Source: Spirochaetia bacterium (GTDB lineage: Bacteria > Spirochaetota > Spirochaetia > SZUA-6 > Bin103). From it: a stretch of 64,000 bases of DNA. The position numbers and the translations under genes were made by a program. The notes beneath the pieces are model-generated. The model was not told where the DNA came from and did no database searches. It saw only the letters and a list, made by a program, of their open reading frames with translations. Shown here piece by piece: positions 1 to 64,000 of this stretch. The DNA is taken from positions 461,984 through 525,983 of the forward strand of contig CBDBOV010000006.1 of assembly GCA_965208575.1 (NCBI GenBank), given 5' to 3'. Within the stretch, counting starts at the first letter, position 1. Every line of letters starts with the position of its first letter.

Positions 1-737
1 TTGTCGAGGCGCACCAGCACGTTGCCGTCGTCCTCGAGCTGGCGGCCCTCCACCATGGTGGTGAGGTCGGCGCACAGCTCGGCGATCTTGAGCCCGGTGA
101 TGTACTCCATCAGGTTCTCGGCGTGGGTGCCGATGTCGCCGATGCAGGAACTGGCGCCGGCGCGCGCCGGATCGGTGCGCCAGCTCGCCTGCTTCTGCCC
201 CTCCGACTCGATCAGGGACGCCAGCCAGCCCTGCGGATACTCCACCACCACCTTGCGCACCGCGCCGACGGCGCCGCTGCGCACCAGGTGGCGCGCCTCC
301 TTGACCATCGGGTAGCCGGTGTAGTTGTGGGTCAGGCCGAACTGCAGCCCGGTGCGCTCCACCAGAGCTGCCAGCTCCTTGGCCTGCGCCAGGTCGAACG
401 TCATCGGCTTGTCGCTCATCACGTGGAAGCCCGCCTCCAGGGCCGCCTTGGCGACCGGGAAGTGGACGTTGTTGGGCGTGACGATCGACACGAAGTCCAT
501 GCGTTCGTCCGCCGGCAGCTTCGCCTCCGCCGCCATCATTTCGTGGAAATCGCCGTACACGCGGTCCGCCGGCAGGTAGAGGTCGGCGCCGGACGCGCGC
601 GAGCGCTGCGGATCGCTGCTGAACGCCCCGCACACCAACTCGATGTGGCCGTCGAGCGCCGCCGCCATGCGGTGCACGGCGCCGATGAAGGCGTCGCGGC
701 CGCCGCCGACCATGCCCATTCTTATCTTGCGACTCAT
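1..737 (-). CDS. Gfo/Idh/MocA-family NAD(P)-dependent oxidoreductase, N-terminal ~245 aa (3' end lies beyond the window start)
   Basis: Absent from the ORF track because it runs off the edge. Reverse translation from ATG 737..735 gives [43 protein letters not shown]...[32 protein letters not shown]. This shows a Rossmann N-terminus and family-typical motifs. Confidence 0.8.
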
Positions 738-750
738 GGGCCGCATCCTA

Positions 751-1656
751 TCAGAGATGAGCGGCGGCCGGCACCTGCACAGGGGCGCCGGCAGTGCCGG
801 CGGGGCTGTCGGCAGCGGCCGCGTGCGCGGCGGGCGCGCAGCACGACTCCGCGGCCGGCGCGCACGTGCACGCGCCGAACAGGTCGTCGCGGCGGTTGGC
901 GAGCAGCGCCAGCCGCTGATGCTGGTGGGCGATCGCCGCCGGATCGAGATCGGCCCAGATCACGCAGTCGCTGTCCGGCTCGGCGCGCGCCAACACGTCG
1001 CCGTGCGGCCCCACGATCATGCTGTTGCCGCGGCAGCGTAGCCCGTCGGCGAAGCTGACGATGTCGGCGCCGGCGGCGAACATGCTGTTGTCCATGGCGC
1101 GCGCGCGCAGCGCCAGCTCCCACTCCGCCGGCGGGCCGAGCCAGGCGGTCGGCACCAGCGCCAATTCGGCGCCGCACGCCGCGGCGCAGCGCGCCTGCTC
1201 CGGAAAGCGCGTATCGAAACAGATCCAGCCGGTGGCGGCCACGCCGCCCAGGTCGAACACCGGCACCTCGCCCCCCGCCGACGCCCACGAGGTCTCGGCT
1301 CCGAACAGGTGCAGCTTGCGGTACACGGCCGCCACCGCGCCGTCGCCGTCCACCACCACCAGGCTGTCGTACAGCCGCCCGTCGTCCGCCGCCTCCGCCA
1401 TGCCGAACACCACCGCGATGCCGGACGAGGCGGCCGCCTCCCGCATGCGGCGCACGGACGGGCCGGTGACCGGCTCCGCCTGCGCAGGGATCCGCTCGGC
1501 GACGAGGTAGCCGCTGACGACCAGCTCCGGGAGCACGATCGCCGCGCAGCCGGCGGCCGCGGCCTCGCCGACCTGGGCGCTCATCCGATCCAGGTTGTAA
1601 TCCTTGTCGGCGGCGCGCGCCTCGAACTGCCCGCATGCCACCCGCGTCGCTTCCAT
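751..1656 (-). CDS. Carbon-nitrogen hydrolase (nitrilase superfamily)
   Basis: ORF 751..1656. Glu/Lys/Cys triad contexts are visible: VLPELVVSGY, VYRKLHLF, TGWICFDTRFPE. Ala/Pro-rich C-terminal tail. Confidence 0.85.
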   Translation of the reverse strand: MEATRVACGQFEARAADKDYNLDRMSAQVGEAAAAGCAAIVLPELVVSGYLVAERIPAQAEPVTGPSVRRMREAAASSGIAVVFGMAEAADDGRLYDSLVVVDGDGAVAAVYRKLHLFGAETSWASAGGEVPVFDLGGVAATGWICFDTRFPEQARCAAACGAELALVPTAWLGPPAEWELALRARAMDNSMFAAGADIVSFADGLRCRGNSMIVGPHGDVLARAEPDSDCVIWADLDPAAIAHQHQRLALLANRRDDLFGACTCAPAAESCCAPAAHAAAADSPAGTAGAPVQVPAAAHL

Positions 1657-1835
1657 CTTTCCTCCTGCTGCCCTTCGGCGTCGGATTGCAGTCTACACCG
1701 CGACAGCCATCGTGGCACCGAGCGGAGCCACCGACCACCACCGACCTCCCGCAGCAACTGCCTGCGCCCTTGCCGCGCGGAGCCGCGCGGACGGAGCCCC
1801 GTGACAACTGAACCGTGCGGGAGTAGAATCGGCGG

Positions 1836-2780
1836 ATGACCGAGTTGCTCACAACGCGCCCGCTGCCGGGAGCGCCATTCGGAGTCGAGATCACCGGCGC
1901 CGATCCGGGCAGCCTGACGGCGCCGCAGCGGGAGCAGATACGGGATGCCCATCGCGCGGGTCAGGGGCTGCTCTGCTTCTCGTTCGAACGGCTGCTCGAA
2001 GCGGACGAACTGCATGCCCTCACCGCCGTGTTCGGCGACAACGAGTTCGCCCCCGGCAGGATCGTCGGGATCGGCAAGGGTACGGCGGCGGGACAGGAAC
2101 AGCGCAGCGTGGAACAGCAGGCGGCAGCGCTGCGCGCCCGCGGCGTCGATCCCTACATGGCGTACATCGGCAACCTCGATCCCGCCAGCCTGGAGGAGAA
2201 AGCGGTCGACGGCAAGTTCTACGGCGAGTGGGAGTGGCACACCGACATGTCGTACATCGAAGTGCCGCCCACGTTCAGCCTGTTGCACGCCCGCGTGGTG
2301 CCGGACGAGGGCGGGGATACCGGCTTCTGCAGCCAGACGATGGCGGCCCGGGAACTGCCGCCGGCGCTCCGCGAGCGGGTAATCGGACGCGAGATCAAGC
2401 ACGATTCCACCTACGGCAGCTCCGGGGTGCTGCGGCCCGGCATGACGGTGCCGGCATCCCCCATCGAAGCGATCGGCCACCCCCACCCGGTGATCCGCGT
2501 GGTGCCGGAGACCGGACAGGAAGCGCTGTTTCTCGGCCGTCGCACCAACGCGTACGTGGTCGGCCTGGAGTTCGACGACAGCGAGCAACTGCTGAACGAG
2601 CTGTGGCGCCACGCCACCCAACCGCACTTCTGCTATCGGCACCGGTGGCGGGTCGGACAGGTGGTGGTGTGGGACAACCGCATGCTGCTGCACATGCGCC
2701 ATCCGATGGCAGACGACGCCACCCGCTTCATGTGGCGCACCCAGACCCGCGGCGAGGCGGTGGTGCCGGTGGTCAACTGA
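1836..2780 (+). CDS. TauD/TfdA-family Fe(II)/2-oxoglutarate dioxygenase
   Basis: ORF 1836..2780. HxD motif in EWEWHTDMSY, distal His in VVVWDNRMLLHMRHP, family-like overall pattern. Confidence 0.85.
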   Translation: MTELLTTRPLPGAPFGVEITGADPGSLTAPQREQIRDAHRAGQGLLCFSFERLLEADELHALTAVFGDNEFAPGRIVGIGKGTAAGQEQRSVEQQAAALRARGVDPYMAYIGNLDPASLEEKAVDGKFYGEWEWHTDMSYIEVPPTFSLLHARVVPDEGGDTGFCSQTMAARELPPALRERVIGREIKHDSTYGSSGVLRPGMTVPASPIEAIGHPHPVIRVVPETGQEALFLGRRTNAYVVGLEFDDSEQLLNELWRHATQPHFCYRHRWRVGQVVVWDNRMLLHMRHPMADDATRFMWRTQTRGEAVVPVVN

Positions 2781-2787
2781 CCCGGAA

Positions 2788-3294
2788 CTATCGCAACCGG
2801 TCGCGCAGCCGGCGAAGCCGCGGCAACGCGCGGCGATCCTTTTCCCGGTCGGCGGCTTCCTTGGAACGCACGATGTCGGGCAGCGAGGCGACGAGGATGG
2901 TCACGCCCTCGCCCACTTCCACGGTCACCGCGTCGCGTCTCAGATCGGGGTAGCCCTGCGTGCCGCTTGGGCGGAACATGAGGTCGAGGTCGCCGGCGAG
3001 CGTGGCGAGGTTCAGGATTGCGTCTTCCGGGAGATTCCTGAAGAACCGGGCGGAGCAGTCGAACGGCAACCCCGCCGGTGCGTCCGCAGCACGGATGCGC
3101 GCTCCGAGCGTGCGCAGGGCCGCGGCCAACCGTTCCAGGTTGTGGGCGGCGCGGTCGGGCACCACGTCGAGATCGACCGTTACCCCGACGTCGCCGTGCA
3201 GGATGGCCGCCATGCCGCCGACCAGCACGAATCGTACGCCGGCGTCGCGCAGCGCCGAGAGCATTCTCGCCGGGTCGAATTCGGCGCCCGTCAT
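2788..3294 (-). CDS. Small nucleotidyltransferase-fold protein, partner of the upstream XRE gene (TA-like pair)
   Basis: Internal ATG 3294 of ORF 2788..3621; the upstream part is Arg/Ala-rich junk. Sequence MTGAEFDPARMLSALRDAGVRFVLVGGMAAILHGDVGVTVDLDVVPD. The ATG overlaps the stop of the XRE gene (ATGA at 3291..3294). Confidence 0.6.
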   Translation of the reverse strand: MTGAEFDPARMLSALRDAGVRFVLVGGMAAILHGDVGVTVDLDVVPDRAAHNLERLAAALRTLGARIRAADAPAGLPFDCSARFFRNLPEDAILNLATLAGDLDLMFRPSGTQGYPDLRRDAVTVEVGEGVTILVASLPDIVRSKEAADREKDRRALPRLRRLRDRLR

Positions 3295-3614
3295 CGGCCC
3301 ATGCGTGCCATGGAGCGGCGCGCGCGCAGCACGAAACGAGCAGCATTGGTGGCGTCGGCCAGCCGCTGAGCGGGCGTGCGCCGCAGTGCGCGCTCGAACA
3401 GCACATCGGTGTCCGGATCGGGCTCGCCAAGGGCGACGCGAATCTCGAAGCCGGCTGCGCGCACCAACTGCTCCGCGAGGTCGGTGGACGGCACGCGCAG
3501 GCCACTCTCGACCCGCCCCACCGTGGACTGGGCCACCCCGGCGCGCCGCGCCAACTCGGCCTGGCTGAGCCCGGCGCGCTTGCGCGCTTCGCGAATCAGT
3601 TGGGTAATCGCCAC
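3291..3614 (-). CDS. XRE/Cro-type helix-turn-helix transcriptional regulator (putative antitoxin)
   Basis: GTG 3614 within ORF 3291..4046. ITQLIREARKRAGLSQAELARRAGVAQSTVGRVESG is a canonical XRE HTH. Start chosen by its position after a promoter-like motif. Confidence 0.75.
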   Translation of the reverse strand: MAITQLIREARKRAGLSQAELARRAGVAQSTVGRVESGLRVPSTDLAEQLVRAAGFEIRVALGEPDPDTDVLFERALRRTPAQRLADATNAARFVLRARRSMARMGR

Positions 3615-3620
3615 GGGCCA

Positions 3621-3649
3621 CTTATAGCCAATTGGCTCGCAATTCGCAA
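3621..3649 (-). promoter_or_regulatory. Putative promoter/operator of the XRE-nucleotidyltransferase operon
   Basis: Minus strand reads TTGCGA-17 nt-TATAAG, then 6 nt, then GTG. The spacer contains the perfect palindrome GCCAATTGGC (3627..3636). Confidence 0.4.
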
Positions 3650-3676
3650 GCAGGCCGGACGGTTCCCGGTGGCCGG

Positions 3677-6393
<2,717 letters not shown>

Positions 6394-6948
6394 AGCATAT
6401 CGCCTACCCCGCGGCGGGAACCAGTCGCCGCGGCACGGCCGGCGCGGACGGGACCTTCGCGAGCGGCCAGACGCGCGCGCATCCAAGGCGCCTTCTTCGC
6501 TGCGGGCCACGCCGAGGCGGCGGGCGTGTTCGAGCAGTCCGGCATCGTGGGCGCCTTCGGCGCGACGCGGCAGGAGACACCGCGGCCGCGGCGACGCCGC
6601 CCCGCGGCGGGCGCTGCGGCGGGCGCTGCGGCGGCCGCGGCCTGGGGCGGGCGGCGGATTCCGGCCTCCCCGCAAGTCGGTGCGAATCGGGCTCGCGCGG
6701 GCTGGCGAAGCGGCGGTCTGTGCCGCCGCAGCGGCGGCCCGCGGGGTCGATTCGGGGGCGAATCGATATCGAATCCACATCGTAAATCACGAAATTAACA
6801 CGCACATTTTACACGGAATCGGGGTACAAACCGGTAAAGAGCGGTCGATGCGGACTTGCGTGTTGCAGCGCCGCGCCGATGCCGCGTGAGAAGAGTGTTT
6901 GGCTCGTCGGTGGGGAGGAGGCGCATGATATTGGAGCAAGGAAACAGC

Positions 6949-6980
6949 TTGACAGCGGGGAATCTCCCCACTAGTATAAT
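6949..6980 (+). promoter_or_regulatory. Near-consensus sigma70-type promoter upstream of the autotransporter
   Basis: TTGACA 6949..6954. TATAAT 6975..6980 gives a 20-nt spacer; overlapping TAGTAT 6972..6977 gives a 17-nt spacer. The spacer holds the palindrome GGGGAATCTCCCC. Confidence 0.45.
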
Positions 6981-6983
6981 TAA

Positions 6984-7043
6984 GCGCCACAGCGCCACAG
7001 CGCCACAGCGCCACAGCGCCACAGCGCCACAGCGCCACAGCGC
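6984..7043. repeat. Octanucleotide tandem repeat (GCGCCACA) x7 plus GCGC
   Basis: Counted directly: seven perfect 8-bp units at 6984..7039, followed by a partial unit. Confidence 0.95.
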
Positions 7044-7442
7044 GCCCGCTCCGCGCGGGTGCTCCGTCGTGACCGCCCCGTCCCTCGCGCCCTCCGCGCG
7101 TTCCGCATCGCGCAGGCCGAGCCCCGGCGGGGCCGGGCGCCGTCCCCACCCGCTTCTTCCCGATTCCGGCCGCTCCACCTCGCCCGCCTGGTGGTGTGCC
7201 TGCTGGCGGCGGTGCTGTTCCTGCTGCCGGGCGCGGAGACCGCCGAGGCGCAGACCACGGTGAAGCTGGTCTCCAACACCGGCCAGACGTCGTTTAGCAG
7301 CGACATCGCCTTCCATGCCACATCCACGGGGTTCACGACCGGCAGCCACACCGCGGGCTATGTGCTGAAGCGCGTGGACCTCGTCGCCAAGACGGGTACC
7401 GGTAGTGAAACTCCCTCCGTGACGATCCGCGAGGGGACCCGC

Positions 7443-8976
7443 GGGTGCATTCTTTCTCTGTGGTAGCGGAATAGGAACCCTCCCAGAGACCAGAGATTCG
7501 GTGATGTGGTAAACATCGACCTGTCTCTGGGAGGGGACCAAAATGAGTGAGACCTTGGTAACGGAGTTGCTCCGGTTTTGCAAGACCCGGTGCGGGATTG
7601 ACCTGAACCCGTGCAGCGGACCACGGGATCTGCTCGCCGCGGAGCTCGGTATGCTGAAGTGCCTGGTGGCTGCGGGACGTGCAGCGATGCAACGCTGGTG
7701 TGAGCAAGTCGGTGATGGGTATGTCGGTGCGCGCGCAACCCGCGGCGAGGTTCGGTACCGCTTTGTCGGGAGACGGCGGAAGACGCTGCATGGGCTGTTC
7801 GGCGTGATCACCTTGGTGCGCGCCTACTACGCGCCGCTCGGTGGCGGTGGCAAGGGGTGGGTGCCGCTGACAGAGCAACTGGGTATCGCGGGCGGGTACA
7901 CGCCTGGGTGCCAGTACTTCATGGCGCGGTGGTGCGCCGAGCAGTCCTACGAGCAGGGTCTGGCGCAATTCCACGAGGTGTTGCGGCCTGACGGGCGGGA
8001 GCTGGTGTCGATGAACAAGGCGTTCGAGATGGTGCGGGCGGTTACTGACGGGTTGGCGGAGCAACGCCAGCGGGAGATTGTCGAGCGTGCCGACGAGCCG
8101 GTGGCGGTGCGCGAAGAGATCACCGGGACGATGGTCGTGGGCATCGACGCGGGGAAGGTGGCGACACGCGCGAACGAGCGGGTAACTGAAGATGGGAAAA
8201 AGAGTTACGATCGCGTGTTTCGGGACTCCAAGGTAGCGACGGTATCAGCGGTGAAGGTGGACCGGGAGGGTGCAGCGCACTGCACCAAGACCTCCTGTGT
8301 CACCGGGATCGAGCATGCTGATGAGTTCTTTCCCCGGATCGAGGTGGAAATGAGCCGGCGCAGCGCTCACCTGGCAGCGCTGGTGCTGGTGATTCTGGGC
8401 GATGGAGCGCATTGGATATGGGACCGGGTCTCCCAGCTGTCCGAACCCGGGCAGAAGGTCTGGCACATCCTCGATTTCTGGCATGCCTGCGACCACTTGG
8501 GGAAGATCGGCAAGGTGTTGTACGGCGAGGGCAGCGAGCAGTTCAAGAGATCCTTCAAGCGCTGGCGCAGCCTGCTGCGCAAGGGCTGCGTCGCCGCCGT
8601 AATCAAGGAACTGCAGGAACTGCACGTCAGTGGCCGCTACAGCGAGAAGCAGTGCTACGACCTCCAGGGCGAGATCAACTACTTCACGGCCAACCAGCAC
8701 CGCATGGACTACCCGCTGTATCGATCGTGCGGTCTGCCGATCGGCAGCGGTGTAGTCGAGGGAGCCTGCAAGAACGTCGTCGCCAAGCGCATGAAGCAGA
8801 GTGGGATGACTTGGTCGCTGGACGGAGCCAAGGAGATGCTTCAGCTCCGCGCTTCGGCGAAGAGCCGTCGCTTCTGGGACGATTTCGAGAGCCTGTTGCC
8901 CTCATCGCCCACCCCAGAATCCAACCAGATCCAGCTTGAGGCTGCCTGACCGCTACCACACTGACGGAATGCACCC
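7443..8976 (+). mobile_element. ISKra4-like insertion sequence (1534 bp) inside the autotransporter gene
   Basis: Imperfect 27-bp terminal inverted repeats: GGGTGCATTCtttctcTGTGGTAGCGG at 7443..7469, and its complement at 8950..8976. Flanked by the 9-bp direct repeat GGGACCCGC (7434..7442 and 8977..8985). Confidence 0.85.
7543..8949 (+). CDS. ISKra4-family DDE transposase
   Basis: 468-aa ORF with VILGDGAHWIWD, HILDFWHACDHL and GLPIGSGVVEGACKNVVAKRMKQSGMTW, patterns I associate with ISKra4-family transposases. Confidence 0.8.
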   Translation: MSETLVTELLRFCKTRCGIDLNPCSGPRDLLAAELGMLKCLVAAGRAAMQRWCEQVGDGYVGARATRGEVRYRFVGRRRKTLHGLFGVITLVRAYYAPLGGGGKGWVPLTEQLGIAGGYTPGCQYFMARWCAEQSYEQGLAQFHEVLRPDGRELVSMNKAFEMVRAVTDGLAEQRQREIVERADEPVAVREEITGTMVVGIDAGKVATRANERVTEDGKKSYDRVFRDSKVATVSAVKVDREGAAHCTKTSCVTGIEHADEFFPRIEVEMSRRSAHLAALVLVILGDGAHWIWDRVSQLSEPGQKVWHILDFWHACDHLGKIGKVLYGEGSEQFKRSFKRWRSLLRKGCVAAVIKELQELHVSGRYSEKQCYDLQGEINYFTANQHRMDYPLYRSCGLPIGSGVVEGACKNVVAKRMKQSGMTWSLDGAKEMLQLRASAKSRRFWDDFESLLPSSPTPESNQIQLEAA

Positions 8977-11900
8977 GGGACCCGCACCGGCACCAGCCTG
9001 GGCACGCTGACGATCCCGACCCTGTCCAGTTCTTTCACGACCGCACAGTTCACCGCGCCCGGCAGCGGCTTCTCTCTGAAGCCCAGCACGACGTATGTCG
9101 TGGTGCTCGCCGGCAGCGCGACCATTATTGACATAACCCAGAGCGACTCCGAGGACAGTGGCGCCGCGGCGGGCTGGAGCATTGCGGACACCGGCCGGAT
9201 TCAGGGCAACACTAGCCCCAACGCGTCCATCAAGATGGCGGTCCACGGCTACGCCAACAGCGCGCCCACGGTAGCGAACGCCATTCCGGACCAGACGGCA
9301 AGGGCGGGCGGGGCGTTCAGCTACGCCTTTCCGGTCAACACCTTCGCCGACGCGGACACCGGCGACACCCTGACCTACACCGCGACCAAGTCCGACGACA
9401 GCGCGTTGCCGTCCTGGCTGACCTTCACCGCCAGCACCCGCGCCTTCTCGGGCACGCCGCAGACGGCCAACGTCGGCACGCTGTCGGTGAAGGTGACCGC
9501 GAGCGACGGCACGGCTTCGGTGAGCGACACCTTCGACATCGTGGTGAAGGCGGCGCCGTCGGTCACAGGGGTCGCCATCTGGTCGACGCCCTCGCTCGAT
9601 AGGGACGACAGCGGCACGCCGGAGACCTACGGGCTGTCCGAGAAGATCCGGGTGCAGGTGACCTTCAGCGAGGCGGTGACGGTGACCGGCGCGCCGCGGC
9701 TGACGATCAAGATGGACCCGAACTACGGCGAGTTCCCGGCGAACTACGAGACCGGCAGCGGCTCGACGAATCTGATCTTCGCCCACACCGTGGTGGACCC
9801 CAACATCTCGTCGGTGGGCATCGCGGTGCTCGAGAACACGCTGGAACTGAACGGCGGCACGATCCGGGCGGGGAGCGCGAACGCGCTGCTGGGGCATTCG
9901 GGGCTGGCCCACGACGCCGGCCACAAGGTGGACCACCGCGTCACGGGGACGCCGCAGTCTCCGCCCGCGCAACCGCGGCCGCCTGCCGCGCCTCGGGACA
10001 CGGCGCCGCCGCAGGTTTCGGCCGCGCCGACGGTGGATGGCGCGACGCTCACGATCGTCTTCGACGAGCGGCTGGCCCGCGGCGCGGTGCCGCCGGCGGC
10101 GTTCGAGGTAGTGGTGGGCGGCGCCGAGGGCGTCACCCCGTCTTCCGTCGAGGTGGACCACCGGGGAACGGGCCGGACGTTGACGCTGACGCTGCCGGCG
10201 GCGGTGGCCCACGGCGAGACGGTCGAGGTGCGCTACACCCGGCCCGCGGCGGGCGGCGAGCGGCTGCGCGACGTCGCGGGCAACGCGGTGGCGAACTTCA
10301 CGCGGACGGTGACCAACGAGACGCCGGCGCCCCCGCCGGGAACGCCGGTGGCCGACGCCGGGGCCGACCTGGCGGTGGGTCCCGGGGCTTCGGTGACGCT
10401 GGACGGCTCGGCGAGCGCGGACCCGGACGGGGACGTGCTGAGCTATGCGTGGACGCAGACCTCGGGGGCGGCGGTGGCGCTGGAGGGCGCGGACACGGCG
10501 CGGGCGACGTTCACGGCGCCGGCGGATACGGGCGCGCTGGCGTTCCGGCTTACGGTGACGGACCCCGGCGGGCTCCCGGCCTACGACGACGTCACGGTGA
10601 CGGTGCGCGACGTGGGGCCGCGCTTCGCGGCGCCGGTGTCGGCGCTGACGCTGTTGCTGGACCGGGAGATGGAGCCGGTGGTGCTGCCGGCGGCCACCGG
10701 CGGCAACGGCGGCCCCATACCTATGCGCTGACCTCGGCGCCGGCGGGCCTGGCGGGGCTTTCCTTCGATGCGGGGACGCGGACGCTCTCGGGCACGCCGG
10801 CGGCGGAGGGGGACTGGACCTTCACCTGGACGGCCCATGACGGGGACTCCAACACCGCGCCTTCCGACGCCGCTCGGGTGACCTTCCGGGTGACGGTGGG
10901 GGCGGTGGCGCCGGAGGCGCAGCGGCGGGCGGTGAAGCGCACCGTGGCGGCGCTGGCGACGCGCACGCTGGCGTCGGCGCTCGACACGATCGGCGCGCGG
11001 CTGAGCGGCGCCCTGCCCGGCGCGAACCTGACGCTGGCCGGCGAGTCGGTGCCGATATTCTCTACGTTCGGGGGGTCCGGGGCGGCCGCGGGGTGGCGCG
11101 CCGGCCCGAGCCTTGGGGCCTGCCCGGTCGACGGGTTCGGCAACGGCTTTGCGCACGCCGGCTTCGGCGCGGCGCGCGGTGGCTGCGCGCCGGCAGGGCC
11201 GAGCCGGACCTTCGGGACGGCGGAGCTTCTGGGCGCGAGCGGGTTCTCGCTGACGCTGGGCGCGGCCCCTTCCGGGTCGGCCGGGCGGGACGCGCGGCGG
11301 CTGGATGCGGAGGATGCCGCGCCGGCTGCCGCCCGGATCCGCGACGCGGGCGAGCCGGTGTGGTCGCTGTGGGGCCGCGGCGACCTGGGCGCGTTCGCGG
11401 GTCGCCCGGAGCCGGGGATGCGCTACGAGGGCGAGACGCGGACCGGCTGGCTCGGGGTGGACGCCCGCTCCGGGCGTTGGGTCGCGGGCCTCGCAGTCTC
11501 GCACGGGACCGGCGAGTCGGACTACGGCTTCGAGGGCGGCGACCATCCGGCGGAGCGGGGCCGGCTTGAGACGACGGTGAGCGCGCTCTGGCCCTACGGG
11601 CGCTGGACCTTCGGGAACGTGCTGGAGCTGCGCGCCATGGCCGGCGCGGGGACCGGCACCTTGCGCCACGCCCCGGGCGGCGGCGCGCCGGCCGAGGAGA
11701 GCGGGTTGACGATGTGGGCGGGCTCGGTCGGCGTCAAGCGGAACCTGCCGCCCGTGGCCAGCATCCACCTGGCGGCGCGGGCCGACGCGAGCTTCGCGCA
11801 TATCGCGTCCGAAGGCGGCGGGGAGACGCTCGACGGGCTGCGCGCCGACAGCTTGCGCGTGCGCGCCGGCGTGGAGGCGTCGCGGCGCCTGGCGCTGGGC

Positions 11901-12695
11901 GGCGAGCGGGCGCTCGTGCCGTTCCTGGAACTGGCGGCGCGGCAGGACGACGGCGACGGCGTGACCGGCACCGGCCTGGAGCTGGCGGGCGGGCTGCGCT
12001 TCGCGGCGCCCGGCGTCGACGTCGAGGTGCGCGGGCGCGTGCTGGCGGCGCACACCCAGGAGGGCGCCGAGGAGCGGGGGTTGAGCATGACCGCGCGGAT
12101 GGGGTCCGCGCACGGGCGCGGGCTGTCGCTGATGCTGAGCCCGCGCTGGGGCGCGGGCACGGGCGGGGCGGAGGCGCTGTGGCGCGACGAGCTGCCGACG
12201 GCGGCCGGGGCGCCGCACGGCGATGCCGGCGCGCTCGACGCGCGCATCGGCTACGGGGTCGGGGTGGCGCCGCACGGGCTGCTGACGCCGTTCGCCGAGA
12301 CCAGGCTCGCCGGCGATGACCGGCGGCTCCGGCTCGGAACCCGGTTCGAGGCGGAGCACATGAATCTCGGCGTCGAACTCGCCGGCGAGCACCGCGAGGG
12401 CGGCGCGGCCGGGCCCGAGCAGGTGCTCACGCTCGACCTGAAGCTGCGGCACTGAGCGCCGGCGCGTGTCCTACTGGGATGCCGCCATCATCGAAGCCGC
12501 GCGGATGCTTTCCTGCGACCCACCGAATCGGCGGCCCGTGCAACCGGAAGGCACCCGCCGGCGGCGCCCTCCACGCCGACCGGCGGGACCGCCAGGGCTC
12601 GGGTTCGCTCGCCCGCCGTGTTTGCGGTAGGGTACAACGTGCGACGGATCGGTCAGAAGTTCGGACAATAGCAAGCGCAAGGAGCCGGCGGACCA

Positions 12696-13844
12696 ATGGC
12701 AACGAAGATCGAGCAGGTCGAATCGATTCGGATTGGTGGCACATACCTGGTGCGAATCCGGACCGAATCCGGGTTGACCGGGCTGGGGCAGACCGCGTGC
12801 TGGGGCTATCCGGAGGCGGTGCAGCAGATCGTGGAGCGGTTCGGATCATACCTGGTGGGGCAGGATCCGTTCCGTATCGAGCACCATTGGCAGGCGAACT
12901 ACCGTACCGGGCCGTTCCGGGGCTCCGCGCTGTCGGGGGCGGTCAGCGCGGTGGATATCGCCCTCTGGGATATCAAGGGCAAGCACTTCGGGGCACCGGT
13001 CTGGGAATTGATGGGAGGCAAGTGCCGGGAACGAATCCGGCTGTTTCTGCTGATGGAAGGGGCCGAGACCCCGGACCAGATCGCCACCCAGGCGCGGGCC
13101 GCCGCCGAGGAGGGATTCACGGCGCTGAAGTTCGATCCACTCCCCGCCGGGTATCAGAACATGTCCCACGCGCGGCAGATCTCATCGGTGTGCGACCTGG
13201 TGGCCGCGGCCCGGGAGGCGGTGGGTGACGATGTCGACCTGATCGTCGAAATACACCGCAAGCTCACGCCGCTGGTCGCGGTGCCATTGGCCGACGCCCT
13301 GGCGGAATTCCGCCCGCTGTTCTACGAGGATCCGATCCAGATCGACAGCATCGTATCGCAGGCGGAGGTCGCGCGCCGCATCTCCATTCCGGTGGCGAAC
13401 GGCGAACGACTGCACTCGATCTGGGAGTTTCGGGAGCTTCTTGCGTGCGGCGGCCCGCAGTACGTGCGCCCGGACGTGGGCCTGGCGGGCGGCTTGACCC
13501 ATTGCAAGAAGATCGCCGCCATCGCGGAGTCGTACCACTGCGCCGTGGTGACTCACAACTTCCTCGGACCGGTGCTGACCGCAGCCTCGGTCCACCTGGA
13601 TACGTGCATTCCCAACTTCGTTACCCAGGAGTACTCCAGGTATGACGAATCGCCGGAGAGTGCCGTGTACCGGACCGCTCTCAAGCGGGACGGCGGCTTT
13701 CTCCCGGTGCCCGAGATGCCCGGCCTGGGAATCGAACTGGACGATGCAGCGTTGGCGCAGGCACAGCAGGAGTCCGTCGGAGCGGTGCGCCTCTCTCAAC
13801 AACCGCTACTGCGCAGCGACGGTTCGGTTGCCTCCAGCGTATAG
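12696..13844 (+). CDS. Enolase-superfamily enzyme (mandelate racemase/muconate lactonizing family; sugar-acid dehydratase-like)
   Basis: ORF 12696..13844 with SAVDIALWDIKGKHFGAPVWELMGG, DLIVEIH, FYEDP and ANGERL, matching the metal-ligand pattern of the family. Confidence 0.85.
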   Translation: MATKIEQVESIRIGGTYLVRIRTESGLTGLGQTACWGYPEAVQQIVERFGSYLVGQDPFRIEHHWQANYRTGPFRGSALSGAVSAVDIALWDIKGKHFGAPVWELMGGKCRERIRLFLLMEGAETPDQIATQARAAAEEGFTALKFDPLPAGYQNMSHARQISSVCDLVAAAREAVGDDVDLIVEIHRKLTPLVAVPLADALAEFRPLFYEDPIQIDSIVSQAEVARRISIPVANGERLHSIWEFRELLACGGPQYVRPDVGLAGGLTHCKKIAAIAESYHCAVVTHNFLGPVLTAASVHLDTCIPNFVTQEYSRYDESPESAVYRTALKRDGGFLPVPEMPGLGIELDDAALAQAQQESVGAVRLSQQPLLRSDGSVASSV

Positions 13845-13863
13845 CGAGTAGCAGCGCTCGCCG

Positions 13864-14238
13864 CTACGGCGTGCCGTGCAGCACTTCGATCAGCAGGTTG
13901 TCCGGACCGGAGACGAACACGACATCCATGTTCTTCATCTTGCGCGGGCCATCCACGATGTTGGCGCCGCGTTCCCGCAGTTGCGCCACGGTCCCTTCGA
14001 AGTCGTCGGTGGCCATCGCGAAGTGATGGATCGCCGCATCGTTCGGGTTCGGTCCGTCCGTGGTCGGCGCGCGGTGAAAGATGTTGATGTGGCTTCCGGC
14101 CAGGTGCATGCGGGTGATGACCACCGCCCCGAAGTCGATGACCCACTCGTCGGTGGCGTCGAACGTCTTGGCCAGGAACGCCTTGGTCGCGTCCGGGTCG
14201 CTGCTCTGGATGTGGATGTGATCAAGGGAAAGCTTCAT
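13864..14238 (-). CDS. VOC-family (glyoxalase/bleomycin-resistance/dioxygenase fold) protein
   Basis: Internal ATG 14238 of ORF 13864..14280. MKLSLDHIHIQSSDPDATKAFL...HHFAMATDDFEGTVAQLRERGANI. Confidence 0.75.
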   Translation of the reverse strand: MKLSLDHIHIQSSDPDATKAFLAKTFDATDEWVIDFGAVVITRMHLAGSHINIFHRAPTTDGPNPNDAAIHHFAMATDDFEGTVAQLRERGANIVDGPRKMKNMDVVFVSGPDNLLIEVLHGTP

Positions 14239-14314
14239 TGCCCCTACGATGCACCACAACACGCGGCCATGCCCACCCATCCTCCAAGGACCATCCCCCG
14301 CCGCTGCCTGCCTG

Positions 14315-14343
14315 TTGACCAGGAGTTATACCTTGGTTATACT
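14315..14343 (+). promoter_or_regulatory. Putative promoter/operator of the MazEF-type operon (apparently leaderless)
   Basis: TTGACC 14315..14320, 17-nt spacer, TATACT 14338..14343, and ATG at 14351 with no SD. Direct repeat GTTATAC at 14325..14331 and 14336..14342. Confidence 0.45.
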
Positions 14344-14350
14344 CGGCTTC

Positions 14351-14599
14351 ATGAAAACGGCCGTATCGCTGCCGGAACACCTGTTCAGAAAGGCAGATGA
14401 GGTAGCCGGGGAATTGGGGATTCCGCGCAGTCGGCTGTTCGCCATCGCGCTTGAGCAGTTCCTCGTCAACCACCGCCAGCAGGCAGTGACCGAACGCCTC
14501 GACGCCGTGTACAGCGATCTACCAGACCGGCAGTCGCAGGACGCCATGGATGCGGGGCTGGAGAGTCTTCGGAACCTGACTCGCGATGACTCGTGGTGA
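14351..14599 (+). CDS. Ribbon-helix-helix type antitoxin
   Basis: Internal ATG 14351 of ORF 14249..14599. MKTAVSLPEHLFRKADEVAGELGIPRSRLFAIALEQFL. Overlaps the toxin gene by 14 nt. Confidence 0.75.
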   Translation: MKTAVSLPEHLFRKADEVAGELGIPRSRLFAIALEQFLVNHRQQAVTERLDAVYSDLPDRQSQDAMDAGLESLRNLTRDDSW

Positions 14600-14924
14600 G
14601 ATCTGGTGGGCGGATCTCGGCGTCCCTTTCGGCAGCGAACCGGGCTTTCGGCGTCCGGTCCTGATCGTTCAGGCCGACAGTTTCAATCGCAGCCGAATCG
14701 GTTCCGTGCTGTGCGTGCCGTTCACCACCAATCCGAGGCTGGCTGACGCGCCCGGCAACGTGTATCTGGATGCGGCCGAGTCGCTGTTGCCCAGAGACTC
14801 CGTGGTCGTCGTGTCCCAATTGACCTGCATCCATCGCGCGCGACTGGTGGAACGGGCGGGAACACTGGGGCCACAGAACTTCGCCGACGTGGAGGCTGGG
14901 CTCCGGCTCGTGCTCGCGCTCTAA
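14586..14924 (+). CDS. mazF: MazF/PemK-family type II toxin endoribonuclease
   Basis: MTRGEIWWADLGVPFGSEPGFRRPVLIVQADSFN...VVVSQLTCIHRARL is a typical PemK/MazF pattern. Confidence 0.9.
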   Translation: MTRGEIWWADLGVPFGSEPGFRRPVLIVQADSFNRSRIGSVLCVPFTTNPRLADAPGNVYLDAAESLLPRDSVVVVSQLTCIHRARLVERAGTLGPQNFADVEAGLRLVLAL

Positions 14925-15202
14925 AGATCTGCCGAGGTGGGCGGCCTACACCTGCTCGGCGACGCGCGCGTCGGTGCGCAGACCGAGGTCCCGTCGCTCG
15001 AGTCCACACCCCGAGAGCACGCGCACTGCTCCGCATTTTGCTCGATGAACACCTCGACTGCGGTCTGGCACGCTCTTTCGACGATGCACACGAAGTTCGT
15101 TCCGTCCGTGGGATGGGTTGGTCGGGGATGCGCGGGCGACCGATACGAACGCCGCTGAGGACGATTGGATATGCGCCGGAGAACTGCCCTGGCGTGGCCG
15201 GG

Positions 15203-16201
15203 CTACGAGCCGCAGCGATCCATGCGCGCAAGGAACTCGGCAGTCGTGGCGCAGTCCACGATCCACTCCCCGGTCTCGGCGAGACGATCCGCGTCCGTCA
15301 CTTCAGCAAGCACCGTCGCCAGCCGCTCCGCCGCCGCCGGGCCGAAGCGCCGCTCCGCCAAGCGGCGCAACAACGCCTTCTCCCGCTCAATGCCCCGCTC
15401 GATGCCCTGCTCGATGCCCTGCTCGATGCCCTGCTCCAGGATTTCCGCTCCCCAGCGATCAATCTTTTCCGCCAACACTGCACTTGCCTCCTCGTACTCG
15501 CGGATCGATGGCAACTCCACGCCCCACTTCCGCCCCAGGGCGCCGAGCCACAGGTCAAAGGTCCTCGTCAGCCCCGGCTCGCCTACCTCGGCGAGCCATT
15601 CACCCAACTCCCGCACCCGCTCCGGCAGAGCCCCGACCTGCACGCTCTGCTCCACTTCCGCCACCCACCGTAGCAGGTTCGTCCGTGGCAGATCATCCCC
15701 TCTCACCGCCGCCAGATCAAGCACCTCGTAGCTCAGCGCCAGATGCGCGGCACCGTCTTCCTCCGTCCTTGCCACCAGCCCGGCGAACGTCACCGGCGCG
15801 TCCCACCGTCTATCACCATTGTACACGACCACGTGCAACACCGGGTCGGCCGTGTCGCTCTTGCTCCACCTGGGGCGGTCGTGGTACAGCCGCTGGTACA
15901 GCAGGCTCGTGTAGTTCAGGAACCGCAGCGGCATCGAGTAGTCCACGCTCGACTGATGCTCGATCACCACGTGCAGCGTCTGCACGCCGCCGCGTCCGTC
16001 GCGCCGGTCGATCGACCACACCACGTCACCAAGCCGCCGTCGCAACTCGTCGGTGACGTTCTCGGTGGGGCCTTCGCGCAGGGTGTCGAAGTCGAACGCG
16101 CCGGCCCATCCCGACGGCCGCTGCGGGGCGATGAACCCGATGAGCAAGTCCTTGACGATGCGTTGGTGTGTGAGCAGGGGTTTGTACGCGGGGTCGTCCA
16201 T
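15203..16201 (-). CDS. Rpn/YhgA-like PD-(D/E)XK recombination-promoting nuclease / putative transposase (copy R1, intact)
   Basis: ATG 16201 (MDDPAYKPLLTHQRIVKDLL). Core GDVVWSI...LHVVIEHQSSVDYSMPLRFLNY resembles the YhgA LIEHQS motif. The C-terminal DUF4351-like segment reads ALLRRLAERRFGP. Confidence 0.85.
   Translation of the reverse strand: MDDPAYKPLLTHQRIVKDLLIGFIAPQRPSGWAGAFDFDTLREGPTENVTDELRRRLGDVVWSIDRRDGRGGVQTLHVVIEHQSSVDYSMPLRFLNYTSLLYQRLYHDRPRWSKSDTADPVLHVVVYNGDRRWDAPVTFAGLVARTEEDGAAHLALSYEVLDLAAVRGDDLPRTNLLRWVAEVEQSVQVGALPERVRELGEWLAEVGEPGLTRTFDLWLGALGRKWGVELPSIREYEEASAVLAEKIDRWGAEILEQGIEQGIEQGIERGIEREKALLRRLAERRFGPAAAERLATVLAEVTDADRLAETGEWIVDCATTAEFLARMDRCGS
15383..15436. repeat. 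12-bp in-frame tandem repeat in R1, about 4.5 units, encoding EQGI/ERGI
   Basis: Plus strand shows ccgctcaatgcc ccgctcgatgcc ctgctcgatgcc ctgctcgatgcc. The protein reads EQGIEQGIEQGIERGIERE. Confidence 0.9.
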
Positions 16202-16402
16202 GATTCTCTGCCGGTGGCCGCGCCATCGCAACGACGCGGCGCCATTCGGCGGGGGATTCTAACCTGACCACTTGCGGGGCGGTAGCGCCTCGCGTGAGGT
16301 GCGTGAGGTGATGGTTGTCGGGGCGTTGACGATGGCGAACGCGACCGTATCCGCGCAGACAGGGCAGCCTGATTGTCGGAAAACACATTCGTGAGCCAAG
16401 TG

Positions 16403-16416
16403 TCCGGCGGGCCGGA
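16403..16416 (-). terminator. Conserved short hairpin downstream of the permease tail (TCCGGC-GG-GCCGGA)
   Basis: 6-bp stem. The same motif occurs at 36366..36379 and 40068..40081, with a degenerate copy at 46527..46540. A weak T-rich tract lies ~20 nt downstream, so terminator function is uncertain. Confidence 0.3.
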
Positions 16417-16417
16417 T

Positions 16418-16500
16418 TCAGTGCGATCGTTCCAGCTTCTGCAGGGCCCGGGTGGCGCGCTCGGCGCGGGCGCCTACGCCGCCGGCCACCCCGCCGCACG
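16418..16500 (-). pseudogene. Orphan 3' tail of a DppC-like permease (...GGVAGGVGARAERATRALQKLERSH*)
   Basis: Lies just after the stop codon of the unrelated full-length permC1. Matches the 3' ends of permC2/permC6-type genes. Confidence 0.7.
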
Positions 16501-16505
16501 CTCGC

Positions 16506-17402
16506 TCAAACCGACGTGGCGCCGCTGCCAGCGAGACGACCGCCGCCGCCTCGCAGCCGCGGGTCGAGCAGGTCCCGCATGGCATCACCCAGCATGTTGA
16601 AACTGTACACCACGATCGTCAGGCACACCCCGGGCCATAGCGCCAGCCAGGGGGCCTGCTCCATGTACCTGCTCCCTTCATTGCTGAGCATCCCTCCCCA
16701 ACTGGGGACATCGATGGGCAACCCGAATCCGAGGAAGCTCAACGCCGCCTCGGCCAGGATGACGCCGCCGACGTTGATGCTGAAGACGATGATGAGGGGC
16801 GCCACGATATTGGGCAGGACATGGCGCACCAGAATCTGCGTGGTGGGCGCGCCCACGGCCTTGGCTGCCAGGAAGTAGTCGTTGCCCTTGGTGGCCACCA
16901 CGGCGCCTCTGACGACGCGCGAGCCGCCCACGCCGCCGGTGATCCCCAGGACCACGATGATCTGTGGCAGACCCTGCCCCACGACCGACATGATCGTGAG
17001 CAATAGCAGCAGTCCCGGGAACGCCATCCAGGCATCGACCAATCGTTGCACCGCCAGGTCCAGCTTACCGCCGAGGAATCCGGACGTGCCGCCGATCAGG
17101 GTAGCGACCACCACGTTCAGCGTGGTCGCCGCCAGACCAACGACCAACGAGATGCGCGCCCCGAACAGCAGACGGCTCAACAGGTCTCGCCCCAACTGGT
17201 CGGTCCCCAGCAGATGTCGCGTCGATGAGCCCTGCAGCCTTTCTGCCAGGCTCAGTTGATCGAAGGGATAAGGGGCCAAAACATCGGCAAAGATTGCCAG
17301 CAGAATCAGGATCAAGATGACGATTCCGCTGGCGATGCCCAGCGGCTTCTCCCGCCACAACCTGCCAAAGAAATCGGCAAACAGGCGCCGCGTGTCATTC
17401 AT
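16506..17402 (-). CDS. ABC transporter permease, DppC/OppC-like (cassette 1)
   Basis: ORF 16506..17429, with ATG 17402 preferred over TTG 17429. HLLGTDQLGRDLLSRLLFGARISL and a conserved EAA-loop region. Confidence 0.85.
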   Translation of the reverse strand: MNDTRRLFADFFGRLWREKPLGIASGIVILILILLAIFADVLAPYPFDQLSLAERLQGSSTRHLLGTDQLGRDLLSRLLFGARISLVVGLAATTLNVVVATLIGGTSGFLGGKLDLAVQRLVDAWMAFPGLLLLLTIMSVVGQGLPQIIVVLGITGGVGGSRVVRGAVVATKGNDYFLAAKAVGAPTTQILVRHVLPNIVAPLIIVFSINVGGVILAEAALSFLGFGLPIDVPSWGGMLSNEGSRYMEQAPWLALWPGVCLTIVVYSFNMLGDAMRDLLDPRLRGGGGRLAGSGATSV

Positions 17403-17435
17403 AGGTAGCGCACTCCGGGGTGCAGCCAAAGAGCC

Positions 17436-18434
17436 TCACTCATAGCGCACTCTCGGGTCCAGATAGGAATAGAGCAGGTCGACCAGGAGATTGAACAGCA
17501 CCACCGCGGTGGCGAAGAACAGGTTGACCCCGGACACCACCGGGTAGTCTCTGTCTTCCAGTGCAGTCAGCATGAGACGACCCAATCCCGGCAGGTTGAA
17601 GATGTTCTCCATGATGACGGAGCCACCTATCAGGATCGGCAACTGCAGACCGATCAGGGACACCACCGGGATGAGTGCGTTCTTGACGGCGTGCCGCATG
17701 ACGACCACCCGCTCTCTGAGACCCTTCGCCCAGGCGGTCCGGACGTAGTCCTGCCGCAGCACCTCCAGCATCATGGTGCGTGTCATCCGCATGGTGCTGG
17801 CAGACAGCGCCGTCGCCAGAATCAGGCTGGGAATGACCAGGATCCCCAGGTGGGCCCACGGGTCTCCGGTGAAAGGAACCCACTCGATCGGTGGCGTCCA
17901 GCGCCACCAGAGGGACGGGTAGAGCACGACCATGATTGCGAGCCAGAAGTTGGGCGTTGCCAGGCCGAGGATGGCGGCGGAGCGCCCCACGTAGTCGGCG
18001 GCCGTATCCTGGCGAATCGCCGAGTAGATGCCGACCGGCAGCGCGATCACCAGCCCGATGAGGATTGCCATGACACCCAGCTCAATGGTTACCGGCAGTC
18101 TAGCCAATATCTGTTCCTCTACCGGCAAAGCGCCCAACAGTGACTCACCAAGGGCGCCCTGCAGGATACCTCTAAAGTGGGACTCACCGGTACTAGCGTC
18201 GGGGATCGGCAACACGCCTAGCCAGCGTCCATACTGCACATGCACCGGCACGTCCAATCCCAGCATACGCTCAAGAGCTGCACGGTCTATCCTGTTAGAC
18301 ACGAACTCCTGCTTGCCCATCATTGCGTCTATTATATCGCCCGGGATGAAGCGGACTGAGAGAAAGACCATGATCGTCAATAGAAACAGGGTGGGGATTA
18401 TGAGCAGTAGCCTTCTGATGATATAGGCTCTCAT
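17436..18434 (-). CDS. ABC transporter permease, DppB/OppB-like (cassette 1)
   Basis: ORF 17436..18443, second ATG 18434. MRAYIIRRLLLIIPTLFLLTIMVF...MLEVLRQDYVRTAWAKGL. Confidence 0.85.
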   Translation of the reverse strand: MRAYIIRRLLLIIPTLFLLTIMVFLSVRFIPGDIIDAMMGKQEFVSNRIDRAALERMLGLDVPVHVQYGRWLGVLPIPDASTGESHFRGILQGALGESLLGALPVEEQILARLPVTIELGVMAILIGLVIALPVGIYSAIRQDTAADYVGRSAAILGLATPNFWLAIMVVLYPSLWWRWTPPIEWVPFTGDPWAHLGILVIPSLILATALSASTMRMTRTMMLEVLRQDYVRTAWAKGLRERVVVMRHAVKNALIPVVSLIGLQLPILIGGSVIMENIFNLPGLGRLMLTALEDRDYPVVSGVNLFFATAVVLFNLLVDLLYSYLDPRVRYE

Positions 18435-18634
18435 CCGATACACCCCATTGCCAGTTACCCCGTCGCCGCGAGCCGCGATTTATCGGGACATGGGGCGCGC
18501 GGCGCGAGGCGTGGGGTGTGACAAATCGAGGCCGCTCCTCGCAATGGGATGGTTATGGGAGCCGGGAGGCTGTCGCCTGCAGGCGCGCCTCCCAACTCCC
18601 GATTTCACAAAGTCAGTCACAAGGGGTCAACCCC

Positions 18635-20431
18635 TTAGTTACCCATTGCCTCCTTCAGCTCGTGGTCAAGCCAGAAGCGGGCGTACTGGACATAGAACTC
18701 CCCGCCCCCAAAGGCGCCTGAGTCCATTTCGCCGTTATAGCCTATGAGCCACGGCTGAGCAAAATAGAATTGTGGACCTCTAGGACCCCATATGCGGTAG
18801 TGCTTCTCTACCGCGTACATATCTGCTTCTGCAATCAGCCTCTTCTGCTCCTCGATGGTCTTAGCGGCCAGGGCGGCGTCGACCATGGCATCGAGCTCAT
18901 GAAACTGGTGTCCGCTCTTGTTAAGGGTCGGATGATCCGTGCGCAACCAGTCTACCATATCCTTGGGGTCGAACCTGGCGCCCGCAATGGCGGCGGTGAT
19001 GCCTTCAAACTCACCCGAGGCTATCCTCTCGTTAAATGCGCTCCAAGCCAGATTATCAACCTCGACCTCGACGCCAATCTCAGCCCAGTAGGCGGCAGCT
19101 ATTTGTGCATGGTCCAAACTTGCCCCAAAAGGCCCGTAATTCAGGATGGTCTTGAATCTAATACCGTCTGCGTCGCGCGGATATCCCGCCTCATCAAGGA
19201 GCTTCTCGGCAGCTTCCGGGTCATACCGGTACCATTGCTTGACCTCGGCGGGCCACTCATCAAATGGGATGTAATACCCCTTATTCCCTATCAACCCGAA
19301 CGGTGTCGGATCGGCTCGACCCGACCAGAGCGTAGCCGCCGAAGTCTCGTTGTCGAGTGCCAACTGCATTGCGTGGCGCACGTTGATGTCGTCAAAGGGC
19401 GGCTTACGAATGTCAAGTTCAAAAGAATCATTCGACCTGAAGTAGAAAAAGTACGTCTTGATTTCCGGGTTGGTCCGCTGTAGGCTCAGTACCGCGTCCA
19501 AGTCAGTTTCCTGCCGCTGGTAATCAAGCTTGCCGGCGCGTAGTGCTGCAAAAATTGATGCTAACTCTGGAATGACCAAAACCTTTAACTCGTCAACGTA
19601 GGGCAAGCGGTTTTTTGGGAATTTTTCGTCATGGCCCCAGTAGTCAGGGTTCTTGACCCAGGTGATAGAGGTGCCCGCGACCCGGTCAACCATCATAAAG
19701 GGCCCCGTGCCGACCAGGTTCCTCCAGTCCTTGACGTCGCCGTGTTGCTCGATTACCTCGGGGGGCAATATGAAAAAAGCGGGATCGACGAGCATACTCG
19801 TCAGCGCAGGGAGCCACGGCTCCTTCAGCTTTATCACGACCGTCGCATCGTCGGTGGCCGTTATCGATTCCCATGGGACGTTTTTGGCTGGGAAAGGCAT
19901 TTCGGTCGGTCCGGCCTCGCTGAACTCGCCCAGACCCAACACCCGGTTGTAGTTGTATGCGACATCAGCGGCAGTTAGCTCCCGACCGTTCATCGGTGCC
20001 TTATTATGCCAGTGAACGCCCGGGCGGATGTGGAAGGTATAGGTGCGCCCGTCCGCGGAAATATCCCAGCTTTCCGCCAGCCTCCCGATTATGAATTCTT
20101 CAGGGAGGAATTGGCTTTTGAAGTCAAATACGTCCCTATCTATCCCCCAGTCCCCGATGCCGAGCTTCTCCACAACGCCTGAGATGACGTTGTTCCCCCA
20201 GTTGAAATAGGTGTCAGTAGACCATTCAGTACCAGACGTCCAGGGCTGGCTGGTGGTGATTGTCCCGCCGTACCGCGGTGCCAACACCACCTCGCCGGTG
20301 GTGGGGTCGGTCACATACCGCTTCTCGGCGGCGGCTCCCGGCTCCTCCTCCGCGCCAGTGGCCCAGAGGCCGGATGCGGTCAAAACCAGGACCAGCGCAA
20401 CCGAGAAGGTCTTTGCAATGAACATCTTCAT
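18635..20431 (-). CDS. ABC transporter substrate-binding protein, family 5 (DppA/OppA/NikA-like), cassette 1
   Basis: Internal ATG 20431 of ORF 18635..20569. Signal peptide MKMFIAKTFSVALVLVLTASGLWA, then a family-5 pattern (HWHNKAPMNGRELTAADVAYNYNR). Confidence 0.85.
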   Translation of the reverse strand: MKMFIAKTFSVALVLVLTASGLWATGAEEEPGAAAEKRYVTDPTTGEVVLAPRYGGTITTSQPWTSGTEWSTDTYFNWGNNVISGVVEKLGIGDWGIDRDVFDFKSQFLPEEFIIGRLAESWDISADGRTYTFHIRPGVHWHNKAPMNGRELTAADVAYNYNRVLGLGEFSEAGPTEMPFPAKNVPWESITATDDATVVIKLKEPWLPALTSMLVDPAFFILPPEVIEQHGDVKDWRNLVGTGPFMMVDRVAGTSITWVKNPDYWGHDEKFPKNRLPYVDELKVLVIPELASIFAALRAGKLDYQRQETDLDAVLSLQRTNPEIKTYFFYFRSNDSFELDIRKPPFDDINVRHAMQLALDNETSAATLWSGRADPTPFGLIGNKGYYIPFDEWPAEVKQWYRYDPEAAEKLLDEAGYPRDADGIRFKTILNYGPFGASLDHAQIAAAYWAEIGVEVEVDNLAWSAFNERIASGEFEGITAAIAGARFDPKDMVDWLRTDHPTLNKSGHQFHELDAMVDAALAAKTIEEQKRLIAEADMYAVEKHYRIWGPRGPQFYFAQPWLIGYNGEMDSGAFGGGEFYVQYARFWLDHELKEAMGN

Positions 20432-20575
20432 TGTTTCTCCATTCAAAGTGATTTTTGAGAGTATTGCGTAGCGGATTACCGCTCCCTGGCTACTCTCGGG
20501 CACGCAACGCGGACGGCCAGTCTGAGTCAGATTCACTAAGCGCGCGGCGTGTGACTCATCCGGGTGCACCCCGGC

Positions 20576-20980
20576 TCACGCCGCGCGCGCGTGCGGTTCT
20601 TTGAGTATCATTCGAACCTTCTTCTTCTCTAGATCTGCGTCGGGATCTGCGTTACAACGCCACGCGTGGCGGTGGTCGGAGCAGCAGTGAGTCTGAGTGG
20701 CCGCCAACGCAGGCGGAGGGTTTTGCGCGCAGTTAGTCGCAGGCGGGGATCCGGCACCGCCTGAGTCGACGGGATGGGTGCGGGCGGTCTGGCGATCGAC
20801 CGAGCCGGCGCCACCGACAGCTACGGCGGCGGTGAAGGCGACGGCGTGCGCGGGGGCGCGTGCGCGGCGGTCAGCCGGAGCGGTCAGTTGTTTCTCGGTT
20901 CGAAAAAGTGGGGGCGCGGGCGTAGCAGGATGCACTGGCTGCGTCACAACTAAACCGGTCTCTGCGCTACCTGTCATCAT
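20576..20980 (-). CDS. Hypothetical small protein with a Tat-like RR motif and a Cys/His-rich C-terminus (weak call)
   Basis: ORF only: ADRRARAPAHAVAFTAAVAVGGAGS, then THCCSDHRHAWRCN. No recognisable family. Could be a chance ORF in GC-rich DNA. Confidence 0.2.
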   Translation of the reverse strand: MMTGSAETGLVVTQPVHPATPAPPLFRTEKQLTAPADRRARAPAHAVAFTAAVAVGGAGSVDRQTARTHPVDSGGAGSPPATNCAQNPPPALAATQTHCCSDHRHAWRCNADPDADLEKKKVRMILKEPHARAA

Positions 20981-21099
20981 GGCGCTTCATCGGCATCCGT
21001 CGAACCCCAGGCGAGACACGATAGAATAGGCGCGGCGCCCCTGTCAACGACTCGGCGGTCACCGAAAGGAAGGATGGTAGGACACGGTCTGATGATGGA

Positions 21100-22083
21100 C
21101 TACGGGCTATCCTTGCGTTCCAGCTTCTGCAGGGCACGGGTGGCGCGCTCGGCGGCGCGGGCGCCTACGCCGCCGGCCACCCCGCGGCCGCCGCGCAGGC
21201 GCGGGTCGAGCAGGTCGCGCAGCGCGTCGCCCACCATGTTCAGGCAGTACACCACCAGCGTCAGCGCCACCCCCGGCCACATCGCCAGCCGCGGCGCCAT
21301 CTCCATGTACTGGCGCCCCTCACGGCTCAGCATCGTGCCCCAGCTCGGCACGTCCGGCGGCAGCCCGAAGCCCAGAAAGCTCAAGGACGCCTCCGCGATG
21401 ATCGCCCAGCCGATGGTGATCGAGTAGATGATGATGATCGGCGCCGTGATGTTGGGCCACACGTGGCGCAGCAGCGTCCGCCACGACGGGCTGCCGATCG
21501 CATGCGCCGCCTCGAAGTAGGCGTTGCCCTTGATCCCGATCACCGCACCCCGCACCACCCGCGAGTTGGCCACCCCGGACGCCAGCGCCAGCATGCCGAT
21601 GATCTGCGGGATGCCCTGGCCGACGATGGTCATGATGGTCAGCAGCAGCAGCAGGCCCGGAAACGACATCCAGGCGTCCACCAGCCGCTGCACCGCCAGG
21701 TCGACCTTGCCGCCCACGAACCCCGCCACCCCGCCGATCAGCAGCGACACCACCACGCTCAGGGTGGTGGCGGCGAACCCCACCCCCAGCGACACCCGCG
21801 CCCCGTACAACAGGCGGCTGAACAGGTCGCGGCCGATGTGGTCGGTGCCCAGCGGGTAGGTGCCGGACGGCCCCTTGAGCCGGTCGATCATGGTCATTTC
21901 CATGAAGTGATACGGCGCCAGCAGGTCGGCGAAGATCGCCACCAGGCACAGCAGCAGCACGACCGCACCGCTGACCGCGCCCACCGGCCGCTCCCTGATC
22001 AGCCGGCGCAGCAGGTCGCGCAGGAACGACTGCCCCTTCACTCCTTTGGCCGGTAGCGCTTGCGGCACGGTCACCTCACCCAT
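21100..22083 (-). CDS. ABC transporter permease, DppC/OppC-like (cassette 2)
   Basis: 327-aa ORF. YPLGTDHIGRDLFSRLLYGARVSL. Ends ...RALQKLERKDSP. Confidence 0.85.
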   Translation of the reverse strand: MGEVTVPQALPAKGVKGQSFLRDLLRRLIRERPVGAVSGAVVLLLCLVAIFADLLAPYHFMEMTMIDRLKGPSGTYPLGTDHIGRDLFSRLLYGARVSLGVGFAATTLSVVVSLLIGGVAGFVGGKVDLAVQRLVDAWMSFPGLLLLLTIMTIVGQGIPQIIGMLALASGVANSRVVRGAVIGIKGNAYFEAAHAIGSPSWRTLLRHVWPNITAPIIIIYSITIGWAIIAEASLSFLGFGLPPDVPSWGTMLSREGRQYMEMAPRLAMWPGVALTLVVYCLNMVGDALRDLLDPRLRGGRGVAGGVGARAAERATRALQKLERKDSP

Positions 22084-22095
22084 AGCGACACCCCG

Positions 22096-23061
22096 TCAGC
22101 CGTATTGGACGCGCGGGTCCAGGTAGGCGTACAGCACGTCGACCAGCAGGTTGATGACCATCACCGCGACGGCGAAGAACAGGTTGATCCCCGATATCAA
22201 CGGGTAGTCGCGATCGGACAGGGCATTGATCATCAGGCGTCCCAGGCCGGGGATGGCGAACATCTGCTCCATGATGACCGAGCCGCCGACGATGATCGGT
22301 ATCTGCAGCCCTGCCAGCGTCACCACCGGAATGAGCGCGTTCTTGATGACGTGACGGAGGATGACCAGGCGCTCGCGCAGGCCCTTGGCCCAGGCGGTGC
22401 GAATGTAGTCCTGGCGGAGCACCTCGAGCATCATGGTACGGGTCATGCGCATGGTGCTGGCCGCCAGGTAGGTGCCGAGGATCAGACCCGGCACGATGAA
22501 GATGCCAAAGTGGCCGACGAAGTCGTCGGTCAGGCGCACCAGGCGCAGCGGCGGCGACCACGCCCACCAGATCGCCGGGAAGATGAGGATGATGGTGGCC
22601 AGCCAGAAGTTGGGCGTCGCCAGACCGAAGATGGCGAAGGAGCGACCGACGTAGTCGCCCACCGTATCCTGCCGCACCGCCGAGTAGATGCCGATCGGCA
22701 CCCCGATCAGCATCCCTACGACCAGTGCCACCACGCCCAGCTCGATGGTGGTCGGCAGCCGCCCGGCGATCAGTTGACCGACCGGTTCCGCCTTCAACAG
22801 AGGCTTGCCCAGATCGCCGCGCAAGATTATGCCGCCCATCCAGCGGCCATACTGCACCGGCACCGGCACGTCGAGCCCCAGCCGCCGCTCAAGCTCCGCC
22901 CGGTCGATGTGGTCCCCGCCGCCGGCCCCAGCCTCCATCCGGTACAGAAGCGTGTCTATGGCATCCCCTGGTATGAACCGCACCGACAGGAACACCAGAA
23001 TCGTCAGCAGGAAGAAGGTGGGGATCAGCAGCAGGACGCGGCGGATGACGTACGCCCTCAT
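22096..23061 (-). CDS. ABC transporter permease, DppB/OppB-like (cassette 2)
   Basis: 321-aa ORF. MRAYVIRRVLLLIPTFFLLTILVF...MLEVLRQDYIRTAWAKGL. Confidence 0.85.
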   Translation of the reverse strand: MRAYVIRRVLLLIPTFFLLTILVFLSVRFIPGDAIDTLLYRMEAGAGGGDHIDRAELERRLGLDVPVPVQYGRWMGGIILRGDLGKPLLKAEPVGQLIAGRLPTTIELGVVALVVGMLIGVPIGIYSAVRQDTVGDYVGRSFAIFGLATPNFWLATIILIFPAIWWAWSPPLRLVRLTDDFVGHFGIFIVPGLILGTYLAASTMRMTRTMMLEVLRQDYIRTAWAKGLRERLVILRHVIKNALIPVVTLAGLQIPIIVGGSVIMEQMFAIPGLGRLMINALSDRDYPLISGINLFFAVAVMVINLLVDVLYAYLDPRVQYG

Positions 23062-23223
23062 GTCGACGGAAGAACTGTCATTTCTTGCTGTTACTCCCCC
23101 TGGCGCAAATGAACTGGAGGGCGCGCGCCGGGAAGGCGCCCGACCCCCAGCTCGCGTCTACGGGTCAATTTCATTCAGGGAGCCGGCCCAAAGGCGGCCC
23201 TTGCTGGCTACGGCATTTCGCTC

Positions 23224-25029
23224 TCAGGATCCCATCTCGCGCTTCAGATCCTGATCGATCCAGAGGCGGGCGAAGATCGGCATTTTCTGAATATGGCCGA
23301 GATCACCTTCCCCGTTGTAGCCCTTGAGCCATGGCTGGCCGACATTGAACAGGGGAGCTCTCGGCCCCCGTATCACCCATATCCCCTCGGCGATGCGCAG
23401 GTCGGCCTTGCGCGCCCACTCCTGCTGCTCCTCCAGCGTGGTGGCGGTCAGCATGTTCTGGAAGTACTCGTCAAACTCAGCGTCGATGACGTTCTGGTCC
23501 CGCCACCCGCTTGTCGACGACGCATCGGAGATGTCAGAGATCACACCGGGATACTCGGCGCCATGCACATCCGTCCTCAACCCGAGATAGGGACAGTCAA
23601 ACGGGTTCGAACTGCACTCGATGCCCTTCTGCTGGTGTGTCGCGCGGGTAACCTCCTGGATCTCGACGTCGATGCCGATCTTCCTGAGGTAATCCATGGC
23701 GATCTGATAGTAGCCGAGGTCGAAGAACTCGTAGTGTTCGTAGACGGTCTTGAAACGCACGCCGTCCGCGCCGCGCGGAAGGCCGGCCTCGTCCAGCAGC
23801 TTCTCGGCCGCCTCGGGGTCGAACCGATACCACTGCGCGATCTCCTCGGGCCACTCTTCGAACGGCACCGCATACCCGAGCACAGCCCTGCCAAAACCGC
23901 CGACGGGCGTCGTATCGGACCACCCCTGATGGTAGGATTCCGAGATGGCGTCGAAGTCTATGGCCATGTTGAGGGCACGGCGCACGCGGATGTCGTTCCA
24001 AGGTGCGCTCTGGTTGTCAAACGTGAACGCCGTCTCCGCACGAAACGAAAACGTGGAAAACTGCAACTCGGGATTGGTCTCCTGCAGACTCAGGGCCTGG
24101 TCGACGCTGGAGAGGTGCGAGTTCGTTCCCCACCCCATCCAATCCGCCTGCCCAGAGCGCATCAGGGACAGCCTGGTAGCCGGGTCAGAGACGATCAGGA
24201 GCTCGATCTGATCGGCGTAGGGCAAACGGTTGTCGGGGAACTTCTCGTCGAAGCCCCAGTAGTCATCGATCCTGGTGTAGGTCCACGAACTTCCCTCCAC
24301 CACGTCAGTAAGCTGGTAGGGCCCCGTTCCGGTCACGTTGCGCCAGTCTTGAATGTCCCCGAACTGCTCGACGACCTCGCGGGCGACGATGTAGGCATGA
24401 TGAGAAACGGATAGTGTCTTCAAGGCCTCGAGAAAGGGCGCTTTCAACTTGACCACGACCGTGGAATCGTCGGGAGCGGTGATCGAATCCCAGTCCATCT
24501 TAGGCAGCTGTCCGATCCCTAAATCCTGCCCCGGCTCGCCGCCGTCAAAGCCCAGGAGCCGGTTGTAGCTGTATGCGACATCGTGGGCGGTCAGCTGCCG
24601 GCCGTTCACCGGCGCCTTGTCGTGCCAGAACACGTCGTCACGAATCTTGAACACGTAGGTGAGCGGATCCGGGTTCTCCCAGCTCTCAGCCAGCTGTCCG
24701 ATGAGGACCTCGACGGGCAGGTAGAGCGTGTTATAACCGAACACACTCCGGTCGAATGACCAGTCGCCAATGCCCAGCTTCTCGTTGACCAGCCCGATCC
24801 AGCCCCCCGCGGAGTAAACGAAGTAGGGGTCGATGCCCTCCGGCTTGCCGGCGACAAGCAATCTGATCGTGCCGCCATATTCGGGCGCGGTCACCATCTC
24901 GCCGGTGGCCGGGTCGAGCACCATCTCCTTCTCGGCCGCGGCCGCCGGCTGGTCGCTCTCGCCGCTGGCGAACGTAACGGTAGCCACCAGCGCGAACACC
25001 AGCGGCAGCAATAGGAGTCTTGGAGTCAT
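23224..25029 (-). CDS. ABC transporter substrate-binding protein, family 5 (cassette 2)
   Basis: Internal ATG 25029 of ORF 23224..25128, behind GAGGAGGAG. MTPRLLLLPLVFALVATVTFASGE... Confidence 0.85.
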   Translation of the reverse strand: MTPRLLLLPLVFALVATVTFASGESDQPAAAAEKEMVLDPATGEMVTAPEYGGTIRLLVAGKPEGIDPYFVYSAGGWIGLVNEKLGIGDWSFDRSVFGYNTLYLPVEVLIGQLAESWENPDPLTYVFKIRDDVFWHDKAPVNGRQLTAHDVAYSYNRLLGFDGGEPGQDLGIGQLPKMDWDSITAPDDSTVVVKLKAPFLEALKTLSVSHHAYIVAREVVEQFGDIQDWRNVTGTGPYQLTDVVEGSSWTYTRIDDYWGFDEKFPDNRLPYADQIELLIVSDPATRLSLMRSGQADWMGWGTNSHLSSVDQALSLQETNPELQFSTFSFRAETAFTFDNQSAPWNDIRVRRALNMAIDFDAISESYHQGWSDTTPVGGFGRAVLGYAVPFEEWPEEIAQWYRFDPEAAEKLLDEAGLPRGADGVRFKTVYEHYEFFDLGYYQIAMDYLRKIGIDVEIQEVTRATHQQKGIECSSNPFDCPYLGLRTDVHGAEYPGVISDISDASSTSGWRDQNVIDAEFDEYFQNMLTATTLEEQQEWARKADLRIAEGIWVIRGPRAPLFNVGQPWLKGYNGEGDLGHIQKMPIFARLWIDQDLKREMGS

Positions 25030-25236
25030 AACGTAACTCCTCCTCGTTTTCGGGAGACGGGACCGGGTTCCGTCGCCCGTGGTCTTGGACCGGAGACTCC
25101 GGCCTTCTCGAATGGTCCTTGTATTCACGGCGCGGGGTATTGGAGCGGTAGGTGTGGATATGGACGGGAGCCGCTAGCAGCCCGTGGTGGAACCCGGCGT
25201 AGCACCGAGAGCGGCGAGGCGCCCGGCTGGCAAGGC

Positions 25237-27231
25237 GTCCGGGTAGCCCAGGGCGGTTGCCCGCCCCAGGCCCCCACAGTCCCGTGCGAGCGCGATTGAC
25301 GCACACGGTTCCTCAGGTCGTAGAGTTCGCTGCATAGATGGACTGGACGACACGAACGGCCGGCAGCGGATATCGGGCCAGCAACCGCGCAAAGCAGGCC
25401 CACGTGAGGCGTCGTCCACCGCGCCGGTTCAGCCACTTCAACCAGAGGCGCTTGGCGGCGTCGTGGAAGTACCCCAACGAGCGCCCATTGCCGGTAATGC
25501 CGTAATACCCATAGTGGCCCAGCAGCTTGCGCCGGAGGGCCGCTTGCTGCGCCCGCAGAGGCTCGTGCCGATGGCGCTTACACCACACGGCGAGTGCTCG
25601 TAACGCACGGGTCAGCCGGTCGGAGGCGGTTTTCCGCTTCACGATCCACTTCCCGTTGCGCGAGCGCCCCCAATAGTGCGTGAATCCCAAGAATGGAAAA
25701 CTCGCCCCGTGGTGGGCTGTCGCGTTCCCTCCCGGCGGTCGAAACTGAAGCATCCGTGTCTTTTCCTCGTGCACGGTCAACCCGTACTTCGCGAAGCGCT
25801 TTGGTAACACGCGCAGCACGTTCTCGGCATCGCGCCGGTCGCTGAACGTCAGTACCGCATCGTCCGCAAAACGCACCAGGAACGCCCGCCCCCGCAGGCG
25901 CGGTCGGACCACCTCATAGAACCATCGGTCGAGTACCTCGTGCAGATAAACATTGCTGAGCAACGGCGATAGTACGCCACCTTGCGGTGTCCCCTGCTCC
26001 GGGTAGGTCACTGAGCCATCTTCCATGACCCCTGCCTTTAGCCATTTTCCGATCAATCGTGTGATCACTCCATCTCGCATCCGCTGTGCCAGAATCGTGC
26101 GCATGGTAGCGTGTGACAGCGTGTCGAAATACTTTCGTATGTCCAGGTCTATCACCCAACCGCCCCCTTGACCCATCATCTGGTCCCAGAGTGCTTGCAG
26201 CGCCGTGTGCGGCGATCGCTTCGGGCGAAAGCCGTGTGCACAGCTTAGAAAGTCTCGCTCGTACAGGGGCTCAAGCAGCATCTGTACCGCCCGCTGAAGT
26301 ACCTTGTCCTCGAAGGTCGGTATCCCGATCGGGCGGGTTTCTCCGCCCTTCCCTTTCGGAATGTGCGCCCGCCTTACCGGCGGCGCGCGGTACGTTCCCG
26401 CCTTCGCCCGCTCCAGCAGTGATTTCAAATTCTGCTCCAGGTTCTCCCCGTACTGCTCGGCAGTCTGTTCGTCAACTCCAACTGCACCATCCTTCCGGGT
26501 ACGCCGGTAGGCTTCGTACAGCCACTCCAGATCCATGTGATACGCCAGCGACGTGAATGCCACGCCGGCGTGGATTCTCGCGTTCTCTGCTATCTGCTGC
26601 TGTTTCGTTAACACGTTCCCGGATTCCATCGCATCCTCCATGTTTCCCCGCACCAGTTCTACGACTTGACGCCCTCCTTCCCTCCGCCGGGTCCGGTGCG
26701 GCGACCGTTCCCCCGCTTCCTCGGTACTATGGGGGCGCTAAGACTGCTCGTTGCCCTTCCCGCCGCGCTTCGTTGCCTTCGCTTGGCGGTACCACGACCG
26801 CACCCGCTGCTTCGCTCCTGCACGTTCACGGGCGCTCTCCCGTGCAGGCCCGGACGTTGGTGTGCCGGCGTCCCTCCGGCTCTCCCGTCATGGAGACATC
26901 GAGCTCTCCCAGGTTCCTGGGCCACCCGCTCCGCATCTGCCCTGCTCTCCGACCCCGACCGGGCCGCCGTGCCTCGCCATTTCGGCACGTACGGTGCTGC
27001 CCCCGCATTGTCGACTACGAAGGCCCCAGCGAGCTTTCTCCTTTCGAGGCTCAATCACACGGCTTCTGCGGTCGCTGTCTACGCTTCGCCCTCAGGGTCG
27101 CCCCTGCCGACGCAAGACTCGCTTCCGGCTGCTTGCTATGCTTTACCGGATGGGATTGGCTACCCACGGGGTGGCTAAGAAAGGTTTCTGATGTCTATTT
27201 CATCTTCCTCCTTCCCCAGGCTTGGCCTGGC
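25237..27231 (-). mobile_element. Group II intron (about 2.0 kb) with intron-encoded RT/maturase
   Basis: Boundaries come from comparison with the intron-less paralogous site (43405..43651). A domain VI-like hairpin at 25241..25275 has a GCAA loop and a bulged A (25244) 7 nt from the ...GGAC 3' end. A domain V-like hairpin lies at 25282..25308. The 5' junction lacks GUGYG; the nearest GUGUG is at 27060..27056. Confidence 0.7.
25313..26653 (-). CDS. Group II intron reverse transcriptase/maturase (no endonuclease domain)
   Basis: 446-aa ORF with RPIGIPTFEDKVLQRAV, GTPQGGVLSPLLSNVYL, VRFADDAVL (the YADD box reads FADD) and a maturase-like tail FLGFTHYWGRS...LLGHYGYYG. Confidence 0.85.
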   Translation of the reverse strand: MRGNMEDAMESGNVLTKQQQIAENARIHAGVAFTSLAYHMDLEWLYEAYRRTRKDGAVGVDEQTAEQYGENLEQNLKSLLERAKAGTYRAPPVRRAHIPKGKGGETRPIGIPTFEDKVLQRAVQMLLEPLYERDFLSCAHGFRPKRSPHTALQALWDQMMGQGGGWVIDLDIRKYFDTLSHATMRTILAQRMRDGVITRLIGKWLKAGVMEDGSVTYPEQGTPQGGVLSPLLSNVYLHEVLDRWFYEVVRPRLRGRAFLVRFADDAVLTFSDRRDAENVLRVLPKRFAKYGLTVHEEKTRMLQFRPPGGNATAHHGASFPFLGFTHYWGRSRNGKWIVKRKTASDRLTRALRALAVWCKRHRHEPLRAQQAALRRKLLGHYGYYGITGNGRSLGYFHDAAKRLWLKWLNRRGGRRLTWACFARLLARYPLPAVRVVQSIYAANSTT

Positions 27232-27511
27232 GCGACGACGAACGAGCATATCCGGGCGCAGGAGTCTGTCGGGTGACGACAGGCTCCTGCGCGCAGGTTG
27301 GGATGGGCCGAAAGCGGCGTCCGTTGGACGGCGCTTTCGGGGCGATATGTGAGCGAGGAGCAAACGCAGCCAGCCGGGATGGATCGCCGCTCGAATGCAG
27401 CCGGAGCTCCACCACGGGCTGCTCGGTCGTCAGCGGCGCGGATGGTGGCAGAGCGGTGGACGTGGCTCGGTGGGCGTAGCGAACGGTCAGTTACCGGGTG
27501 CTTGGTTTGTT

Positions 27512-27530
27512 GGACGGAGCAGGACGGAGC
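27512..27530. repeat. Leader 10-bp tandem repeat GGACGGAGCA, about 2 units (L2)
   Basis: Read directly: ggacggagca ggacggagc. Confidence 0.8.
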
Positions 27531-27771
27531 GCTGGCGCTTGCAGCGAACCGGCGGCTGCGGCGGGCTGTGCAATCGCGCTTCATCCGCGCTTGTCCTCCT
27601 CCCGGAGCCATCACTCTACCACACGCCCGGCCACCGTCAAGCCGCCGCATTGACTCATCGAAAATCTAACCGTAGCGAAAGCATGCCTCATCTAAAAATC
27701 TAACCGAACGGGCTGGACCTTCCGGGTCCGGTTGGAGCCTCTCCGAGGGACGTGAGGAGGTTCCGGAGGAG

Positions 27772-29046
27772 ATGGGGTTGAAGATGAGTTCAAGGCGAGA
27801 GCTCACCGAGCAGCACGCGCAGCGGTATCGTCGGGCGGGCAAGAAGGAGAAGGGGCGCATACTCGACGAGTTCGTCGAGTCGACCGGGTACCAGCGCAAG
27901 TACGCGATCCATCTGTTGACCTGGTGGGGACGGACCCGCATGGTGCGAGTCGACGGCACACTGGTGAAGCTGGTGGTCGGGCGTCCGCGGCCTGCCCAGC
28001 GCCGCGTGCGACCGCGGCGCTACGACCAGGAGGTGCTGGTCGCTCTGAAGCTGATCTGGTACGTGTTCGACTGCATGTGCGGCAAGCGCCTGGTGGTCGT
28101 GCTGCGCACCATGCTGCCGACGCTGGAGTCGTTCGGCGAGATCGAGCTGACCGCAGCGGTGCGCGGCAAGCTGCAGACCATCAGCGCCGCGACCATCGAC
28201 CGGCTGCTGCAGCAGGAGCGCGCACGGCTGCGCCTGAAGGGTCGCACGCACACCAAGCCGGGCACCCTCCTGAAGGATCAGATCGCGATCCGAACCTTCG
28301 CTGACTGGGACGAGCAGGAGCCGGGCTTCTTCGAGATCGACTTGGTGGGCCATGAAGGCGGCAACGCGTCAGGCGACTTCTGCCACACGCTCACCATCAC
28401 CGACGTTGACACCGGCTGGGTCGACCTGTACGGCGTGCAGAACAAGGCGCAGCGCTGGACCCACGAGGCGATCGACGCTGCCCGGCAGAGCCTGCCGATC
28501 GTGATGCGGGGGATCGACACCGACAACGGCAGCGAGTTCATCAATCATCATTTGCTGCGCTATTGCGAAGCGCACGGCATCACGTTCACTCGGGGTCGCC
28601 CGCATCGCAAGAACGACACCTGCTACGTCGAGCAGAAGAATGGCCACGTGGTGCGACGGGCGGTCGGCCACCTGCGTTACGACACCGACCGGGAACTGGC
28701 TGCCCTCAACGCGATATACCGCCCGCTGTGCCTGCTGGTGAACTTCTTCTATCCCTCGGTGAAGCTGGTGAAGAAAACCCGCACCGGCAGCAAGGTGCGC
28801 CGCATCTATGACGACCCGCAGACGCCGTATCACCGCATGCTGGCCTCCGAGTCGGTGAGCGAGAAGGTGAAGAACCGCCTCAAGCAGCAGTACGCGACGT
28901 TGAATCCGGTCGCCCTCAAGCGCGAGCTGACCAGGTTGACCGAGGATCTGCTGCAGCTGAACGTCAGCAAGACCGCCAAGGCCGCACCAAGCACGGTGCA
29001 AACACCGAGCGAGGAGCGTGGTGGCAGCGGTCGCACGGCAAAATGA
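27772..29046 (+). CDS. DDE (rve/integrase-core) transposase, ISNCY/IS481-like
   Basis: 424-aa ORF with WDEQEPGFFEIDLVGHEGGNASGDFCHTLTITDVDTGW, GIDTDNGSEFINHHLLRY and YVEQKNGHVVRR. Confidence 0.7.
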   Translation: MGLKMSSRRELTEQHAQRYRRAGKKEKGRILDEFVESTGYQRKYAIHLLTWWGRTRMVRVDGTLVKLVVGRPRPAQRRVRPRRYDQEVLVALKLIWYVFDCMCGKRLVVVLRTMLPTLESFGEIELTAAVRGKLQTISAATIDRLLQQERARLRLKGRTHTKPGTLLKDQIAIRTFADWDEQEPGFFEIDLVGHEGGNASGDFCHTLTITDVDTGWVDLYGVQNKAQRWTHEAIDAARQSLPIVMRGIDTDNGSEFINHHLLRYCEAHGITFTRGRPHRKNDTCYVEQKNGHVVRRAVGHLRYDTDRELAALNAIYRPLCLLVNFFYPSVKLVKKTRTGSKVRRIYDDPQTPYHRMLASESVSEKVKNRLKQQYATLNPVALKRELTRLTEDLLQLNVSKTAKAAPSTVQTPSEERGGSGRTAK

Positions 29047-29090
29047 CCCTCTCAGGCGGGTCTGACGGTCGATAATCGGAGAATGGGCGG

Positions 29091-30862
29091 TCAGCGATGA
29101 GAAAACGTCGCCTCAGCCGCGCTGTAAGGCCCCTCCACGACACGAGGTGGTGTCTGGATACCCCCGTGTCTATGCATAACCATGCAATTCAGTGCAACTT
29201 TATCCGCGACCGTAAGCCGGGTGGCGGAGTCCCGGTGCCGTCCCTGCAGTGCCTCGGCGAGGCGATTGCGGACCGCTGCCAGCCGGCTGCGTACCCGCCT
29301 GATGCTCTTTTCCAGGGCCCGGCGCACCGGTTCACGACCCGTGCGTCGGGCTCCGGCGGCGCAAGGTCATGGCTCGGCAGCGCGTCAAGGTTGAACTGCT
29401 CGCGCAGGTACTTGAAGAAGTTCTCCTGCGACCAGCGCGAGAACATGGCGCCGGCGACCTGCGCCAACGGCATCTGCGGGTGCGTGGTGATCACCGCCAC
29501 CTGACGACCGTTGGCCAGACGCCGCCGGATCTGGCGCACCACCAGCCCGTTGCGCAGCATGATCGGCTGCTCGGCCAGATCAACCGCAGTCGTGCTGGTG
29601 CCGGCGGGACCATGGATCGGTACCTCGAAGGTGTGGAAGTCTTCCGGCAGCCAGTCCGCGCCGTTGAAGTTCTTGTGCCAGGTGATGCAGGCGATGCCAC
29701 GCCGGGCCAGGCGCTTGAACAGGTCCGGGCTCCAGCCCTCGCGGTCGAACACCAGGGTCAGCTGCGGGGTACCGGCCGGTGCTCCGGTCAGGTCGGGGGC
29801 CGCTTCGGTCACCACCCCCAGGTGCTGCAACTGCGGCACCACGTCGTGCTTGATCGCATTCACCGGCTTCGGGTCCAGCGCCTTGTGCAGGCACAGCAGC
29901 GGTGCGCCGCCGAGGGCGTTGATCCAGTAGCTCACCGACGCCGGCAGACACAGCTTCTGGCGTGCGACGAAGTGTTTCGGCAACCGCCCGTTGCGCCCGG
30001 TGTACACCTTCACGTGGCCATCCACGGCCAGCGTCGTCCAGTCGTCGTCGTGCTCGCTGGCCCAGGTACGCGCCAGTACCGATTGCCAATCGCGCACGGT
30101 GTGCTCGGCGCTGGCCAGCAGCCTGATCTTGCGGCGCAGCGTCTTGGTCTCCGGACAGCGGTCGAGGCCGAGGATGGCGCCCCACTCGCCGGGTGCCTGG
30201 TAGCGCAGGCTCTCGGGGTTGCGCACCCGGGCCAGGGTCATGCAGGCGACGAACAGGAGGATGGTGGTCAGGCCGTAGAATCCGGCCGGCAGGCGGAACA
30301 GGCGGTTGGCGGCGGTGAGCAGGCCCTCGCGCAGCAGCATCGCCAGTGCGGCCAGCACGCCGCCGCCAGCGACCGCGTGGGCGGGCTCGACGAACGCTGG
30401 TGTGGCCTCGGTCAGCAGGCCGGCTCTGGCGAGCGTGCGGCGTTCCACGTCGCGCGCCGCGCGGCCCATGGGCGCGTGCTTGTCGCGGGCGTCGCGGCTG
30501 GCGCGCTCAGTGGCGACCGCCGGGTCGCTGACCGCGGCGGCGGTGCTGACCGGGTGATCAGTGGTGGTGGCCGCCGGCGCAACCTCGGCGCTGGCGGCGG
30601 GCTCCCGGGTGGGATCTGTGATGACGCCGGCGCGGCGGTTCTCGTTGAAGGTGCTCACCGGGATGCCGAGTTCGCGAGCGCAGGCTGAGCCGCTCATCCC
30701 GGAAGCGAGCAGCTTGGCTGCCTGGTCCGCCATCTCGGCGTCGTCCACGGTGGCCTCCACGGCACCGCGCCGGCTGACTCCGGTCGGGCTACGCCCTCCG
30801 TCCGTCAGCGGGGTACAGCATCTCCTCCGCCCCGTTCGATCCCGACGGCTCCGGTGTCGCAA
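29091..30862 (-). pseudogene. IS4-superfamily-like DDE transposase, frameshifted near the 3' end
   Basis: ORF 29189..30862 has an N-terminal HTH (GMSGSACARELGIPVSTF) and a Y(2)R(3)E(6)K-like MFSRWSQENFFKYLR. The natural continuation RRALEKSIRRVRSRLAAVRNRL is in another frame (ORF 29091..29327). Confidence 0.55.
29101..29170 (+). repeat. ~70-bp direct repeat, copy 1 (pairs with 31071..31139)
   Basis: gaaaacgtcgcctcagccgcgctgtaaggcccctccacgacacgaggtggtgtctggatacccccgtgtc. Contains the palindrome GACACgaggtgGTGTC. Confidence 0.85.
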
Positions 30863-31070
30863 CCTCGTCGCCTACCCCGTCCCGGCGGTGGGGAATTGTC
30901 ATGACCCTGCCCCGGGCAACGCACCTCGGTGCAGTTGTCCGGGGCGCCTCGCTCCGTGCGCTCCGCAGCAACCTGCGCGCCGATCGCGGCGTGGGCGGCA
31001 TCACCCGGCTCGGCAAATGACTTCTGAGCGTCTCTGACGCCCGTATATCCGTGAGCCAGACGGTCGGCGT

Positions 31071-31139
31071 CAAGAAATGTCGCCTCAGCCGCGCTGTAAG
31101 GCCTCTCCGCGACACGAGGTGGTGTCTGGACATCCCCGT
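31071..31139 (+). repeat. ~70-bp direct repeat, copy 2
   Basis: gaaatgtcgcctcagccgcgctgtaaggcctctccgcgacacgaggtggtgtctggacatccccgtgtc. Same orientation as copy 1, about 90% identical. Confidence 0.85.
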
Positions 31140-31506
31140 GTCACCAGCACCGAAGTCGCCTCCAGACCCGTCCGCCCCCTCTTCGGTCAGCGACACGACA
31201 CGGCACCGACCACCTCCCTGCCGTTGACGCCTCCTCATCCGCGCCGACCAACCAGATACGCCCCCGGTCGCGTTGGTGTGCTTGAATCAACCCGGCCGGT
31301 CGCCCAGCAGCCTATCCACTTATCCACAATTTATGAGTCTCCCCCCTCGCGCTCCCCCCTCGTTCTCCGCCTCCCTTTCGGTTAGATTCTTACGTGAGGC
31401 ACGCTCACCGTAAGGTTAGATTTTTACGTGAGGCAATAGGGCCGCGGAAGTGGAGCGTGCGGTCGCGAGCGGATATGCGCTGGAGAACTGCTTTGGCGTG
31501 GCCGGG

Positions 31507-32369
31507 CTACGAGCCGGAGCGATCCATGCGCGCAAGGAACTCGGCAATCGTGGCGCAGTCCACGATCCACTCTCCGGTTTCGGCGAGACGATCCGCGTCC
31601 GTCACTTCAGCAAGCACCGTCGCCAGCCGCTCCGCCGCCGCCGGGCCGAACCGCCGCTCCGCCAAGCGGCGCAACAACGCCTTCTCCCGCTCGATACCCT
31701 GCTCGATACCCTGCTCGATACCCTGCTCGATACCCTGCTCGATACCCTGCTCGATACCCCGCTCGATGCCCCGCTCGATGCCCCGCTCGATGCCCTGCTC
31801 GATGCCCTGCTCGATGCCCTGCTCCAGGATTTCCGCTCCCCAGCGATCAATCTTTTCCGCCAACACTGCACTTGCCTCCTCGTACTCGCGGATCGATGGC
31901 AACTCCACGCCCCACTTCCGCCCCAGGGCGCCGAGCCACAGGTCAAAGGTCCTCGTCAGCCCCGGCTCGCCTGCCTCGGCGAGCCATTCACCCAACTCCC
32001 GCACCCGCTCCGGCAGAGCCCCGACCTGCACGCTCTGCTCCACTTCCGCCACCCACCGTAGCAGGTTCGTCCGTGGCAGATCATCCCCTCTCACCGCCGC
32101 CAGATCAAGCACCTCGTAGCTCAGCGCCAGATGCGCGGCACCGTCCTGCTCCGTCCGCTCCACCAGCCCGGCGAGCGTTACCGGCGCGTCCCACCGTCTA
32201 TCACCATTGTACACGACCACGTGCAACACCGGGTCCGCCGTGTCGCTCTTGCTCCACTTGGTGCGGTCATGGTACAGCCGCTGGTACAGCAGGCTCGTGT
32301 AGTTCAGGAACCGCAACGGCATCGAGTAGTCCACGCTCGACTGATGCTCGATCACCACGTGCAGCGTGT
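31507..32369 (-). pseudogene. Rpn/YhgA-like nuclease copy R2, 3' part (split by a transposon)
   Basis: ORF 31507..32358 starts inside the nuclease core (VIEHQSSVDYSMPLRF). Collinear with R4 up to the CGTGT target duplication. Confidence 0.85.
31688..31823. repeat. 12-bp in-frame tandem repeat in R2, about 11 units
   Basis: The protein reads EQGIx3, ERGIx3, EQGIx5. Two DNA unit variants are present (gatacc and gatgcc types). Confidence 0.9.
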
Positions 32370-32525
32370 TGTCGGCTCTCAGATTGATCTGAGCGGAATG
32401 GGGGCGGACGTCTCACGATCGACTGGAGTGGAGGACGGGAGAGTCGAGGTAAACTGACCAGAAAAACAGGGTAGCTGCCCCAGGTGATGAGAACCGGACA
32501 GCTACCCTGAACTAAGGACAGCCGA

Positions 32526-33137
32526 TTGGTACTCCATCTGGCGGTTGATTTCAAGAGACTTCAGGAACAGGGCAAGGAGTATCGGTGGCCGCGGCCGGAG
32601 CGCTGCCTGGAGTGCGGTCGGAGGCGGCCGTGGGGCCATGGCTATGTCGGACGGTGCTTCGATGGCTGCGGCGAGCCGCTGTGGATGAAGCGCTACCGGT
32701 GTCCGGACTGCGGGACCGTGTACACGCTGCGACCGGACAGCCACTACCGCGGGTTCTGGGCGCCGTGGCGAGTGATTCTGGTAGCCCTGCTGGGCAAGCT
32801 GAAGGGTGGTCGCTGGATCGCGCGGGTGAGCCGACAGCGGCAGCAGTACTGGCGCCAGGGGTTGCGCCGGCAGTTGTTGCTGGAGGGGGTGACCGCGGTG
32901 AGCCGGCCGGGCCAGGTTGCGGCCAGTGCGCTGAAGGCGCTGGTGGTGCGGTTGATCATCGTCAGTACGCATTCGGTGAGCTACCGCCAGATACGGCGAG
33001 TGGATGCCGCCCCCGAGTTGGTGCTGGCGGTGCCGGTGGTGGGCTTTGCGGGACACCTTGATGGCGTCGGGAGCACAGCAGACAGCGCCCTGAAGGAGCC
33101 AGGGAATGAGCCGACACCCAGTCACGGGGCACGATGA
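32526..33137 (+). CDS. Zinc-ribbon protein of the transposon (possibly DUF6431-like)
   Basis: CLECGRRRPWGHGYVGRCF...YRCPDCGTVYTLRP, i.e. two CxxC pairs. The family assignment is from memory only. Confidence 0.45.
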   Translation: MVLHLAVDFKRLQEQGKEYRWPRPERCLECGRRRPWGHGYVGRCFDGCGEPLWMKRYRCPDCGTVYTLRPDSHYRGFWAPWRVILVALLGKLKGGRWIARVSRQRQQYWRQGLRRQLLLEGVTAVSRPGQVAASALKALVVRLIIVSTHSVSYRQIRRVDAAPELVLAVPVVGFAGHLDGVGSTADSALKEPGNEPTPSHGAR

Positions 33138-33418
33138 GCACGGTGCTGGTCGCGGGGTGCCGGCTCAGACCGGGCAAGTGGCTGGTGAGCAGTGCAGGAG
33201 GACGCCGCCGCGGTGCTGGCGAGCGCCTTTGGCGCTTGGGTGGCTGTCCGGGCGACGCTGCGGGCAGGGCGCTGGTGGCGCGGCTGATCATGATCGGAGC
33301 GGAGAAAATAACGCGAACTGGCGCCTGGGTGACCCCAAGCCTACCGGATCTTTGCGGTGATCGGCGAACCAATGGGGAGCAAATTGATGCCACCAACACC
33401 CCAGGAGGTTCCTCGATC

Positions 33419-34735
33419 ATGGAGGAAGAGAAGAAAAAGCGGATCGCGTTGTTCCGGTTCGGTGTGATCGCCGGCCTGATCGGGTATGCGAAGCTCGACC
33501 AGGGCAAGCGCGAGGCGCGCATCAAGGACCTGGCGGAGCAGGAATGGAAGATCCCATTCTCGCTGCGCAGTTCGATCAGCCGGTCGACGATCCGCGACTG
33601 GCTGCGGCGTTACGAGCACAGCGGCAAGAAACTGGAGAGCCTGTTCCCGAAGGACCGCGCGGACGCCGGCGTGGGGCGCAGCATCGATCCCGAGACCGAG
33701 TTGGCACTGGTCAATCTCCGGCGTGAACTGGCACAGGCGTCGTTGTCAGTGGTGCTGCAGGTGGCGCGCCGCCGCAATCTCCTGCCGCCCGACTTCGCAG
33801 CCTCACGGCAAAGCATCTACCGATTGTTCCGGCGCCATGGTCTGCACCGGCAGCGGCCCGCGACGCAGGACCGGCGGCGCTTCGAAGCGGAACTGCCGAA
33901 CGACTTGTGGCAAGCGGATTGCATGCACGGCCCGCGCGTGAAAAGCGACGGCAAGCTGCGCAAGACGTTTCTGTTCGCCTGCATCGATGATCACTCGCGG
34001 CTCATCACCGGCGCCCGCTTCTATCTGCGTGAAAACATCGACTGTTTCCAGGACTGCCTGCTGCGGGCGCTCGAAACGCGCGGTCTGCCACGCAAACTGT
34101 ATGTCGATAACGGCCCCAGCTTTCGCTCCCAACGACTCAGTTACGCCTGTGCATCGCTGGGCATAGCGCTCCTCTTCGCGACCCCATACACGCCCCAGGG
34201 AAAGGGTAAAATCGAGCGCTATTTCCGCACCATACGCACCCAGATGCTGCCTCTGGTCAGCGATCACGATACCCTCGAGCAGCTCAACGCCCAGCTTGCC
34301 GAGTGGCTCGACCACAGCTACCATCAGCGGCTTCACTCCAGCACCGGGGAGCAGCCCCTGCAGCGCTATCTGCGCCACCTGGAACTGCTGCGGCCTGCGC
34401 CCCAGAATGTGCGTGACCACTTCCGCACCATGGTGCGCCGCAAGGTCGACAAGGATCGTGCCGTCGCCCTCTACGGCAAGCTCTACGAAGCGCCGGTGGG
34501 GCTCATCGGGAACACCGTCAACCTGCTCTATCATGAGGCTGATCCGTCCCGCATCGAGGTGTTCTTCGAAGATCGCTCTTACGGCTTCCTCAGTGAGTTG
34601 AACCCCCACGTCAACAGCCGCGTGCGCCGCATCAGCGGCCATGAGACCGAGCTCGAGCCGGCGCCGGAGCCGCCCGCTGATGACCCCCAGCCCGGCCCCC
34701 GCGGCGGCCAGCTGTTCGAGGAGTCCGACCGATGA
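33419..34735 (+). CDS. DDE transposase/integrase (rve; Mu-A/TniA/TnsB-like)
   Basis: ATG 33419 behind AGGAGG, inside ORF 33134..34735. WQADCMHGP...FACIDDHSRLI...LYVDNGPSFRS...TPQGKGKIERYFRT gives D, D, E contexts. Confidence 0.8.
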   Translation: MEEEKKKRIALFRFGVIAGLIGYAKLDQGKREARIKDLAEQEWKIPFSLRSSISRSTIRDWLRRYEHSGKKLESLFPKDRADAGVGRSIDPETELALVNLRRELAQASLSVVLQVARRRNLLPPDFAASRQSIYRLFRRHGLHRQRPATQDRRRFEAELPNDLWQADCMHGPRVKSDGKLRKTFLFACIDDHSRLITGARFYLRENIDCFQDCLLRALETRGLPRKLYVDNGPSFRSQRLSYACASLGIALLFATPYTPQGKGKIERYFRTIRTQMLPLVSDHDTLEQLNAQLAEWLDHSYHQRLHSSTGEQPLQRYLRHLELLRPAPQNVRDHFRTMVRRKVDKDRAVALYGKLYEAPVGLIGNTVNLLYHEADPSRIEVFFEDRSYGFLSELNPHVNSRVRRISGHETELEPAPEPPADDPQPGPRGGQLFEESDR

Positions 34736-35562
34736 TCGACCTCAGACATGCCTTCGGTTTCCAACGCGATCCGTTCCCCCAGGACGTCCCGATCAACGGT
34801 CTGTACCCGATCCCGGGCCTGAAAGCGCTCACCGAGCGCTTTCAGTATGCCCTCGGGCTCGGCCTCATCACCGTCATCACCGGCGAGGTGGGAGCGGGAA
34901 AATCCACTTCCCTGCGCCATGTCACGAGCACCCTGCACCCCGCCGAATACCGTCTCCTGGCGGTCATCGCCACCACCGGCACGCTGCTCGACCTGCTGCG
35001 CCAGATCTGCCTGGAGATGGGCACCCCCCCGCGCTCCTCACTGGCCGTCCTCAGCCGCACCGTGCGCGACCTGCTGACCGACATCAGGCGCAAGAAGCAG
35101 ACCCCGTTGCTGGTCGTCGACGAGGCACATCTGCTCCGCTTCGAGGTGTTCGCACAGCTCCACACTCTCACTCAGTTCGCCTTCGATTCGCAGACCTTGA
35201 TGCCGATGGTGCTGGCCGGCCAGAGCAGCCTGCTTGACCGCCTGTTGTTCCATACCTCGCGCCCGCTCGCCTCACGGGTCGTGGGCCGCAGCCACCTCGA
35301 TGCTCTCTCCCTTGATGACATGCGCGGCTACCTCGACCACCATCTGCAGCTCGCCGCCGGGCGGGACACCCAGTCCGCCACAGCGCGGCGCAGCGCCGAC
35401 CTGCTCAGCGACGAAGCCGCCGTCGCCATCCATCAGGGCTCCGGCGGGCTCCTGCGGCGCGCCAATCATCTCGCCCGCGGCGCCCTCATGGCGGCCGCTC
35501 GCGAGCATTGCTCGGTGGTCGCCGCCGAGCATGTCCGGCTCGCTGCCACCGAGATTCTGTAG
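34732..35562 (+). CDS. AAA ATPase, ExeA/TniB-like transposition helper
   Basis: Walker A ITGEVGAGKSTS, Walker B LLVVDEAHLL. The start overlaps the transposase stop (ATGA). Confidence 0.8.
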   Translation: MIDLRHAFGFQRDPFPQDVPINGLYPIPGLKALTERFQYALGLGLITVITGEVGAGKSTSLRHVTSTLHPAEYRLLAVIATTGTLLDLLRQICLEMGTPPRSSLAVLSRTVRDLLTDIRRKKQTPLLVVDEAHLLRFEVFAQLHTLTQFAFDSQTLMPMVLAGQSSLLDRLLFHTSRPLASRVVGRSHLDALSLDDMRGYLDHHLQLAAGRDTQSATARRSADLLSDEAAVAIHQGSGGLLRRANHLARGALMAAAREHCSVVAAEHVRLAATEIL

Positions 35563-35571
35563 GTCGGTTCC

Positions 35572-35886
35572 GTGATCAACGTCGCTATCAGAAAAATCGC
35601 CGGCAGCGACCGCGAATACTTCGCCTACGCCAGGACGTTCGCCGGTCGCGCCACCTACTTCGTGTATTTCCGTGATGACATCTGGGGCGCCATGGTGCTG
35701 CACAACTTCACCGACATGCTGCGCGCCGTGTTCCAGAACTCACCCGTCAAGCTGACTCTCGTCGAACAGGAACTCTCTCTCAAACATCCTGCCGTTCTCG
35801 GCTTCCTGAGACAATCTCCTGAGGACCCCTCAGCACCACCGACAGGAGATCTCGCCCGCGGCCACCGGCAACCCGGTGCAGAATAA
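35572..35886 (+). CDS. Hypothetical 104-aa protein, last ORF of the transposon
   Basis: GTG-initiated ORF only. No recognisable motif. Its position inside the element is the only support. Confidence 0.3.
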   Translation: MINVAIRKIAGSDREYFAYARTFAGRATYFVYFRDDIWGAMVLHNFTDMLRAVFQNSPVKLTLVEQELSLKHPAVLGFLRQSPEDPSAPPTGDLARGHRQPGAE

Positions 35887-35940
35887 TATGGTGTCCAGAT
35901 TACCGTGCGAAAAAACAGCAGAATTACGTGAGACCCAACA

Positions 35941-36165
35941 CGTGTGCACGCCGCCGCGCCCGTCGCGCCGGTCGATCGACCACACCACGTCACCGAGCCG
36001 CCGCCGCAACTCGTCGGTGACGTTCTCGGTGGGGCCTTCGCGCAGGGTGTCGAAGTCGAACGCGCCGGCCCATCCCGACGGCCGCTGCGGGGCGATGAAC
36101 CCGATGAGCAAGTCCTTGACGATGCGTTGGTGTGTGAGCAGGCGTTTGTACGCGGGGTCGTCCAT
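35941..36165 (-). pseudogene. Rpn/YhgA-like nuclease copy R2, 5' part
   Basis: MDDPAYKRLLTHQRIVKDLLIGFIAPQRPSGW...SIDRRDGRGGVH, then the transposon junction. Confidence 0.85.
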
Positions 36166-36380
36166 GATTCTCTGCCGGTGGCCGCACCATCGCAACGACG
36201 CCGCGCCATTCGGCGGGGGATTCTAACCTGACGACCTGCGGGGCGGTAGCGCGTCGCGTGAGGTGCGTGAGGTGATGGTTGTCGGGGCGTTGACGATGGC
36301 GAACGCGACCGTATCCGCGCAGACAGGGCAGCCGATTGTCGGAAAACACATTCGTGAGCCAAGTGTCCGGCGGGCCGGAT

Positions 36381-37153
36381 TCAGTGCGATCGTTCCAGCT
36401 TCTGCAGTCCTACCAGCGTCACCACTGGGATCAGCGCGTTCTTGATCACGTGGCGCAGGATCACCAGCCGCTCGCGCAGGCCCTTGGCCCAGGCGGTGCG
36501 AATGTAGTCCTGCCGCAGCACCTCCAGCATCATGGTGCGGGTCATGCGCATGGTGCTGGCTGCCAGGTAGGTGCCCAGGATCAGGCCCGGCACGATGAAC
36601 ATGCTCAAGTGGCGCACCGGGTCGTCGCTCAGCCGCAACGGCGGCGACCACGCCCACCAGATGGCCGGAAACACCAGGATGATGGTGGCCAGCCAGAAGT
36701 TGGGCGTGGCCAGTCCAAAGATGGCGAAGGAGCGCCCCACGTAGTCTCCCACCGTGTCCTGCCGCACCGCCGAGTAGATGCCGATCGGCACCCCGATCAG
36801 GAGCCCCAAGATCACCGCCACCAAGCCCAATTCGATGGTGGCCGGAGCCGGCCGGCGATCAGCTCGCCGACCGGCTCCGGCCGCAGCATCGGCGTGCCCA
36901 GATCGCCGCGCAGCAGCAGGATGCCGCCCATCCAGCGGCCGTACTGCACGTGTACGGGCACATCCAGCCCCAGCCGCCGCTCCAGCTCCGGGCGGTCGAT
37001 TCCGCTACCGCCACCTGATGTCATCACCATCCTCGACAGGAGGATGTCGATAGCATCGCCGGGTATGAACCGCACGGACAGGAACACCAGAATCGTCAGC
37101 AAGAAGAAGGTGGGAATCAGCAGCAGGACGCGGCGGACGACGTACGCTCTCAT
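36381..37153 (-). pseudogene. DppB-like permease (cassette 3): frameshifted and fused at its middle to the last 6 codons of a DppC-like permease
   Basis: The N-terminal part is in ORF 36812..37153 and the rest in ORF 36381..36830, a different frame. The sequence ends ...VVTLVGLQ|KLERSH*, so the distal third of permB and all of permC are missing. Confidence 0.8.
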
Positions 37154-37287
37154 GTCGACTCAGATGCCATGTCTCGGTGTTGCTCTGTAGTTCTACTCAG
37201 AATGAGCGAGCTGAGGGGTCGCGCGCATGGAACGCGCACGACCCCCCAGCTCGCTTCTACGGGTCAATTGCCCGCGGGGCGATTGAA

Positions 37288-39072
37288 TCAGCCGCCAAGC
37301 TCCCGCTTCAGATCCTGGTCGATCCACAGATACTGGAAGACGTCAGTGCGGTTCATTGAGCCGAGATCGCCTTCTCCGTTGTAGCCCTTGATCCACGGCT
37401 GGGTCGCACCGAACAGGGGAGCAATCGGCCCCCTGATAGTCCACAGCTGCTCAATCACCCGCATGTCGGCCTTCCGCACCCACTCCTTCTGCTCCTCTAT
37501 GGTGGTAGCGGCCAGCGCGTTCTCGTAGTACTCGTCGAATTCGGGGTCGCTGACGTTCGAGGGACGCCAGCCGTTCTTCGTCCAGTATGCCGCGATCGCG
37601 CCCGGGGCACTGGGATACTCGGCTGCCCATACCTCATTTCGCAGGCCAAGGTAGGTATGATTCAGGGCCTTGTCGACAAATTCTGCGCGAGTAACCTGCT
37701 GGATCTCGACGTCGATGCCGATCTGCCTGAGGTAATCCATGGCGATCTGGTAGTAGCCTAAGTCGGTGAACTCGTAGTGCTCATAGATGGTCTTGAAGCG
37801 AACACCGTCCGCGCCGCGCGGATAGCCGGCCTCGTCGAGCAAATTCTCGGCCGCTTCGGGGTCATACCGATAGTACTGCTTGACGTCCTCGGGCCACTCC
37901 TCATACGGCATGAAATACCCGAGCACCGCTTTGCCAACCCCGCCCACCGGGCTCGGGTCGCCCCAACCCTGCATGTAGTTCTCGGCGATGGACTCCTGGT
38001 CGATGGCCATGCTGAGGGCCTGGCGCACGCGGATGTCGCTCCAGGGCTCCTTCTGGTTGTCGAAATTGAACGCCGTTTCCGACCGATAGGCAAAGGGGTG
38101 GAGCACCAGGTTGGGGTTGGTCTCCTGCAGACTCACCGCCGCATCTACACTGCTCAGATGTGAGCCGAGCCCGAACCCAGTGAAATCCGCCTGTCCGGAG
38201 CGCATCAGTGAGGTGATGGCCGCCGGGTCGTTGACGATGAGGAACTCGACCCTGTCCGCGTAGGGCAGGCGATTGGAGGGATACTTCGGGTCGAAACCCC
38301 AGTAATCGTCGACCTTGGTGTAGGTCCAGGAGCTGCCCTCCAGCACGTCGGTCAGCTGGTAGGGCCCCGTTCCGGTCACGTTGCGCCAGTCTTGGATGTC
38401 CCCGAATTGGTCGACCACCTCGCGGGCGACGATGATCGTTGGCGCATCCCTGAGTATGCTGCCGAGGGCGAGGAGACTGGGCTCTTTCAGCTTGAACTCC
38501 ACGGTGAAATCGTCGGTAGCGGTAACCGCATCAAAAGAGATCTTTAAAAGATCTGCGCCCCCCGCGACATCCGGGGTCGGCTCGTGGCCATCCAAGCCAA
38601 GGATCCGGTCGAAACTGTAGGCGACATCGTGCGCCGTAAGCTGCCGGCCGTTCACCGGCGCCTTGTCGTGCCAGAACACGCCGTCGCGGATCTTGAATAC
38701 GTAGGTGAGAGGATCCGGATTCTCCCAGCTCTCGGCCAGTAGTCCGGTGAGGGCTTCGAGGGGCAGGAATGTCGTGGTATAGCCGACCACGCTCCGGTCG
38801 ATTGCCCAGTCGCCGCGGCCCAATTTCTCGTTGACCAGCCCGATCCAGAATCCCGCCGTGTAGCGGTAATAGGGGTCGAGCCCCTCGTTCTTGAAGTTCG
38901 CGACCGCTCTGATCGTGCCGCCATACTCGGGCGCGGTGACCATCTCGCCGGTGCTCGGGTCAAGCACCATCTCCTTCTCCGCGGCGGATGCTTCCTCGCC
39001 CTCGGCGGCGGCGAACGTAACGGTAGCCACCAGCGCGAACACCAGCGGCAGCAATAGGAGTCGTGGAGTCAT
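37288..39072 (-). CDS. ABC transporter substrate-binding protein, family 5 (cassette 3)
   Basis: Internal ATG 39072 of ORF 37288..39177. MTPRLLLLPLVFALVATVTFAAAEGEEASAAEKEMVLDPSTGEMV. Confidence 0.85.
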   Translation of the reverse strand: MTPRLLLLPLVFALVATVTFAAAEGEEASAAEKEMVLDPSTGEMVTAPEYGGTIRAVANFKNEGLDPYYRYTAGFWIGLVNEKLGRGDWAIDRSVVGYTTTFLPLEALTGLLAESWENPDPLTYVFKIRDGVFWHDKAPVNGRQLTAHDVAYSFDRILGLDGHEPTPDVAGGADLLKISFDAVTATDDFTVEFKLKEPSLLALGSILRDAPTIIVAREVVDQFGDIQDWRNVTGTGPYQLTDVLEGSSWTYTKVDDYWGFDPKYPSNRLPYADRVEFLIVNDPAAITSLMRSGQADFTGFGLGSHLSSVDAAVSLQETNPNLVLHPFAYRSETAFNFDNQKEPWSDIRVRQALSMAIDQESIAENYMQGWGDPSPVGGVGKAVLGYFMPYEEWPEDVKQYYRYDPEAAENLLDEAGYPRGADGVRFKTIYEHYEFTDLGYYQIAMDYLRQIGIDVEIQQVTRAEFVDKALNHTYLGLRNEVWAAEYPSAPGAIAAYWTKNGWRPSNVSDPEFDEYYENALAATTIEEQKEWVRKADMRVIEQLWTIRGPIAPLFGATQPWIKGYNGEGDLGSMNRTDVFQYLWIDQDLKRELGG

Positions 39073-39311
39073 AGCGTAACTCCTCCTCGTTTTCGGGAGC
39101 GGGACGGCGTCCCGTGCCCGTGTTCCTGGACCGGAAACTCCGGCCTCGTCGAATGGTCCTGGTAGTCGTTGTCGCACCCAAGGGCGCCGCGAGCGCCGCC
39201 TCGGATGGGAGTGGTGCGATGGGTGTGGATATGAGCGGGAGCCGCTACGTCGTTAGCGGCGCGGATGGCGACAGAGTGGTGGACGTGGCTCGGTGAGTGG
39301 AGAGAGCGGTC
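39073..39311 (-). promoter_or_regulatory. Conserved SBP leader, copy L3, truncated (no promoter or MKRD part)
   Basis: Matches the other leaders up to ...gagagagcggtc, then joins the 3' flank of Rpn copy R3. Confidence 0.5.
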
Positions 39312-39353
39312 GCGAGCGGATACGCGCAGGAGAACTGCTTTGGCGTGGCCGGG

Positions 39354-40007
39354 CCAAGAGCCGGAGCGATCGATGCGCGCAAGGAACTCGGCAATCGTGG
39401 CGCAGTCCACGATCCACTCTCCGGTTTCGGCGAGACGATCCGCGTCCGTCACTTCAGCAAGCACCGTCGCCAGCCGCTCCGCCGCCGCTGGGCCGAACCG
39501 CCGCTCCGCCAAGCGGCGCAACAACGCCCTCTGCCGCTCGATGCCCTGCTCCAGGATTTCCGCTCCCCAGCGATCAATCTTTTCCGCCAACACTGCGCTT
39601 GCCTCCTTGTACTCGCGGATCGATGGCAACTCCACGCCCCACTTCCGTCCCAGGGCGCCGAGCCACAGGTCAAACGTCCTCGTCAGCCCCGGCTCGCCAG
39701 CCTCGGCGAGCCACTCACCCAACTCCCTCACGCGCTCTGGCAGAGCCCCGGCCTGCACGCTCTGCTCCACTTCCGCCACCCACCGTAGCAGGTTCGTCCG
39801 TGGCAGATCATCCCCTCTCACCGCCACAGATCAAGCACCTCGTATCTCAGCGCCAGATGCGCGGCGCCGTCCTCCTCCGCCCTCGCCAGCAGCCCGGCGA
39901 ACGTCACCGGCGCGTCCCACCGTCTGTCACCATTGTACACGACCACGTGCAACACCGGGTCCGCCGTGTCGCTCTTGCTCCACTTGGTGCGGTCATGGTA
40001 CAGCCGC
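39354..40007 (-). pseudogene. Rpn/YhgA-like nuclease copy R3 (N-terminal deletion, frameshift near 39828, stop TAG changed to TGG)
   Basis: C-terminal part is in ORF 39069..39827 with a single EQGI unit. The middle part is in ORF 39818..40585. The 5' end is fused to the Rpn upstream spacer at about 40007. Confidence 0.75.
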
Positions 40008-40170
40008 GACCGTATTCGCGCAGACAGGGTAGCCGATTGTCGGAAAACACATTCGGTGAGCCAAGTGTCCGGCGGGCCGGATTCAGTGCGATCGTTCCAG
40101 CTTCCGCAGGGCATGTGCCGGGATCGAGCCGGGAATCTGTATCTGGTAGTCGATTGATCCGGTCCAAAGG

Positions 40171-40497
40171 CTAGCGGACCGCATGGACTCTGAGGTGAAG
40201 CCCTTCGCGTTTCTGAAGGCAGCCGATGACCTCGAACAGGTTGCGGGCCTGCGGATTGCCGTTGGGTCCGAACATCCGCATCAGGCTCTTCGGCGATTTG
40301 TCGGTCAACCCGCCAAGTTCCTGAAAGCCGATCGTTGCATTGATGTAGTCGCGGAGCACGACCTTGCCCGTATCCACATCGCCGGAAAGCAGGCAATCGA
40401 CCCCCTCTTTGAGCAGCTCCTCCCGGAAAGCCGGATCGCTCTCCATGCGTGCCTGAATTGTTTCCTTGAAGTCTCGTGTCAGGGACATGAGTCTCAC
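40171..40497 (-). CDS. HTH antitoxin partner of a Gp49/RelE-like toxin (HigA-like)
   Basis: [55 protein letters not shown]...[16 protein letters not shown]. The start could also be 40488. Confidence 0.65.
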
Positions 40498-40668
40498 CTC
40501 TCCCGCTGCTTGCGCCGCTTGTAGTCCCGCCAGATATCCTTGGCGGTTTCGATTGCCTGCTGCTGACGCTTCTTGGTTCCACCACCCAACAAGATGATCA
40601 CGGCATTTCCATCCTTACCAAAATAGACCCGGTAGCCGGGACCGAAGTCTATCCGGGATTCAAAGACT
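40494..40668 (-). pseudogene. C-terminal fragment of a Gp49-like/RelE-ParE-family addiction-module toxin
   Basis: [45 protein letters not shown]. The N-terminal ~50 aa are replaced by a permease fragment. Confidence 0.65.
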
Positions 40669-40758
40669 CTCCGCGATGATCGCCCAGCCGATGGTGATCG
40701 AGTAGACGATGATGATCGGCACCGTGATGTTGGGCCACACGTCGCGCAGCAGCGTCCG
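40669..40758 (-). pseudogene. Internal fragment of a DppC-like permease
   Basis: Matches permC2 around 21390..21480. Same upstream breakpoint (cgtccg|agcgctgggga) as the fragment ending at 45069. Confidence 0.7.
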
Positions 40759-40844
40759 AGCGCTGGGGACCACGCGCCGTTACTTCGCCAAGCCATACGC
40801 CGCCATCTTTGTACCAGTGGTAGTTGCCGGCAGCGCCTCCAAGG

Positions 40845-41075
40845 TCATGTCTCAAGAAACTCGTCCGGCCGGATGCCCGCTTGCCTGAGAATCGCTCTCA
40901 AAGTTCCTTCCGGTACATCGCCGGGGTGATTGGGAATGGTTGTCCGGGCTCTCGACACGGGGTTCCACCAGATCTCATGGCTTCCTTTGCAGTGCGATCG
41001 AACACAAACCCGCGTTCCCCCAATCGCTTGGTGATGTCTCGGTACGAGTACCCGGCGAGCCTCCCACTCAGGCAG
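40845..41075 (-). pseudogene. hicA: HicA-family toxin, frameshifted
   Basis: LSGRLAGYSYRDITKRLGERGFVFDRTAK is in one frame and GSHEIWWNPVSRARTTIPNHPGDVPEGTLRAILRQAGI in another. The switch is at gcaaagg, near 40985. No obvious start codon. Confidence 0.5.
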
Positions 41076-41310
41076 ACACGGCAACGTCGAGGTCGACCGA
41101 ACTGCCCATCCTGCGCAACCCATCGGGAATAGGATCATCGTGTTCTCGATACGACTCCAACAGCCTCCGCGCAACATCCTGGGCGATCTCGACTGTTTCT
41201 TGAACGGTCCTTCCCTGGGCGACCAGACCCGGAAGCTCCTGGGAGGTAGCCAGGTAGTTGCCGTTCTCGACCCGCTCAACGTGAAGCCGAACGGTGAACT
41301 GATCCGACAT
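41068..41310 (-). CDS. hicB: HicB-family antitoxin (copy 1)
   Basis: MSDQFTVRLHVERVENGNYLATSQELPGLVAQGRTVQETVEIAQDVARRLLES, 80 aa. Confidence 0.8.
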   Translation of the reverse strand: MSDQFTVRLHVERVENGNYLATSQELPGLVAQGRTVQETVEIAQDVARRLLESYREHDDPIPDGLRRMGSSVDLDVAVSA

Positions 41311-41421
41311 GGCAGAACCCATCATACCGCCAGTGAGACATCTGAACCAATGGGTCTCGCAGGACTTCGAGGCCAGCGCCAGCATGTCGGTGGAGACGAC
41401 TTCGGGTCTCGGCGCCAGAGC

Positions 41422-41449
41422 GAGGACCCCGCCCTTGAGCGGGGTCCTC
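41422..41449 (-). terminator. Perfect 11-bp-stem hairpin just downstream of SBP4
   Basis: GAGGACCCCGC-ccttga-GCGGGGTCCTC. A homologous hairpin lies between SBP6 and permB6 (54423..54450). No U-tract, so it may be an attenuator or mRNA stabiliser rather than a full terminator. Confidence 0.45.
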
Positions 41450-41474
41450 AAAAGAGATCGCGACGCGGATATCG

Positions 41475-43259
41475 CTAGTAGCCCAGCTCCCGCTTCAGCT
41501 CCTGGTCCACCCACAGGTACATGAGGACAGTGGACCGTTGCATCGCGCCGAGTTCGCCTTCCCCGTTGTAGCCCTTGATCCACGGCTGGGTGGCGCCGAA
41601 CAGGGGAGCGATCGGCCCCCTGATCATCCACAGCTGCTCGGCGACCCGCAGGTCGGCCTTCCGCACCCACTCCTTCTGCTCCTCTATCGTGGTGGCGGCC
41701 AGCGCGTTCTCGTAGTACTCGTCGAACACGGGGTCGTTGTTGTTCGCGGGATTCCAAGCGCTTTGCGACCAGTAACCCCCGAGCGGGGCCGTGGCACTTT
41801 GATACTCGGCGGCCCATACGTCGGTGCGCAGACCGAGGTAGGTCTGCTCCAGGGACATCTCGATGTGTTCCGCGCGGGTAACGCCCTGGATCTCGACGTC
41901 GATGCCGATCTGCCTGATGTAATCCATGGCGATCTGGTAGTAGCCGAGGTCGAAGAACTCGTAATGCTGATAGACGGTACTGAAGCGAACGCCGTCGTCA
42001 CCGCGCGGATAGCCGGCCTCGTCGAGTAGCCTCTCCGCCTCCTCGGGGTCGTACCGATAGTACTGCTTGACCTCATCGGGCCATTCCTCGAACGGGACCG
42101 TATACCCGAGGACCGCTTTTCCAACAGGGCCGACCGGGCTTGCATCGCCCCAACCCTGCTGGTAGTTCTCGGCGATGGACTCTTGGTCGATGGCCAGGCT
42201 CAGGGCCTGGCGCACGCGGATGTCGCTCCAGGGCTCCTTCTGGACGTTGAAACCGATCGCCGTTTCCGAACGGTAGGCATACGGGTGCAGCACCAGGTCG
42301 GGATTGGTCTTCTGCAGATTGACCGCCGAGTCGACACTGGTCAGATGGGAGTTGAGCCCGAACCCGATGAAGTCCGCCTGTCCGGAGCGCATCAGTGAGG
42401 TGATGGCGGTCGGGTCGTTGACGATGAGGTACTCGACCGTGTCCGCGTAGGGCAGGCGATAGTCGGGATACTTGGGGTCGAAGCCCCAGTAGTCATCGAT
42501 CCTGGTGTAGGTCCAGGAGCTGCCCTCCACCACGTCGGTGAGCTGGTAGGGCCCCGTTCCGGTCACGTTGCGCCAGTCTTGCATGTCCCCGAATTGGTCG
42601 ACCACCTCGCGGGCGACCACGAACGTATGTAACCCGTAGAGCATGGTCCTCAGGGCAAGGAGACTGGGCTCGCTCAACTTGAATACCACGGTAAAATCGT
42701 CGGTGGCGGTTACCGACTCGAACGGGATCGTGCCGACTTCAGACCCCCCGATATCCGGGCTCGGCTCGCCGCCGTCCACACCCCAGACGAGCCGCTGCCA
42801 GCTGTACTCGACGTCGTGCGCGGTGAGCTGCCGGCCGCTCACCGGTGCCTTGTCGTGCCAGAACACGCCGTCGCGGATCTTGAACACGTAGGTAAGCGGA
42901 TCCGGATTCTCCCAGCTCTCGGCCAGTTGTCCGGTGATGGCCTCATCGGGCAGGAACAGCGTGGTGTAGCCGACCACGCTCCGGTCGATCGCCCAGTCGG
43001 CGATGCCGAGCTTCTCGTTGACCAGCCCGATCCAGGCCCCTGCGGTGTAGCGGTAGTAGGGGTCGATTCCCTCGTTCTTGAAGTTCACGACCGCTCTGAT
43101 CGTGCCGCCATACTCGGGCGCGGTGACCATCTCGCCGGTCGTCGGGTCGAGCACCATCTCCTTCTCGGTGGCGGCCGCCTCCTCGCCCTCGCCGGCGGCG
43201 AACGTAACGGTAGCCACCAACGCGAACACCAGCGCCGGCAGTATGAGTCTTGGAGTCAT
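41475..43259 (-). CDS. ABC transporter substrate-binding protein, family 5 (cassette 4, no permeases)
   Basis: Internal ATG 43259 of ORF 41475..43433. MTPRLILPALVFALVATVTFAAGEGEEAAATEKEMVLDPTTGEMV. Confidence 0.85.
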   Translation of the reverse strand: MTPRLILPALVFALVATVTFAAGEGEEAAATEKEMVLDPTTGEMVTAPEYGGTIRAVVNFKNEGIDPYYRYTAGAWIGLVNEKLGIADWAIDRSVVGYTTLFLPDEAITGQLAESWENPDPLTYVFKIRDGVFWHDKAPVSGRQLTAHDVEYSWQRLVWGVDGGEPSPDIGGSEVGTIPFESVTATDDFTVVFKLSEPSLLALRTMLYGLHTFVVAREVVDQFGDMQDWRNVTGTGPYQLTDVVEGSSWTYTRIDDYWGFDPKYPDYRLPYADTVEYLIVNDPTAITSLMRSGQADFIGFGLNSHLTSVDSAVNLQKTNPDLVLHPYAYRSETAIGFNVQKEPWSDIRVRQALSLAIDQESIAENYQQGWGDASPVGPVGKAVLGYTVPFEEWPDEVKQYYRYDPEEAERLLDEAGYPRGDDGVRFSTVYQHYEFFDLGYYQIAMDYIRQIGIDVEIQGVTRAEHIEMSLEQTYLGLRTDVWAAEYQSATAPLGGYWSQSAWNPANNNDPVFDEYYENALAATTIEEQKEWVRKADLRVAEQLWMIRGPIAPLFGATQPWIKGYNGEGELGAMQRSTVLMYLWVDQELKRELGY

Positions 43260-43404
43260 AACGTAACTCCTCCTCGTTGTCGGGCACGGGACCGCGTCCC
43301 GTGCCCGTGATCTTGGACCGGAAACTCCGGCCATCTCGAGTGGTCCTGGTGGTCGCGCCGTGGAATGGTAGAGCGGCGGGTGTGGATATGGACGAGAGCC
43401 GCTA

Positions 43405-43651
43405 GCAGCCCGTGGTGGAACCCGGCGTAGCACCGAGAGCGGCGAGGCGCCCGGTTGGCAAGGCGCGAAGAACGAGCATATCCGGGCGCAGGAGTCTGTC
43501 GGGTGACGACAGGCTCCTGCGCGCAGGTGAGGATGGGCCGAAAACGGCGTCCATTGGACGACGGTTTCGGGGCGATACGTGAGCGAGGAGCAACGCAGCC
43601 AGCCGGGATGGATCGCCGCTCGAATGCAGCCGGAGTTCCGCCACGGGCTGC
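43405..43651 (-). mobile_element. 247-bp TIR-bounded non-coding element, copy B (uninterrupted)
   Basis: Left end gcagcccgtggtggaacccgg. The complement of the right end reads gcagcccgtggcggaactccgg (19/21). The element is absent from the leaders at 39241, 51320, 56390 and 60738, where the flanks join. It contains long internal hairpins. Confidence 0.65.
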
Positions 43652-43740
43652 TCGGTCGTCAGCGGCGCGGATGGCGACAGAGTGGTGGACGTGGCTCGGT
43701 GAGCGGAGAGAGCGGTCAGTTACCGAGTGCTTGGTTTGTT

Positions 43741-43758
43741 GCGGAGCAGGACGGAGCG
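43741..43758. repeat. Leader 10-bp repeat, about 1.5 units (L4)
   Basis: gcggagcaggacggagcg. Confidence 0.7.
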
Positions 43759-44164
43759 TTAGCGTTTGCAGCGAACCGCGCCCGCGGCGGGCTGTGTAAT
43801 CGCGTTTCATCCGCGCTTGTCCTCCTCCGGGAGGCCACCACGCTAGCACACGCCCCGACCACCGTCAAGCACGCGTTTGGAGGGTTGGCGGGTTGGTGGT
43901 TGCCACAGTTCCTCGGAGCATATTCTACGCCGCTTCCAGTCGTGACCTGGATCCGTTCAGTTGCAACGACGGGTCATACCCTACGGCTGCAAGACGCGTA
44001 ACCGCTCGACACCGGGTTCACAAGACAACGGCCGTTCCGAAAGGGATCAGCAGGAGGACGCAGCGGATGGCGTACGCTCTCACGGCAATGGAGACGATTG
44101 TTACGACAAGCGGGACCGTGAGACGAACCCTCAGCGTGGTCGGTGCGTGGTGACGCGCTTGTCG

Positions 44165-44422
44165 CTACTTGTCCACCTTGGCAACCAGCGGGTACCTCTC
44201 CGGATGCTGGATGCGATCAACGTCAAGGTCTACGTCCAGGTCAGGCCAGTGGAAGTGCCCGTCCCGCTCTTCGATGACATTGAACACCTGATCCACCGAA
44301 GCCCACCGAAACCACGGAAATCGATCGTGGTCCAGGTACAACTCGGTGTCGCACCATGCCAGCCATAGGCCGGCCGGAGTGAGCTGCACAACCTCAGGTC
44401 GCGAAGTGCTGGTTCCAGGCAT
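44165..44422 (-). CDS. DUF2442-domain protein
   Basis: PEVVQLTPAGLWLAWCDTELYLDHDRFPWFRWASVDQVFNVIEE...HWPDLDVDLDVDRIQHPERYPL. Confidence 0.7.
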   Translation of the reverse strand: MPGTSTSRPEVVQLTPAGLWLAWCDTELYLDHDRFPWFRWASVDQVFNVIEERDGHFHWPDLDVDLDVDRIQHPERYPLVAKVDK

Positions 44423-44671
44423 TTACAATCTCCTCCTTTCGTCGCTCGATGATTCGCTGGATCTCTCTCGATTCGTGGGCCCTGATGCCATTGACATTGC
44501 CAATTCGACGTCCGGGTCGAGCGAGAATTTCGCCTCGCCGCTTGCGCAGATCACGTGCACGTGGATTCGCGCTTCTTCCCGTGAGAAGAAGAACCGATAC
44601 GGACCCTCCCTGAACACAGTCGGGCTCCCGTGAGTGAGTATAGCGTCCCTGGAAGCCTGACAGTAGGGCAC
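44394..44671 (-). pseudogene. DUF4160-domain protein, frameshifted
   Basis: PTVFREGPYRFFFSREEARIHVHVICASGEAKFSLDPDVELA is in ORF 44423..44671. The continuation NVNGIRAHESREIQRIIERRKEEIVNAWNQHF is in ORF 44394..44723. Confidence 0.6.
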
Positions 44672-44685
44672 GGTCTGATGACGGA

Positions 44686-45069
44686 CTACCGGCTATCCTT
44701 GCGTTCCAGCTTCTGCAGGGCACGGGTGGCGCGCTCGGCGGCGCGGGCGCCTACGCCGCCGGCCACCCCGCCGCCGCCGCGCAGGCGCGGGTCCAGCAGG
44801 TCGCGCAGCGCGTCGCCGACCATGTTCAGGCAGTACACCACCAGCGTCAGCGCCACCCCCGGCCACATCGCCATCCGCGGCGCCATCTCCATGTACTGCC
44901 GCCCCTCGCGGCTCAGCATCGTGCCCCAGCTCGGCACGTCCGGCGGCAGCCCGAAGCCCAGGAAGCTCAAGGACGCCTCCGCGATGATCGCCCACCCGAT
45001 CGTGATCGAGTAGATGATGATGATGATCGGCGCCGTGATGTTGGGCCACACGTGGCGCACCAGCGTCCG
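44686..45069 (-). pseudogene. 3' ~125 codons of a DppC-like permease
   Basis: RTLVRHVWPNITAPIII...LDPRLRGGGGVAGGVGARAAERATRALQKLERKDSR. The 5' breakpoint is identical to that of 40669..40758. Confidence 0.8.
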
Positions 45070-45295
45070 AGCGCTGGGGACCACGCGCAGTTACTTCGCC
45101 AAGCCATACGCCGCCATCTTGTTCGAGTGGTAGTTGCCGGCAAGAGAGGAGCCTCCCGCCGCACCCCGCGCGGACGCGGAGCAAGTACTTAGGCCTCGCC
45201 GCTCCGCGCTTGCCCTGTGTGGATGTCGGGCGACCGATACGAACGCCGCTAAGGACGATGGATATGTGTCGGAGAAGTGGCCTGGCGTGGCCGGG

Positions 45296-46318
45296 CTACG
45301 AGCCGGAGCGATCGATGCGCGCAAGGAAGTCGGCAGTCGTGGCGCAGTCCACGATCCACTCCCCGGTCTCGGCGAGACGATCCGCGTCCGTCATCTCGGC
45401 AAGCACCGTCGCCAGCCGCTCCGCCGCCGCAGGGCCGAACCGCCGCTCCGCCAAGCGGCGCAACAACGCCTTCTGCCGCTCGATGCCCTGCTCGATGCCC
45501 TGCTCGATGCCCTGCTCGATCCCCTGCTCGATGCCCTGCTCGATCCCCTGCTCCAGGATTTCCGCTCCCCAGCGATCAATCTTTTCCGCCAACACTGCAC
45601 TTGCCTCCTCGTACTCGCGGATCGATGGCAGCTCCACGCCCCACTTCCGCCCCAGGGCGCCGAGCCACATGTCAAAGGTCCTCGTCAGCCCCGGCTCGCC
45701 AGCCTCGGCGAGCCACTCACCCAACTCCCTCACCCGTTCCGGCAGAGTCCCGGCCTGCACACTCTGCTCCACTTCCGCCACCCACCGTAGCAGGTTCGAC
45801 CGTGGCAGACCATCACCCCTCACCGCCACCAGATCAATCACCTCGTAGCTCAGCGCCAGATGCGCGGCACCGTCCTGCTCCGTCCGCTCCACCAGCCCGG
45901 CGAGCGTCATCGGCGCGTCCCACCGGTTGTCTCCATTGTACACGACCACGTGCAACACCGCGTCGGCCGTGTCGCTCTTCCTCCACTTGGTGCGGTCATG
46001 GTACAGCCGCTGGTACAGCAGGCTCGTGTAGTTCAGGAACCGTAGCGGCATCGAGTAGTCCACGCTCGACTGATGCTCGATCACCACGTGCAGCGTGTGC
46101 ACGCCGCCGCGCCCGTCGCGCCGGTCGATCGACCACACCACGTCACCAAGCCGCCGCCGCAACTCGTCGGTGACGTTCTCGGTGGGGCCTTCGCGCAGGC
46201 TGTCGAAGTCGAGAGCGGCGGCCCATCCCGACGGCCGCCGCGGGGCGATGAACCCGAGGAGCAAGTCCTTGACGATGCGTTGGTGCGTGAGCAGGCGTTT
46301 GTACGCGGGGTCGTCCAT
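45296..46318 (-). CDS. Rpn/YhgA-like PD-(D/E)XK nuclease (copy R4, intact)
   Basis: ATG 46318 (MDDPAYKRLLTHQRIVKDLL) in ORF 45296..46348. LHVVIEHQSSVDYSMPLRFLNY. Six EQGI units. Confidence 0.85.
   Translation of the reverse strand: MDDPAYKRLLTHQRIVKDLLLGFIAPRRPSGWAAALDFDSLREGPTENVTDELRRRLGDVVWSIDRRDGRGGVHTLHVVIEHQSSVDYSMPLRFLNYTSLLYQRLYHDRTKWRKSDTADAVLHVVVYNGDNRWDAPMTLAGLVERTEQDGAAHLALSYEVIDLVAVRGDGLPRSNLLRWVAEVEQSVQAGTLPERVRELGEWLAEAGEPGLTRTFDMWLGALGRKWGVELPSIREYEEASAVLAEKIDRWGAEILEQGIEQGIEQGIEQGIEQGIEQGIERQKALLRRLAERRFGPAAAERLATVLAEMTDADRLAETGEWIVDCATTADFLARIDRSGS
45477..45553. repeat. 12-bp in-frame tandem repeat in R4, about 6 units
   Basis: The protein reads EQGIEQGIEQGIEQGIEQGIEQGIERQ. 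Confidence 0.9.
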
Positions 46319-46541
46319 GGTTCTCTGCCGGTGGCCGCGCCATCGCAACGACGCCGCGCCATTCGGCGGGGGATTCTAACCTGACGACTTGCGGGGCGGT
46401 AGCGCCTCGCGTGAGGTGCGTGAGGTGCGTGAGGTGATGGTTGTCGGGGCGCTGACGATGGGGTACGCGACCGTATCCGCGCAGACAGGGCAGCCGATTG
46501 TCGGAAAGACGTTCGTGAGCCAAGTGTGCGGCGGGCCGGAT

Positions 46542-46716
46542 TCAGTGCGATCGTTCCAGCTTCTGCAGGGCACTGGTGGCGCGGTCGGCGGCGCGGGCGC
46601 CTACCCCGCCGGCCAGCGAGCCGCCGCCGCGCACGCGCGGGTCCAGCAGTTCGCGTAGCGCGTCGCCGACCATGTTCAGGCAGTACACCACCAGGGTCAG
46701 CGCCACCCCCGGCCAC
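46542..46716 (-). pseudogene. Orphan 3' tail (~57 codons) of a DppC-like permease
   Basis: Matches permC 3' ends (...VYCLNMVGDAL...ALQKLERSH*). Upstream it abuts a truncated uxaA-like gene. Confidence 0.75.
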
Positions 46717-46726
46717 CGACGAGCAC

Positions 46727-46909
46727 TCAGGCAGTCATCTCCCTGTCCCGGCCGGTGTGGTCGCTGTACGTGTCGGGGGCCACGTCGATCGTCCTCGTGC
46801 CCGCCACGAAGTCGCAGATCTTGGTGCCCTCGAGTCCGCCGGGAATTACCAGCACGTGGTTGCGGATACCCACCGAGCCATCCGATCGTTCGTAGCCCAG
46901 GAAGTTCAT
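46727..46909 (-). pseudogene. UxaA-family (altronate/galactarate-type) dehydratase large subunit, first ~55 codons only
   Basis: MNFLGYERSDGSVGIRNHVLVIPGG... then a premature end at the junction with the permease tail. Confidence 0.6.
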
Positions 46910-47205
46910 CGCGAGCTCAGATCTCCTCTGCCCCTATTTCCCTCGAGATTGTGCACGTGGACAAGATCGCCGACCGCAATATCCCGGGACTCGAGGCCGA
47001 TCGACTGCCCATACTTGGTGACGTGCGCGCCCTTGGGAATGGCGCGGATTGCAAGCTTGAAGCCGAAGGGTATCCGTTCACGCACTTCCACGCTGCTGGC
47101 GTGTCCCGCCAGGCGAACCGCAACGCTCGCGTGCGGCTCCACGGTCTCGACCGCGGTGGCGACGTTATCGTTCTCCGCGAGCTGGATGGCGCCGCTGAAT
47201 GACAT
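46906..47205 (-). CDS. UxaA-family dehydratase N-terminal SAF-domain subunit
   Basis: NDNVATAVETVEPHASV...IPFGFKLAIRAIPKGAHVTKYGQSIGLESRDIAVGDLVHVHN. Confidence 0.7.
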   Translation of the reverse strand: MSFSGAIQLAENDNVATAVETVEPHASVAVRLAGHASSVEVRERIPFGFKLAIRAIPKGAHVTKYGQSIGLESRDIAVGDLVHVHNLEGNRGRGDLSSR

Positions 47206-47388
47206 TGCATCTCCTTTGAAATCTCGACCCGCCAGGGGGTCCGCCGGCCCCGCAACGTGGTGGCGAAGTGGTTTGCCGGAGTGTGTCGAAGAACCGGGAA
47301 AAACACAACGGGTTCTGGACCGAGAACGCGGTGCCGCGCACCTCGTACGTCCTCGCGGTACAGCGATAGTTGAAGGTCTCGATGCCGG

Positions 47389-48249
47389 TCACTTCTTGGG
47401 CGCTCCGTAGCGACCGCTACCGCCGCGCAGCCGGGGGTCGAGCAGGTCGCGGATCGCGTCGCCGAACATGTTGATGCCGTACACGACAACGGTCAGGCAC
47501 AGGCCCGGCCAGATCGCCAGCCGCGGCGCGATGGTCATGTACTGGCGTCCCTCGCGGCTGAGCATGCCGCCCCAGCTCGGCACCGTGGTCGGCAGTCCGA
47601 AGCCGAGGAAGCTCAGCGACGCCTCGGCCACGATGATGGCGCCGATGGTGATCGAGAAGATGATGATGATGGGCGGCATGACATTCGGCAGCACGTGTCG
47701 CCACAGGATCTGTGCGGCGGGGCTGCCAACTGCTCGGGCGGCCTGGAAGTAGTCGTTCTCCTTGATGGCGATGACGGCACTGCGCATCACCCGGGAATTG
47801 CTGATGCCCGAGGAGATGCCGAGCACGACAATGATCTGTAGCACACCACGGCCGGCCAGCGACATGATCGTCAGCAACAGCAGCAGCCCCGGCATCGACA
47901 TCCACGCGTCGACGAAGCGTTGCACTATCAGATCGTATTTTCCGCCGAGAAACCCGGCGACGCCACCGACCAGCGCCGCGACCACCACGTGCAAGGTGGT
48001 CGCCGCCAGCCCGACAAACAGCGACAGGCGCGCCCCGTGGATCAGCCGGCTCAGGAAGTCGCGTCCCAGCTGGTCGGTGCCGAGCGGATGCACGCTCGAT
48101 GGCTCCGCCAGGCGATTATCCAGGTTCATCTCGCCGAAACGAAATGGCGCCAGAACATCGGCAAAGACACTCACCAGGATCAACACCAGCAGGATGGCGG
48201 CCCCGACGGTACCCAACGGATGCTCCCTGAGCAGTCTCTTCAGCAGCAT
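47389..48249 (-). CDS. ABC transporter permease, DppC/OppC-like (cassette 5)
   Basis: 286-aa ORF. HPLGTDQLGRDFLSRLIHGARLSL. Same sub-family as cassette 1. Confidence 0.85.
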   Translation of the reverse strand: MLLKRLLREHPLGTVGAAILLVLILVSVFADVLAPFRFGEMNLDNRLAEPSSVHPLGTDQLGRDFLSRLIHGARLSLFVGLAATTLHVVVAALVGGVAGFLGGKYDLIVQRFVDAWMSMPGLLLLLTIMSLAGRGVLQIIVVLGISSGISNSRVMRSAVIAIKENDYFQAARAVGSPAAQILWRHVLPNVMPPIIIIFSITIGAIIVAEASLSFLGFGLPTTVPSWGGMLSREGRQYMTIAPRLAIWPGLCLTVVVYGINMFGDAIRDLLDPRLRGGSGRYGAPKK

Positions 48250-48254
48250 ACCCG

Positions 48255-49217
48255 CTACCGGTAGCGCACGCGCGGGTCGAGCAACCCGTAGAGCAGATCG
48301 ACCACCAGGTTGATGACCACCACGCCGGCGGCAAAGACCAGGTTTACGCCGGAGACCATCGGGTAATCTCGGTCGACGAGGGCATTCACCAAGAGACGCC
48401 CGATCCCCGGCAGGTTGAAGATGTTCTCCATTATTACCGATCCGCCGATCAGGATGGGGAGCTGCAGACCGGTGAGGGTGATCACCGGAATGAGGGCATT
48501 CTTGATGGCGTGCCTGACGACGACCACTCGTTCCCGCAGGCCCTTGGACCAGGCCGTTCGTACGTAGTCTTGCCTGAGCACCTCCAGCATCATGGTGCGG
48601 GTCATGCGCATGGTCGCGGCGGCGAAGTAGGTGCCCAGAATCAGACTGGGGACGATGAACACGCCGAGATTGCCGAGCAGGTCATCGGAGAGGGCAATCA
48701 TCCGAATCGGCGGGGTCCAGTTCCACCAGATCGCCGGAAAGACAATGACCAGCAGACCCAGCCAGAAGTTGGGCGTCGCCAATCCGACTACCGCTAGGGA
48801 ACGCCCAGCGTAGTCGGCGAGCGTGTTACGGCGGATCGCCGAGTAGATGCCCACCGGCAGCGCGATGATGAGCCCGATGGCGATTGACAGAAGGCCAAGC
48901 TCGAGGGTGACCGGCAACCTGCGGAGAATCTGCTCCTCTATCGTAATGGCGCTGCCAAGCAGCGACTTCCCGAGCGTGCCGTCCAGCACGATGCCGCCGA
49001 TCCAGCGCGCGTACTGCACGTGCGCAGGCACATCAAGGCCGAGAAAGCGCTCGAGCTCTGCGCGAGTTTCAACAGTTCCTCCAGAAATACTGCTGGTCAA
49101 AAGCATCGCGTCGATAACATCACCGGGGATGAAACGGATGAGCAGGAACACCAGGATGCTGACCAACAACAACGTCGGGATCATCAGCAGCAGCCGTCTA
49201 ATGATGTAGGCTCTCAT
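48255..49217 (-). CDS. ABC transporter permease, DppB/OppB-like (cassette 5)
   Basis: 320-aa ORF. MRAYIIRRLLLMIPTLLLVSILVF...MLEVLRQDYVRTAWSKGL. Confidence 0.85.
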   Translation of the reverse strand: MRAYIIRRLLLMIPTLLLVSILVFLLIRFIPGDVIDAMLLTSSISGGTVETRAELERFLGLDVPAHVQYARWIGGIVLDGTLGKSLLGSAITIEEQILRRLPVTLELGLLSIAIGLIIALPVGIYSAIRRNTLADYAGRSLAVVGLATPNFWLGLLVIVFPAIWWNWTPPIRMIALSDDLLGNLGVFIVPSLILGTYFAAATMRMTRTMMLEVLRQDYVRTAWSKGLRERVVVVRHAIKNALIPVITLTGLQLPILIGGSVIMENIFNLPGIGRLLVNALVDRDYPMVSGVNLVFAAGVVVINLVVDLLYGLLDPRVRYR

Positions 49218-49378
49218 GAAGCGTGGTGCTGTTGGGGTAGGCGTTGGAACGGCGGCTCTCTCACCGCCATCCCAACGCCGCGATCATGGAGTCGCGCAGC
49301 GACTCCTAAAGCCAACGGCGAAGCCGCTCGTGGACCCCGCCTCAGGCGGGTCCTCAATGAATCGGCGCAGCCGATTCA

Positions 49379-51157
49379 TCAGAACCCCATCGATTTCTTC
49401 AGATCGAGGTCGAGCCAGAGGCGCGCCAAGACAGGGGCGCGACTCCAATTTATGAACTCGCCGTCGTAGCCCTTGACCCAGGGCTGGTTCACATTGAGAT
49501 TCGGTGCCTTGCCGCCCCACACGTAATAGTGGTTTCGCAACATGAGTAGGAGCGCTTCCTGCGAAGCCCTCTGCTGCTCCTCGAGAGTAGACGCGCTTTG
49601 CGCGGCCTGAAACAGGGCATCGAACTCCGGGTTCGACACACCGGCGGGGTTCCATCCCGCGGTTGAGAGGCTCTGCGCCAACGGAGACAGCTCACCCCAC
49701 GTATTCCCCACCGGATAGGAGGTCATGCTTTGGTAATCATGATTATTGATCCCAGCCGCCCAATCAGCGGTGGACGTGACCTGTACCTCGACGTCGATAC
49801 CAACCTCGAGAAGCTGCTCCGCCATGATCTCGAATATGTTCACATCGTAGACATCTCTTGCCTCGATGTTGGTTTTGAACCTGATACCATCGGCGCCGCG
49901 CGGGTAGCCGGCATCGTCGAGGAGCTTCTCTGCCTCGGCCGGGTTGTACCGGTAGAACTTCTTGATCTCCTCGGGCCACTCGTCGAATGGCGGTGAATAC
50001 CCTACGATGTCGATCGCCGTGTGGGCCTCAGGCGTCGCTCTCCCCCTGCCCTTCCAGTAGGAGTCGTTGATCGCTTCCACATCGAGTGCCATCTGGACCG
50101 CGTGGCGAACTCTGAGGTCGTTGGTCGGCTCCACGGCGAGATTCATCGCAAGACCCATTCCGCTCTCATAATACTCCGTGACCTGGGTTTCGGGATTGGT
50201 CCGCGTGAGATCCTCAACAACGTCGACACTGTATATATGCGAATAGGAGAGCCCACCCAAGTAGTCGATCTGGCCCGACCGGAATGCTGCCAAACGCGTC
50301 GACTCCTCGGGCATCACCAACCACACGATCTCGTCGATATAGGGCAGGCGATTGTCCGGGTACTTCTCGTCGAACGCCCAGTAGTTGGGGTTCTTGGTGT
50401 AGCTCAGGGAGCTGCCCTCGACCCAGTCGACCAGCTCATAGGGGCCGGTGCCAACCAGGTTGCGCCAATCCAAGAGGTCGCCGTGCTCTTCGATGACCTC
50501 TGGCGGCATGATGTTACTGGTGTAATGGTAGAGGATCGTCCGCTCCGCGGCGAAATTGGGCTCCTTTAGCCGAAAGACGACCGTATGGTCGTCGGTGGCC
50601 GTTACCGATTCGATGCCGATGTCGTCGAGCTGCGACTGCTGCGCCACGATGGGGCTGCCTTCGGTGTAGCCACTGCCCAGCCCCAAATAGCGGTGCCAGT
50701 TGTATTCCACATCCTTGGCAGTGAGCTCCCGACCATTCATCGGCGCCTTGTCGTGCCAGTGGACGCCGCTTCGGATCCGGACCGCAAGCGTCACCGGGTC
50801 GGTCCATTCCCAGCTCTCGGCCAACTCACCGGCTATCGCGAAGAGAGGCAGATACCCCGATTGAAAACCGAATCGCTGCCTGTCTATCGCCCAGTCCGCG
50901 ATGCCCAGCTTCTCGTTCGTGAACATCCAGGCAACCTGACCCACGTGCCCTTGCCAGGGGTCGGAATTCGCAGGCTCGGCGACCGACCCGAAGGTGATGG
51001 TGCCGCCGTACTCGGGCGCGGTCACCATCTTGCCGGTGGCTGGGTCGCGCACCATTTCCTTCTCGGCCGCGGATGCTTCCTCGCCCTCGGCGGCGGCGAA
51101 CGTAACGGTAGCCACCAGCGCGAACGCCAGCGGCAGCAATAGGAGTCTTGGAGTCAT
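49379..51157 (-). CDS. ABC transporter substrate-binding protein, family 5 (cassette 5; chimeric 5' end)
   Basis: 592-aa ORF. The first ~52 aa are near-identical to SBP2/3/4/6/7. The remainder is cassette-1-like (HWHDKAPMNGRELTAKDVEYNWHR). Confidence 0.85.
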   Translation of the reverse strand: MTPRLLLLPLAFALVATVTFAAAEGEEASAAEKEMVRDPATGKMVTAPEYGGTITFGSVAEPANSDPWQGHVGQVAWMFTNEKLGIADWAIDRQRFGFQSGYLPLFAIAGELAESWEWTDPVTLAVRIRSGVHWHDKAPMNGRELTAKDVEYNWHRYLGLGSGYTEGSPIVAQQSQLDDIGIESVTATDDHTVVFRLKEPNFAAERTILYHYTSNIMPPEVIEEHGDLLDWRNLVGTGPYELVDWVEGSSLSYTKNPNYWAFDEKYPDNRLPYIDEIVWLVMPEESTRLAAFRSGQIDYLGGLSYSHIYSVDVVEDLTRTNPETQVTEYYESGMGLAMNLAVEPTNDLRVRHAVQMALDVEAINDSYWKGRGRATPEAHTAIDIVGYSPPFDEWPEEIKKFYRYNPAEAEKLLDDAGYPRGADGIRFKTNIEARDVYDVNIFEIMAEQLLEVGIDVEVQVTSTADWAAGINNHDYQSMTSYPVGNTWGELSPLAQSLSTAGWNPAGVSNPEFDALFQAAQSASTLEEQQRASQEALLLMLRNHYYVWGGKAPNLNVNQPWVKGYDGEFINWSRAPVLARLWLDLDLKKSMGF

Positions 51158-51594
51158 AGCGTACTCCTCCTCGTTTTCGGGAGCGGTACTGCGTCCCTGT
51201 ACCCGTGGTCTTGGGCCGGAAACTCCGACCCTTCTGGAATGGTCCTCGTAGATGTCGCACCCAAGGGCGCCGCGAGCGCCGCCCGGGATGGGCGTGGTGC
51301 GATGGGTGTGGATATGAACGGGAGCGGATAGTCGTCAGCGGCGCGGATGACGGCAGAGTGGTGGATGCGGCTCGGTAAGCGGAAAGAGCGGTCAGTTACC
51401 GGGTGCTTGGTTTGTTGCGGAGCAGGACGGAGCAGGACGGAGCAGGACGGAGCAGGACGGAGCAGGACGGAGCAGGACGGAGCAGGACGGAGCGGTAGCG
51501 AACTGACGGATGCGGCGGGCTGTGTGATCGCGCTTCATCCGCGCTTGTCCTCCTCCCGGAGCCATCACTCTACCACACGCCCGGCCACGGTCAA
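51158..51594 (-). promoter_or_regulatory. Conserved SBP leader, copy L5
   Basis: -35 TTGACC 51589..51594, 16 nt, -10 TAGAGT 51567..51572, GGAGGAGG, ATG 51538 (MKRDHTARR). This upstream ORF stops at 51392. Confidence 0.5.
51417..51495. repeat. Leader 10-bp tandem repeat (AGCAGGACGG), about 8 units (L5)
   Basis: Seven perfect units at 51421..51490 plus partial units on both sides. Confidence 0.95.
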
Positions 51595-51773
51595 GTACGC
51601 GTTTGGCGGGTTGGCGGACTGGTGGTTGCCACAGTTGCCTCGGAGCATATTCCGCTTCCAGTCGTGACCTGGATCCGTTCAGTCTGCAACGACCGGGCAA
51701 ACCCTGCGGCTGCAAGCGGTCCGACATTGATCATGGTTCCCGTAGCGCCAGTGTCCAGGGCGAGAACGCCGGC

Positions 51774-52255
51774 TCACGATGCTGGTCCGTCTCCGTGCGA
51801 TGCTTGCAACGCTCTCAATCGCGTGAGAATGTCCGGCGCTTCCTTCAACTCGCACAGCGGTTGCAACTCGGCTTCAACCAAGGCCCAGTCGAGCCGGCGG
51901 CCTATGCGCAGCACTATGCCTTCAATATCCGCCCAGTCACGCGAGCGATCAGCAAGGGCCGCCGATGAAGCAGAATTTCCAGCCGCGCTCCCGGCAGAAC
52001 GACTGGATGTCATTCGCCAGCCGAAAGAGGTCGCGCATCCCGGATTCTGGCAAACATCGCCTGCTGCTGCACCAGCCCGGAGGTGGTGCGCACCGGACCC
52101 GCGAGCGTCGCTTCGAACGCACCATTTAGTGCATCGATGTGGTCGGCCACCTCGACGTCGCGGAGTTCGGAGCGTCGCAGCGCCGCCAGCCTGGCGCCGG
52201 CAATACGCCACCGTTCGACGAACCCGCGCAATTCGCCGTCAAGATCGCCCGCCAT
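51774..52255 (-). pseudogene. Degraded nucleotidyltransferase-like gene spread over three frames
   Basis: N-terminus is in ORF 52010..52255. RDLFRLANDIQSFCRERGWKFCFIGG is in a second frame. ADRSRDWADIEGIVLRIGRRLDWALVEAELQPL is in ORF 51774..52211. The central domain is deleted. Confidence 0.55.
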
Positions 52256-52362
52256 GAGAGGCAGTGTACGCGTTTCCGATCAGGTCCGACAACAATCCGA
52301 ATTGCCTCACGTCTTGAGCGATCAAGCACCCGATCAGGCAACCGATCAAGTGACGCGTCAGC

Positions 52363-53340
52363 TCAGCGGGATCGTTCGAGCTTCTGCAGGGCCCGGGTGG
52401 CGCGCTCGGCGGCGCGGGCGCCTACCCCGCCGGCCACCCCGCCGCCGCCGCGCAGGCGCGGGTCCAGCAGGTCGCGCAGCGCGTCGCCCACCATGTTCAG
52501 GCAGTACACCACCAGGGTCAGCGCCACCCCAGGCCACATCGCCAGCCGCGGCGCCATCTCCATGTACTGCCGCCCCTCACGGCTCAGCATCGTGCCCCAG
52601 CTCGGCACGTCCGGCGGCAGCCCGAAGCCCAGGAAGCTCAGGCTCGCCTCCGCGATGATCGCCCACCCGATCGTGATCGAGTAGATGATGATGATCGGCG
52701 CCGTGATGTTCGGCCACACGTGGCGCAGCAGCGTCCGCCACGACGGGCTGCCGATGGCGTGCGCCGCCTCGAAGTAGGCGTTGCCCTTGATGCCGATCAC
52801 CGCCCCCCGCACCACCCGCGAGTTGGCCACCCCGGAGGCCAGCGCCAGCATGCCGATGATCTGCGGGATGCCCTGGCCGACGATGGTCATGATGGTCAGC
52901 AGCAGCAGCAGGCCGGGAAACGACATCCAGGCGTCCACCAGGCGCTGCACCGCCAGATCCACCTTGCCGCCCACAAACCCCGCCACCCCGCCGATCAGCA
53001 GCGACACCACCACGCTCAGGGTGGTGGCGGCGAACCCCACCCCCAGCGACACCCGCGCCCCGTACAGCAGGCGGCTGAACAGGTCGCGGCCGATGTGGTC
53101 GGTGCCCAGCGGGTAGGTGCCCGACGGCCCCTTGAGGCGGTCGATCATGGTCATTTCCATGAAGTGATACGGCGCCAGCAGGTCGGCGAAGATCGCCACC
53201 AGGCACAGCAGCAGCACGACCGCACCGCTGACCGCTCCCACCGGCCGCTCCCTGATCAGCCGGCGCAGCAGGTCGCGCAGGAACGACTGCCCCTTCGCCC
53301 CCCGCTCCGGCAGCGCCTTCGGCGCGGTCACCTCACCCAT
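52363..53340 (-). CDS. ABC transporter permease, DppC/OppC-like (cassette 6)
   Basis: 325-aa ORF, near-identical to permC2. Confidence 0.85.
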   Translation of the reverse strand: MGEVTAPKALPERGAKGQSFLRDLLRRLIRERPVGAVSGAVVLLLCLVAIFADLLAPYHFMEMTMIDRLKGPSGTYPLGTDHIGRDLFSRLLYGARVSLGVGFAATTLSVVVSLLIGGVAGFVGGKVDLAVQRLVDAWMSFPGLLLLLTIMTIVGQGIPQIIGMLALASGVANSRVVRGAVIGIKGNAYFEAAHAIGSPSWRTLLRHVWPNITAPIIIIYSITIGWAIIAEASLSFLGFGLPPDVPSWGTMLSREGRQYMEMAPRLAMWPGVALTLVVYCLNMVGDALRDLLDPRLRGGGGVAGGVGARAAERATRALQKLERSR

Positions 53341-53409
53341 GGTGTCGCCTCCGTCACCCCGCGATTTCGAGGACGACCGCTGGTCAGCATTTTCGGACCA
53401 CGCACCCCG

Positions 53410-54375
53410 TCACCCGTAGTGGACGCGCGGGTCCAGGTACGCGTACAGCACGTCGACGAGCAGGTTGATCACCATCACCGCGACGGCGAAGAACAGGTTG
53501 ATCCCCGAGATCAGCGGGTAGTCACGATCGAACAGGGCGTCGATCATCAGCCGCCCCAAGCCGGGGATGGCGAACATCTGCTCCATGATCACCGAGCCGC
53601 CGACGATGATCGGTACCTGCAGTCCTACCAGCGTCACCACCGGGATCAGCGCGTTCTTGATCACGTGGCGCAGGATCACCAGCCGCTCCCGCAGCCCCTT
53701 GGCCCAGGCGGTGCGAATGTAGTCCTGGCGCAGCACCTCCAGCATCATGGTGCGGGTCATGCGCATGGTGCTGGCCGCCAGGTAGGTGCCCAGGATCAGG
53801 CCCGGCACGATGAACATGCTCAAGTGGCGCACCGGGTCGTCGCTCAGCCGCATCAGGCGCAACGGCGGCGACCACCCCCACCAGATCGCCGGAAACACCA
53901 GGATGATGGTGGCCAGCCAGAAGTTGGGCGTGGCCAGTCCGAAGATGGCGAAGGAGCGCCCCACGTAGTCGCCGACGGTGTCCTGCCGCACCGCCGAGTA
54001 GATGCCGATCGGCACCCCGATCAGCACCCCCACGATCACCGCCACCAAGCCCAATTCGATGGTGGTCGGCAGCCGGCCGCCGATCAGCTCGCCGACCGGT
54101 TCCGGCCGCAGCAGCGGGGTGCCCAGGTCGCCGCGCAGCAGAATCGCCCCCATCCAGCGCGCGTACTGCACGTGCACCGGCACGTCCAGCCCCAGCCGCC
54201 GCTCCAGCGCCGCCCGGTCGATGGCGGTGCCGCCGCCGGCCGCCTCCGCCATTCTGAACATCAGGAGGTCGACGGCGTCCCCCGGTATGAACCGCACCGA
54301 CAGGAACACCAGAATCGTCAGCAGGAAGAAGGTCGGGATCAGCAGCAGGACGCGGCGGATGACGTACGCTCTCAT
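53410..54375 (-). CDS. ABC transporter permease, DppB/OppB-like (cassette 6)
   Basis: 321-aa ORF. MRAYVIRRVLLLIPTFFLLTILVF. Confidence 0.85.
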   Translation of the reverse strand: MRAYVIRRVLLLIPTFFLLTILVFLSVRFIPGDAVDLLMFRMAEAAGGGTAIDRAALERRLGLDVPVHVQYARWMGAILLRGDLGTPLLRPEPVGELIGGRLPTTIELGLVAVIVGVLIGVPIGIYSAVRQDTVGDYVGRSFAIFGLATPNFWLATIILVFPAIWWGWSPPLRLMRLSDDPVRHLSMFIVPGLILGTYLAASTMRMTRTMMLEVLRQDYIRTAWAKGLRERLVILRHVIKNALIPVVTLVGLQVPIIVGGSVIMEQMFAIPGLGRLMIDALFDRDYPLISGINLFFAVAVMVINLLVDVLYAYLDPRVHYG

Positions 54376-54422
54376 GTCGGTGCAGACGCGGTCGCGTCTC
54401 GGCGGTCAAGCGCGAGAACCCC

Positions 54423-54450
54423 GCCCTCGAGCGGGGTCCTCGCTACCTCG
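54423..54450 (-). terminator. 11-bp-stem hairpin between SBP6 and permB6
   Basis: GAGAACCCCGC-cctcga-GCGGGGTCCTC (one A/C mismatch in the stem). Homologous to 41422..41449. Confidence 0.4.
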
Positions 54451-54464
54451 CAGCCCGCGGATCG

Positions 54465-56252
54465 CTAAGAGCCCAGCTCCCGCTTCAGATCCTGGTCCAC
54501 CCACAGGTACATGAGAACGGTGGACCGTTGCATCCCGCCGACATCGCCTTCCCCGTTGTAGCCCTTGATCCACGGCTGGGTGGCGCCGAACAGGGGAGCA
54601 ACCGGCCCCCTGATCATCCACAGCTGCTCGGCGATGCGCAGGTTGGCCTGCCGCGCCCACTCCTGCTGCTCCTCTACCGTGGTAGCGGCCAGCGCTTTCT
54701 CGTAGATTTCGTCGAATACCGGGTCGTTGTTGTTGTTGGGGTTCCAGCCGGCTTTCGACCAGTAAGAGTTTATCGGGGCAAGGCCACTGGGATACTCGGC
54801 AGCCCATACGTCGGTGCGCAAGCCTGGATATCCGTGGCTCATGCCCCACTCGCTATTCTGCGCGCGAGTTATTTCCTCGATCTCGACGTCGATGCCGATC
54901 TGCCGGAGGTAATCCATGGCGATCTGGTAATAGCCGAGGTCGAAGAACTCGTAGTGCGAATAGATGGTGCTGAACCGGATGCCGTCTTCACCGCGCGGAT
55001 AGCCGGCATCGTCGAGCAGCCTCTCGGCTTCCTCGGGGTCGTACCGATAGTATTGCTGGGTCTCCTCGGGCCACTCCTCGAACGGGACGGCATACCCGAG
55101 CACCCTGGCGCCGGTGGCCCCTTGCGGGCTTGCATCGCCCCAACCCTGCTGGTAATTCTCGGCGATGGACTCGTGGTCGATGGCCAGGCTGAGGGCCTGG
55201 CGCACGCGGATGTCGCTCCAGGGCTCCTTCTGGAGGTTGAAACCGAACGCGGTCTCCGACCGGTAGGAATACGGGTGCAGCACCAGGTCGGGTTTGGTCT
55301 TCTGCAGATTGACCGCCGAGTCGACACTGGTGAGATGGGAGTTGAGTCCGAACCCAATCCAGTCCGCCTGTCCGGAGCGCATCAGTGAGGTGATGGCTGT
55401 CATGTCGTTGACGACCAGGAACTCGATGGTGTCCGCGTAGGGCAAACGATTGTCCGGGAATTTCGGGTCGAAACCCCAATAATCGTCGATCTTGGTGTAG
55501 GTCCAGGAGCTGCCCTCCACCACGTCGGTCAGTTGAAAGGGGCCCGTTCCGGTCACGTTGCGCCAGTCCTGAATGTCTCCGAACTCATCGACCACCTCGC
55601 GGGCGACGATGTAGCCATGCTCTGCCACGAGCATGCGGCTGAACGCGGTGACACTGGGCTCCTGCAGCTTGAATACCACCGTCGAATCGTCGGTAGCGGC
55701 AACCGATTCCCACTTTATGTTGCAGATATCGAAGCCCCCCGGGCAGTCCGGGCTCGGCTCGCCGCCGTCCACCCCGAACAGGAGCCGCTGCCAACTGTAG
55801 GCGACATCGTGCGCGGTGAGCTGCCGGCCGTTCACCGGCGCCTTGTCGTGCCAGAACACGCCGTCGCGGATCTTGAACACGGCGGTGAGCGGATCCGGCC
55901 TCTCCCAGCTCTCGGCCAGTTGTCCGACGAGGGCCTCGTCGGGCAGGAACAGCGTAGTGTAGCCGACCTTGCTCCGGTCGATCGCCCAGTCGCCCACGCC
56001 GAGCTTCTCGTTGACCAGCCCGATGAAGGCTCCCGCGGAGTAGCGGAAATAGGGGTCGATCCCCTCCGGCTTGAAGTTGATGACCGCCCTGATCGTGCCG
56101 CCATACTCGGGCGCGGTGACCATCTCGCCGGTGCTCGGGTCGAGCACCATCTCCTTCTCGGCCGCGGCCGCCTCCTCGCCTTCTCCGGCGGCAAACGTAA
56201 CGGTAGCCACTAGCGCGAACACCAGCGGCAGAAATAGGAATCTTGGAGTCAT
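54465..56252 (-). CDS. ABC transporter substrate-binding protein, family 5 (cassette 6)
   Basis: 595-aa ORF. MTPRFLFLPLVFALVATVTFAAGEGEEAAAAEKEMVLDPSTGEMV. Confidence 0.85.
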   Translation of the reverse strand: MTPRFLFLPLVFALVATVTFAAGEGEEAAAAEKEMVLDPSTGEMVTAPEYGGTIRAVINFKPEGIDPYFRYSAGAFIGLVNEKLGVGDWAIDRSKVGYTTLFLPDEALVGQLAESWERPDPLTAVFKIRDGVFWHDKAPVNGRQLTAHDVAYSWQRLLFGVDGGEPSPDCPGGFDICNIKWESVAATDDSTVVFKLQEPSVTAFSRMLVAEHGYIVAREVVDEFGDIQDWRNVTGTGPFQLTDVVEGSSWTYTKIDDYWGFDPKFPDNRLPYADTIEFLVVNDMTAITSLMRSGQADWIGFGLNSHLTSVDSAVNLQKTKPDLVLHPYSYRSETAFGFNLQKEPWSDIRVRQALSLAIDHESIAENYQQGWGDASPQGATGARVLGYAVPFEEWPEETQQYYRYDPEEAERLLDDAGYPRGEDGIRFSTIYSHYEFFDLGYYQIAMDYLRQIGIDVEIEEITRAQNSEWGMSHGYPGLRTDVWAAEYPSGLAPINSYWSKAGWNPNNNNDPVFDEIYEKALAATTVEEQQEWARQANLRIAEQLWMIRGPVAPLFGATQPWIKGYNGEGDVGGMQRSTVLMYLWVDQDLKRELGS

Positions 56253-56613
56253 GATGTACTCCTCCTCTTATTCGGGAGCGGGACTGCGTCCCGGTACCCG
56301 TGGTCTTGGGCCGGCAACTCCGGCCTTTTCGAATGGTCGTAGTATTCGCGGCGCGGGATAGTGGATCGATGGGTATGAATACGGACGGGAGCCGCTACTA
56401 GCCCGTCAGCGGCGCGGTGGTGCGGTGAGCGGAGAGAGCGGTCAGTTACCGGTTGCTTGGCGTGTTGCGGAGCAGGACGGAGCAGGACGGAGCAGGACGG
56501 AGCGCTAACGCTTGCAGCGAACGGGCGGCCGCGGCGGGCTGTGTGATCGCGCTTCATCCGCGCTTGTCCTCCTCCCGGAGCCATCACCGTACCACACCGC
56601 CGGTATCCGTCAA
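56253..56613 (-). promoter_or_regulatory. Conserved SBP leader, copy L6
   Basis: -35 TTGACG 56608..56613, 16 nt, -10 TACGGT 56586..56591, GGAGGAGG, ATG 56557 (MKRDHTARR). The upstream ORF ends at TGA 56251..56249, overlapping SBP6 ATG 56252..56250. Confidence 0.5.
56466..56503. repeat. Leader 10-bp repeat, about 3.5 units (L6)
   Basis: gcggagcaggacggagcaggacggagcaggacggagcg. Confidence 0.9.
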
Positions 56614-56774
56614 GTACGCGTTTTGCGCACGATACTCTCCCGCCGGCCGAACACCCCGGCTTGAACTACGACCAGCCCAGGAGCGGAACAAACGCGTAAC
56701 CGCTCGACACCGGGTTCACAAGACAACGGCGGTTCGGTCAGACGTGTAGCCGTCTCAGAACGGTCGGCGAACCG

Positions 56775-56949
56775 CTACTCGCTGAGCAGATCGACGAAGC
56801 GCCGGTTGATGTAGTAGTTCTCGCGGCCCCGCCGGATGCGCTCCAAGGACCCGAGTTGAGTCATTTTTTCAAGGTAGCGTCGGGCCGTGAGGCGGCCGCA
56901 TCCGAGTTCCCGCTCCACTATGCCAATCTTGCAGTACGGCCACTTGGCG
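56775..56949 (-). pseudogene. C-terminal winged-helix fragment of a Fic-family protein, fused in frame to the permease remnant
   Basis: KIGIVERELGCGRLTARRYLEKMTQLGSLERIRRGRENYYINRRFVDLL, the typical Fic C-terminal wHTH pattern. No Fic core is present. Confidence 0.5.
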
Positions 56950-57560
56950 GCGCGGGCGCCTACCCCGCCGGCCAGCGAGCCGCCGCCGCGCAGGCGCGGG
57001 TCGAGCAGGTCGCGCAGCGCGTCGCCGACCATGTTCAGGCAGTACACCACAGGGTCGGCGCCACCCCCGGCCACATCGCCAGCCGCGGCGCCATCTCCAT
57101 GTACCGCCGCCCCTCGCGGCTCAGCATCGTGCCCCGACTCGGCACGTCCCAAGCGCTGCACCGCCAGGTCCACCTTGCCGCCCACGAACCCCGCCACCCC
57201 GCCGATCAGCAGCGACACCACCACGCTCAGGGTGGTGGCGGCGAACCCCACCCCCAGCGACACCCGCGCCCCGTACAGCAGGCGGCTGAACAGGTCGCGG
57301 CCGATGTGGTCGGTGCCCAGCGGGTAGGTGCCCGACGGCCCCTTGAGGCGGTCGATCATGGTCATGTCCATGAAGTGATACGGCGCCAGCAGGTCGGCGA
57401 AGATCGCCACCAGGCACAGCAGCAGCACGACCGCGCCGCTGACCGCTCCCACCGGCCGCTCCCTGATCAGCCGGCGCAGCAGGTCGCGCAGAAACGACTG
57501 CCCCTTCGCCCGCTTCGCTCCCGGCGCCGGTAGCGCCTGTGGCGCGGTCACCTCACCCAT
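56950..57560 (-). pseudogene. DppC-like permease (cassette 7) with a ~130-codon internal deletion, frameshift and lost 3' end
   Basis: ORF 56775..57560 is permease-like up to ...GGKVDLAVQRL. It then reads out of frame and returns to VVYCLNMVGDALRDLLDPRLRGGG. The deletion junction is near 57150. Confidence 0.8.
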
Positions 57561-57572
57561 GGCGGCACCCCG

Positions 57573-58538
57573 TCAGCCGTACTGGACGCGCGGGTCCAGG
57601 TAGGCGTAGAGGATGTCGACTAGCAGGTTGATGACCATGACCGCGCCGGCAAAGAACAGATTGATGCCCGATATCAACGGGTAGTCGCGATCGAACAGGG
57701 CGTCGATCATCAGCCGTCCCAGGCCCGGTATGGCGAACATCTGCTCCATGATGACCGAGCCGCCGACGATGATCGGTATCTGCAGTCCCACCAGCGTCAC
57801 CACCGGGATGAGGGCGTTCTTGATAACGTGGCGGAGGATGACCAGGCGCTCGCGCAGGCCCTTTGCCCACGCCGTGCGAATGTAGTCCTGTCTGAGCACC
57901 TCCAGCATCATGGTGCGGGTCATGCGCATGGTGCTGGCCGCCAGGTAGGTACCAAGGATCAGACCCGGCACGATGAACATGGCGAGGTGGCGCATGGGGT
58001 CGTCGGCCAGGCGCACCAGGCGTAGCGGCGGCGACCATCCCCACCAGATCGCGGGGAAAACGAGGATGATGGTGGCCAGCCAGAAGTTGGGCGTGGCCAG
58101 CCCGAATATGGCGAAGGAGCGACCCACGTAGTCGCCCACGGTGTTCTGCCGTACTGCCGAGTAGATGCCGATCGGCACCCCGATCAGCACGCCTACGATC
58201 AGCGCCACCAGGCCCAGCTCGACGGTCGTCGGCAGCCGGCCGGCGATCAGCTCGCCGACCGGCTCCGGCCGCAACAGCGGCTTGCCGAGATCGCCGCGCA
58301 GCAGTATCCCTCCCATCCAGCGGCCATACTGCACGTGCGCCGGCACGTCCAGCCCCAGCCGGCGCTCCAGCTCCGCGCGGTCGATGTCGATGCCGCCGCC
58401 CATCGTCGCCTCCATCCTCCACACGAGGACGTCGACCGCATCGCCCGGTATGAATCGCACCGAGAGGAACACCAGAATCGTCAGCAGGAAGAAGGTGGGG
58501 ATCAGCAGCAGTACGCGACGGATGACGTACGCTCTCAT
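57573..58538 (-). CDS. ABC transporter permease, DppB/OppB-like (cassette 7)
   Basis: 321-aa ORF. MRAYVIRRVLLLIPTFFLLTILVF. Confidence 0.85.
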   Translation of the reverse strand: MRAYVIRRVLLLIPTFFLLTILVFLSVRFIPGDAVDVLVWRMEATMGGGIDIDRAELERRLGLDVPAHVQYGRWMGGILLRGDLGKPLLRPEPVGELIAGRLPTTVELGLVALIVGVLIGVPIGIYSAVRQNTVGDYVGRSFAIFGLATPNFWLATIILVFPAIWWGWSPPLRLVRLADDPMRHLAMFIVPGLILGTYLAASTMRMTRTMMLEVLRQDYIRTAWAKGLRERLVILRHVIKNALIPVVTLVGLQIPIIVGGSVIMEQMFAIPGLGRLMIDALFDRDYPLISGINLFFAGAVMVINLLVDILYAYLDPRVQYG

Positions 58539-58791
58539 GTCGACTCAGATGCCATGTCTCGAGGTTGCTCTCCGGCAGCCCGTGGCGAAACTCCGCCTGC
58601 ATTCAAGCGGCGAATGCATCCCGGCTGCCTCGCCGCTCTCGGTGCGACGCCGGGTCCCACCACCGGCTGCTAGTCAGAATGAGAGAGTTGGAAGGCGCGC
58701 GCATGGAACGCGCACAACCCCCAGCTCTTGCTCACTCGGTTACCGGGCGCCCGGCGCGAGGCCTGGCGCGCCGGGCGCCGGAGGCGTTGCC

Positions 58792-60573
58792 TCAGAATCC
58801 GAGCTCCCGCTTCAGGTCTTGGTCAACCCACAGATAGGCAAAGGCGTTAGGCCGGTTCATCGAACCGAGATCGCCTTCCCCGTTGTAGCCCTTGATCCAT
58901 GGCTGGGTGGCGCCGAACAAGGGAGCAACTGGCCCCCTGATGGTCCACAGCTGCTCGGCGGCGCGCAGGTCGGCCTTCTGCGCCCACGCCTTCTGCTCCT
59001 CTATCGTGGTAGCGACCTGCGCGTTTTCGTAGTACTCGTCGAACTCGGGGTCGAGGTGGTTCGAACGAACCACCTTTTGCTTTGAGTAGTATTGCCCAAG
59101 CGGGGCCAAAGGAGAGTCATACTCTCTGGCCCATGTGTCTGACATCAACCCCTCATAGCTGTGCTTTGGGATCAGTGCGCCGCGTTCTGCGCGCGTGTGG
59201 ACCTCGATCTCGACCTCGATGCCGATCTGCCTGAGGTAGTCCATGGCGATCTGGTAATAGCCGAGGTCGAAGAACTCGTAGTGACCGTACCGGGTCCTGA
59301 AGCGAACGCCGTCCGCGCCGCGCGGATAGCCAGCCTCATCCAGCAGCTTCTCGGCCGCCTCGGGATCATAGCGATAGTACCTCTTGACCTCATCGGGCCA
59401 CTCTTCGAACGGGAGCGCATACCCCAGCACGGCTGGGCCGATCGGGCCGGAAGGGCTGGCATCACCCCACCCCTGCATGTAGTTCTCGGCGATGGCGTCG
59501 AAGTCTATGGCCATCGCGATGGCCCGGCGTACCCGAATATCATCGAAGGGCGGTTGCTGAACGTTCCAGAACATCGCCGTTTCCGACCGATAGGCAAACG
59601 GGTGCAACATCAGGTCGGGATTGGTCTTCTGCAGATTCACCGCCGAGTCGACACTGGTCAGATGTGAGTTGAGAGCGAACCCTATATAATCCGCCTGCCC
59701 CGAGCGCATCAGTGCGGTGATGGCCGCCGGGTCGTTGACGATCGCGTACTCGACGGTGTCCGCGTAGGGCAAACGGTTGTCGGGATATTTCGGGTCGAAG
59801 CCCCAGTAGTCATCGACCTTCTCGAAGGTCCACGAGCTTCCCTCCACCACGTCGGTAAGTTGATAGGGCCCCGTTCCGGTCACGTTGCGCCAGTCTTGGA
59901 TGTCCCCGAATTGCTCGACCACCTCGCGGGCGATCACCAACATGTGTGCTCCGATGAGGGTGTTCTTCAGGGCTTGGAGCGAGGGCTCGTTCAGTTCGAC
60001 TACCAGCGTAGAATCGTCGGTAGCGGTAACCGAATCGACCGGAATCTTGCCTCCCCACGACCGTACGACATCCAGGCCCGGCTCGTCGCCGCTCAAGCCA
60101 AGGAGCCGGTCGAAACTGTAGGCGACATCGTGCGCGGTCAGTTGCCTTCCGTTCACCGGCGCCTTGTCGTGCCAGAACACGCCGTCGCGGATCTTGAACA
60201 CGTAGGTGAGCGGATCCGGGCTCTCCCAGCTCTCTGCCAGTTGTCCGGTGATCACCTCTTCGGGCATGTAGAGCGTGTCATAGGCGAACACGCTTCTGTC
60301 GATCGCCCAGTCGCCGATGCCCAGGTTCTCGTTGACCAGCCCGACCCAGATCCCGGCGGTGTAGACAAAATAGGGATCGATCCCCTCGACCTTGAAGTTC
60401 ACCACCGGTCTGATCGTGCCGCCATACTCTGGCGCGGTGACCATCTCGCCGGTGCTCGGGTCGAGCACCATCTCCTTCTCGGCCGCGGATGCTTCCTCGC
60501 CCTCGGCGGCGGCAAACGTAACGGTAGCCACCAGCGCGAACGCCAGCGGCAGCAATAGGAGTCTTGGAGTCAT
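58792..60573 (-). CDS. ABC transporter substrate-binding protein, family 5 (cassette 7)
   Basis: Internal ATG 60573 of ORF 58792..60696, behind GAGGAGGAG. MTPRLLLLPLAFALVATVTFAAAEGEEASAAEKEMVLDPSTGEMV. Confidence 0.85.
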   Translation of the reverse strand: MTPRLLLLPLAFALVATVTFAAAEGEEASAAEKEMVLDPSTGEMVTAPEYGGTIRPVVNFKVEGIDPYFVYTAGIWVGLVNENLGIGDWAIDRSVFAYDTLYMPEEVITGQLAESWESPDPLTYVFKIRDGVFWHDKAPVNGRQLTAHDVAYSFDRLLGLSGDEPGLDVVRSWGGKIPVDSVTATDDSTLVVELNEPSLQALKNTLIGAHMLVIAREVVEQFGDIQDWRNVTGTGPYQLTDVVEGSSWTFEKVDDYWGFDPKYPDNRLPYADTVEYAIVNDPAAITALMRSGQADYIGFALNSHLTSVDSAVNLQKTNPDLMLHPFAYRSETAMFWNVQQPPFDDIRVRRAIAMAIDFDAIAENYMQGWGDASPSGPIGPAVLGYALPFEEWPDEVKRYYRYDPEAAEKLLDEAGYPRGADGVRFRTRYGHYEFFDLGYYQIAMDYLRQIGIEVEIEVHTRAERGALIPKHSYEGLMSDTWAREYDSPLAPLGQYYSKQKVVRSNHLDPEFDEYYENAQVATTIEEQKAWAQKADLRAAEQLWTIRGPVAPLFGATQPWIKGYNGEGDLGSMNRPNAFAYLWVDQDLKRELGF

Positions 60574-60979
60574 AGCGTACTCCTCCTCGTATTCGGGAGC
60601 GGGACTGGGTCCGGTACCCGTGGTCTTGGGCCGGACACTCCAGCCCTCTCGAATGGTCCTGGTAGTCATCGCACCCAAAGGCGCCCCGAGCGCCACCTCG
60701 GATAAGCGTGGTGCGATCGCTGTGGATACGAACGGGTGCCGCTACGCCGTTAGCGGCGCAGATGGCGGCCGAGGGGTATATGAGGCTCGGAGAGCGGCGG
60801 GAGCGGTCAGTTACCGGGTGCTTGGTTTGTTGCGGAGCAGGACGGAGCAGGACGGAGCGCTGGCGCTTGCAGCGAACGGCGCGTCTACGGCGGGCTGTGT
60901 AATCGCGCTTCATCTGCGCTTGTCTTCCTCCCGAAGCGATCACTCTACCACACGTCCGGCATCCGTCAAGTACGCGTTT
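60574..60979 (-). promoter_or_regulatory. Conserved SBP leader, copy L7
   Basis: -35 TTGACG 60974..60979, 16 nt, -10 TAGAGT 60952..60957, GGAGGAAG, ATG 60913 (MKRDYTARR). The upstream ORF runs out of frame past the SBP7 start to 60278. Confidence 0.5.
60832..60859. repeat. Leader 10-bp repeat, about 2.5 units (L7)
   Basis: gcggagcaggacggagcaggacggagcg. Confidence 0.85.
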
Positions 60980-61054
60980 GCGGGTTGGTGGTTACCACCG
61001 TTGCAACCAGTGGGCGATGGGATCGTTAGACACCCCGCCTCCCCTTGCGCGCGC

Positions 61055-61108
61055 CCAACCGCTTGGCGATGTCTCGGTACGAGTACCCGGCGAGCCTCCC
61101 CACTCAGG
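61055..61108 (-). pseudogene. hicA: HicA-family toxin remnant (first ~17 codons only)
   Basis: Matches the hicA copy 1 5' region (LSG..LAGYSYRDI.KRLG), then diverges into leader L7 flanking sequence. Confidence 0.45.
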
Positions 61109-61346
61109 CCGACACGGCAACGTCGAGGTCGACCGAACTGCCCATCCTGCGCAACCCATCGGGAATAGGATCATCGTGTTCTCGATACGACTCCAACAGC
61201 CTCCACGCAACATCCTGGGCGATCTCGACGGTTTCTTGAACGGTCCTGCCCCGGGCGACCAGACCCGGAAGCTCCCGGGAGGTAGCCAGGTAGTTGCCGT
61301 TCTCGACCCGCTCAACGTGAAGCCGAACGGTGAACTGATCCGACAT
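61104..61346 (-). CDS. hicB: HicB-family antitoxin (copy 2)
   Basis: MSDQFTVRLHVERVENGNYLATSRELPGLVARGRTVQETVEIAQDVAWRLLES. Differs from copy 1 at 3 of 80 residues. Confidence 0.8.
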   Translation of the reverse strand: MSDQFTVRLHVERVENGNYLATSRELPGLVARGRTVQETVEIAQDVAWRLLESYREHDDPIPDGLRRMGSSVDLDVAVSA

Positions 61347-61404
61347 GGCAGAACCCTTCATACCACCAGTGAGACAACTGAGAACCAATAGGATGGGTTT
61401 CGCC

Positions 61405-61480
61405 GCGTCCACCGCCGTCCACCCCGAACAGAAGCCGCCGCCAGCCATCGGCGACATCGTGCGCGGTCAAGGCCCGCCGG
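61405..61480 (-). pseudogene. ~75-bp fragment of a family-5 SBP gene
   Basis: ccgccgtccaccccgaacagaagccgc...ggcgacatcgtgcgcggt aligns with SBP6 at 55761..55830. Confidence 0.55.
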
Positions 61481-61553
61481 GAGCCGCACCCCGGTCAGCC
61501 CGTTCAGCCCGTTGCCGCCATTTGCTCTTCGATCAGCGGAGACGCTATAGTCA

Positions 61554-63407
61554 ATGCCTAAGGCTGCCTCGGGGTCGCCTCAGGCTACGGCAGTGAGCAC
61601 GCCTCCCACGCACCCGCGCATTCCCTACGGCGAGGCCGACTTCCGGCGCATCCGCCGGAACCGGTGGCTGTACGTCGACAAGACCCGCTTCCTGCGCCGC
61701 CTGGAGCAGGAGCGCTACGCCTTCCTCATCCGCCCGCGCCGGTTCGGCAAGTCGCTGTGGATCTCCCTGCTGGAGAACTACTACGACCGCTGGTGGGCGG
61801 ACGACTTTGCCGGCACCTTCGCCGGCACCGACATCGGGCGGGAGCCGACCGGGGAACAGAGCCGCTACGTCACCCTGCGCTTCAACTTCTCGATGGTCAA
61901 CGACAAGCTGGAAACGCTGGAGCGGGAATTCGAGACCTACTGCATGATCGAGCTCCGGGGCAGGCTGCGGCGCCATCCCGACCTGTTTCCCGAAGCGGCG
62001 GTGCGGGACATCCTGGCACCGCCCTCCATCGCCAGCAAGCTGACCGAGCTGTTCCAGTACGCCGGCGACCATGACATCCCGCTGTACGTGCTGATCGACG
62101 AGTACGACAACTTCGCCAACACGGTGCTCGCGTACCACGGCGCGGAGGCGTACCACTCGTTCACCCACGGCGGCGGCTTCTACCGCAACTTCTTCGCCGC
62201 CTTGAAGGGCGGTGCGGACCGTAGCGGCGGCGGCCTGGAGCGGCTGTTCATCACCGGGGTGTCACCGGTCACCATGGACGACGTGACCAGCGGCTTCAAC
62301 ATCGGCAAGAACCTCAGCCTGCACCCGGACTTCAACGAGATGGTCGGCTTCACCGAGCCGGAGGTGCGTCACCTGGTCGAGACCTACCGGGACCTGGGTG
62401 TGTTCAACCAGGATACGGAAACCGCCATGGGCATCATGGGCGAGTGGTACAACGGCTACCGGTTCGCCGAGGAAGCGGTGGCCGATCTGTACAACACCGA
62501 CATGGTGCTCTACTACCTGGACCACTCGATTCCGAATCGGCGCGTGCCGACCCACCTGATCGATACCAACGTGCGCATCGACTACGGCAAGTTGCGCCAC
62601 CTGCTGGTGGTTGGCCGCCGGTTGAACGGCAACTTCGACCTGCTGCGCAACGTCATCGGCGAGGGGCAGGTCGACACCCGCATCCAGCCCGGCTTCCCGC
62701 TGGAGCGCCTCACCGATCCAGAGAATTTCTTCTCGCTGCTGCACTACTTCGGACTGCTGAGCATCCGCGCCGTGGTGCAGCGGGTGCCTCGGCTGGCGAT
62801 CCCGAACCAGACCGTGAAGCGGTTGATGTACGGCTATCTGCGCGACGCCTACCGCGACGTGGGGGTGTTTTCGGTCAACCTGTTCCGGGTCGAGCAGTTG
62901 CTGATGGGCATGGCCAACCGAAACGAGTGGCGGCCGGTGTTCGAGTTCCTGGGCGAGGCGATCACGCGGCAGACCGGGATTCGCGACTACATCAGCGGCG
63001 AGAAGGTGCTTGAGCCCCGTACCGGGGCTTTAGGCTTCCTGGCCGCCTACCTGAGCGTGACCGACTACTACGTGTTCCGGTCAGAGGCAGAGTTCGGAAA
63101 GGGGCACGCCGATATCGCCTTGGAGCCGCTGCTCGCCAGCTATCCCCACCTGCAATGCGGCTATCTGATCGAACTGAAGTACCTCAAGCGCCGTGGGCGC
63201 TTTCAGCGCTCTGAGCGCTCACCGCGCAGCGGGTCGGCGATCGAGGACGACGTGGCGGCGGCGGTCGGAGACGCAACGGCGCAGCTCGAGCGGTATCTGG
63301 CGGACGAACGGCTGGCGCGGCAGTTCCCGGGCGTGCGCTTCATCGGCCTGATCGTGGTTTTCCACGGCTGGGAGATGGTATTTTGCGACGCCGTGCGTCC
63401 GGAATAA
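61554..63407 (+). CDS. AAA-ATPase-like domain protein with a C-terminal PD-(D/E)XK nuclease-like domain (PF09820/PF08011-type architecture)
   Basis: IPYGEADFRRIRRNRWLYVDKTRFLRRLEQERYAFLIRPRRFGKSLWISLLENYYD, VLIDEYDNF, and C-terminal GKGHADIALEP...GYLIELKYLK. Confidence 0.7.
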   Translation: MPKAASGSPQATAVSTPPTHPRIPYGEADFRRIRRNRWLYVDKTRFLRRLEQERYAFLIRPRRFGKSLWISLLENYYDRWWADDFAGTFAGTDIGREPTGEQSRYVTLRFNFSMVNDKLETLEREFETYCMIELRGRLRRHPDLFPEAAVRDILAPPSIASKLTELFQYAGDHDIPLYVLIDEYDNFANTVLAYHGAEAYHSFTHGGGFYRNFFAALKGGADRSGGGLERLFITGVSPVTMDDVTSGFNIGKNLSLHPDFNEMVGFTEPEVRHLVETYRDLGVFNQDTETAMGIMGEWYNGYRFAEEAVADLYNTDMVLYYLDHSIPNRRVPTHLIDTNVRIDYGKLRHLLVVGRRLNGNFDLLRNVIGEGQVDTRIQPGFPLERLTDPENFFSLLHYFGLLSIRAVVQRVPRLAIPNQTVKRLMYGYLRDAYRDVGVFSVNLFRVEQLLMGMANRNEWRPVFEFLGEAITRQTGIRDYISGEKVLEPRTGALGFLAAYLSVTDYYVFRSEAEFGKGHADIALEPLLASYPHLQCGYLIELKYLKRRGRFQRSERSPRSGSAIEDDVAAAVGDATAQLERYLADERLARQFPGVRFIGLIVVFHGWEMVFCDAVRPE

Positions 63408-63449
63408 AGCGGTGGCGACAGGCTGGGGCCACCTCGGCACGCACATGCT

Positions 63450-63959
63450 ATGGTAACGGCCATCATGATTCGAGGCATCCATCACACAGGTTTTTCCACC
63501 CCCGACCTCGAGCGCGCGATCGAGTTCTACTCGGGATTGCTTGGCTTCAAGGTGGTCAATCACTTTGAGTGGAATGCTGCCGATGGCTCGGCCAGGTGGG
63601 ACGGCGGGGAGTGGAAGGTCGGCGCGAAACAGCTCGACGAGATCACCGGGCTCAAGGGTTCGGCAGCCCGGGCGGTGTTTCTGTTGCTTGGCAACGCCTT
63701 CATCGAGATATTCGAGTATTCAGCGCCCACCCCGGCACCGGCGCAGCCGGACCGCCCCGTTTGTGACCATGGCGTTACCCACATCGCCCTGATAGTCGAC
63801 GATGTCCAGGCCGAGTACGACCGCCTGAAGGCGCTCGGGGTACCGTTTCACGCTCCGCCGCGCGAGGATTTTCGTGCCGTGTACGGGCGGGACCCGGATG
63901 GCAATGTGTTCGAGTTAATGGAAGTCGAGCCTGGCAGCAAGATCGCGCTGGACGTCTAG
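63450..63959 (+). CDS. VOC-family (glyoxalase/dioxygenase fold) protein
   Basis: IRGIHHTGFSTPDLERAIEFYSGLLGFKV...GVTHIALIVDDVQAEYDRLKALGVPF...DPDGNVFELME. The start may be 63465. Confidence 0.75.
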   Translation: MVTAIMIRGIHHTGFSTPDLERAIEFYSGLLGFKVVNHFEWNAADGSARWDGGEWKVGAKQLDEITGLKGSAARAVFLLLGNAFIEIFEYSAPTPAPAQPDRPVCDHGVTHIALIVDDVQAEYDRLKALGVPFHAPPREDFRAVYGRDPDGNVFELMEVEPGSKIALDV

Positions 63960-64000
63960 CGCCCACCGCTTCAGATGGTGGTCAATCGGACTATGGAGTC

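Follow-up and report, generated by a model that had tools for sequence, protein, structure and literature searches.

Four Rpn genes lie within the 64,000-nucleotide stretch of DNA analysed here (the window), and each is preceded by the same module of permease tail, hairpin and spacer. Why should a nuclease gene be found repeatedly beside a piece of a transport gene? The first-pass annotation had offered two answers, namely that gene and module form a discrete mobile or duplicating unit, or that the nuclease seeds the rearrangements seen in the region, with tail and hairpin as its target. Every coordinate that it gave for the four genes and their preceding parts is confirmed, and its four contexts (R1 after permC1, R2 in permB3, R3 isolated and R4 at a uxaA fragment) are correct. 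The best explanation as a whole, which we consider probable, is that the four genes are paralogs of RpnL/RpnS type, duplicated from a founder locus together with passive flanks.

The rpn genes and their family

The genes, and the insertion that interrupts one of them, are as follows.

15203..16201, minus strand: R1, rpn gene; intact open reading frame of 332 aa, RpnL-type PD-(D/E)XK nuclease (PF04754, 67.7 bits)
31507..32369, minus strand: R2, 3′ part of the transposon-interrupted rpn gene (PF04754, 49.9 bits)
32370..35940, plus strand: Tn7/Tn5053-like transposon inside R2; ends TGT..ACA, 5-bp target duplication CGTGT
33110-34735: TnsB/TniA-like gene of this transposon (rve and Mu-transpos_C domains)
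34684-35562: AAA_22 ATPase gene of this transposon
35941-36165, minus strand: R2, 5′ part, with upstream flank to 36406
39318..40113, minus strand: R3, decayed rpn copy and flank, which keeps a 30-nt tail, the palindrome and a partial SBP relic
45296..46318, minus strand: R4, rpn gene; intact, 340 aa (PF04754, 71.8 bits)
45478..45553, minus strand: 12-nt tandem repeat in R4, encoding (IEQG)n; 6.3 copies

Two of the four copies are intact, one is split by the transposon and one is internally deleted. Excising the transposon (32370-35940) along with one of the two copies of its 5-bp duplication restores R2 to an unbroken open reading frame of 360 aa. R3 has lost the stretch matching R4 46466-46010, a deletion that reaches approximately codon 105 of rpn, and it also carries a frameshift and a mutated stop codon. 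The units are mutually 92-98% identical, and thus are true homologous copies rather than chance matches. R1, R2 and R4 exceed the PF04754 (Transposase_31) gathering cut-off of 21, and the NCBIfam model TIGR01784 gives the window proteins just 25-28 bits against a cut-off of 52.1. A 91% identical protein (P0042) carries the NCBI name Rpn family; the exact R1 and R4 proteins were not found in the sequence collections searched.

RpnL/RpnS genes, including E. coli RpnA-E and RpnP2, are toxin-antitoxin phage-defence genes (Zhong et al. 2023, PMC10400941). They carry a copy-variable 12-nt repeat that starts 8-20 residues past an internal start (PMC10400941). The window genes resemble them in having the PF04754 domain with conserved D11, D63, E82 and Q84; indeed, D11, D63, E82, H83, Q84, R94 and D165 are invariant columns in an alignment of RpnA, R1, R4, P0001, P0002 and L009 (for the roles of the RpnA catalytic residues, see PMC5350276). 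Similarly, the C-terminal helical domain holds a copy-variable four-amino-acid (12-nt) repeat, present in 4.3 copies in R1 (15385-15436), 11.3 in R2 (31689-31824) and one in R3, and the lengths of proteins in the P0001 cluster, 324 to 364 aa, differ by multiples of 4. Past the repeat, the C-terminal domain differs by subfamily (L009-type versus window-type). A candidate internal start, comprised of GAGGAGG, an 8-nt gap and GTG, lies 13 codons ahead of the first repeat, a spacing inside the range reported for RpnL/RpnS. The window genes are likewise multi-copy and are located among toxin-antitoxin and Abi genes.

Unlike E. coli Rpn, the window genes reside in a high-GC soil Spirochaetia lineage, encode proteins with ~23% identity to RpnA that score under the NCBIfam Rpn cut-offs, and carry the repeat IEQG in up to 11 copies. 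By analogy with the published RpnL/RpnS family, each of these genes, with its variable repeat of four amino acids, may serve in defence and encode a toxic PD-(D/E)XK endonuclease whose antitoxin is intragenic.

Origin of the tail, palindrome and spacer

The sequences preceding the genes, and two loci to which their parts can be compared, are listed here.

16202..16497, minus strand: R1 upstream flank; rpn 5′ region, two copies of CACCTCACG (16292-16310), SBP relic (~16303-16379), palindrome (16403-16416) and tail
35941..36406, minus strand: entry that holds the R2 upstream flank, which extends to 36406; two copies of the 9-mer (36256-36274), SBP relic, palindrome (36366) and 26-nt permC tail
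46319..46716, minus strand: R4 upstream flank; three copies of the 9-mer (46409-46436), SBP relic (46429-46504) and degenerate palindrome (46527)
52363..53409, minus strand: intact type-2 permC ending ...ALQKLERSR*, representing the family of the tail's origin
42395..42466, minus strand: internal segment of the SBP gene 41475-43658, homologous to the spacer and ending ...ATCACCTCAC

In an exact string search, the tail with its stop codon is found at 16418, 36381, 40083 and 46542, the palindrome at 16403, 36366 and 40068 (with the degenerate version at 46527), and CGTGAGGTG at 16293/16302, 36257/36266 and 46410/46419/46428. None of these strings occurs again within the window. The tail had been regarded as an orphan, and permC1, beside which one copy resides, as unrelated. 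Neither description holds. Two intact permC genes, 52363-53409 and 21100-22095, have 3′ ends that match the tail with 92-95% identity, and permC1 is a diverged permC paralog with 65-75% identity. The longest tail, that of R4 (46542-46716, ~57 codons), is 92.0% identical between 46716-46542 and 52537-52363. The R1 tail, a type-2 permC 3′ end of ~80-90 nt, starts 8 nt past the permC1 stop codon. As had been noted, it is the Rpn gene that the tail accompanies, not the adjacent permease.

In L009 an intact permC has the palindrome, with CTTGGCTCAC, after its stop codon, and the palindrome is the native downstream sequence of type-2 permC. Its 5-bp stem and 4-nt loop yield -9.3 kcal/mol (z = 0.44 versus shuffles), and 141 of 200 shuffles fold as well or better. 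The palindrome is not followed by a T-tract, and a terminator scan of 45150-46800 returned 0 sites. A role as an intrinsic terminator was rejected on the grounds that there is no T-tract and that the folding is no better than that of shuffles.

The spacer matches the internal SBP segment with 81.6% identity over 76 nt (E 2e-14), and three more SBP paralogs match as well. Judged by this homology, the spacer is a 76-nt relic of an SBP gene. The final 8 nt of the relic match the first CACCTCACG repeat, and the tandem copies of this repeat are present on one side of the unit only. Taken together, the parts of the unit are relics of one decayed cassette junction: a permC 3′ end, its native palindrome and an SBP fragment.

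The surrounding region is prone to rearrangement: it is an array of paralogous dpp-like import cassettes (SBP-permB-permC), with toxin-antitoxin and defence genes at the points where cassettes meet. In the founder, rpn and ~95 nt of upstream sequence would have been joined onto a decayed junction that retained the last part of a type-2 permC, the native palindrome and the 76-nt leftover of the next SBP gene. R1, R2, R4 and L041, an rpn copy from a close relative, share both the permC/SBP-relic and the SBP-relic/rpn junctions; R3 keeps the former, and its internal deletion took the latter. These common composite junctions indicate that all four copies descend from one founder locus. Given common descent by ordinary copying, the tail, hairpin and spacer are passive hitchhiking flanks and not signals. 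The proposal that tail and hairpin form a nuclease target is thus replaced by one of permC/SBP junction relics that include a thermodynamically ordinary palindrome.

Ends and junctions of the copies

Among ~30 related rpn copies sampled from related Spirochaetia assemblies, L041 is the only one with the full unit of tail, palindrome and spacer. L044, which is located outside any cassette, retains the SBP relic alone. Homology begins at a single CACCTCACG in L042, L049 and L051-L060 (89-93% nucleotide identity), 15 nt before the ATG in L043, L045 and L046, and only from ~100 nt upstream of the ATG in L001-L018 (81-86% identity). The tail and hairpin unit was not found in L001-L018, at the conserved P0121 locus (10 assemblies) or at L042. 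That most relatives carry rpn without tail and hairpin counts against a mobile unit.

The ends of the copies are ragged. Relative to the permC stop codon, left ends lie at about -190/-175, about -100, about -90, -30 and -26 nt, and others coincide with the beginning of the SBP relic, with the 9-mer or with a point 15 nt before the rpn ATG; the left end is different in every founder-derived copy. Five independent left breakpoints lie within ~190 nt of the permC stop codon, which is tighter than random deletion alone predicts. Right ends are found at +640, +480, +380, +290, +64, +37, +36 and +16 nt past the rpn stop codon. No terminal inverted repeats were seen in flank alignments of the copies inspected, and no target duplications at any rpn junction inspected. 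The flank alignments therefore yield no common ends, and the unit has no defined boundaries.

Could rpn nevertheless be a discrete mobile element? Such an element would be a block from ~95 nt before the ATG to ~20-36 nt past the stop codon, either autonomous or mobilised from one end, with the upstream flank carried along in this lineage in the manner of ISCR/IS91. Gene-sized, sharp-edged copies are indeed dispersed in unrelated contexts (L009, L010 and L012, which are 96.6-97.9% identical over ~1.1 kb with the same left end), the left boundary near -95 recurs across subfamilies, and right-flank types a, b and c diverge at or beside CATATCC, after which the independent types a and c lie 1 nt apart or less. 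However, 28 nt past CATATCC are common to types b and b′, several copies are demonstrably within larger segmental duplications, and the -95 boundary can be an ancient homology limit kept sharp by gene conversion. The resemblance to ISCR/IS91, which consists of an upstream flank of varying length and a breakpoint that recurs close behind rpn, is superficial. IS91/ISCR elements encode an HUH (Y1/Y2) transposase and have a fixed ori end next to the gene 3′ end; here the protein is PF04754 rather than HUH, the downstream end is unfixed, and there are no ori/ter-like ends. We know of no autonomous transposase with the Rpn fold. A genome-wide survey also gave no evidence of rpn transposition; it described rpn genes as unlikely transposases with variable ends and without inverted repeats or target duplications, which form arrays by tandem direct duplication (PMC10400941). 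Mobility in this sense is highly improbable, and an insertion sequence or transposon was rejected given the varying ends and the lack of inverted repeats and target duplications at the copies. Thus, the earlier suggestion of a discrete mobile or duplicating unit stands with respect to duplication, as for RpnL/RpnS, and fails with respect to discreteness and mobility.

Genome OZ253572.1 carries three 97-98% identical copies in unrelated contexts whose left ends are equal to within 1-2 nt, which counts against copying with ragged ends. Such a shared end could have been kept by gene conversion between paralogs of long standing.

The copies show the marks of tandem or segmental duplication with microhomology joints, including permuted orders, nested ragged ends on both sides and, in one instance, a 6-nt microhomology. 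The AAA_22 gene is found on the downstream rather than the upstream side of rpn in L043 and L045, a permutation that implies a tandem-duplication joint, and L056 and L042 share a 2.1-kb duplicated segment on the same contig. The R2 tail is fused in frame to the middle of permB3, with the junction inside the microhomology CTGCAG common to permB3 and the permC tail; in-frame fusions can arise by chance in general illegitimate recombination. The R3 tail is isolated and adjoins a RelE-like toxin-antitoxin pair, and the right flank of R3 runs into an SBP leader at 39311. The R4 tail abuts a 60-codon N-terminal fragment with a borderline match to GD_AH_second (UxaA-type; 26.4 bits versus a cut-off of 27.3); on the right, R4 and L015 have orthologous flanks. 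An SBP promoter or leader is found downstream of R2, R3 and L041. For R2, the promoter and 5′ fragment (27222-27641) that once followed it are now parted from it by an insertion; in L041, the R2-type right flank passes directly into sequence equal to 27641 onward.

27642..31448, strand not assigned: IS-like insertion with transposase domains and subterminal repeats

Simple duplication does not account for everything, and the tightly grouped left breakpoints and the adjacent right junctions of types a and c speak against it as well. Identity among the Rpn units (92-98%) exceeds that among the adjoining SBP genes (about 80-88%), so simple co-duplication is insufficient and independent copying or gene conversion is needed. 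R1 is nearest to R2 in its 5′ part (97.7%), yet its 3′ flank is that of R4, and this mosaic indicates exchange between copies. Copy similarity and the clustering of breakpoints near rpn suggest that gene conversion and selection act atop duplication.

Could conversion alone have placed the copies? A homing-like process, in which an rpn-bearing junction converts an rpn-less one through the permC tail shared on the left and the SBP leader shared on the right, is favoured by the array's repeated type-2 permC tails and SBP leaders, which are 88-95% identical, by the downstream SBP sequences and mosaicism noted above, and by the absence of R3 from L041 at an otherwise collinear position. As with free-standing homing endonuclease genes, a nuclease gene would be copied with flanking markers among homologous sites. 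Unlike those genes, rpn shows non-homologous junctions and no evident specific target site, and Rpn family nucleases tested so far have no sequence specificity (PMC5350276). In all four window copies the left joint (X|tail, permB|tail, permC1 stop + 8 nt|tail and uxaA′|permC) is non-homologous, and none is a crossover within a permC tail already in place; L044 lies outside any cassette. Conversion can account for homogenisation of copies and not for their placement. We regard this account as very unlikely.

A further possibility is that the nuclease itself drives rearrangement, such that RpnL breaks DNA in or near its own locus and RecA-independent microhomology repair copies rpn with variable flank. 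The same process would produce the fusions and deletions of the cassette array. RpnA is a DNA endonuclease that raises RecA-independent recombination (PMC5350276), and RpnL has been speculated to initiate rpn duplication and repeat expansion (PMC10400941). Junctions are illegitimate or of microhomology type, as at CTGCAG; CACCTCAC is common to the SBP relic end and the rpn block's left end; left breakpoints cluster near rpn; and a short templated patch of SBP sequence in the founder junction would fit template switching. However, microhomology is a general signature of illegitimate recombination that does not implicate Rpn, and the clustering is ascertainment-biased since only rpn-retaining copies are recognised. 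Breakpoints and fusions in permC are found at places with no rpn beside them as well (56946, joined to a Fic-like fragment; 44663-45142; 40660-40832). Moreover, sequence specificity is slight or absent in RpnA (PMC5350276), so that preferential cutting at the permC 3′ end would not be expected. Seeding of rearrangements by the nuclease, previously raised as speculation (PMC10400941, PMC5350276), finds no direct support here, and we judge it unlikely.

In its strongest form, Rpn-dependent, RecA-independent copy-and-paste would spread rpn in the lineage through an RpnL break and microhomology-mediated template switching, with the founder permC/SBP flank as a natural tracer of a nested series of at least 10 independent copy events. 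This is distinctly unlikely. If true, this locus and its relatives would be the first natural junction series recording how rpn defence genes multiply.

A probable duplication scar and its meaning

Founder duplication with passive flanks thus remains the probable history. The founder would have been copied by segmental or tandem duplication with illegitimate, microhomology-level joining, gene conversion would have acted between rpn copies, and later deletions and insertions would have trimmed each copy differently. This order of events is one that we infer. Deletion bias, together with a need for the upstream region, would trim copies towards rpn.

The recurring pattern of tail, hairpin and Rpn gene is therefore a scar of shared ancestry rather than the end of a mobile element or a recognition site for the nuclease, and a tempting false lead is removed. 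The published picture of rpn genes, with intragenic toxin-antitoxin, a four-amino-acid repeat and duplication rather than transposition, is extended to high-GC soil Spirochaetia. A traceable founder flank makes single copy events and their junctions readable, and could aid the study of how rpn genes multiply.

The rpn genes and their repeats

The four Rpn/YhgA-like (PF04754) genes are R1 (15203-16201), R2 (31507-32369 and 35941-36165), R3 (39318-40113) and R4 (45296-46318); three of the four match PF04754 above threshold. The first-pass annotation placed the same module before each gene: the tail of a DppC-like permease gene (permC), a palindrome, a spacer and 9-nt repeats. This description is confirmed, with every string exactly where claimed and the units 92-98% identical to each other. 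Exact string searching finds no other occurrence of the palindrome, the repeats or the tail in the window. R1 and R4 are intact, whereas R2 is split by a transposon and R3 carries a 456-bp internal deletion and point damage. Features within and beside these genes are as follows.

15385-15436, 31689-31824 and 45478-45553: (IEQG)n repeats of R1, R2 and R4, respectively
32370-35940: Tn7/Tn5053-like transposon inside R2, with a TnsB/TniA-like rve + Mu-transpos_C gene, an AAA_22 ATPase gene and two further ORFs
27642-31448: IS-like insertion with the transposase-type genes rve (27676-29046) and Transposase_29 (29189-30871)

The transposon has TGT..ACA ends and a 5-bp duplication, CGTGT. In-silico removal of this 3.6-kb element together with one copy of the duplication yields an intact 360-codon R2. 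A similar rve and AAA_22 pair lies at 4876-7178 of L042, an rpn locus in a related Spirochaetia assembly. The IS-like insertion carries subterminal repeats (GGTTAGATTnTTACGTGAGGCA) and is missing at the equivalent position of the close relative L041, where the SBP (substrate-binding protein gene) promoter comes directly after the R2-type right flank. Thus, this element is a later insertion.

Aligned with RpnA of E. coli, the proteins keep D11, D63, E82 and Q84, shown to be essential in RpnA (PMC5350276), as invariant positions, and R94 and D165 are likewise invariant. A 12-nt in-frame tandem repeat encoding (IEQG)n is present in every copy, with 4.3 (R1), 11.3 (R2), 1 (R3) and 6.3 (R4) units. 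Likewise, full-length members of the closest relative's 90%-identity protein cluster span 324-364 residues and differ by multiples of four. This variability matches the four-amino-acid repeat of the RpnL/RpnS toxin-antitoxin phage-defence genes (PMC10400941). A GAGGAGG-8 nt-GTG motif 13 codons ahead of the repeats is, from its sequence, a plausible RpnS start. Under the published RpnL/RpnS model, each differing repeat number would give its paralog a separately matched toxin-antitoxin pair. A promoter scan of the rpn upstream region found no consensus promoter, and a TAGAAT box there is visible by eye only. PADLOC returned only a weak partial match, to 'putative invertase'.

Origin of the module and descent of the copies

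Each piece of the module can be traced to import-cassette sequence. Specifically, the 175-nt tail of R4 has 92-95% identity with the 3′ termini of two intact permC genes in the window, 21100-22095 and 52363-53409, and with other permC fragments; the product of the gene at 52363-53409 ends in ...ALQKLERSR*. At L009, a locus in a relative, a homologous palindrome and CTTGGCTCAC directly follow an intact permC; hence the palindrome is permC's own downstream sequence. We rejected a role for it as a terminator or structured signal: folded as RNA, its 5-bp stem has no stability advantage over shuffled sequence (z = 0.44), and it lacks a following T-tract. The spacer was also rejected as a functional module, being a relic of SBP coding sequence. 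An alignment of 46504-46429 with coding sequence from inside an SBP gene (42466-42395) gives 81.6% identity (E 2e-14), and this segment also has matches in three additional SBP paralogs and in SBP genes from related genomes. This SBP sequence ends ...ATCACCTCAC, so the first CACCTCACG repeat falls on the relic's last nucleotides. A single CACCTCACG opens the rpn block in L042 and at P0121, a locus conserved in relatives. Judged from these matches, the module is a decayed cassette junction joined to an rpn gene, with the 9-nt repeat exactly at the joint. The proposal that the tail travels with rpn holds in part: the tail does move with the gene, yet only as passive flank, a relic of a permC/SBP junction.

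A further element, X, belongs to the same surroundings.

40116-40166 in the window, 11424-11470 in L015, 15381-15428 in L041 and 3310-3361 in L044: element X (GGACCGGnTCAATCGACTACCAGATACAGATTCCCGGCTCGATCCCGGCA), approximately 50 nt

In relatives, X usually lies about 40 nt past the stop codon of type-2 permC, the family supplying the tail. Its position in the window, upstream of the R3 tail, gives a permuted order.

Two composite junctions are common to R1, R2, R4 and a fifth copy, in L041; R3 retains only the first, its internal deletion having removed the second. The cassette adjoining the L041 copy is 97.2% identical to that of the window. Independent insertions beside permC tails would not recreate identical junctions, and thus the copies descend from one founder. 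R3 is missing at the collinear position of L041. With L041, L015 and L044 as outgroups, the order of copy events is underdetermined.

Most rpn genes in related genomes come without this module: among about thirty copies compared, only L041 has the full composite junctions, and L044 has the SBP relic alone, outside any cassette. A scan of species-representative genomes gave 18 loci with 63-85% protein identity in large Spirochaetia MAGs. In all 18, nucleotide homology to the R4 unit sets in no earlier than ~90 nt ahead of the ATG and no later than the ATG, and 11 have no dpp-like cassette within 6 kb. A closer set of relatives shows 89-93% nucleotide identity. The P0121 locus, flanked by an AAA_22 gene and a Uma2 fragment and conserved in at least 10 assemblies, starts at a single 9-mer, as does its paralog L042, while L043, L045 and L046 start 15 nt ahead of the ATG. 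Metagenome (JGI) scans with the SBP-relic pattern and the rpn 5′-region pattern gave no match.

Copy ends and routes of duplication

A discrete mobile element, one of two readings offered by the first-pass annotation, is not supported by comparison of the flanks, which are ragged on both sides. Counted from the permC stop codon, the left ends are at about -190/-175 (R4), -100 (L041) and -90 (R1), and at -30 (R3) and -26 nt (R2); others lie where the SBP relic begins (L044), at the 9-mer or 15 nt ahead of the ATG. Right ends extend 640, 480, 380, 290, 64, 37, 36 or 16 nt past the rpn stop codon. No inverted terminal repeats or flanking target duplications were seen at the rpn copy ends.

We also rejected a pattern in which the 3′ end is constant and only the 5′ ends vary, as one-ended transposition or retro-copying would produce. 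Counting against it, the 28 nt following CATATCC are shared by flank types b and b′, and in other copies the downstream flank reaches 290-640 nt. A group II intron with its reverse transcriptase is located close by.

25313-27159: group II intron upstream of the SBP gene 23224-25173, with a reverse transcriptase ORF (RVT_1, 25313-26653) and an RF02005 D1-D4 RNA domain (26943-27159)

Signs of ordinary duplication are present. L056 and L042, on a single contig, have a common 2.1-kb duplicated segment. In L043 and L045 the AAA_22 gene lies downstream, not upstream, of rpn, a permutation that a tandem-duplication joint would produce. The left junction of R2 falls inside CTGCAG, which is found in intact permB (DppB-like permease) paralogs and in the permC tail; a ~1.4-kb deletion between two such sites would create the in-frame permB-permC tail fusion at R2.

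Some features exceed what random copying would give. Co-duplication of whole cassettes with rpn fails as the sole explanation, since the Rpn units are more alike than the neighbouring SBP genes (about 80-88%), which are much more diverged. R1 is a mosaic with an R2-like 5′ end and an R4-like 3′ flank, left breakpoints cluster close to the rpn gene, and flank types a and c begin no more than 1 nt apart. On OZ253572.1, the rpn copies L009, L010 and L012 (around 5900-7030) are 96.6-97.9% identical over ~1.1 kb and have a left end common to within 1-2 nt, with unrelated flanks and differing right ends. Their C-terminal domain after the repeats differs from that of the window copies. We infer that these features arose jointly through gene conversion among paralogs, selection against loss of the gene and its upstream region, and a bias towards deletion. 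Gene conversion would act only inside shared homology and so sharpen old boundaries.

The cassette array and its breakpoints

Between ~16.5 kb and 61 kb, the window (65.5% G+C) carries an array of approximately nine paralogous import cassettes, all encoded by the minus strand, each comprising an SBP_bac_5 binding protein, a DppB-like permease and a DppC-like permease. A non-systematic reading noticed no ATPase gene among them. The cassettes are interrupted by IS-like elements, the group II intron, the Tn7/Tn5053-like transposon and toxin-antitoxin/Abi modules, and gene fragments and fusions are also numerous between them.

14315-14940, 40171-40796 and 51773-52338: toxin-antitoxin/Abi modules at cassette junctions, found also in the L041 and L044 gene tables
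27418-27641, 43647-43900, 51286-51540, 56360-56560 and 60697-60880: conserved SBP upstream regions
56775-57572: chimeric ORF joining the N-terminal part of permC (OppC_N) to a SoFic-like C-terminal fragment, with 56946 as the limit of permC homology
61551-63407, plus strand, array edge: 618-aa protein with AAA-ATPase_like and PDDEXK_9 domains, a further PD-(D/E)XK nuclease

Such modules fill many cassette junctions in the window and relatives, among them a RelE/ParE-like toxin with its partner, PemK, PhdYeFM/PIN, AbiEii remnants and Rpn itself. This arrangement is similar to that of toxin-antitoxin-stabilised cassette arrays in superintegrons, although no attC-like sites were seen. The SBP upstream regions contain TTGACGG-17 nt-TAGAGT, a 10-nt CCGTCCTGCT repeat of variable copy number and a strong GGGAGGAGGA ribosome-binding site, as well as a short ATGAAGCGCGAT... 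leader whose reading frame is not conserved; such a region may be a regulatory leader.

The other reading in the first-pass annotation, that the nuclease cuts near the permease 3′ end and seeds rearrangement, corresponds to a speculation already published, that RpnL might initiate the recombination that duplicates rpn genes (PMC10400941); the present data decide neither for nor against it. RpnA is a weak endonuclease that raises RecA-independent recombination and has little sequence specificity (PMC5350276). Arguing against a special link, permC breakpoints also occur with no adjoining rpn gene, at 56946 (within the chimeric ORF), 44663-45142 and 40660-40832.

PMC10400941 reports that inverted repeats and target duplications are absent from rpn genes, whose regions have variable ends, that their arrays arise by tandem direct duplication, and that a transposase role is unlikely. 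The window locus matches this picture in its lack of inverted repeats and target duplications, its variable ends and its signs of duplication, and thus fits as a further example of the published pattern. The main value of the finding is that the founder flank makes single duplication junctions traceable.

Follow-up and report, generated by a model that had tools for sequence, protein, structure and literature searches.

A mosaic array of peptide-family importer cassettes devoid of ABC ATPase genes, probably energised in trans, in a sponge-symbiont spirochaete

How could a whole series of ABC importers operate when none of their operons contains a gene for the ATPase? Annotation and modelling usually treat ABC importers as self-contained operons, and in the PepT family an OppD/OppF-type ATPase pair (ABC_tran plus oligo_HPY domains) is encoded with the permeases. 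No such pair is encoded in the 64-kb stretch of DNA analysed here (the window), which carries an array of cassettes each built around a binding protein (SBP) and, in most of them, permeases of types B and C. The host is an uncultured sponge symbiont whose closest relatives are labelled Spirochaetaceae or Spirochaetia, and the window is part of a large, fast-evolving cassette family.

Anatomy of the array and search for ATPase genes

Pfam analysis of the window detected the SBP_bac_5 domain (PF00496) in seven genes (E 1e-63 to 1e-73), all co-oriented on the minus strand as the original prediction had stated: SBP1 (18635-20431), SBP2 (23224-25029), SBP3 (37288-39072), SBP4 (41475-43259), SBP5 (49379-51157), SBP6 (54465-56252) and SBP7 (58792-60573). 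The Met starts given for them proved to be real, each being followed by a signal peptide. The permease genes were also found where they had been placed, all of them coding for a BPD_transp_1 domain that is accompanied by BPD_transp_1_N in the B type and by OppC_N in the C type. The permease pair is intact in four cassettes, all on the minus strand: cassette 1 (16506..20431; B1 17436-18434, C1 16506-17429), cassette 2 (21100..25029; B2 22096-23061, C2 21100-22083), cassette 5 (47389..51157; B5 48255-49217, C5 47389-48249) and cassette 6 (52363..56252; B6 53410-54375, C6 52363-53340).

Cassettes 3, 4 and 7, on the same strand, are degraded. Cassette 3 (36400..39072), which adjoins a Tn7/Mu-like transposition module, retains an intact SBP3 next to a B3 pseudogene and has no C3; B3 suffered a 1-nt deletion near 36845 that shifts the reading frame, and its homology stops near 36400, with approximately 67 codons gone. 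SBP4 is an intact gene without permease genes of its own. In cassette 7 (56775..60573), SBP7 and B7 (57573-58538) are intact and C7 (56775-57560) is a pseudogene bearing an out-of-frame 326-nt deletion near 57149 and a 1-nt deletion near 57050; its tail runs into a SoFic-like_C fragment, and the C7 lesion is also present in strain L003. One element had been missed originally, the relic of an eighth cassette, which comprises the final ~130 codons of a C permease gene (44686-45084, minus strand). This relic duplicates the 3′ end of C2/C6, is 96.5% identical to the 3′ end of C6 from L003, and forms one edge of the indel that involves cassette 5.

The claim that the 64 kb contain no ABC ATPase gene was borne out by motif searches, tblastn and Pfam alike. 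A Walker A motif together with an LSGGQ-like signature occurs in no six-frame ORF of the window, tblastn of the window with genuine OppD and OppF sequences gave no match at E ≤ 1e-3, and 10 nucleotide-binding domain (NBD) queries representing different ABC classes returned only noise from it at E ≤ 10 (best 26.6 bits). Pfam analysis of ~50 ORFs of the window revealed no NBD, the only contact being a sub-threshold P-loop match to ABC_tran in an AAA_22 transposition protein (34732-35562), and NBD remnants were found nowhere in the 64 kb. Since all cassettes lie on the minus strand and inside the window, every cassette 3′ flank is in view, which excludes the possibility, raised with the original prediction, that NBD genes of the same operons are located immediately outside.

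Mosaic structure, shared leader and mobile elements

Based on pairwise identities, the SBPs fall into three lineages: SBP1, SBP5, and a group containing SBP2, SBP3, SBP4, SBP6 and SBP7. The division into sub-families proposed earlier, with C1 and C5 on one side and C2, C3, C4, C6 and C7 on the other, turned out to be wrong: C1 and C5 are 67% identical, no closer than each is to C2/C6 (also 67%), and there are no C3 or C4 genes. Identities and comparison of the N-termini set cassette 1 apart as a separate lineage with its own signal peptide and without the common leader described below. Cassette 5 is a separate lineage too, yet conversion has given it a leader and a signal peptide of the group-II type.

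The array is a mosaic marked by gene conversion, a whole-cassette indel between strains and a common 5′ leader. C2 and C6 are 98% identical and B2 and B6 88% identical, but SBP2 and SBP6 share only 67% identity; the identity profile of cassette 2 is itself mosaic. B2, B6 and B7 are mutually 88-92% identical, and throughout the array SBPs diverge faster than permeases. Cassettes have been gained and lost between strains, cassette 5 being missing at the corresponding position in L003.

Six cassettes carry the leader, an element of ~125 nt with two hairpins that lies directly upstream of the ribosome-binding site (25027..25152 on the minus strand for cassette 2; the other five copies at 39070-39196, 43257-43380, 51155-51279, 56250-56373 and 60571-60693). 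All 25 copies found in the window and in close relatives are located directly 5′ of an SBP gene. Across the copies, 90% of cells are paired compared to 26-57% in slid controls, and 5 of the 23 pairs exhibit compensatory change. Upstream of the leader, a 10-nt variable-number tandem repeat (CGGAGCAGGA on the plus strand) occupies positions 51418..51493 (minus strand), with further copies at 56468-56503 and 60833-60858; individual cassettes have 2 to 14 units, and at cassette 7 the window and L003 are one unit apart.

Mobile elements are dense in the window. The block that separates cassettes 2 and 3 (25313..35886) contains a group II intron on the minus strand (reverse transcriptase 25313-26653, ribozyme 26943-27159), an rve transposase (27772-29046), a Transposase_29 gene (29189-30862) and the Tn7/Mu-like module (32526-35886), in which a TnsB-like gene (33134-34735) accompanies the AAA_22 gene mentioned above. 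A YhgA-like gene (Transposase_31, PD-(D/E)XK; 15203..16231, minus strand) adjoins the 3′ end of cassette 1, and others lie at 31507-32358 (a fragment) and 45296-46348. Genes of this type also follow cassettes in L001 and L003, and they may drive cassette recombination.

An NBD-less subfamily and the source of its ATPases

The same architecture is common in relatives of the host. In nine related symbiont assemblies (1.47 Mb sampled around cassettes, GC 48-65%), we counted, after de-duplication, 106 full-length B, 99 SBP and 98 C genes against a single linked OppD/F pair, which belongs to a distinct and complete SBP-D-F-B-C system. One assembly alone yielded at least 33 B genes, and dozens of paralogous cassettes are present per genome. 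Many A, B and C fragments also occur at related loci. The absence of NBD genes is therefore a trait of the whole subfamily across several genomes, which argues against local decay of the cassettes.

Within the B permeases, conservation is highest in the EAA coupling helix. In NBD-less B permeases this region is nearly invariant (TMRMTRTMMLEVLRQDYIRTAWAKGLRER) while the whole proteins are only 62-66% identical, and it matches that of a Reyranella homologue whose D and F genes are linked. Near-invariance of the coupling helix, together with the Reyranella match, indicates that an NBD-docking surface is being maintained.

We consider it rather probable that the array consists of functional Opp/Dpp/Nik-type (PepT family) importers energised by ATPases encoded elsewhere, that its orphan SBPs operate with sister permeases, and that the array is diversifying. 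Each cassette has genes for a secreted family-5 SBP and for permeases B and C, and none for an ATPase. Cassettes 1, 2, 5 and 6, which are intact, would be working importers, their B and C permeases recruiting OppD/OppF-type NBDs that are encoded elsewhere in the genome and common to many cassettes. SBP3, SBP4 and SBP7, whose permeases are broken or missing, would most likely use the permeases of sister cassettes, which are 88-98% identical, as docking partners. Diversification of the array would proceed through duplication, gene conversion and recombination in the conserved permease genes and the common 5′ leader, with the SBPs diverging fastest.

Borrowing of NBDs from elsewhere, one of two readings offered with the original prediction, is the best supported, being favoured by the subfamily-wide absence of NBD genes and the nearly invariant coupling helix, and by the purifying selection and metatranscriptome matches presented below. 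A trans-acting NBD was looked for in the window's own genome and none was located, so that both the action in trans and the identity of the ATPases are what we infer. Related genomes do encode OppD/F-type NBDs (ABC_tran plus oligo_HPY) at other loci, where they belong to complete systems, and the permeases of these systems differ from those of the cassettes in their coupling helices. Close homologues of the OppD/F pair of L044/L085 fall into only three protein clusters, and none of the listed members of these clusters is on a contig with the window's exact B6; as the B permease of this system has a clearly different coupling helix, the pair is no obvious partner for the cassettes.

The ATPase could also be of another class, for instance a standalone MalK/MsiK-like NBD serving as a general multitask ATPase, rather than an OppD/F-type pair. 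In L002, such an NBD (ABC_tran plus TOBE_2), with no adjacent permease gene, lies 5 kb from a B6-carrying cassette (6.13-Mb contig ERZ24894577:ctg522465c), which indicates that unlinked NBDs occur in the lineage, and every known multitask NBD is in this class (PMC7658222). OppD/F-type genes do seem rare in the sampled DNA of the lineage, but this rarity comes from sampling centred on cassettes rather than on whole genomes. Furthermore, the NBD-less permeases have the coupling helix of the Reyranella homologue, which works with OppD/F-type partners. We know of no MalK-type NBD that serves PepT-family permeases, and we regard this explanation as unlikely.

It appears even less plausible that the array no longer functions and is decaying, as a pseudogene graveyard or a silent reservoir left behind when the ATPase genes were lost. 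Damage to three of the seven cassettes, the C relic, the gene fragments at related loci, an OppF-type NBD remnant without Walker A near a cassette of a relative (L030:16077-16952) and the density of mobile elements would all fit such decay. However, the intact genes are under purifying selection, including the SBPs without intact permeases of their own, dN/dS being a measure of past constraint and not of present activity. Orthologues in four strains gave dN = 0 and dS 0.06-0.12 for B6, and dN/dS (omega) values of 0.10-0.33 for SBP6 and 0.08-0.20 for C6; omega was 0.30 for SBP7, ~0.16 for B7, and 0.20 for SBP3 compared to its L004 orthologue. SBP4 is 99.3% identical to its counterpart in L003, with an omega of 0.15 calculated from only 12 changes. 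More than 100 frame-intact full-length copies persist across genomes of very different GC content. Sponge metatranscriptomes also contain contigs that match each of the seven SBP genes, SBP4 included, at ≥95% identity, with the highest depth of matching contigs at cassette 1; permeases are covered patchily, and spacers and mobile elements have near-zero matches. At 95-99% identity these contigs may derive from sister strains or close paralogues, and the libraries may hold DNA. The other reading offered originally, a partly decaying reservoir of specificities, holds as far as fast-diverging SBPs, damaged cassettes and gain and loss between strains are concerned, but the intact cassettes and orphan SBPs are constrained rather than decaying.

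That SBP-permease modules run without any ATPase, e.g. as binding-protein-dependent facilitators or sensors, is highly improbable: the one observation in its favour is the lack of linked NBD genes across the subfamily, and the part of the B permeases that is best conserved is precisely the cytoplasmic helix whose known role is NBD docking. We are aware of no BPD_transp_1 importer that functions independently of an NBD. Repeats and mobile elements abound in the region, yet an assembly artefact, either fewer cassettes expanded by mis-assembly, as the original prediction had cautioned, or NBD genes lost in mis-joins, is scarcely credible given that the array copies differ by 10-50% in nucleotide sequence, that the exact B6 protein is found on four independent long-read contigs within similar NBD-less arrays, that cassettes 6-7 and SBP4 recur at 98-99% identity in independent long-read metagenome assemblies, that L003 and the window share a collinear stretch of 11.6 kb at 98.3%, and that the same architecture recurs in ~100 cassettes from nine assemblies.

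Relationship to known transporters and implications

Like the Opp/Dpp/Nik importers (PepT, TC 3.A.1.5), such as OppABCDF and DppABCDF of E. coli and Salmonella, which use ATP to take up peptides, nickel, opines or similar ligands, the cassettes combine a family-5 (cluster C) SBP with two BPD_transp_1 permeases that bear OppB- and OppC-type N-terminal domains and an EAA coupling helix. In PDB and NCBIfam they match OppA, DppA, NikA, OppB/C and NikB/C best; the nearest PDB entries for the SBPs are OppA, DppA and AccA, and the best NCBIfam matches for the permeases are Opp2B, GsiC, NikB and NikC, and Opp4C, all under the equivalog cut-offs. Unlike these importers, the cassettes have no D or F gene in the operon or within the 64 kb, and form dozens of paralogous copies per genome. 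Their SBPs, of ~595 aa, are longer than OppA and DppA, and the residues that align with the W-C-A-D-Y motif of OppA, in which the Asp presumably has an anchoring role, are hypervariable among paralogues (WAAEY, WAREY, HGAEY, VGNTW, AGARF).

The multitask systems of CUT1 importers consist of SBP_bac_1-type SBPs, CUT1 permeases and a single MalK-like homodimeric NBD. The array falls outside CUT1, as its SBPs are of the SBP_bac_5 type and its permeases Opp-type; PepT-type permeases would presumably require an OppD/OppF-type pair, and NBD sharing by them is what we infer. Nonetheless, the hallmark of a shared ATPase, several operons per genome coding for an SBP and permeases without NBD, is found in both; in CUT1, an NBD from a distant locus serves many such incomplete systems, and one would be expected to do so here. 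The ATPases recruited by the array would then correspond, within the peptide family, to MsmX of B. subtilis, MsiK of Streptomyces and MsmK of S. pneumoniae, the multitask ATPases of sugar importers; Leisico et al. (2020) state that reports of multitask NBDs had been confined to CUT1 importers (PMC7658222). The scale differs, with at least 33 B genes in one assembly here compared to six or seven systems in the organisms that use MsmX, MsiK or MsmK.

Orphan SBPs also have a parallel in E. coli MppA, a binding protein that uses OppBCDF (PMC10622912). SBP3, SBP4 and SBP7 are likewise intact and selected although no intact permease pair accompanies them, and close relatives of the missing partners (B2/B6/B7 and C2/C6) are available for putative docking; however, the translocator of MppA is a complete BCDF unit, whereas the candidate shared permeases have no linked ATPases. 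NBD sharing also occurs outside CUT1, S. aureus FhuC being a single ATPase that serves several type II siderophore/haem importers (PMC10147376); importer type and NBD family differ from those of the array, and the partners described there are only a few systems. We found no experimental precedent in the literature for NBD sharing in the peptide family, the phenomenon being documented so far mainly for sugar importers.

ATPase sharing in CUT1 sugar systems affects regulation, stoichiometry and fitness. If NBDs are indeed borrowed in trans by the cassettes, the multitask principle would reach a second major importer family, with heterodimeric NBDs, and the array would offer a natural system for studying the recognition of many permeases by a single NBD pair, with the near-invariant coupling helix as a handle. 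We tentatively entertain a further-reaching model in which one or very few OppD/OppF-type pairs would be the multitask engine for dozens of PepT permease pairs in sponge symbionts, and in which the ATPase-free SBP-B-C cassettes would form a modular, recombining specificity library that tracks changing host-derived compounds. The library would be built from the common structured leader, the variable 10-nt repeat, the conserved permease genes as recombination substrates and the YhgA-like nucleases nearby. Because automated pipelines would score such transporters as incomplete, metabolic reconstructions of sponge symbionts would then have to change. The expansion of the cassettes, their presence in metatranscriptomes and the fast turnover of their SBPs suggest that taking up diverse host-derived compounds is central to the symbiosis.

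Cassette anatomy and the absence of ABC ATPase genes

Pfam searches agreed with the original prediction that seven minus-strand genes of the window code for family-5 binding proteins (SBPs) with permease genes as neighbours. SBP_bac_5 was found in all seven (E = 1e-63 to 1e-73), and the adjoining permeases carry either BPD_transp_1 and BPD_transp_1_N (OppB-type, referred to as B) or BPD_transp_1 and OppC_N (OppC-type, referred to as C). The Met starts proposed earlier for the SBP genes also proved correct. SBP2 to SBP7 share a nearly identical signal peptide (MTPRLLLLPLVFALVATVTFA) that has no lipobox cysteine and differs from the signal peptide of SBP1. The window has a GC content of ~65%. 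Cassettes 1, 2, 5 and 6 are the intact SBP-B-C units. In cassette 3 (minus strand), SBP3 is intact, C3 is absent and B3 is broken by a 1-nt frameshift near 36845, its homology with B6 ending near 36400, where it adjoins a Tn7/Mu-like module. SBP4, on the same strand, is solitary, with no permease genes beside it. Cassette 7 (minus strand) has intact SBP7 and B7 genes and a damaged C7 gene, which has lost 326 nt out of frame near 57149 and at its tail runs into a SoFic-like_C fragment. The final ~130 codons of another C gene are found at 44686-45084. We rejected the designation of this relic as C4, since it lies upstream and not downstream of SBP4; given this position, it is part of a lost eighth cassette. 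Internal stops flagged in C2 by pairwise comparisons arose from ungapped end extension and do not denote a pseudogene.

The prediction that the 64 kb contain no ABC ATPase nucleotide-binding domain (NBD) was borne out by motif search, tblastn and Pfam alike. Across all six frames of the window, no ORF has both Walker A and an LSGGQ-type signature, and the sole good pair of Walker A and Walker B motifs belongs to an AAA_22 transposition protein (34732-35562). Genuine OppD and OppF proteins of a relative had no tblastn match in the window at E <= 1e-3, while ten NBD queries from different ABC classes returned only noise at E <= 10 with low complexity unmasked (best score, 26.6 bits). None of the ~50 window ORFs scanned against Pfam codes for an ABC_tran protein. 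NBD genes just beyond the window in the same operons are also excluded, because the cassettes are on the minus strand inside the window and all of their 3' flanks are visible.

ATPase genes in related genomes

The exact B6 protein recurs on four metagenome contigs assembled from long reads, including one of 6.13 Mb; all four carry similar NBD-less arrays amid toxin-antitoxin, AbiEii, Uma2, Fic and YhgA-like genes. DNA of the window occurs in sponge metagenomes; the nearest reference MAGs are labelled Spirochaetia, and the nearest named protein (92% identity) is from 'Spirochaetaceae bacterium'. Slaby et al. (2017) listed a Spirochaetaceae bin associated with sponges (5.5 Mb, 67% GC) in a guild of symbionts for which various ABC transporters are characteristic (PMC5649159).

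B6 has more than 551 relatives in species-representative genomes, and the 80 best matches fall mostly in about ten MAGs. We placed the loci of these 80 on their contigs and counted overlapping stretches once, which gave a sample of 1.47 Mb from nine assemblies. In this sample, the subfamily is represented by 106 full-length B genes, 99 SBP genes and 98 C genes, alongside two OppD/OppF-type (D/F) ATPase genes, which form one pair. The nine assemblies range from 48% to 65% GC and are labelled Spirochaetia, Dehalococcoidia or unclassified, and are therefore from different organisms. Absence of ATPase genes is a trait of the whole cassette subfamily.

The lone D/F pair, found in a relative (locus L044, also L085), belongs to a complete SBP-D-F-B-C system and directly adjoins an NBD-less cassette. 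In MAG OZ253572.1, a truncated OppF-type gene (L030:16077-16952, minus strand) is located ~5 kb from an NBD-less cassette; it has lost the Walker A half and keeps a degenerate signature, Walker B, the H-loop and oligo_HPY. This relic is direct evidence of NBD gene decay in this lineage. A homologue search with the remnant (113-aa query) gave only proteins of up to 198 aa; neither here nor in a second search, with a 343-aa query (longest match, 601 aa), did a match exceed ~1.75 times the query length, so short queries may miss full-length homologues. The remaining NBD-like ORFs of related loci resemble PstB-, LivG/F- or exporter-type proteins on sequence inspection. One gene on the 6.13-Mb contig (L002, 1650-2789) codes for a MalK/MsiK-like NBD of 379 aa with ABC_tran and TOBE_2 domains (Pfam) and stands 5 kb from a B6-carrying cassette with no adjacent permease genes; unlinked NBDs therefore occur in the lineage. 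The Reyranella homologue that served as outgroup control (B 58% identical) has both D and F in its cluster, in the order B-C-A-A-D-F.

Mosaicism, turnover and genomic surroundings of the cassettes

The SBPs form three lineages, namely SBP1, SBP5 and SBP2/3/4/6/7. Members of the last are 65-81% identical to one another, while SBP1 and SBP5 each share 41-47% identity with all other SBPs. The permeases are better conserved than the SBPs (88-92% identity among B2, B6 and B7, and 98% between C2 and C6). The earlier division into two sub-families, C1/C5 versus the rest, did not hold: identity between C1 and C5 is 67%, just as it is between either of them and C2/C6, hence the two are no closer mutually than to the others.

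The cassettes are mosaics. Nucleotide identity between cassettes 2 and 6 climbs from 63-85% in SBP to 95-98% in C, with dS values of 0.56 for SBP, 0.34 for B and 0.14 for C. Cassettes 5 and 7 are 81-95% identical over the 5' leader and the first ~100 nt of coding sequence, then ~50-65% identical. Among the SBPs, identity drops at the same places across pairs (codons ~150-175, 325-335 and 450-480, and the C-terminus). One of these troughs spans the segment aligned to the W-C-A-D-Y motif of OppA, which reads WAAEY, WAREY, HGAEY, VGNTW or AGARF in the paralogues. In OppA, the Asp of this motif binds the amino terminus of the peptide; the variable segment is consistent with differing ligands but offers only a lead. 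Sequence searches of NCBIfam and PDB reached no ligand assignment.

Running from 63982 to 52363, where C6 stops, the window and the close strain L003 are collinear at 98.3% identity. Past this stop, the window has 8.9 kb (43466-52362) compared to 1.4 kb in L003 (11957-13396), and the DNA found only in the window comprises cassette 5 and a YhgA-like gene, indicating that whole cassettes are gained or lost between strains. The edges of this indel are C6 and a duplicated C 3' end (44702-45069), 96.5% identical to the C6 end of L003; beyond it, the window and L003 are again 99% identical across SBP4. Gain or loss apparently proceeds by recombination within the conserved C genes.

A conserved leader of ~125 nt with two hairpins lies on the minus strand directly 5' of the ribosome-binding sites that precede SBP2 to SBP7 (25027-25152, 39070-39196, 43257-43380, 51155-51279, 56250-56373 and 60571-60693). 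A covariance model detected 25 copies, all 5' of an SBP gene, in the window and in close relatives, and no matching family exists in Rfam. Covariation is modest, with compensatory changes in 5 of 23 pairs and 90% of cells paired versus 26-57% in slid controls. The leader could be a common cis-regulatory RNA or operator, or else a promoter region homogenised by recombination. Further upstream, ~230 nt from the starts of SBP5, SBP6 and SBP7, a 10-nt tandem repeat (CGGAGCAGGA, plus strand) is present in 7.6, 3.6 and 2.6 copies (51418-51493, 56468-56503 and 60833-60858, respectively), and related cassettes contain 2-14 copies. At cassette 7, the window and L003, a strain with ~98% identity, are one repeat unit apart. 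This repeat may be a contingency-type expression switch. Predicted sigma-70 promoters and intrinsic terminators in cassette 6 were in no excess over shuffled sequence.

Three YhgA-like genes (Transposase_31, PD-(D/E)XK) are located at 15203-16231, 31507-32358 and 45296-46348, the first and third adjoining cassette 3' ends. Such genes also follow cassettes in related strains, and they may promote cassette rearrangements. Each of the three contains a 12-nt unit, GCTCGATGCCCT or GCTCGATACCCT, repeated in tandem and in frame, with 4.3, 11.3 and 6.3 copies. Just upstream of the cassette 2 leader sits a minus-strand group II intron (25313-27159), composed of a reverse transcriptase gene (25313-26653) and ribozyme domains D1-D4 (26943-27159; RF02005, 152 bits). 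The Tn7/Mu-like module that adjoins the truncated end of B3 (32526-35886, plus strand) codes for a TnsB-like protein (rve and Mu-transpos_C, 33134-34735) and the AAA_22 ATPase (34732-35562), flanked by ORFs with no Pfam matches; further transposases are found nearby (rve, 27772-29046; Transposase_29, 29189-30862). Toxin-antitoxin and related genes occupy the spacers of the array (40845-41279, 56775-56950 and 61554-63407) and code for HicA, the SoFic-like_C fragment to which the C7 pseudogene is fused, and an AAA-ATPase_like and PDDEXK_9 protein, and spacers of related strains (L001-L004) carry PIN/PhdYeFM, PemK, AbiEii, Uma2 and Fic genes. PADLOC detected no known defence system among ten inter-cassette ORFs of the window. 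Elsewhere in the window, large, repetitive Ig-like surface-protein ORFs (He_PIG, PKD and SWM_repeat; 8965-12455, plus strand) occupy a stretch of 78% GC and may code for an adhesin-type protein. A 935-aa polypeptide (3973-6780, minus strand) unites GAF, PAS, HisKA, HATPase_c, receiver and OmpR-type DNA-binding domains, an entire two-component pathway within one chain.

Selection, transcripts and the probable energising of the importers in trans

Comparison of B6 with its orthologues in four strains revealed zero non-synonymous changes at a dS of 0.06-0.12, and the four-strain dN/dS was 0.10-0.33 for SBP6 and 0.08-0.20 for C6. Constraint extends to the SBPs whose own permease pair is broken or missing (dN/dS of 0.20 for SBP3, 0.15 for SBP4, based on few changes, and 0.30 for SBP7). 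Between paralogues, dN/dS was higher for SBP (0.36-0.46) than for B (0.13-0.20) and C (0.14). Every one of the seven SBP genes has matching contigs of at least 95% identity in sponge metatranscriptomes, cassette 1 ranking highest; coverage of the permeases is patchy, and that of spacers and mobile elements is near zero. The depth of such contigs is a poor proxy for expression, as sister strains or close paralogues may add to it and libraries can hold DNA. The evidence indicates that the cassettes are alive.

A BPD_transp_1 permease pair has no ATP hydrolysis of its own, and in type I ABC importers the cytoplasmic EAA coupling helix is the docking site of the NBD. The coupling-helix region (TMRMTRTMMLEVLRQDYIRTAWAKGLRER) is near-invariant in the NBD-less B permeases, proteins that are overall only 62-66% identical, and it matches that of the Reyranella homologue, whose partners are of the OppD/OppF type. 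The SBPs of damaged cassettes could plausibly dock on the near-identical permeases of sister cassettes. MppA, which works with OppBCDF in E. coli (PMC10622912), is a comparable case of an SBP feeding the permeases of another system.

The D/F pair of L044 is not an obvious partner for the cassettes, because the B coupling helix of its complete SBP-D-F-B-C system (LIRVLRATLLDELGKDYVKVARAKGIPER) is clearly unlike the NBD-less type and because close homologues of its OppD (97-99%) occur in three protein clusters only, with none of the members listed on a contig with the exact B6 of the window. Holobiont DNA matching L044 D-F at 80% likeness is an unspecific mixture of NBD fragments contributed by many organisms, uninformative for the window genome. 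Other candidates for an ATPase acting in trans were rejected since they lie inside complete operons: P0009 and P0011 (fused double-NBD), P0083 and P0055 (OppD matches), and P0131 and P0125 (fragments of OppF). Where permeases of these operons were compared with B6 (L083, L084, L086, L087 and L089), they are unrelated paralogues with different coupling helices, those of L089 being only ~30% identical to B6.

The window cassettes have the same domain content as Opp/Dpp/Nik (PepT) importers but lack the two linked ATPase genes that are usual in those operons. In logic, they resemble the incomplete operons of CUT1 sugar importers, in which MsmX, MsiK or MsmK serves as a shared ATPase. According to Leisico et al. 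(2020), CUT1 importers were until then the only ones with reported multitask NBDs (PMC7658222), and FhuC of S. aureus is a type II importer example of NBD sharing (PMC10147376). Neither NBD sharing among peptide-family importers nor this kind of cassette expansion in sponge symbionts was described in the literature searched, whose incomplete coverage makes this weak evidence.

The conserved coupling helix, together with the selection and transcript evidence, makes functional importers with ATPases supplied in trans the best explanation, one that is well supported indirectly rather than demonstrated. The intact cassettes would be energised by NBDs encoded elsewhere, which would be common to many cassettes. 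The ATPase-less cassette pattern itself is real and broader than one window could show.

Follow-up and report, generated by a model that had tools for sequence, protein, structure and literature searches.

Why should a perfect tandem repeat of 10 nt, a unit length that is not a multiple of three, lie within a conserved leader in front of one transporter operon after another? The window, i.e., the whole 64,000-nt stretch analyzed here from a Spirochaetia bacterium (contig CBDBOV010000006.1), holds five paralogous SBP_bac_5 ABC-transporter operons that carry one common leader of 360 to 640 nt. We weighed the reading that each operon is tuned or switched by a contingency-type repeat in its leader, i.e., a functional repeat switch or rheostat, which we regard as plausible at slightly under an even chance.

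A common leader precedes five paralogous transporter operons

Alignment of the five leaders (L2, L4, L5, L6, and L7) bore out the common layout described in an earlier note on this DNA, together with its caveat that small indels distinguish them. The order is promoter, short upstream ORF (uORF; MKRD...) with the perfect 10-nt repeat CUCCGUCCUG, the GGTAACTGACC motif, C-rich RNA, and the Shine-Dalgarno (SD) sequence of the substrate-binding protein (SBP) gene. The parts of L5 are as follows.

51567..51594, minus strand: predicted sigma-70-type promoter (consensus scan; 2 sites found versus 0.1 expected), with -35 TTGACC at 51589-51594, a 16-nt spacer, and a TG-extended -10 TAGAGT at 51567-51572
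51549..51556, minus strand: GGAGGAGG, SD-like, 5′ of the uORF; at the same time the purine arm of the predicted pairing with the repeat
51392..51538, minus strand: uORF MKRDHTARR..., 48 codons, ATG at 51538, TGA stop at 51394-51392
51418..51493, minus strand: perfect tandem repeat, RNA-sense CUCCGUCCUG, 7.6 units, 100% matches (Tandem Repeats Finder)
51390..51400, minus strand: GGTAACTGACC, conserved "stop trap" with TAA and TGA in two different frames
51173..51389, minus strand: C-rich, G-poor downstream leader (folding z-score, +1.24)
51265-51284, 51214-51230, and 51178-51205, minus strand: three local hairpins in the downstream leader
51164..51172, minus strand: GAGGAGGAG, strong SBP SD of operon 5
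49379..51157, minus strand: SBP_bac_5 substrate-binding protein gene of operon 5 (Pfam)
48255-49217 and 47389-48249, minus strand: two permease genes after the operon 5 SBP

The element is a cassette of promoter, leader, and signal peptide placed before each Opp/Dpp-type (SBP_bac_5) operon of the family. Promoter layout is the same in all leaders and in relatives, and the uORF ATG and first ~9 codons are kept in the window paralogs, in L008, and in clade B, with AAG/AAA and CGC/CGT changes. Relatives retain the leader as well, and one of them does so at an SBP identity of only 55%. Within the window, the L5 and L6 leaders share 84% identity, whereas their SBPs are only 48% identical at the amino acid level; the leader is therefore more conserved than the gene, and it has been homogenized among paralogs within the genome. 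The remaining leaders and their interruptions are listed below.

25030..27640, minus strand: leader L2; repeat at 27512-27530, 1.9 copies
about 25237-27228, same orientation as the leader: group II intron splitting L2
39073..39330, minus strand: leader L3, 3′ half only
43260..43868, minus strand: leader L4; repeat at 43742-43756, 1.5 units
about 43402-43654, minus strand: MITE-like insertion in L4
56253..56613, minus strand: leader L6; repeat at 56468-56503, 3.6 copies (3.5 units at 56468-56502); uORF open to an ATGA overlap
60574..60969, minus strand: leader L7; repeat at 60833-60858, 2.6 copies (2.5 units at 60833-60857); uORF passes the SBP ATG

Leaders tolerate insertion of a group II intron, of a ~250-nt MITE, and of an IS element, as well as a large deletion. 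The MITE-like insertion (252 to 259 nt) is present in both L2 and L4, and the 5′ half of L3 (promoter, uORF, and repeat) has been replaced by the end of a Transposase_31 (Rpn-like) gene. The repeat, predicted to be transcribed with the leader, lies 3′ of the predicted conserved promoter, and the L2 intron runs in the same orientation.

Repeat number differs between strains by single units

Tandem Repeats Finder returned perfect period-10 arrays at L5, L6, L7, and L2, confirming that the repeat pointed out in the earlier note is real. The 16-mer GGACGGAGCAGGACGG occurred 14 times with at most 2 mismatches (0.12 expected) and ATGAAGCGCGAT 6 times (0.58 expected). Repeat number among the window paralogs ranges from 1.5 to 7.6 units. 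Between-strain variation, proposed as a check on slippage, is present as one-unit differences next to SBPs that are >99% identical. The L7 leader has 2.5 units here versus 3.5 in strain L040, with 3 single-nucleotide polymorphisms (SNPs) in ~400 nt, and L4 has 1.5 units here versus 2.5 in that strain. The L6 leader is identical in L040, and another L040 leader reaches 8.8 units. Many samples contain SBPs of 98 to 99% identity. As judged from the strain comparisons, copy number at the repeat shows genuine polymorphism of the slippage type.

An exact 16-nt inverse copy of the repeat was also seen in two Rpn-like paralogs, within TEQDG codons, the other paralogs having EEDG; this may be a coincidence rather than a sign that the repeat was copied from, or targeted by, these genes.

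Other non-triplet repeats occupy the same place in related leaders

Different repeat types have arisen at one position in related leaders. Three further kinds whose unit is not a multiple of three (ACAGCCCCCC, CCGCUCA, and poly-C) occupy the place of the 10-mer, and two-frame stops follow each of them. The clade B 10-mer ACAGCCCCCC is present in 3.7 copies in L003-5 (Tandem Repeats Finder) versus a single full unit in L006, next to identical SBP proteins and in leaders 1 SNP apart; the uORF has 19 amino acids in L003 versus 33 in L006. Other leader types carry 11.6, 6.9, 4.0, and 3.6 copies of CCGCUCA, or poly-C tracts of C9, C12/C13, and C22, where the C12-versus-C13 difference may be a sequencing error because the assemblies are low-coverage and long-read. 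The segment from the uORF ATG to the first stops contains all the repeats; the ~250 nt downstream contain none. Such clustering would correspond to three to four independent origins within ~27% of the leader (P of 0.005 to 0.02 by a rough estimate).

The arrangement of uORF start, non-triplet repeat, and two-frame stops within ~30 nt recurs in three leader types that are unalignable in that part, and the third frame in them ends only at position -22, -2, or +1 relative to the SBP ATG. In relatives, the stop trap reads GGTA(A/G) plus 3 nt plus CTGACC, with a 3-nt indel that does not alter the frame offset; in L035, TAG replaces TAA, which leaves the stop in place.

Tandem repeats of this lineage were also seen elsewhere, namely, an in-frame 12-mer in Rpn-like genes and an 8-mer and a 9-mer near other promoters. 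L032 carries a 7-mer in 21.6 copies, and its leader repeat lies downstream of a 3-codon mini-ORF, outside it. A DNA-pattern search of genome contigs for relatives gave one match, in an ftsK-like gene, by chance.

Unit number resets the uORF frame, and coupling to the SBP start is not conserved

In L2 and L4 to L7, the MKRD uORF contains the 10-nt unit, and the outcomes reported for this uORF were reproduced: it ends in an ATGA overlap with the SBP start in L4 and L6, stops 237 nt before the SBP ATG in L5, and passes the ATG out of frame in L7. The one-unit change in L7 converts read-through here into a stop after 38 codons in L040. The idea of a frame-resetting slippage switch thus stood as far as polymorphism and frame change are concerned; conserved coupling, and frame as the sole mechanism, did not. 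C-rich repeats also occur in the 5′ leaders of unrelated genes of this lineage, and the example in the window (6983-7043) is without ATG or uORF, so frame resetting cannot be the whole story.

Translational coupling through ATGA was rejected as a conserved feature, as the TGA is formed by the ATG together with the ACT second codon of the SBP, and the overlap is reached in only some leaders while several others run past it. The uORF SD, likewise taken for a conserved part, is absent outside the window's own leaders, in clade B and L008. The caution that long ORFs arise by chance was well placed, since shuffles keep the frame open with P of 0.18 to 0.76 per leader, as befits a stop-poor composition. 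Tallied over the leaders, uORF frames fall ~1/3 into each of the three states, as expected without selection, and the read-through frame ends within 22 nt of the SBP start in ~2/3 of the leader types examined. A real protein of ~100 amino acids upstream of the SBP was rejected as far as a conserved one is concerned: read-through peptides are low-complexity Arg/Pro/Ser/His strings, many non-triplet indels separate paralogs and strains, and the shuffles keep the frame open as given above. Some indels do leave the frame intact (21, 27, and 3), and in three paralogs (L2, L6, and L7) indels compensate for one another so that the frame of L4 is restored, which is suggestive only (P of about 0.04).

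Several of these observations fit a neutral origin of the arrays, a serious possibility that nonetheless falls clearly short of an even chance. The repeats would then be neutral or nearly neutral microsatellites within a real, conserved cis-regulatory leader (with a protein, an sRNA, or a structural target): a conserved 1.5-unit direct repeat and its C-rich neighbor would slip in a repeat-prone lineage, copy number would carry no regulatory meaning, and non-triplet repeats would persist only because the sequence is untranslated. The abundance of tandem repeats in many contexts (12-mer, 8-mer, 9-mer, and 7-mer), the even spread of frames, the unconserved uORF SD, the open frames predicted by composition alone, and the tolerance of leaders to large insertions and deletions are all consistent with this explanation. 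However, it does not readily accommodate the location of all four kinds of repeat in the short uORF segment, with the 250 nt downstream, just as non-coding, free of them, a two-frame stop pair right after the repeat in three leader types, or the maintenance of long perfect arrays (7.6, 8.8, and 11.6 units and C22).

Leaders are C-rich, weakly folded, and without Rfam matches

The earlier note had recognized no described riboswitch or attenuator, and Rfam 15 agreed: the leaders had no match at the gathering threshold or at an E value of ≤10 (L5 and L6), and the only match in the whole window was the group II intron. A known RNA family was ruled out on this basis. A strongly structured, riboswitch-like RNA was not supported either, with folding z-scores that are about 0 or positive and sparse covariation: z-scores across the leaders ranged from -1.4 to +1.95 against dinucleotide shuffles, i.e., no better than shuffled, and 4 of 49 pairs covary in a structure derived from the same alignment. 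The consensus fold contains a GGAC:GUCC pairing, with one compensatory change to GGGC:GCCC in L035, and partly pairs GAGGAGGAG with an upstream UCCCG (helix 398-402 with 413-418).

The C-rich, G-poor, weakly structured stretch extends over about 220 nt and ends at the SBP SD. C>G skew reaches 0.53 in the L5 downstream leader (C = 49 and G = 15 per 100 nt), the best 100-nt windows of the leaders have C = 45 to 52 and G = 15 to 23, and leaders make up nearly all of the top 40 C>G-skew windows on their strand. A search of the transcribed strand at 51100-51800 and 56200-56800 found no intrinsic terminator, the leader hairpins being without U tracts, and a terminator of the pil1 type was discarded for the L5 and L6 regions.

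In both the minimum free energy and the centroid structures, GGAGGAGG pairs with CUCC/GUCCU of the repeat. This pairing would allow a frame-independent hairpin rheostat like that of hmw, which we consider quite unlikely. Here, pyrimidine-rich units would pair with a purine-rich 5′ segment (GGAGGAGGAC...GCGGAUG) holding the uORF ribosome-binding site and AUG. The stability or register of a long 5′ hairpin would depend on the number of units, and so would processing (e.g., by RNase III), mRNA stability, or uORF initiation. The hairpin forms in L5 and L6 by both methods and recurs in most leaders, contains the GGAC:GUCC pairing with its one compensatory change, could account for repeats in leaders without a uORF, and has a precedent in hmw (PMC12721329). 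Folding energies and covariation, with the limits given above, argue against it nonetheless, as do the deletion of the purine arm in L008, its alteration in clade B, and the 7-mer and poly-C repeats, which are without an obvious purine partner.

A DNA-level effect of the repeat, which lies 70 to 145 bp downstream of the predicted start near 51560, by promoter-operator spacing or helical phasing or by non-B DNA (a template GG-tract quadruplex) impeding RNA polymerase, is very improbable. In its favor, a unit of 10 bp corresponds to roughly one turn of the helix, the sequence of the template strand is (GGACGGAGCA)n with G-rich complements also for ACAGCCCCCC and poly-C, and conservation is high in blocks between -35 and about +60. 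Against it, the analysis identified neither an operator nor a regulator, the 7-bp unit breaks the helical phase and has a complement without G tracts, and GG tracts give only weak two-tier quadruplexes.

A repeat-tuned attenuator as a candidate mechanism

On the switch or rheostat reading, the repeat would act as a random, heritable expression dial, and one specific route, Rho combined with ribosome shielding, can be spelled out, although we find this particular version doubtful. The leader RNA would start with the short conserved uORF holding the slippage-prone, C-rich, non-triplet repeat CUCCGUCCUG, and replication slippage would add or remove units at a rate comparable to that of point mutation. 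Each one-unit change would shift a translated uORF among three frames, two of which would be caught by the GGTAACTGACC stops just past the repeat while the third would stay open for ~220 to 250 nt; it would also alter the length of naked C-rich RNA. Unit number would thereby set, heritably yet reversibly, how far ribosomes shield the C>G-skewed, poorly structured leader, and shielding would in turn determine the frequency of premature termination ahead of the SBP gene, with Rho as the most probable agent. Within the population, each paralogous operon could then be dialed high or low independently, as a contingency locus or by bet-hedging. Rho-dependent polarity is put into this scheme as a substitute because no intrinsic terminator was found in the L5 and L6 regions. 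C>G skew and weak folding, both observed in the leaders, are recognized as features of rut sites, where a Rho subunit binds 5 nt with a 4- to 5-nt linker, and rut sites shielded by uORFs are established (PMC12360218). Phase variation by attenuation via a repeat in a leader ORF also has a precedent (PMC3894217).

In a further variant, the C-rich repeat itself would be an adjustable Rho-loading (rut) site, with uORF frame and stop trap deciding how the rest is shielded. The 10-nt period equals the register of a 5-nt contact and a 4- to 5-nt linker, so that 6 to 8 units would span the optimal 60- to 80-nt rut. We regard this variant as unlikely. If it were true, slippage would tune premature termination in steps, the device would stand before every family member and be kept uniform through gene conversion, and a host-associated, non-pathogenic bacterium would draw its uptake systems by a combinatorial, heritable lottery; this would be the first repeat-driven Rho-dependent attenuator.

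To our knowledge, nearly all known contingency loci made of simple sequence repeats belong to host-adapted pathogens and to surface structures; here, a whole family of nutrient-uptake operons would be under control of this kind. If functional, the leaders would link repeat slippage with uORF-dependent, probably Rho-dependent, attenuation, a combination that we have not seen described, and bet-hedging by mutable leaders would serve symbiotic or environmental bacteria as a general strategy. The leader family offers a clean and easily testable system because constructs with n-1, n, and n+1 units are simple to build. For annotators, it carries a warning, since the leaders yield spurious ORFs of 100 to 200 codons and assemblies break inside them.

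Comparison with known leader-repeat and Rho systems

A leader-repeat mechanism of the proposed type has published precedents in pil1 (PMC3894217) and hmw (PMC12721329). The closest likeness in layout is to Streptococcus gallolyticus pil1, where GCAGA repeats in a leader peptide act with attenuation in phase variation (Danne et al. 2014, PMC3894217). In pil1 as here, the operon transcript (a predicted one in the present case) opens with a short leader ORF that contains a non-triplet tandem repeat, gain or loss of units shifts the leader-peptide frame and with it the stop position relative to the downstream leader RNA, and short- and long-peptide states differ between isolates. However, pil1 uses a stem-loop intrinsic terminator between leader ORF and operon, of which no counterpart was found in the regions searched; its unit is 5 nt in about 22 copies, versus 10 nt in 1.5 to 9 copies here; and it belongs to a pathogen and controls a pilus, whereas the present device precedes at least five paralogous transporter operons in an environmental, probably sponge-associated host.

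The second comparison is with Haemophilus influenzae hmw1A/hmw2A, which carry a heptanucleotide repeat, (ATCTTTC)n, in the 5′ untranslated region (UTR) (PMC12721329, PMC8262952). Both systems have a pyrimidine-rich repeat in a long 5′ UTR (transcription being only predicted here) with predicted pairing to a purine-rich arm, copy number varies among strains in both, and a graded "volume-knob" effect is plausible for the spirochete leaders. The hmw hairpin, in contrast, requires about 10 repeats together with a G-rich arm located downstream; RNase III cleaves it, and experiments have verified it. The purine arm here is upstream and includes the uORF start, the arrays have fewer units, and folding energies and covariation give the pairing weak support.

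Rho-dependent attenuation and translational polarity controlled by uORFs are known from tnaC, speFL, mgtL/mgtA, and corA (PMC12360218). What these attenuators and the present leaders share is a short ORF at the front of the leader, a long stretch behind it that is C>G skewed and weakly structured, and the lack of an intrinsic terminator, and in both cases the position of the ribosome on the leader would decide Rho access. The known cases sense a metabolite or an ion via ribosome stalling, whereas the input here would be a mutational change of frame or length. Stochastic Rho control is known for invertible DNA (fim and flgB) and not for simple sequence repeats, as far as that review shows (PMC12360218).

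The bacterium itself comes from metagenomes and is probably sponge-associated. Near-identical proteins are named as Spirochaetaceae bacterium, and an Aplysina aerophoba sponge metagenome contains relatives.

A repeat-bearing leader is shared by paralogous SBP operons

Between 16 and 61 kb the window carries at least seven paralogous minus-strand operons, each consisting of a gene for an SBP_bac_5 substrate-binding protein (SBP) followed by two Opp/Dpp-type permease genes, with mobile elements (Transposase_31/Rpn-like genes, rve and Mu-type transposases, and a group II intron) among them. The leader under study belongs to operon 5 (L5, 51158-51594) and comprises the following features.

51594-51589 (-), -35 box TTGACC, 16-nt spacer to the -10 box
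51572-51567 (-), TG-extended -10 box TAGAGT
51556-51549 (-), GGAGGAGG
51538 (-), ATG of the short upstream ORF (uORF), after which the repeat comes next
51418-51493, perfect array of period 10, 7.6 copies (TRF)
51400-51390 (-), GGTAACTGACC, carrying stops in two frames, then C-rich sequence that includes three local hairpins
51172-51164 (-), GAGGAGGAG
51157 (-), SBP ATG

At the homologous site, L6, L7, and L2 have shorter perfect arrays (3.6, 2.6, and 1.9 copies by TRF), and the L4 repeat amounts to 1.5 units; occurrences of the 16-mer from the repeat and of ATGAAGCGCGAT both far exceed chance. The shared repeat-bearing layout described in the earlier note is thereby confirmed and considerably extended, and the uORF end points that it gave are all correct.

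Repeat number differs between near-identical strains

Locus L040 holds orthologs of L7, L6, and L4 whose SBPs are 99.3-99.8% identical to those of the window. The L7 leader has 2.5 units in the window and 3.5 in L040, with only 3 other SNPs in about 400 nt; the L6 leader has 3.5 units in both and no other differences (363/363); the L4 leader has 1.5 and 2.5 units, respectively, with a large deletion in L040. The one-unit gain in L7 converts uORF read-through into a 38-codon product that stops at GGTAACTGACC. An additional L040 leader has 8.8 units, and L002 (SBP 97% identical to that of L5) starts within an array 5.5 or more units long. The repeat thus varies in number between strains and, as proposed earlier, is hypermutable, with one-unit differences between near-identical strains.

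Different repeats occupy the same position within the uORF. In clade B (L003-L006, L032, and L035-L037), a variant unit, CUCAG(U/C)CCUG, is present in 1.6-2.9 copies, and a second 10-mer, ACAGCCCCCC, lies within uORF codons 6-9, reaching 3.7 copies (TRF) in L003-L005 versus one full unit in L006, with identical SBP proteins and leaders 1 SNP apart. In a second type of leader (uORF MRSD...), (CCGCUCA) is repeated 11.6, 6.9, 4.0, and 3.6 times (L007, L033, L034, and L038), and a third type (uORF MKRHD...) has poly-C in place of the 10-nt repeat, just 5′ of a CCAAGCA.CCGGTAAC..CTGACC block (C13 at L041 15293-15305; C22 in a second L041 leader, 19052-19073; C12 at L043 6686-6697; C9 at L019 342-350). 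The uORF spans 132 codons with C13 versus 50 with C12, a one-base difference that may be an error of the low-coverage (13x and 4x) long-read assemblies. Each of these repeats lies 3′ of the uORF ATG and 5′ of the first stops that follow, and none occurs in the subsequent ~250 nt of leader.

Leaders are conserved across loci and homogenized within genomes

Leaders homologous to L5 stand before related SBP genes in metagenomic contigs, including one from the sponge Aplysina aerophoba (L008, MKWU01; PMC5649159) whose SBP is 55-56% identical to the L5 SBP; clade B SBPs are about 80% identical. Invariant or near-invariant blocks comprise GCGGATGAA.CG..AT..CA.AGCCC, the repeat unit itself, AACC.AGC..CGGTA, CTGACCG, GCGCCGCTGAC, CCGGAGTT.CCGG, and the Shine-Dalgarno region. 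A search of the leaders against Rfam returned zero matches, whatever the threshold. Copies of the L6 SBP with 98-99% identity occur in many samples, and several carry the NCBI label "Spirochaetaceae bacterium".

Among window paralogs, promoter, leader, and signal peptide are homogenized (e.g., 51040-51594 and 56135-56613), at 83-85% identity in nucleotides and 79% or more in amino acids over the first 40 SBP residues, whereas identity between the mature SBPs is down to 46-81%. The L5 and L6 leaders of the window are 84% identical and their SBPs 48%; the pattern is reversed between L5 and its clade B ortholog (SBP 81%, leader only 69%). The leaders therefore follow the genome they sit in, and group accordingly, instead of following SBP orthology; this suggests that a cassette of promoter, leader, and signal peptide evolves in concert, probably by gene conversion or cassette exchange. 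SBP operon order and number also vary among the conspecific strains L039-L043, and the array is therefore recombinationally fluid. Rpn-like genes adjoin leaders at a common GACCGCTC(T/G)CTCC motif (window 39073-39900, L3; L040 14069-15200; L039 15894-17000), and in L3 of the window such a gene replaces promoter, uORF, and repeat.

Several leaders contain insertions. A MITE-like element of 252-259 nt with ~13-nt inverted termini (GAGCAGCCCGTGG...CCACGGGCTGCT) interrupts a conserved leader hairpin (GCCGCUG...UAGCGGC) at the loop, lying at about 43402-43654 in L4 and at 25174-27425 in L2; it is missing from L5, L6, and L7, and L002 has a shortened copy. The L2 element includes a group II intron oriented as the operon (25237-27228 (-), boundaries inferred from comparison with L4), with an Rfam RF02005 match (26943-27159, 152 bits) and a reverse-transcriptase ORF (25313-26653). 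In L032, an IS (DDE_Tnp_1) parts a complete leader from its SBP gene (7720-8156 and 8397-9875).

Stop pairs follow the repeat

The sequence 3′ of the repeat in MKRD-type leaders is GGTA(A/G)(0 or 3 nt)CTGACC, in which TAA/TAG and TGA always lie in two different frames; the 3-nt indel preserves their offset, and L035 has a TAA-to-TAG change at the stop used by its own uORF. The third frame is stop-free to the SBP start in 12/12 leaders examined. MRSD-type leaders have two TAGs in different frames, +5 and +12 after the repeat, with the third frame open to -22, and the poly-C type has TGA at +5 and TAA at +28, with the third frame open to -2. Stops are rare at this base composition, however, so an open third frame also survives shuffling of each region (P = 0.18-0.76); uORF states are distributed about evenly over the three frames, and the MRSD stop pair belongs to a DNA palindrome (CTAGCTGCTAG). 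The architecture is thus suggestive, though statistically unproven. Of the slipped-strand switch that the earlier note envisaged, the hypermutable repeat stands, borne out by unit-number differences between strains, while conserved translational coupling through an ATGA overlap finds no support.

C-rich repeats also occur in 5′ leaders of unrelated genes. At 6950-7043 (+) in the window, a second kind of leader repeat, (AGCGCCAC)7.6, perfect, C-rich, and free of ATG, directly follows a promoter close to consensus (TTGACA, 17 nt, TAGTATAAT); an IS truncates the downstream gene, for a secreted protein, at about 7466. In L032, (CCGAUAC)21.6 (18899-19049) comes after, not within, a 3-codon mini-ORF, directly 5′ of the Shine-Dalgarno sequence of an unannotated 395-aa gene; this locus also has (GGTCAGTG)7.8 (18010-18071). 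Occurrence of such repeats without ATG or outside a mini-ORF argues against frame-resetting alone as a general principle and in favor of an RNA-length or RNA-structure component.

The leader RNA is C rich and resembles rut sites in composition

Leaders account for nearly all of the top C>G-skewed 100-nt windows on their strand (above the 99th percentile), with typically about 49 C and 15-20 G per 100 nt. Folding of whole leaders and of the 5′ module gave no greater stability than that of dinucleotide-shuffled sequences (z = +1.24, -0.27, and -1.4 to +1.95); by these predictions, the leader lacks a compact fold of the riboswitch type. In both MFE and centroid structures, two to three repeat units base-pair with the purine-rich region where the uORF initiates (GGAG-G-AGGAC-A-AGCG-C-GGAUG). 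The consensus fold retains GGAC:GUCC, with one compensatory change (L035), and 4/49 pairs covary in a structure derived from the same alignment.

Two precedents invite comparison. In Streptococcus gallolyticus, (GCAGA)n in a leader-peptide gene alters peptide length, and the ribosome then melts a premature terminator (PMC3894217); the repeat-in-uORF logic is common to our leaders, but they have no intrinsic terminator on the transcribed strand. In the Haemophilus influenzae hmw 5′ UTR, (AUCUUUC)n pairs with a G-rich arm, and RNase III processes the resulting hairpin (PMC12721329), a pyrimidine-repeat/purine-arm pairing that is only weakly predicted here. Rho utilization (rut) sites are C>G biased, poorly structured, and optimally 60-90 nt long, with Rho subunits making 5-nt contacts separated by 4-5-nt linkers, and their shielding by uORFs is well established for tnaC, speFL, and mgtL (PMC12360218). 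The leader composition matches these properties and, together with the known shielded sites, favors a mutational switch or rheostat; that the repeat is such a functional device we hold at slightly below even confidence. Neutral microsatellites in a conserved leader are the main rival, quite possible if on balance doubtful: tandem repeats abound in this lineage, the uORF Shine-Dalgarno sequence is unconserved, and leaders tolerate insertions. Should the repeat act as a switch or rheostat, its length would determine both the frame of the uORF and how long a stretch of C-rich RNA is exposed, and these in turn the frequency of Rho-dependent premature termination, a specific route that we favor, though we rate it less likely than not. 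The device would be of a known kind, given the repeat-in-leader precedents, in a new form, its mechanism being a proposal.

Repeats in Rpn-like genes

Three paralogous Transposase_31/Rpn-like genes share a 12-nt in-frame tandem repeat, GCTCGATGCCCT (+ strand), that specifies (EQGI)n (15385-15436, 31689-31824, and 45478-45553, with 4.3, 11.3, and 6.3 copies); coding repeats of this genome are thus multiples of 3, and leader repeats are not. Upstream of Rpn-like genes, a TTAGAAT box resembling a -10 element is immediately preceded by a 9-nt repeat, GCGTGAGGT (sense ACCTCACGC), with 3.1 copies at one paralog (46409-46436) and 2.1 at two others (16292-16310 and 36256-36274). The leader repeat recurs in inverse orientation, as an exact 16-nt copy, within two Rpn-like genes (32141-32156 and 45870-45885, with variants at 15753 and 39867); for a random 16-mer this is far below chance expectation. 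Their mRNA would read GGACGGAGCAGGACGG (codons for TEQDG) and, if both were transcribed, would be complementary to the leader repeat; the match may be a coincidence, since other paralogs read EEDG. Elsewhere in the window, 3973-6780 (-) encodes a 935-aa hybrid sensor kinase with GAF, PAS, HisKA, HATPase, receiver, and OmpR-type DNA-binding domains, and 33134-35562 (+) a Mu/Tn7-like transposase (rve and Mu-transpos_C) paired with an AAA_22 ATPase.
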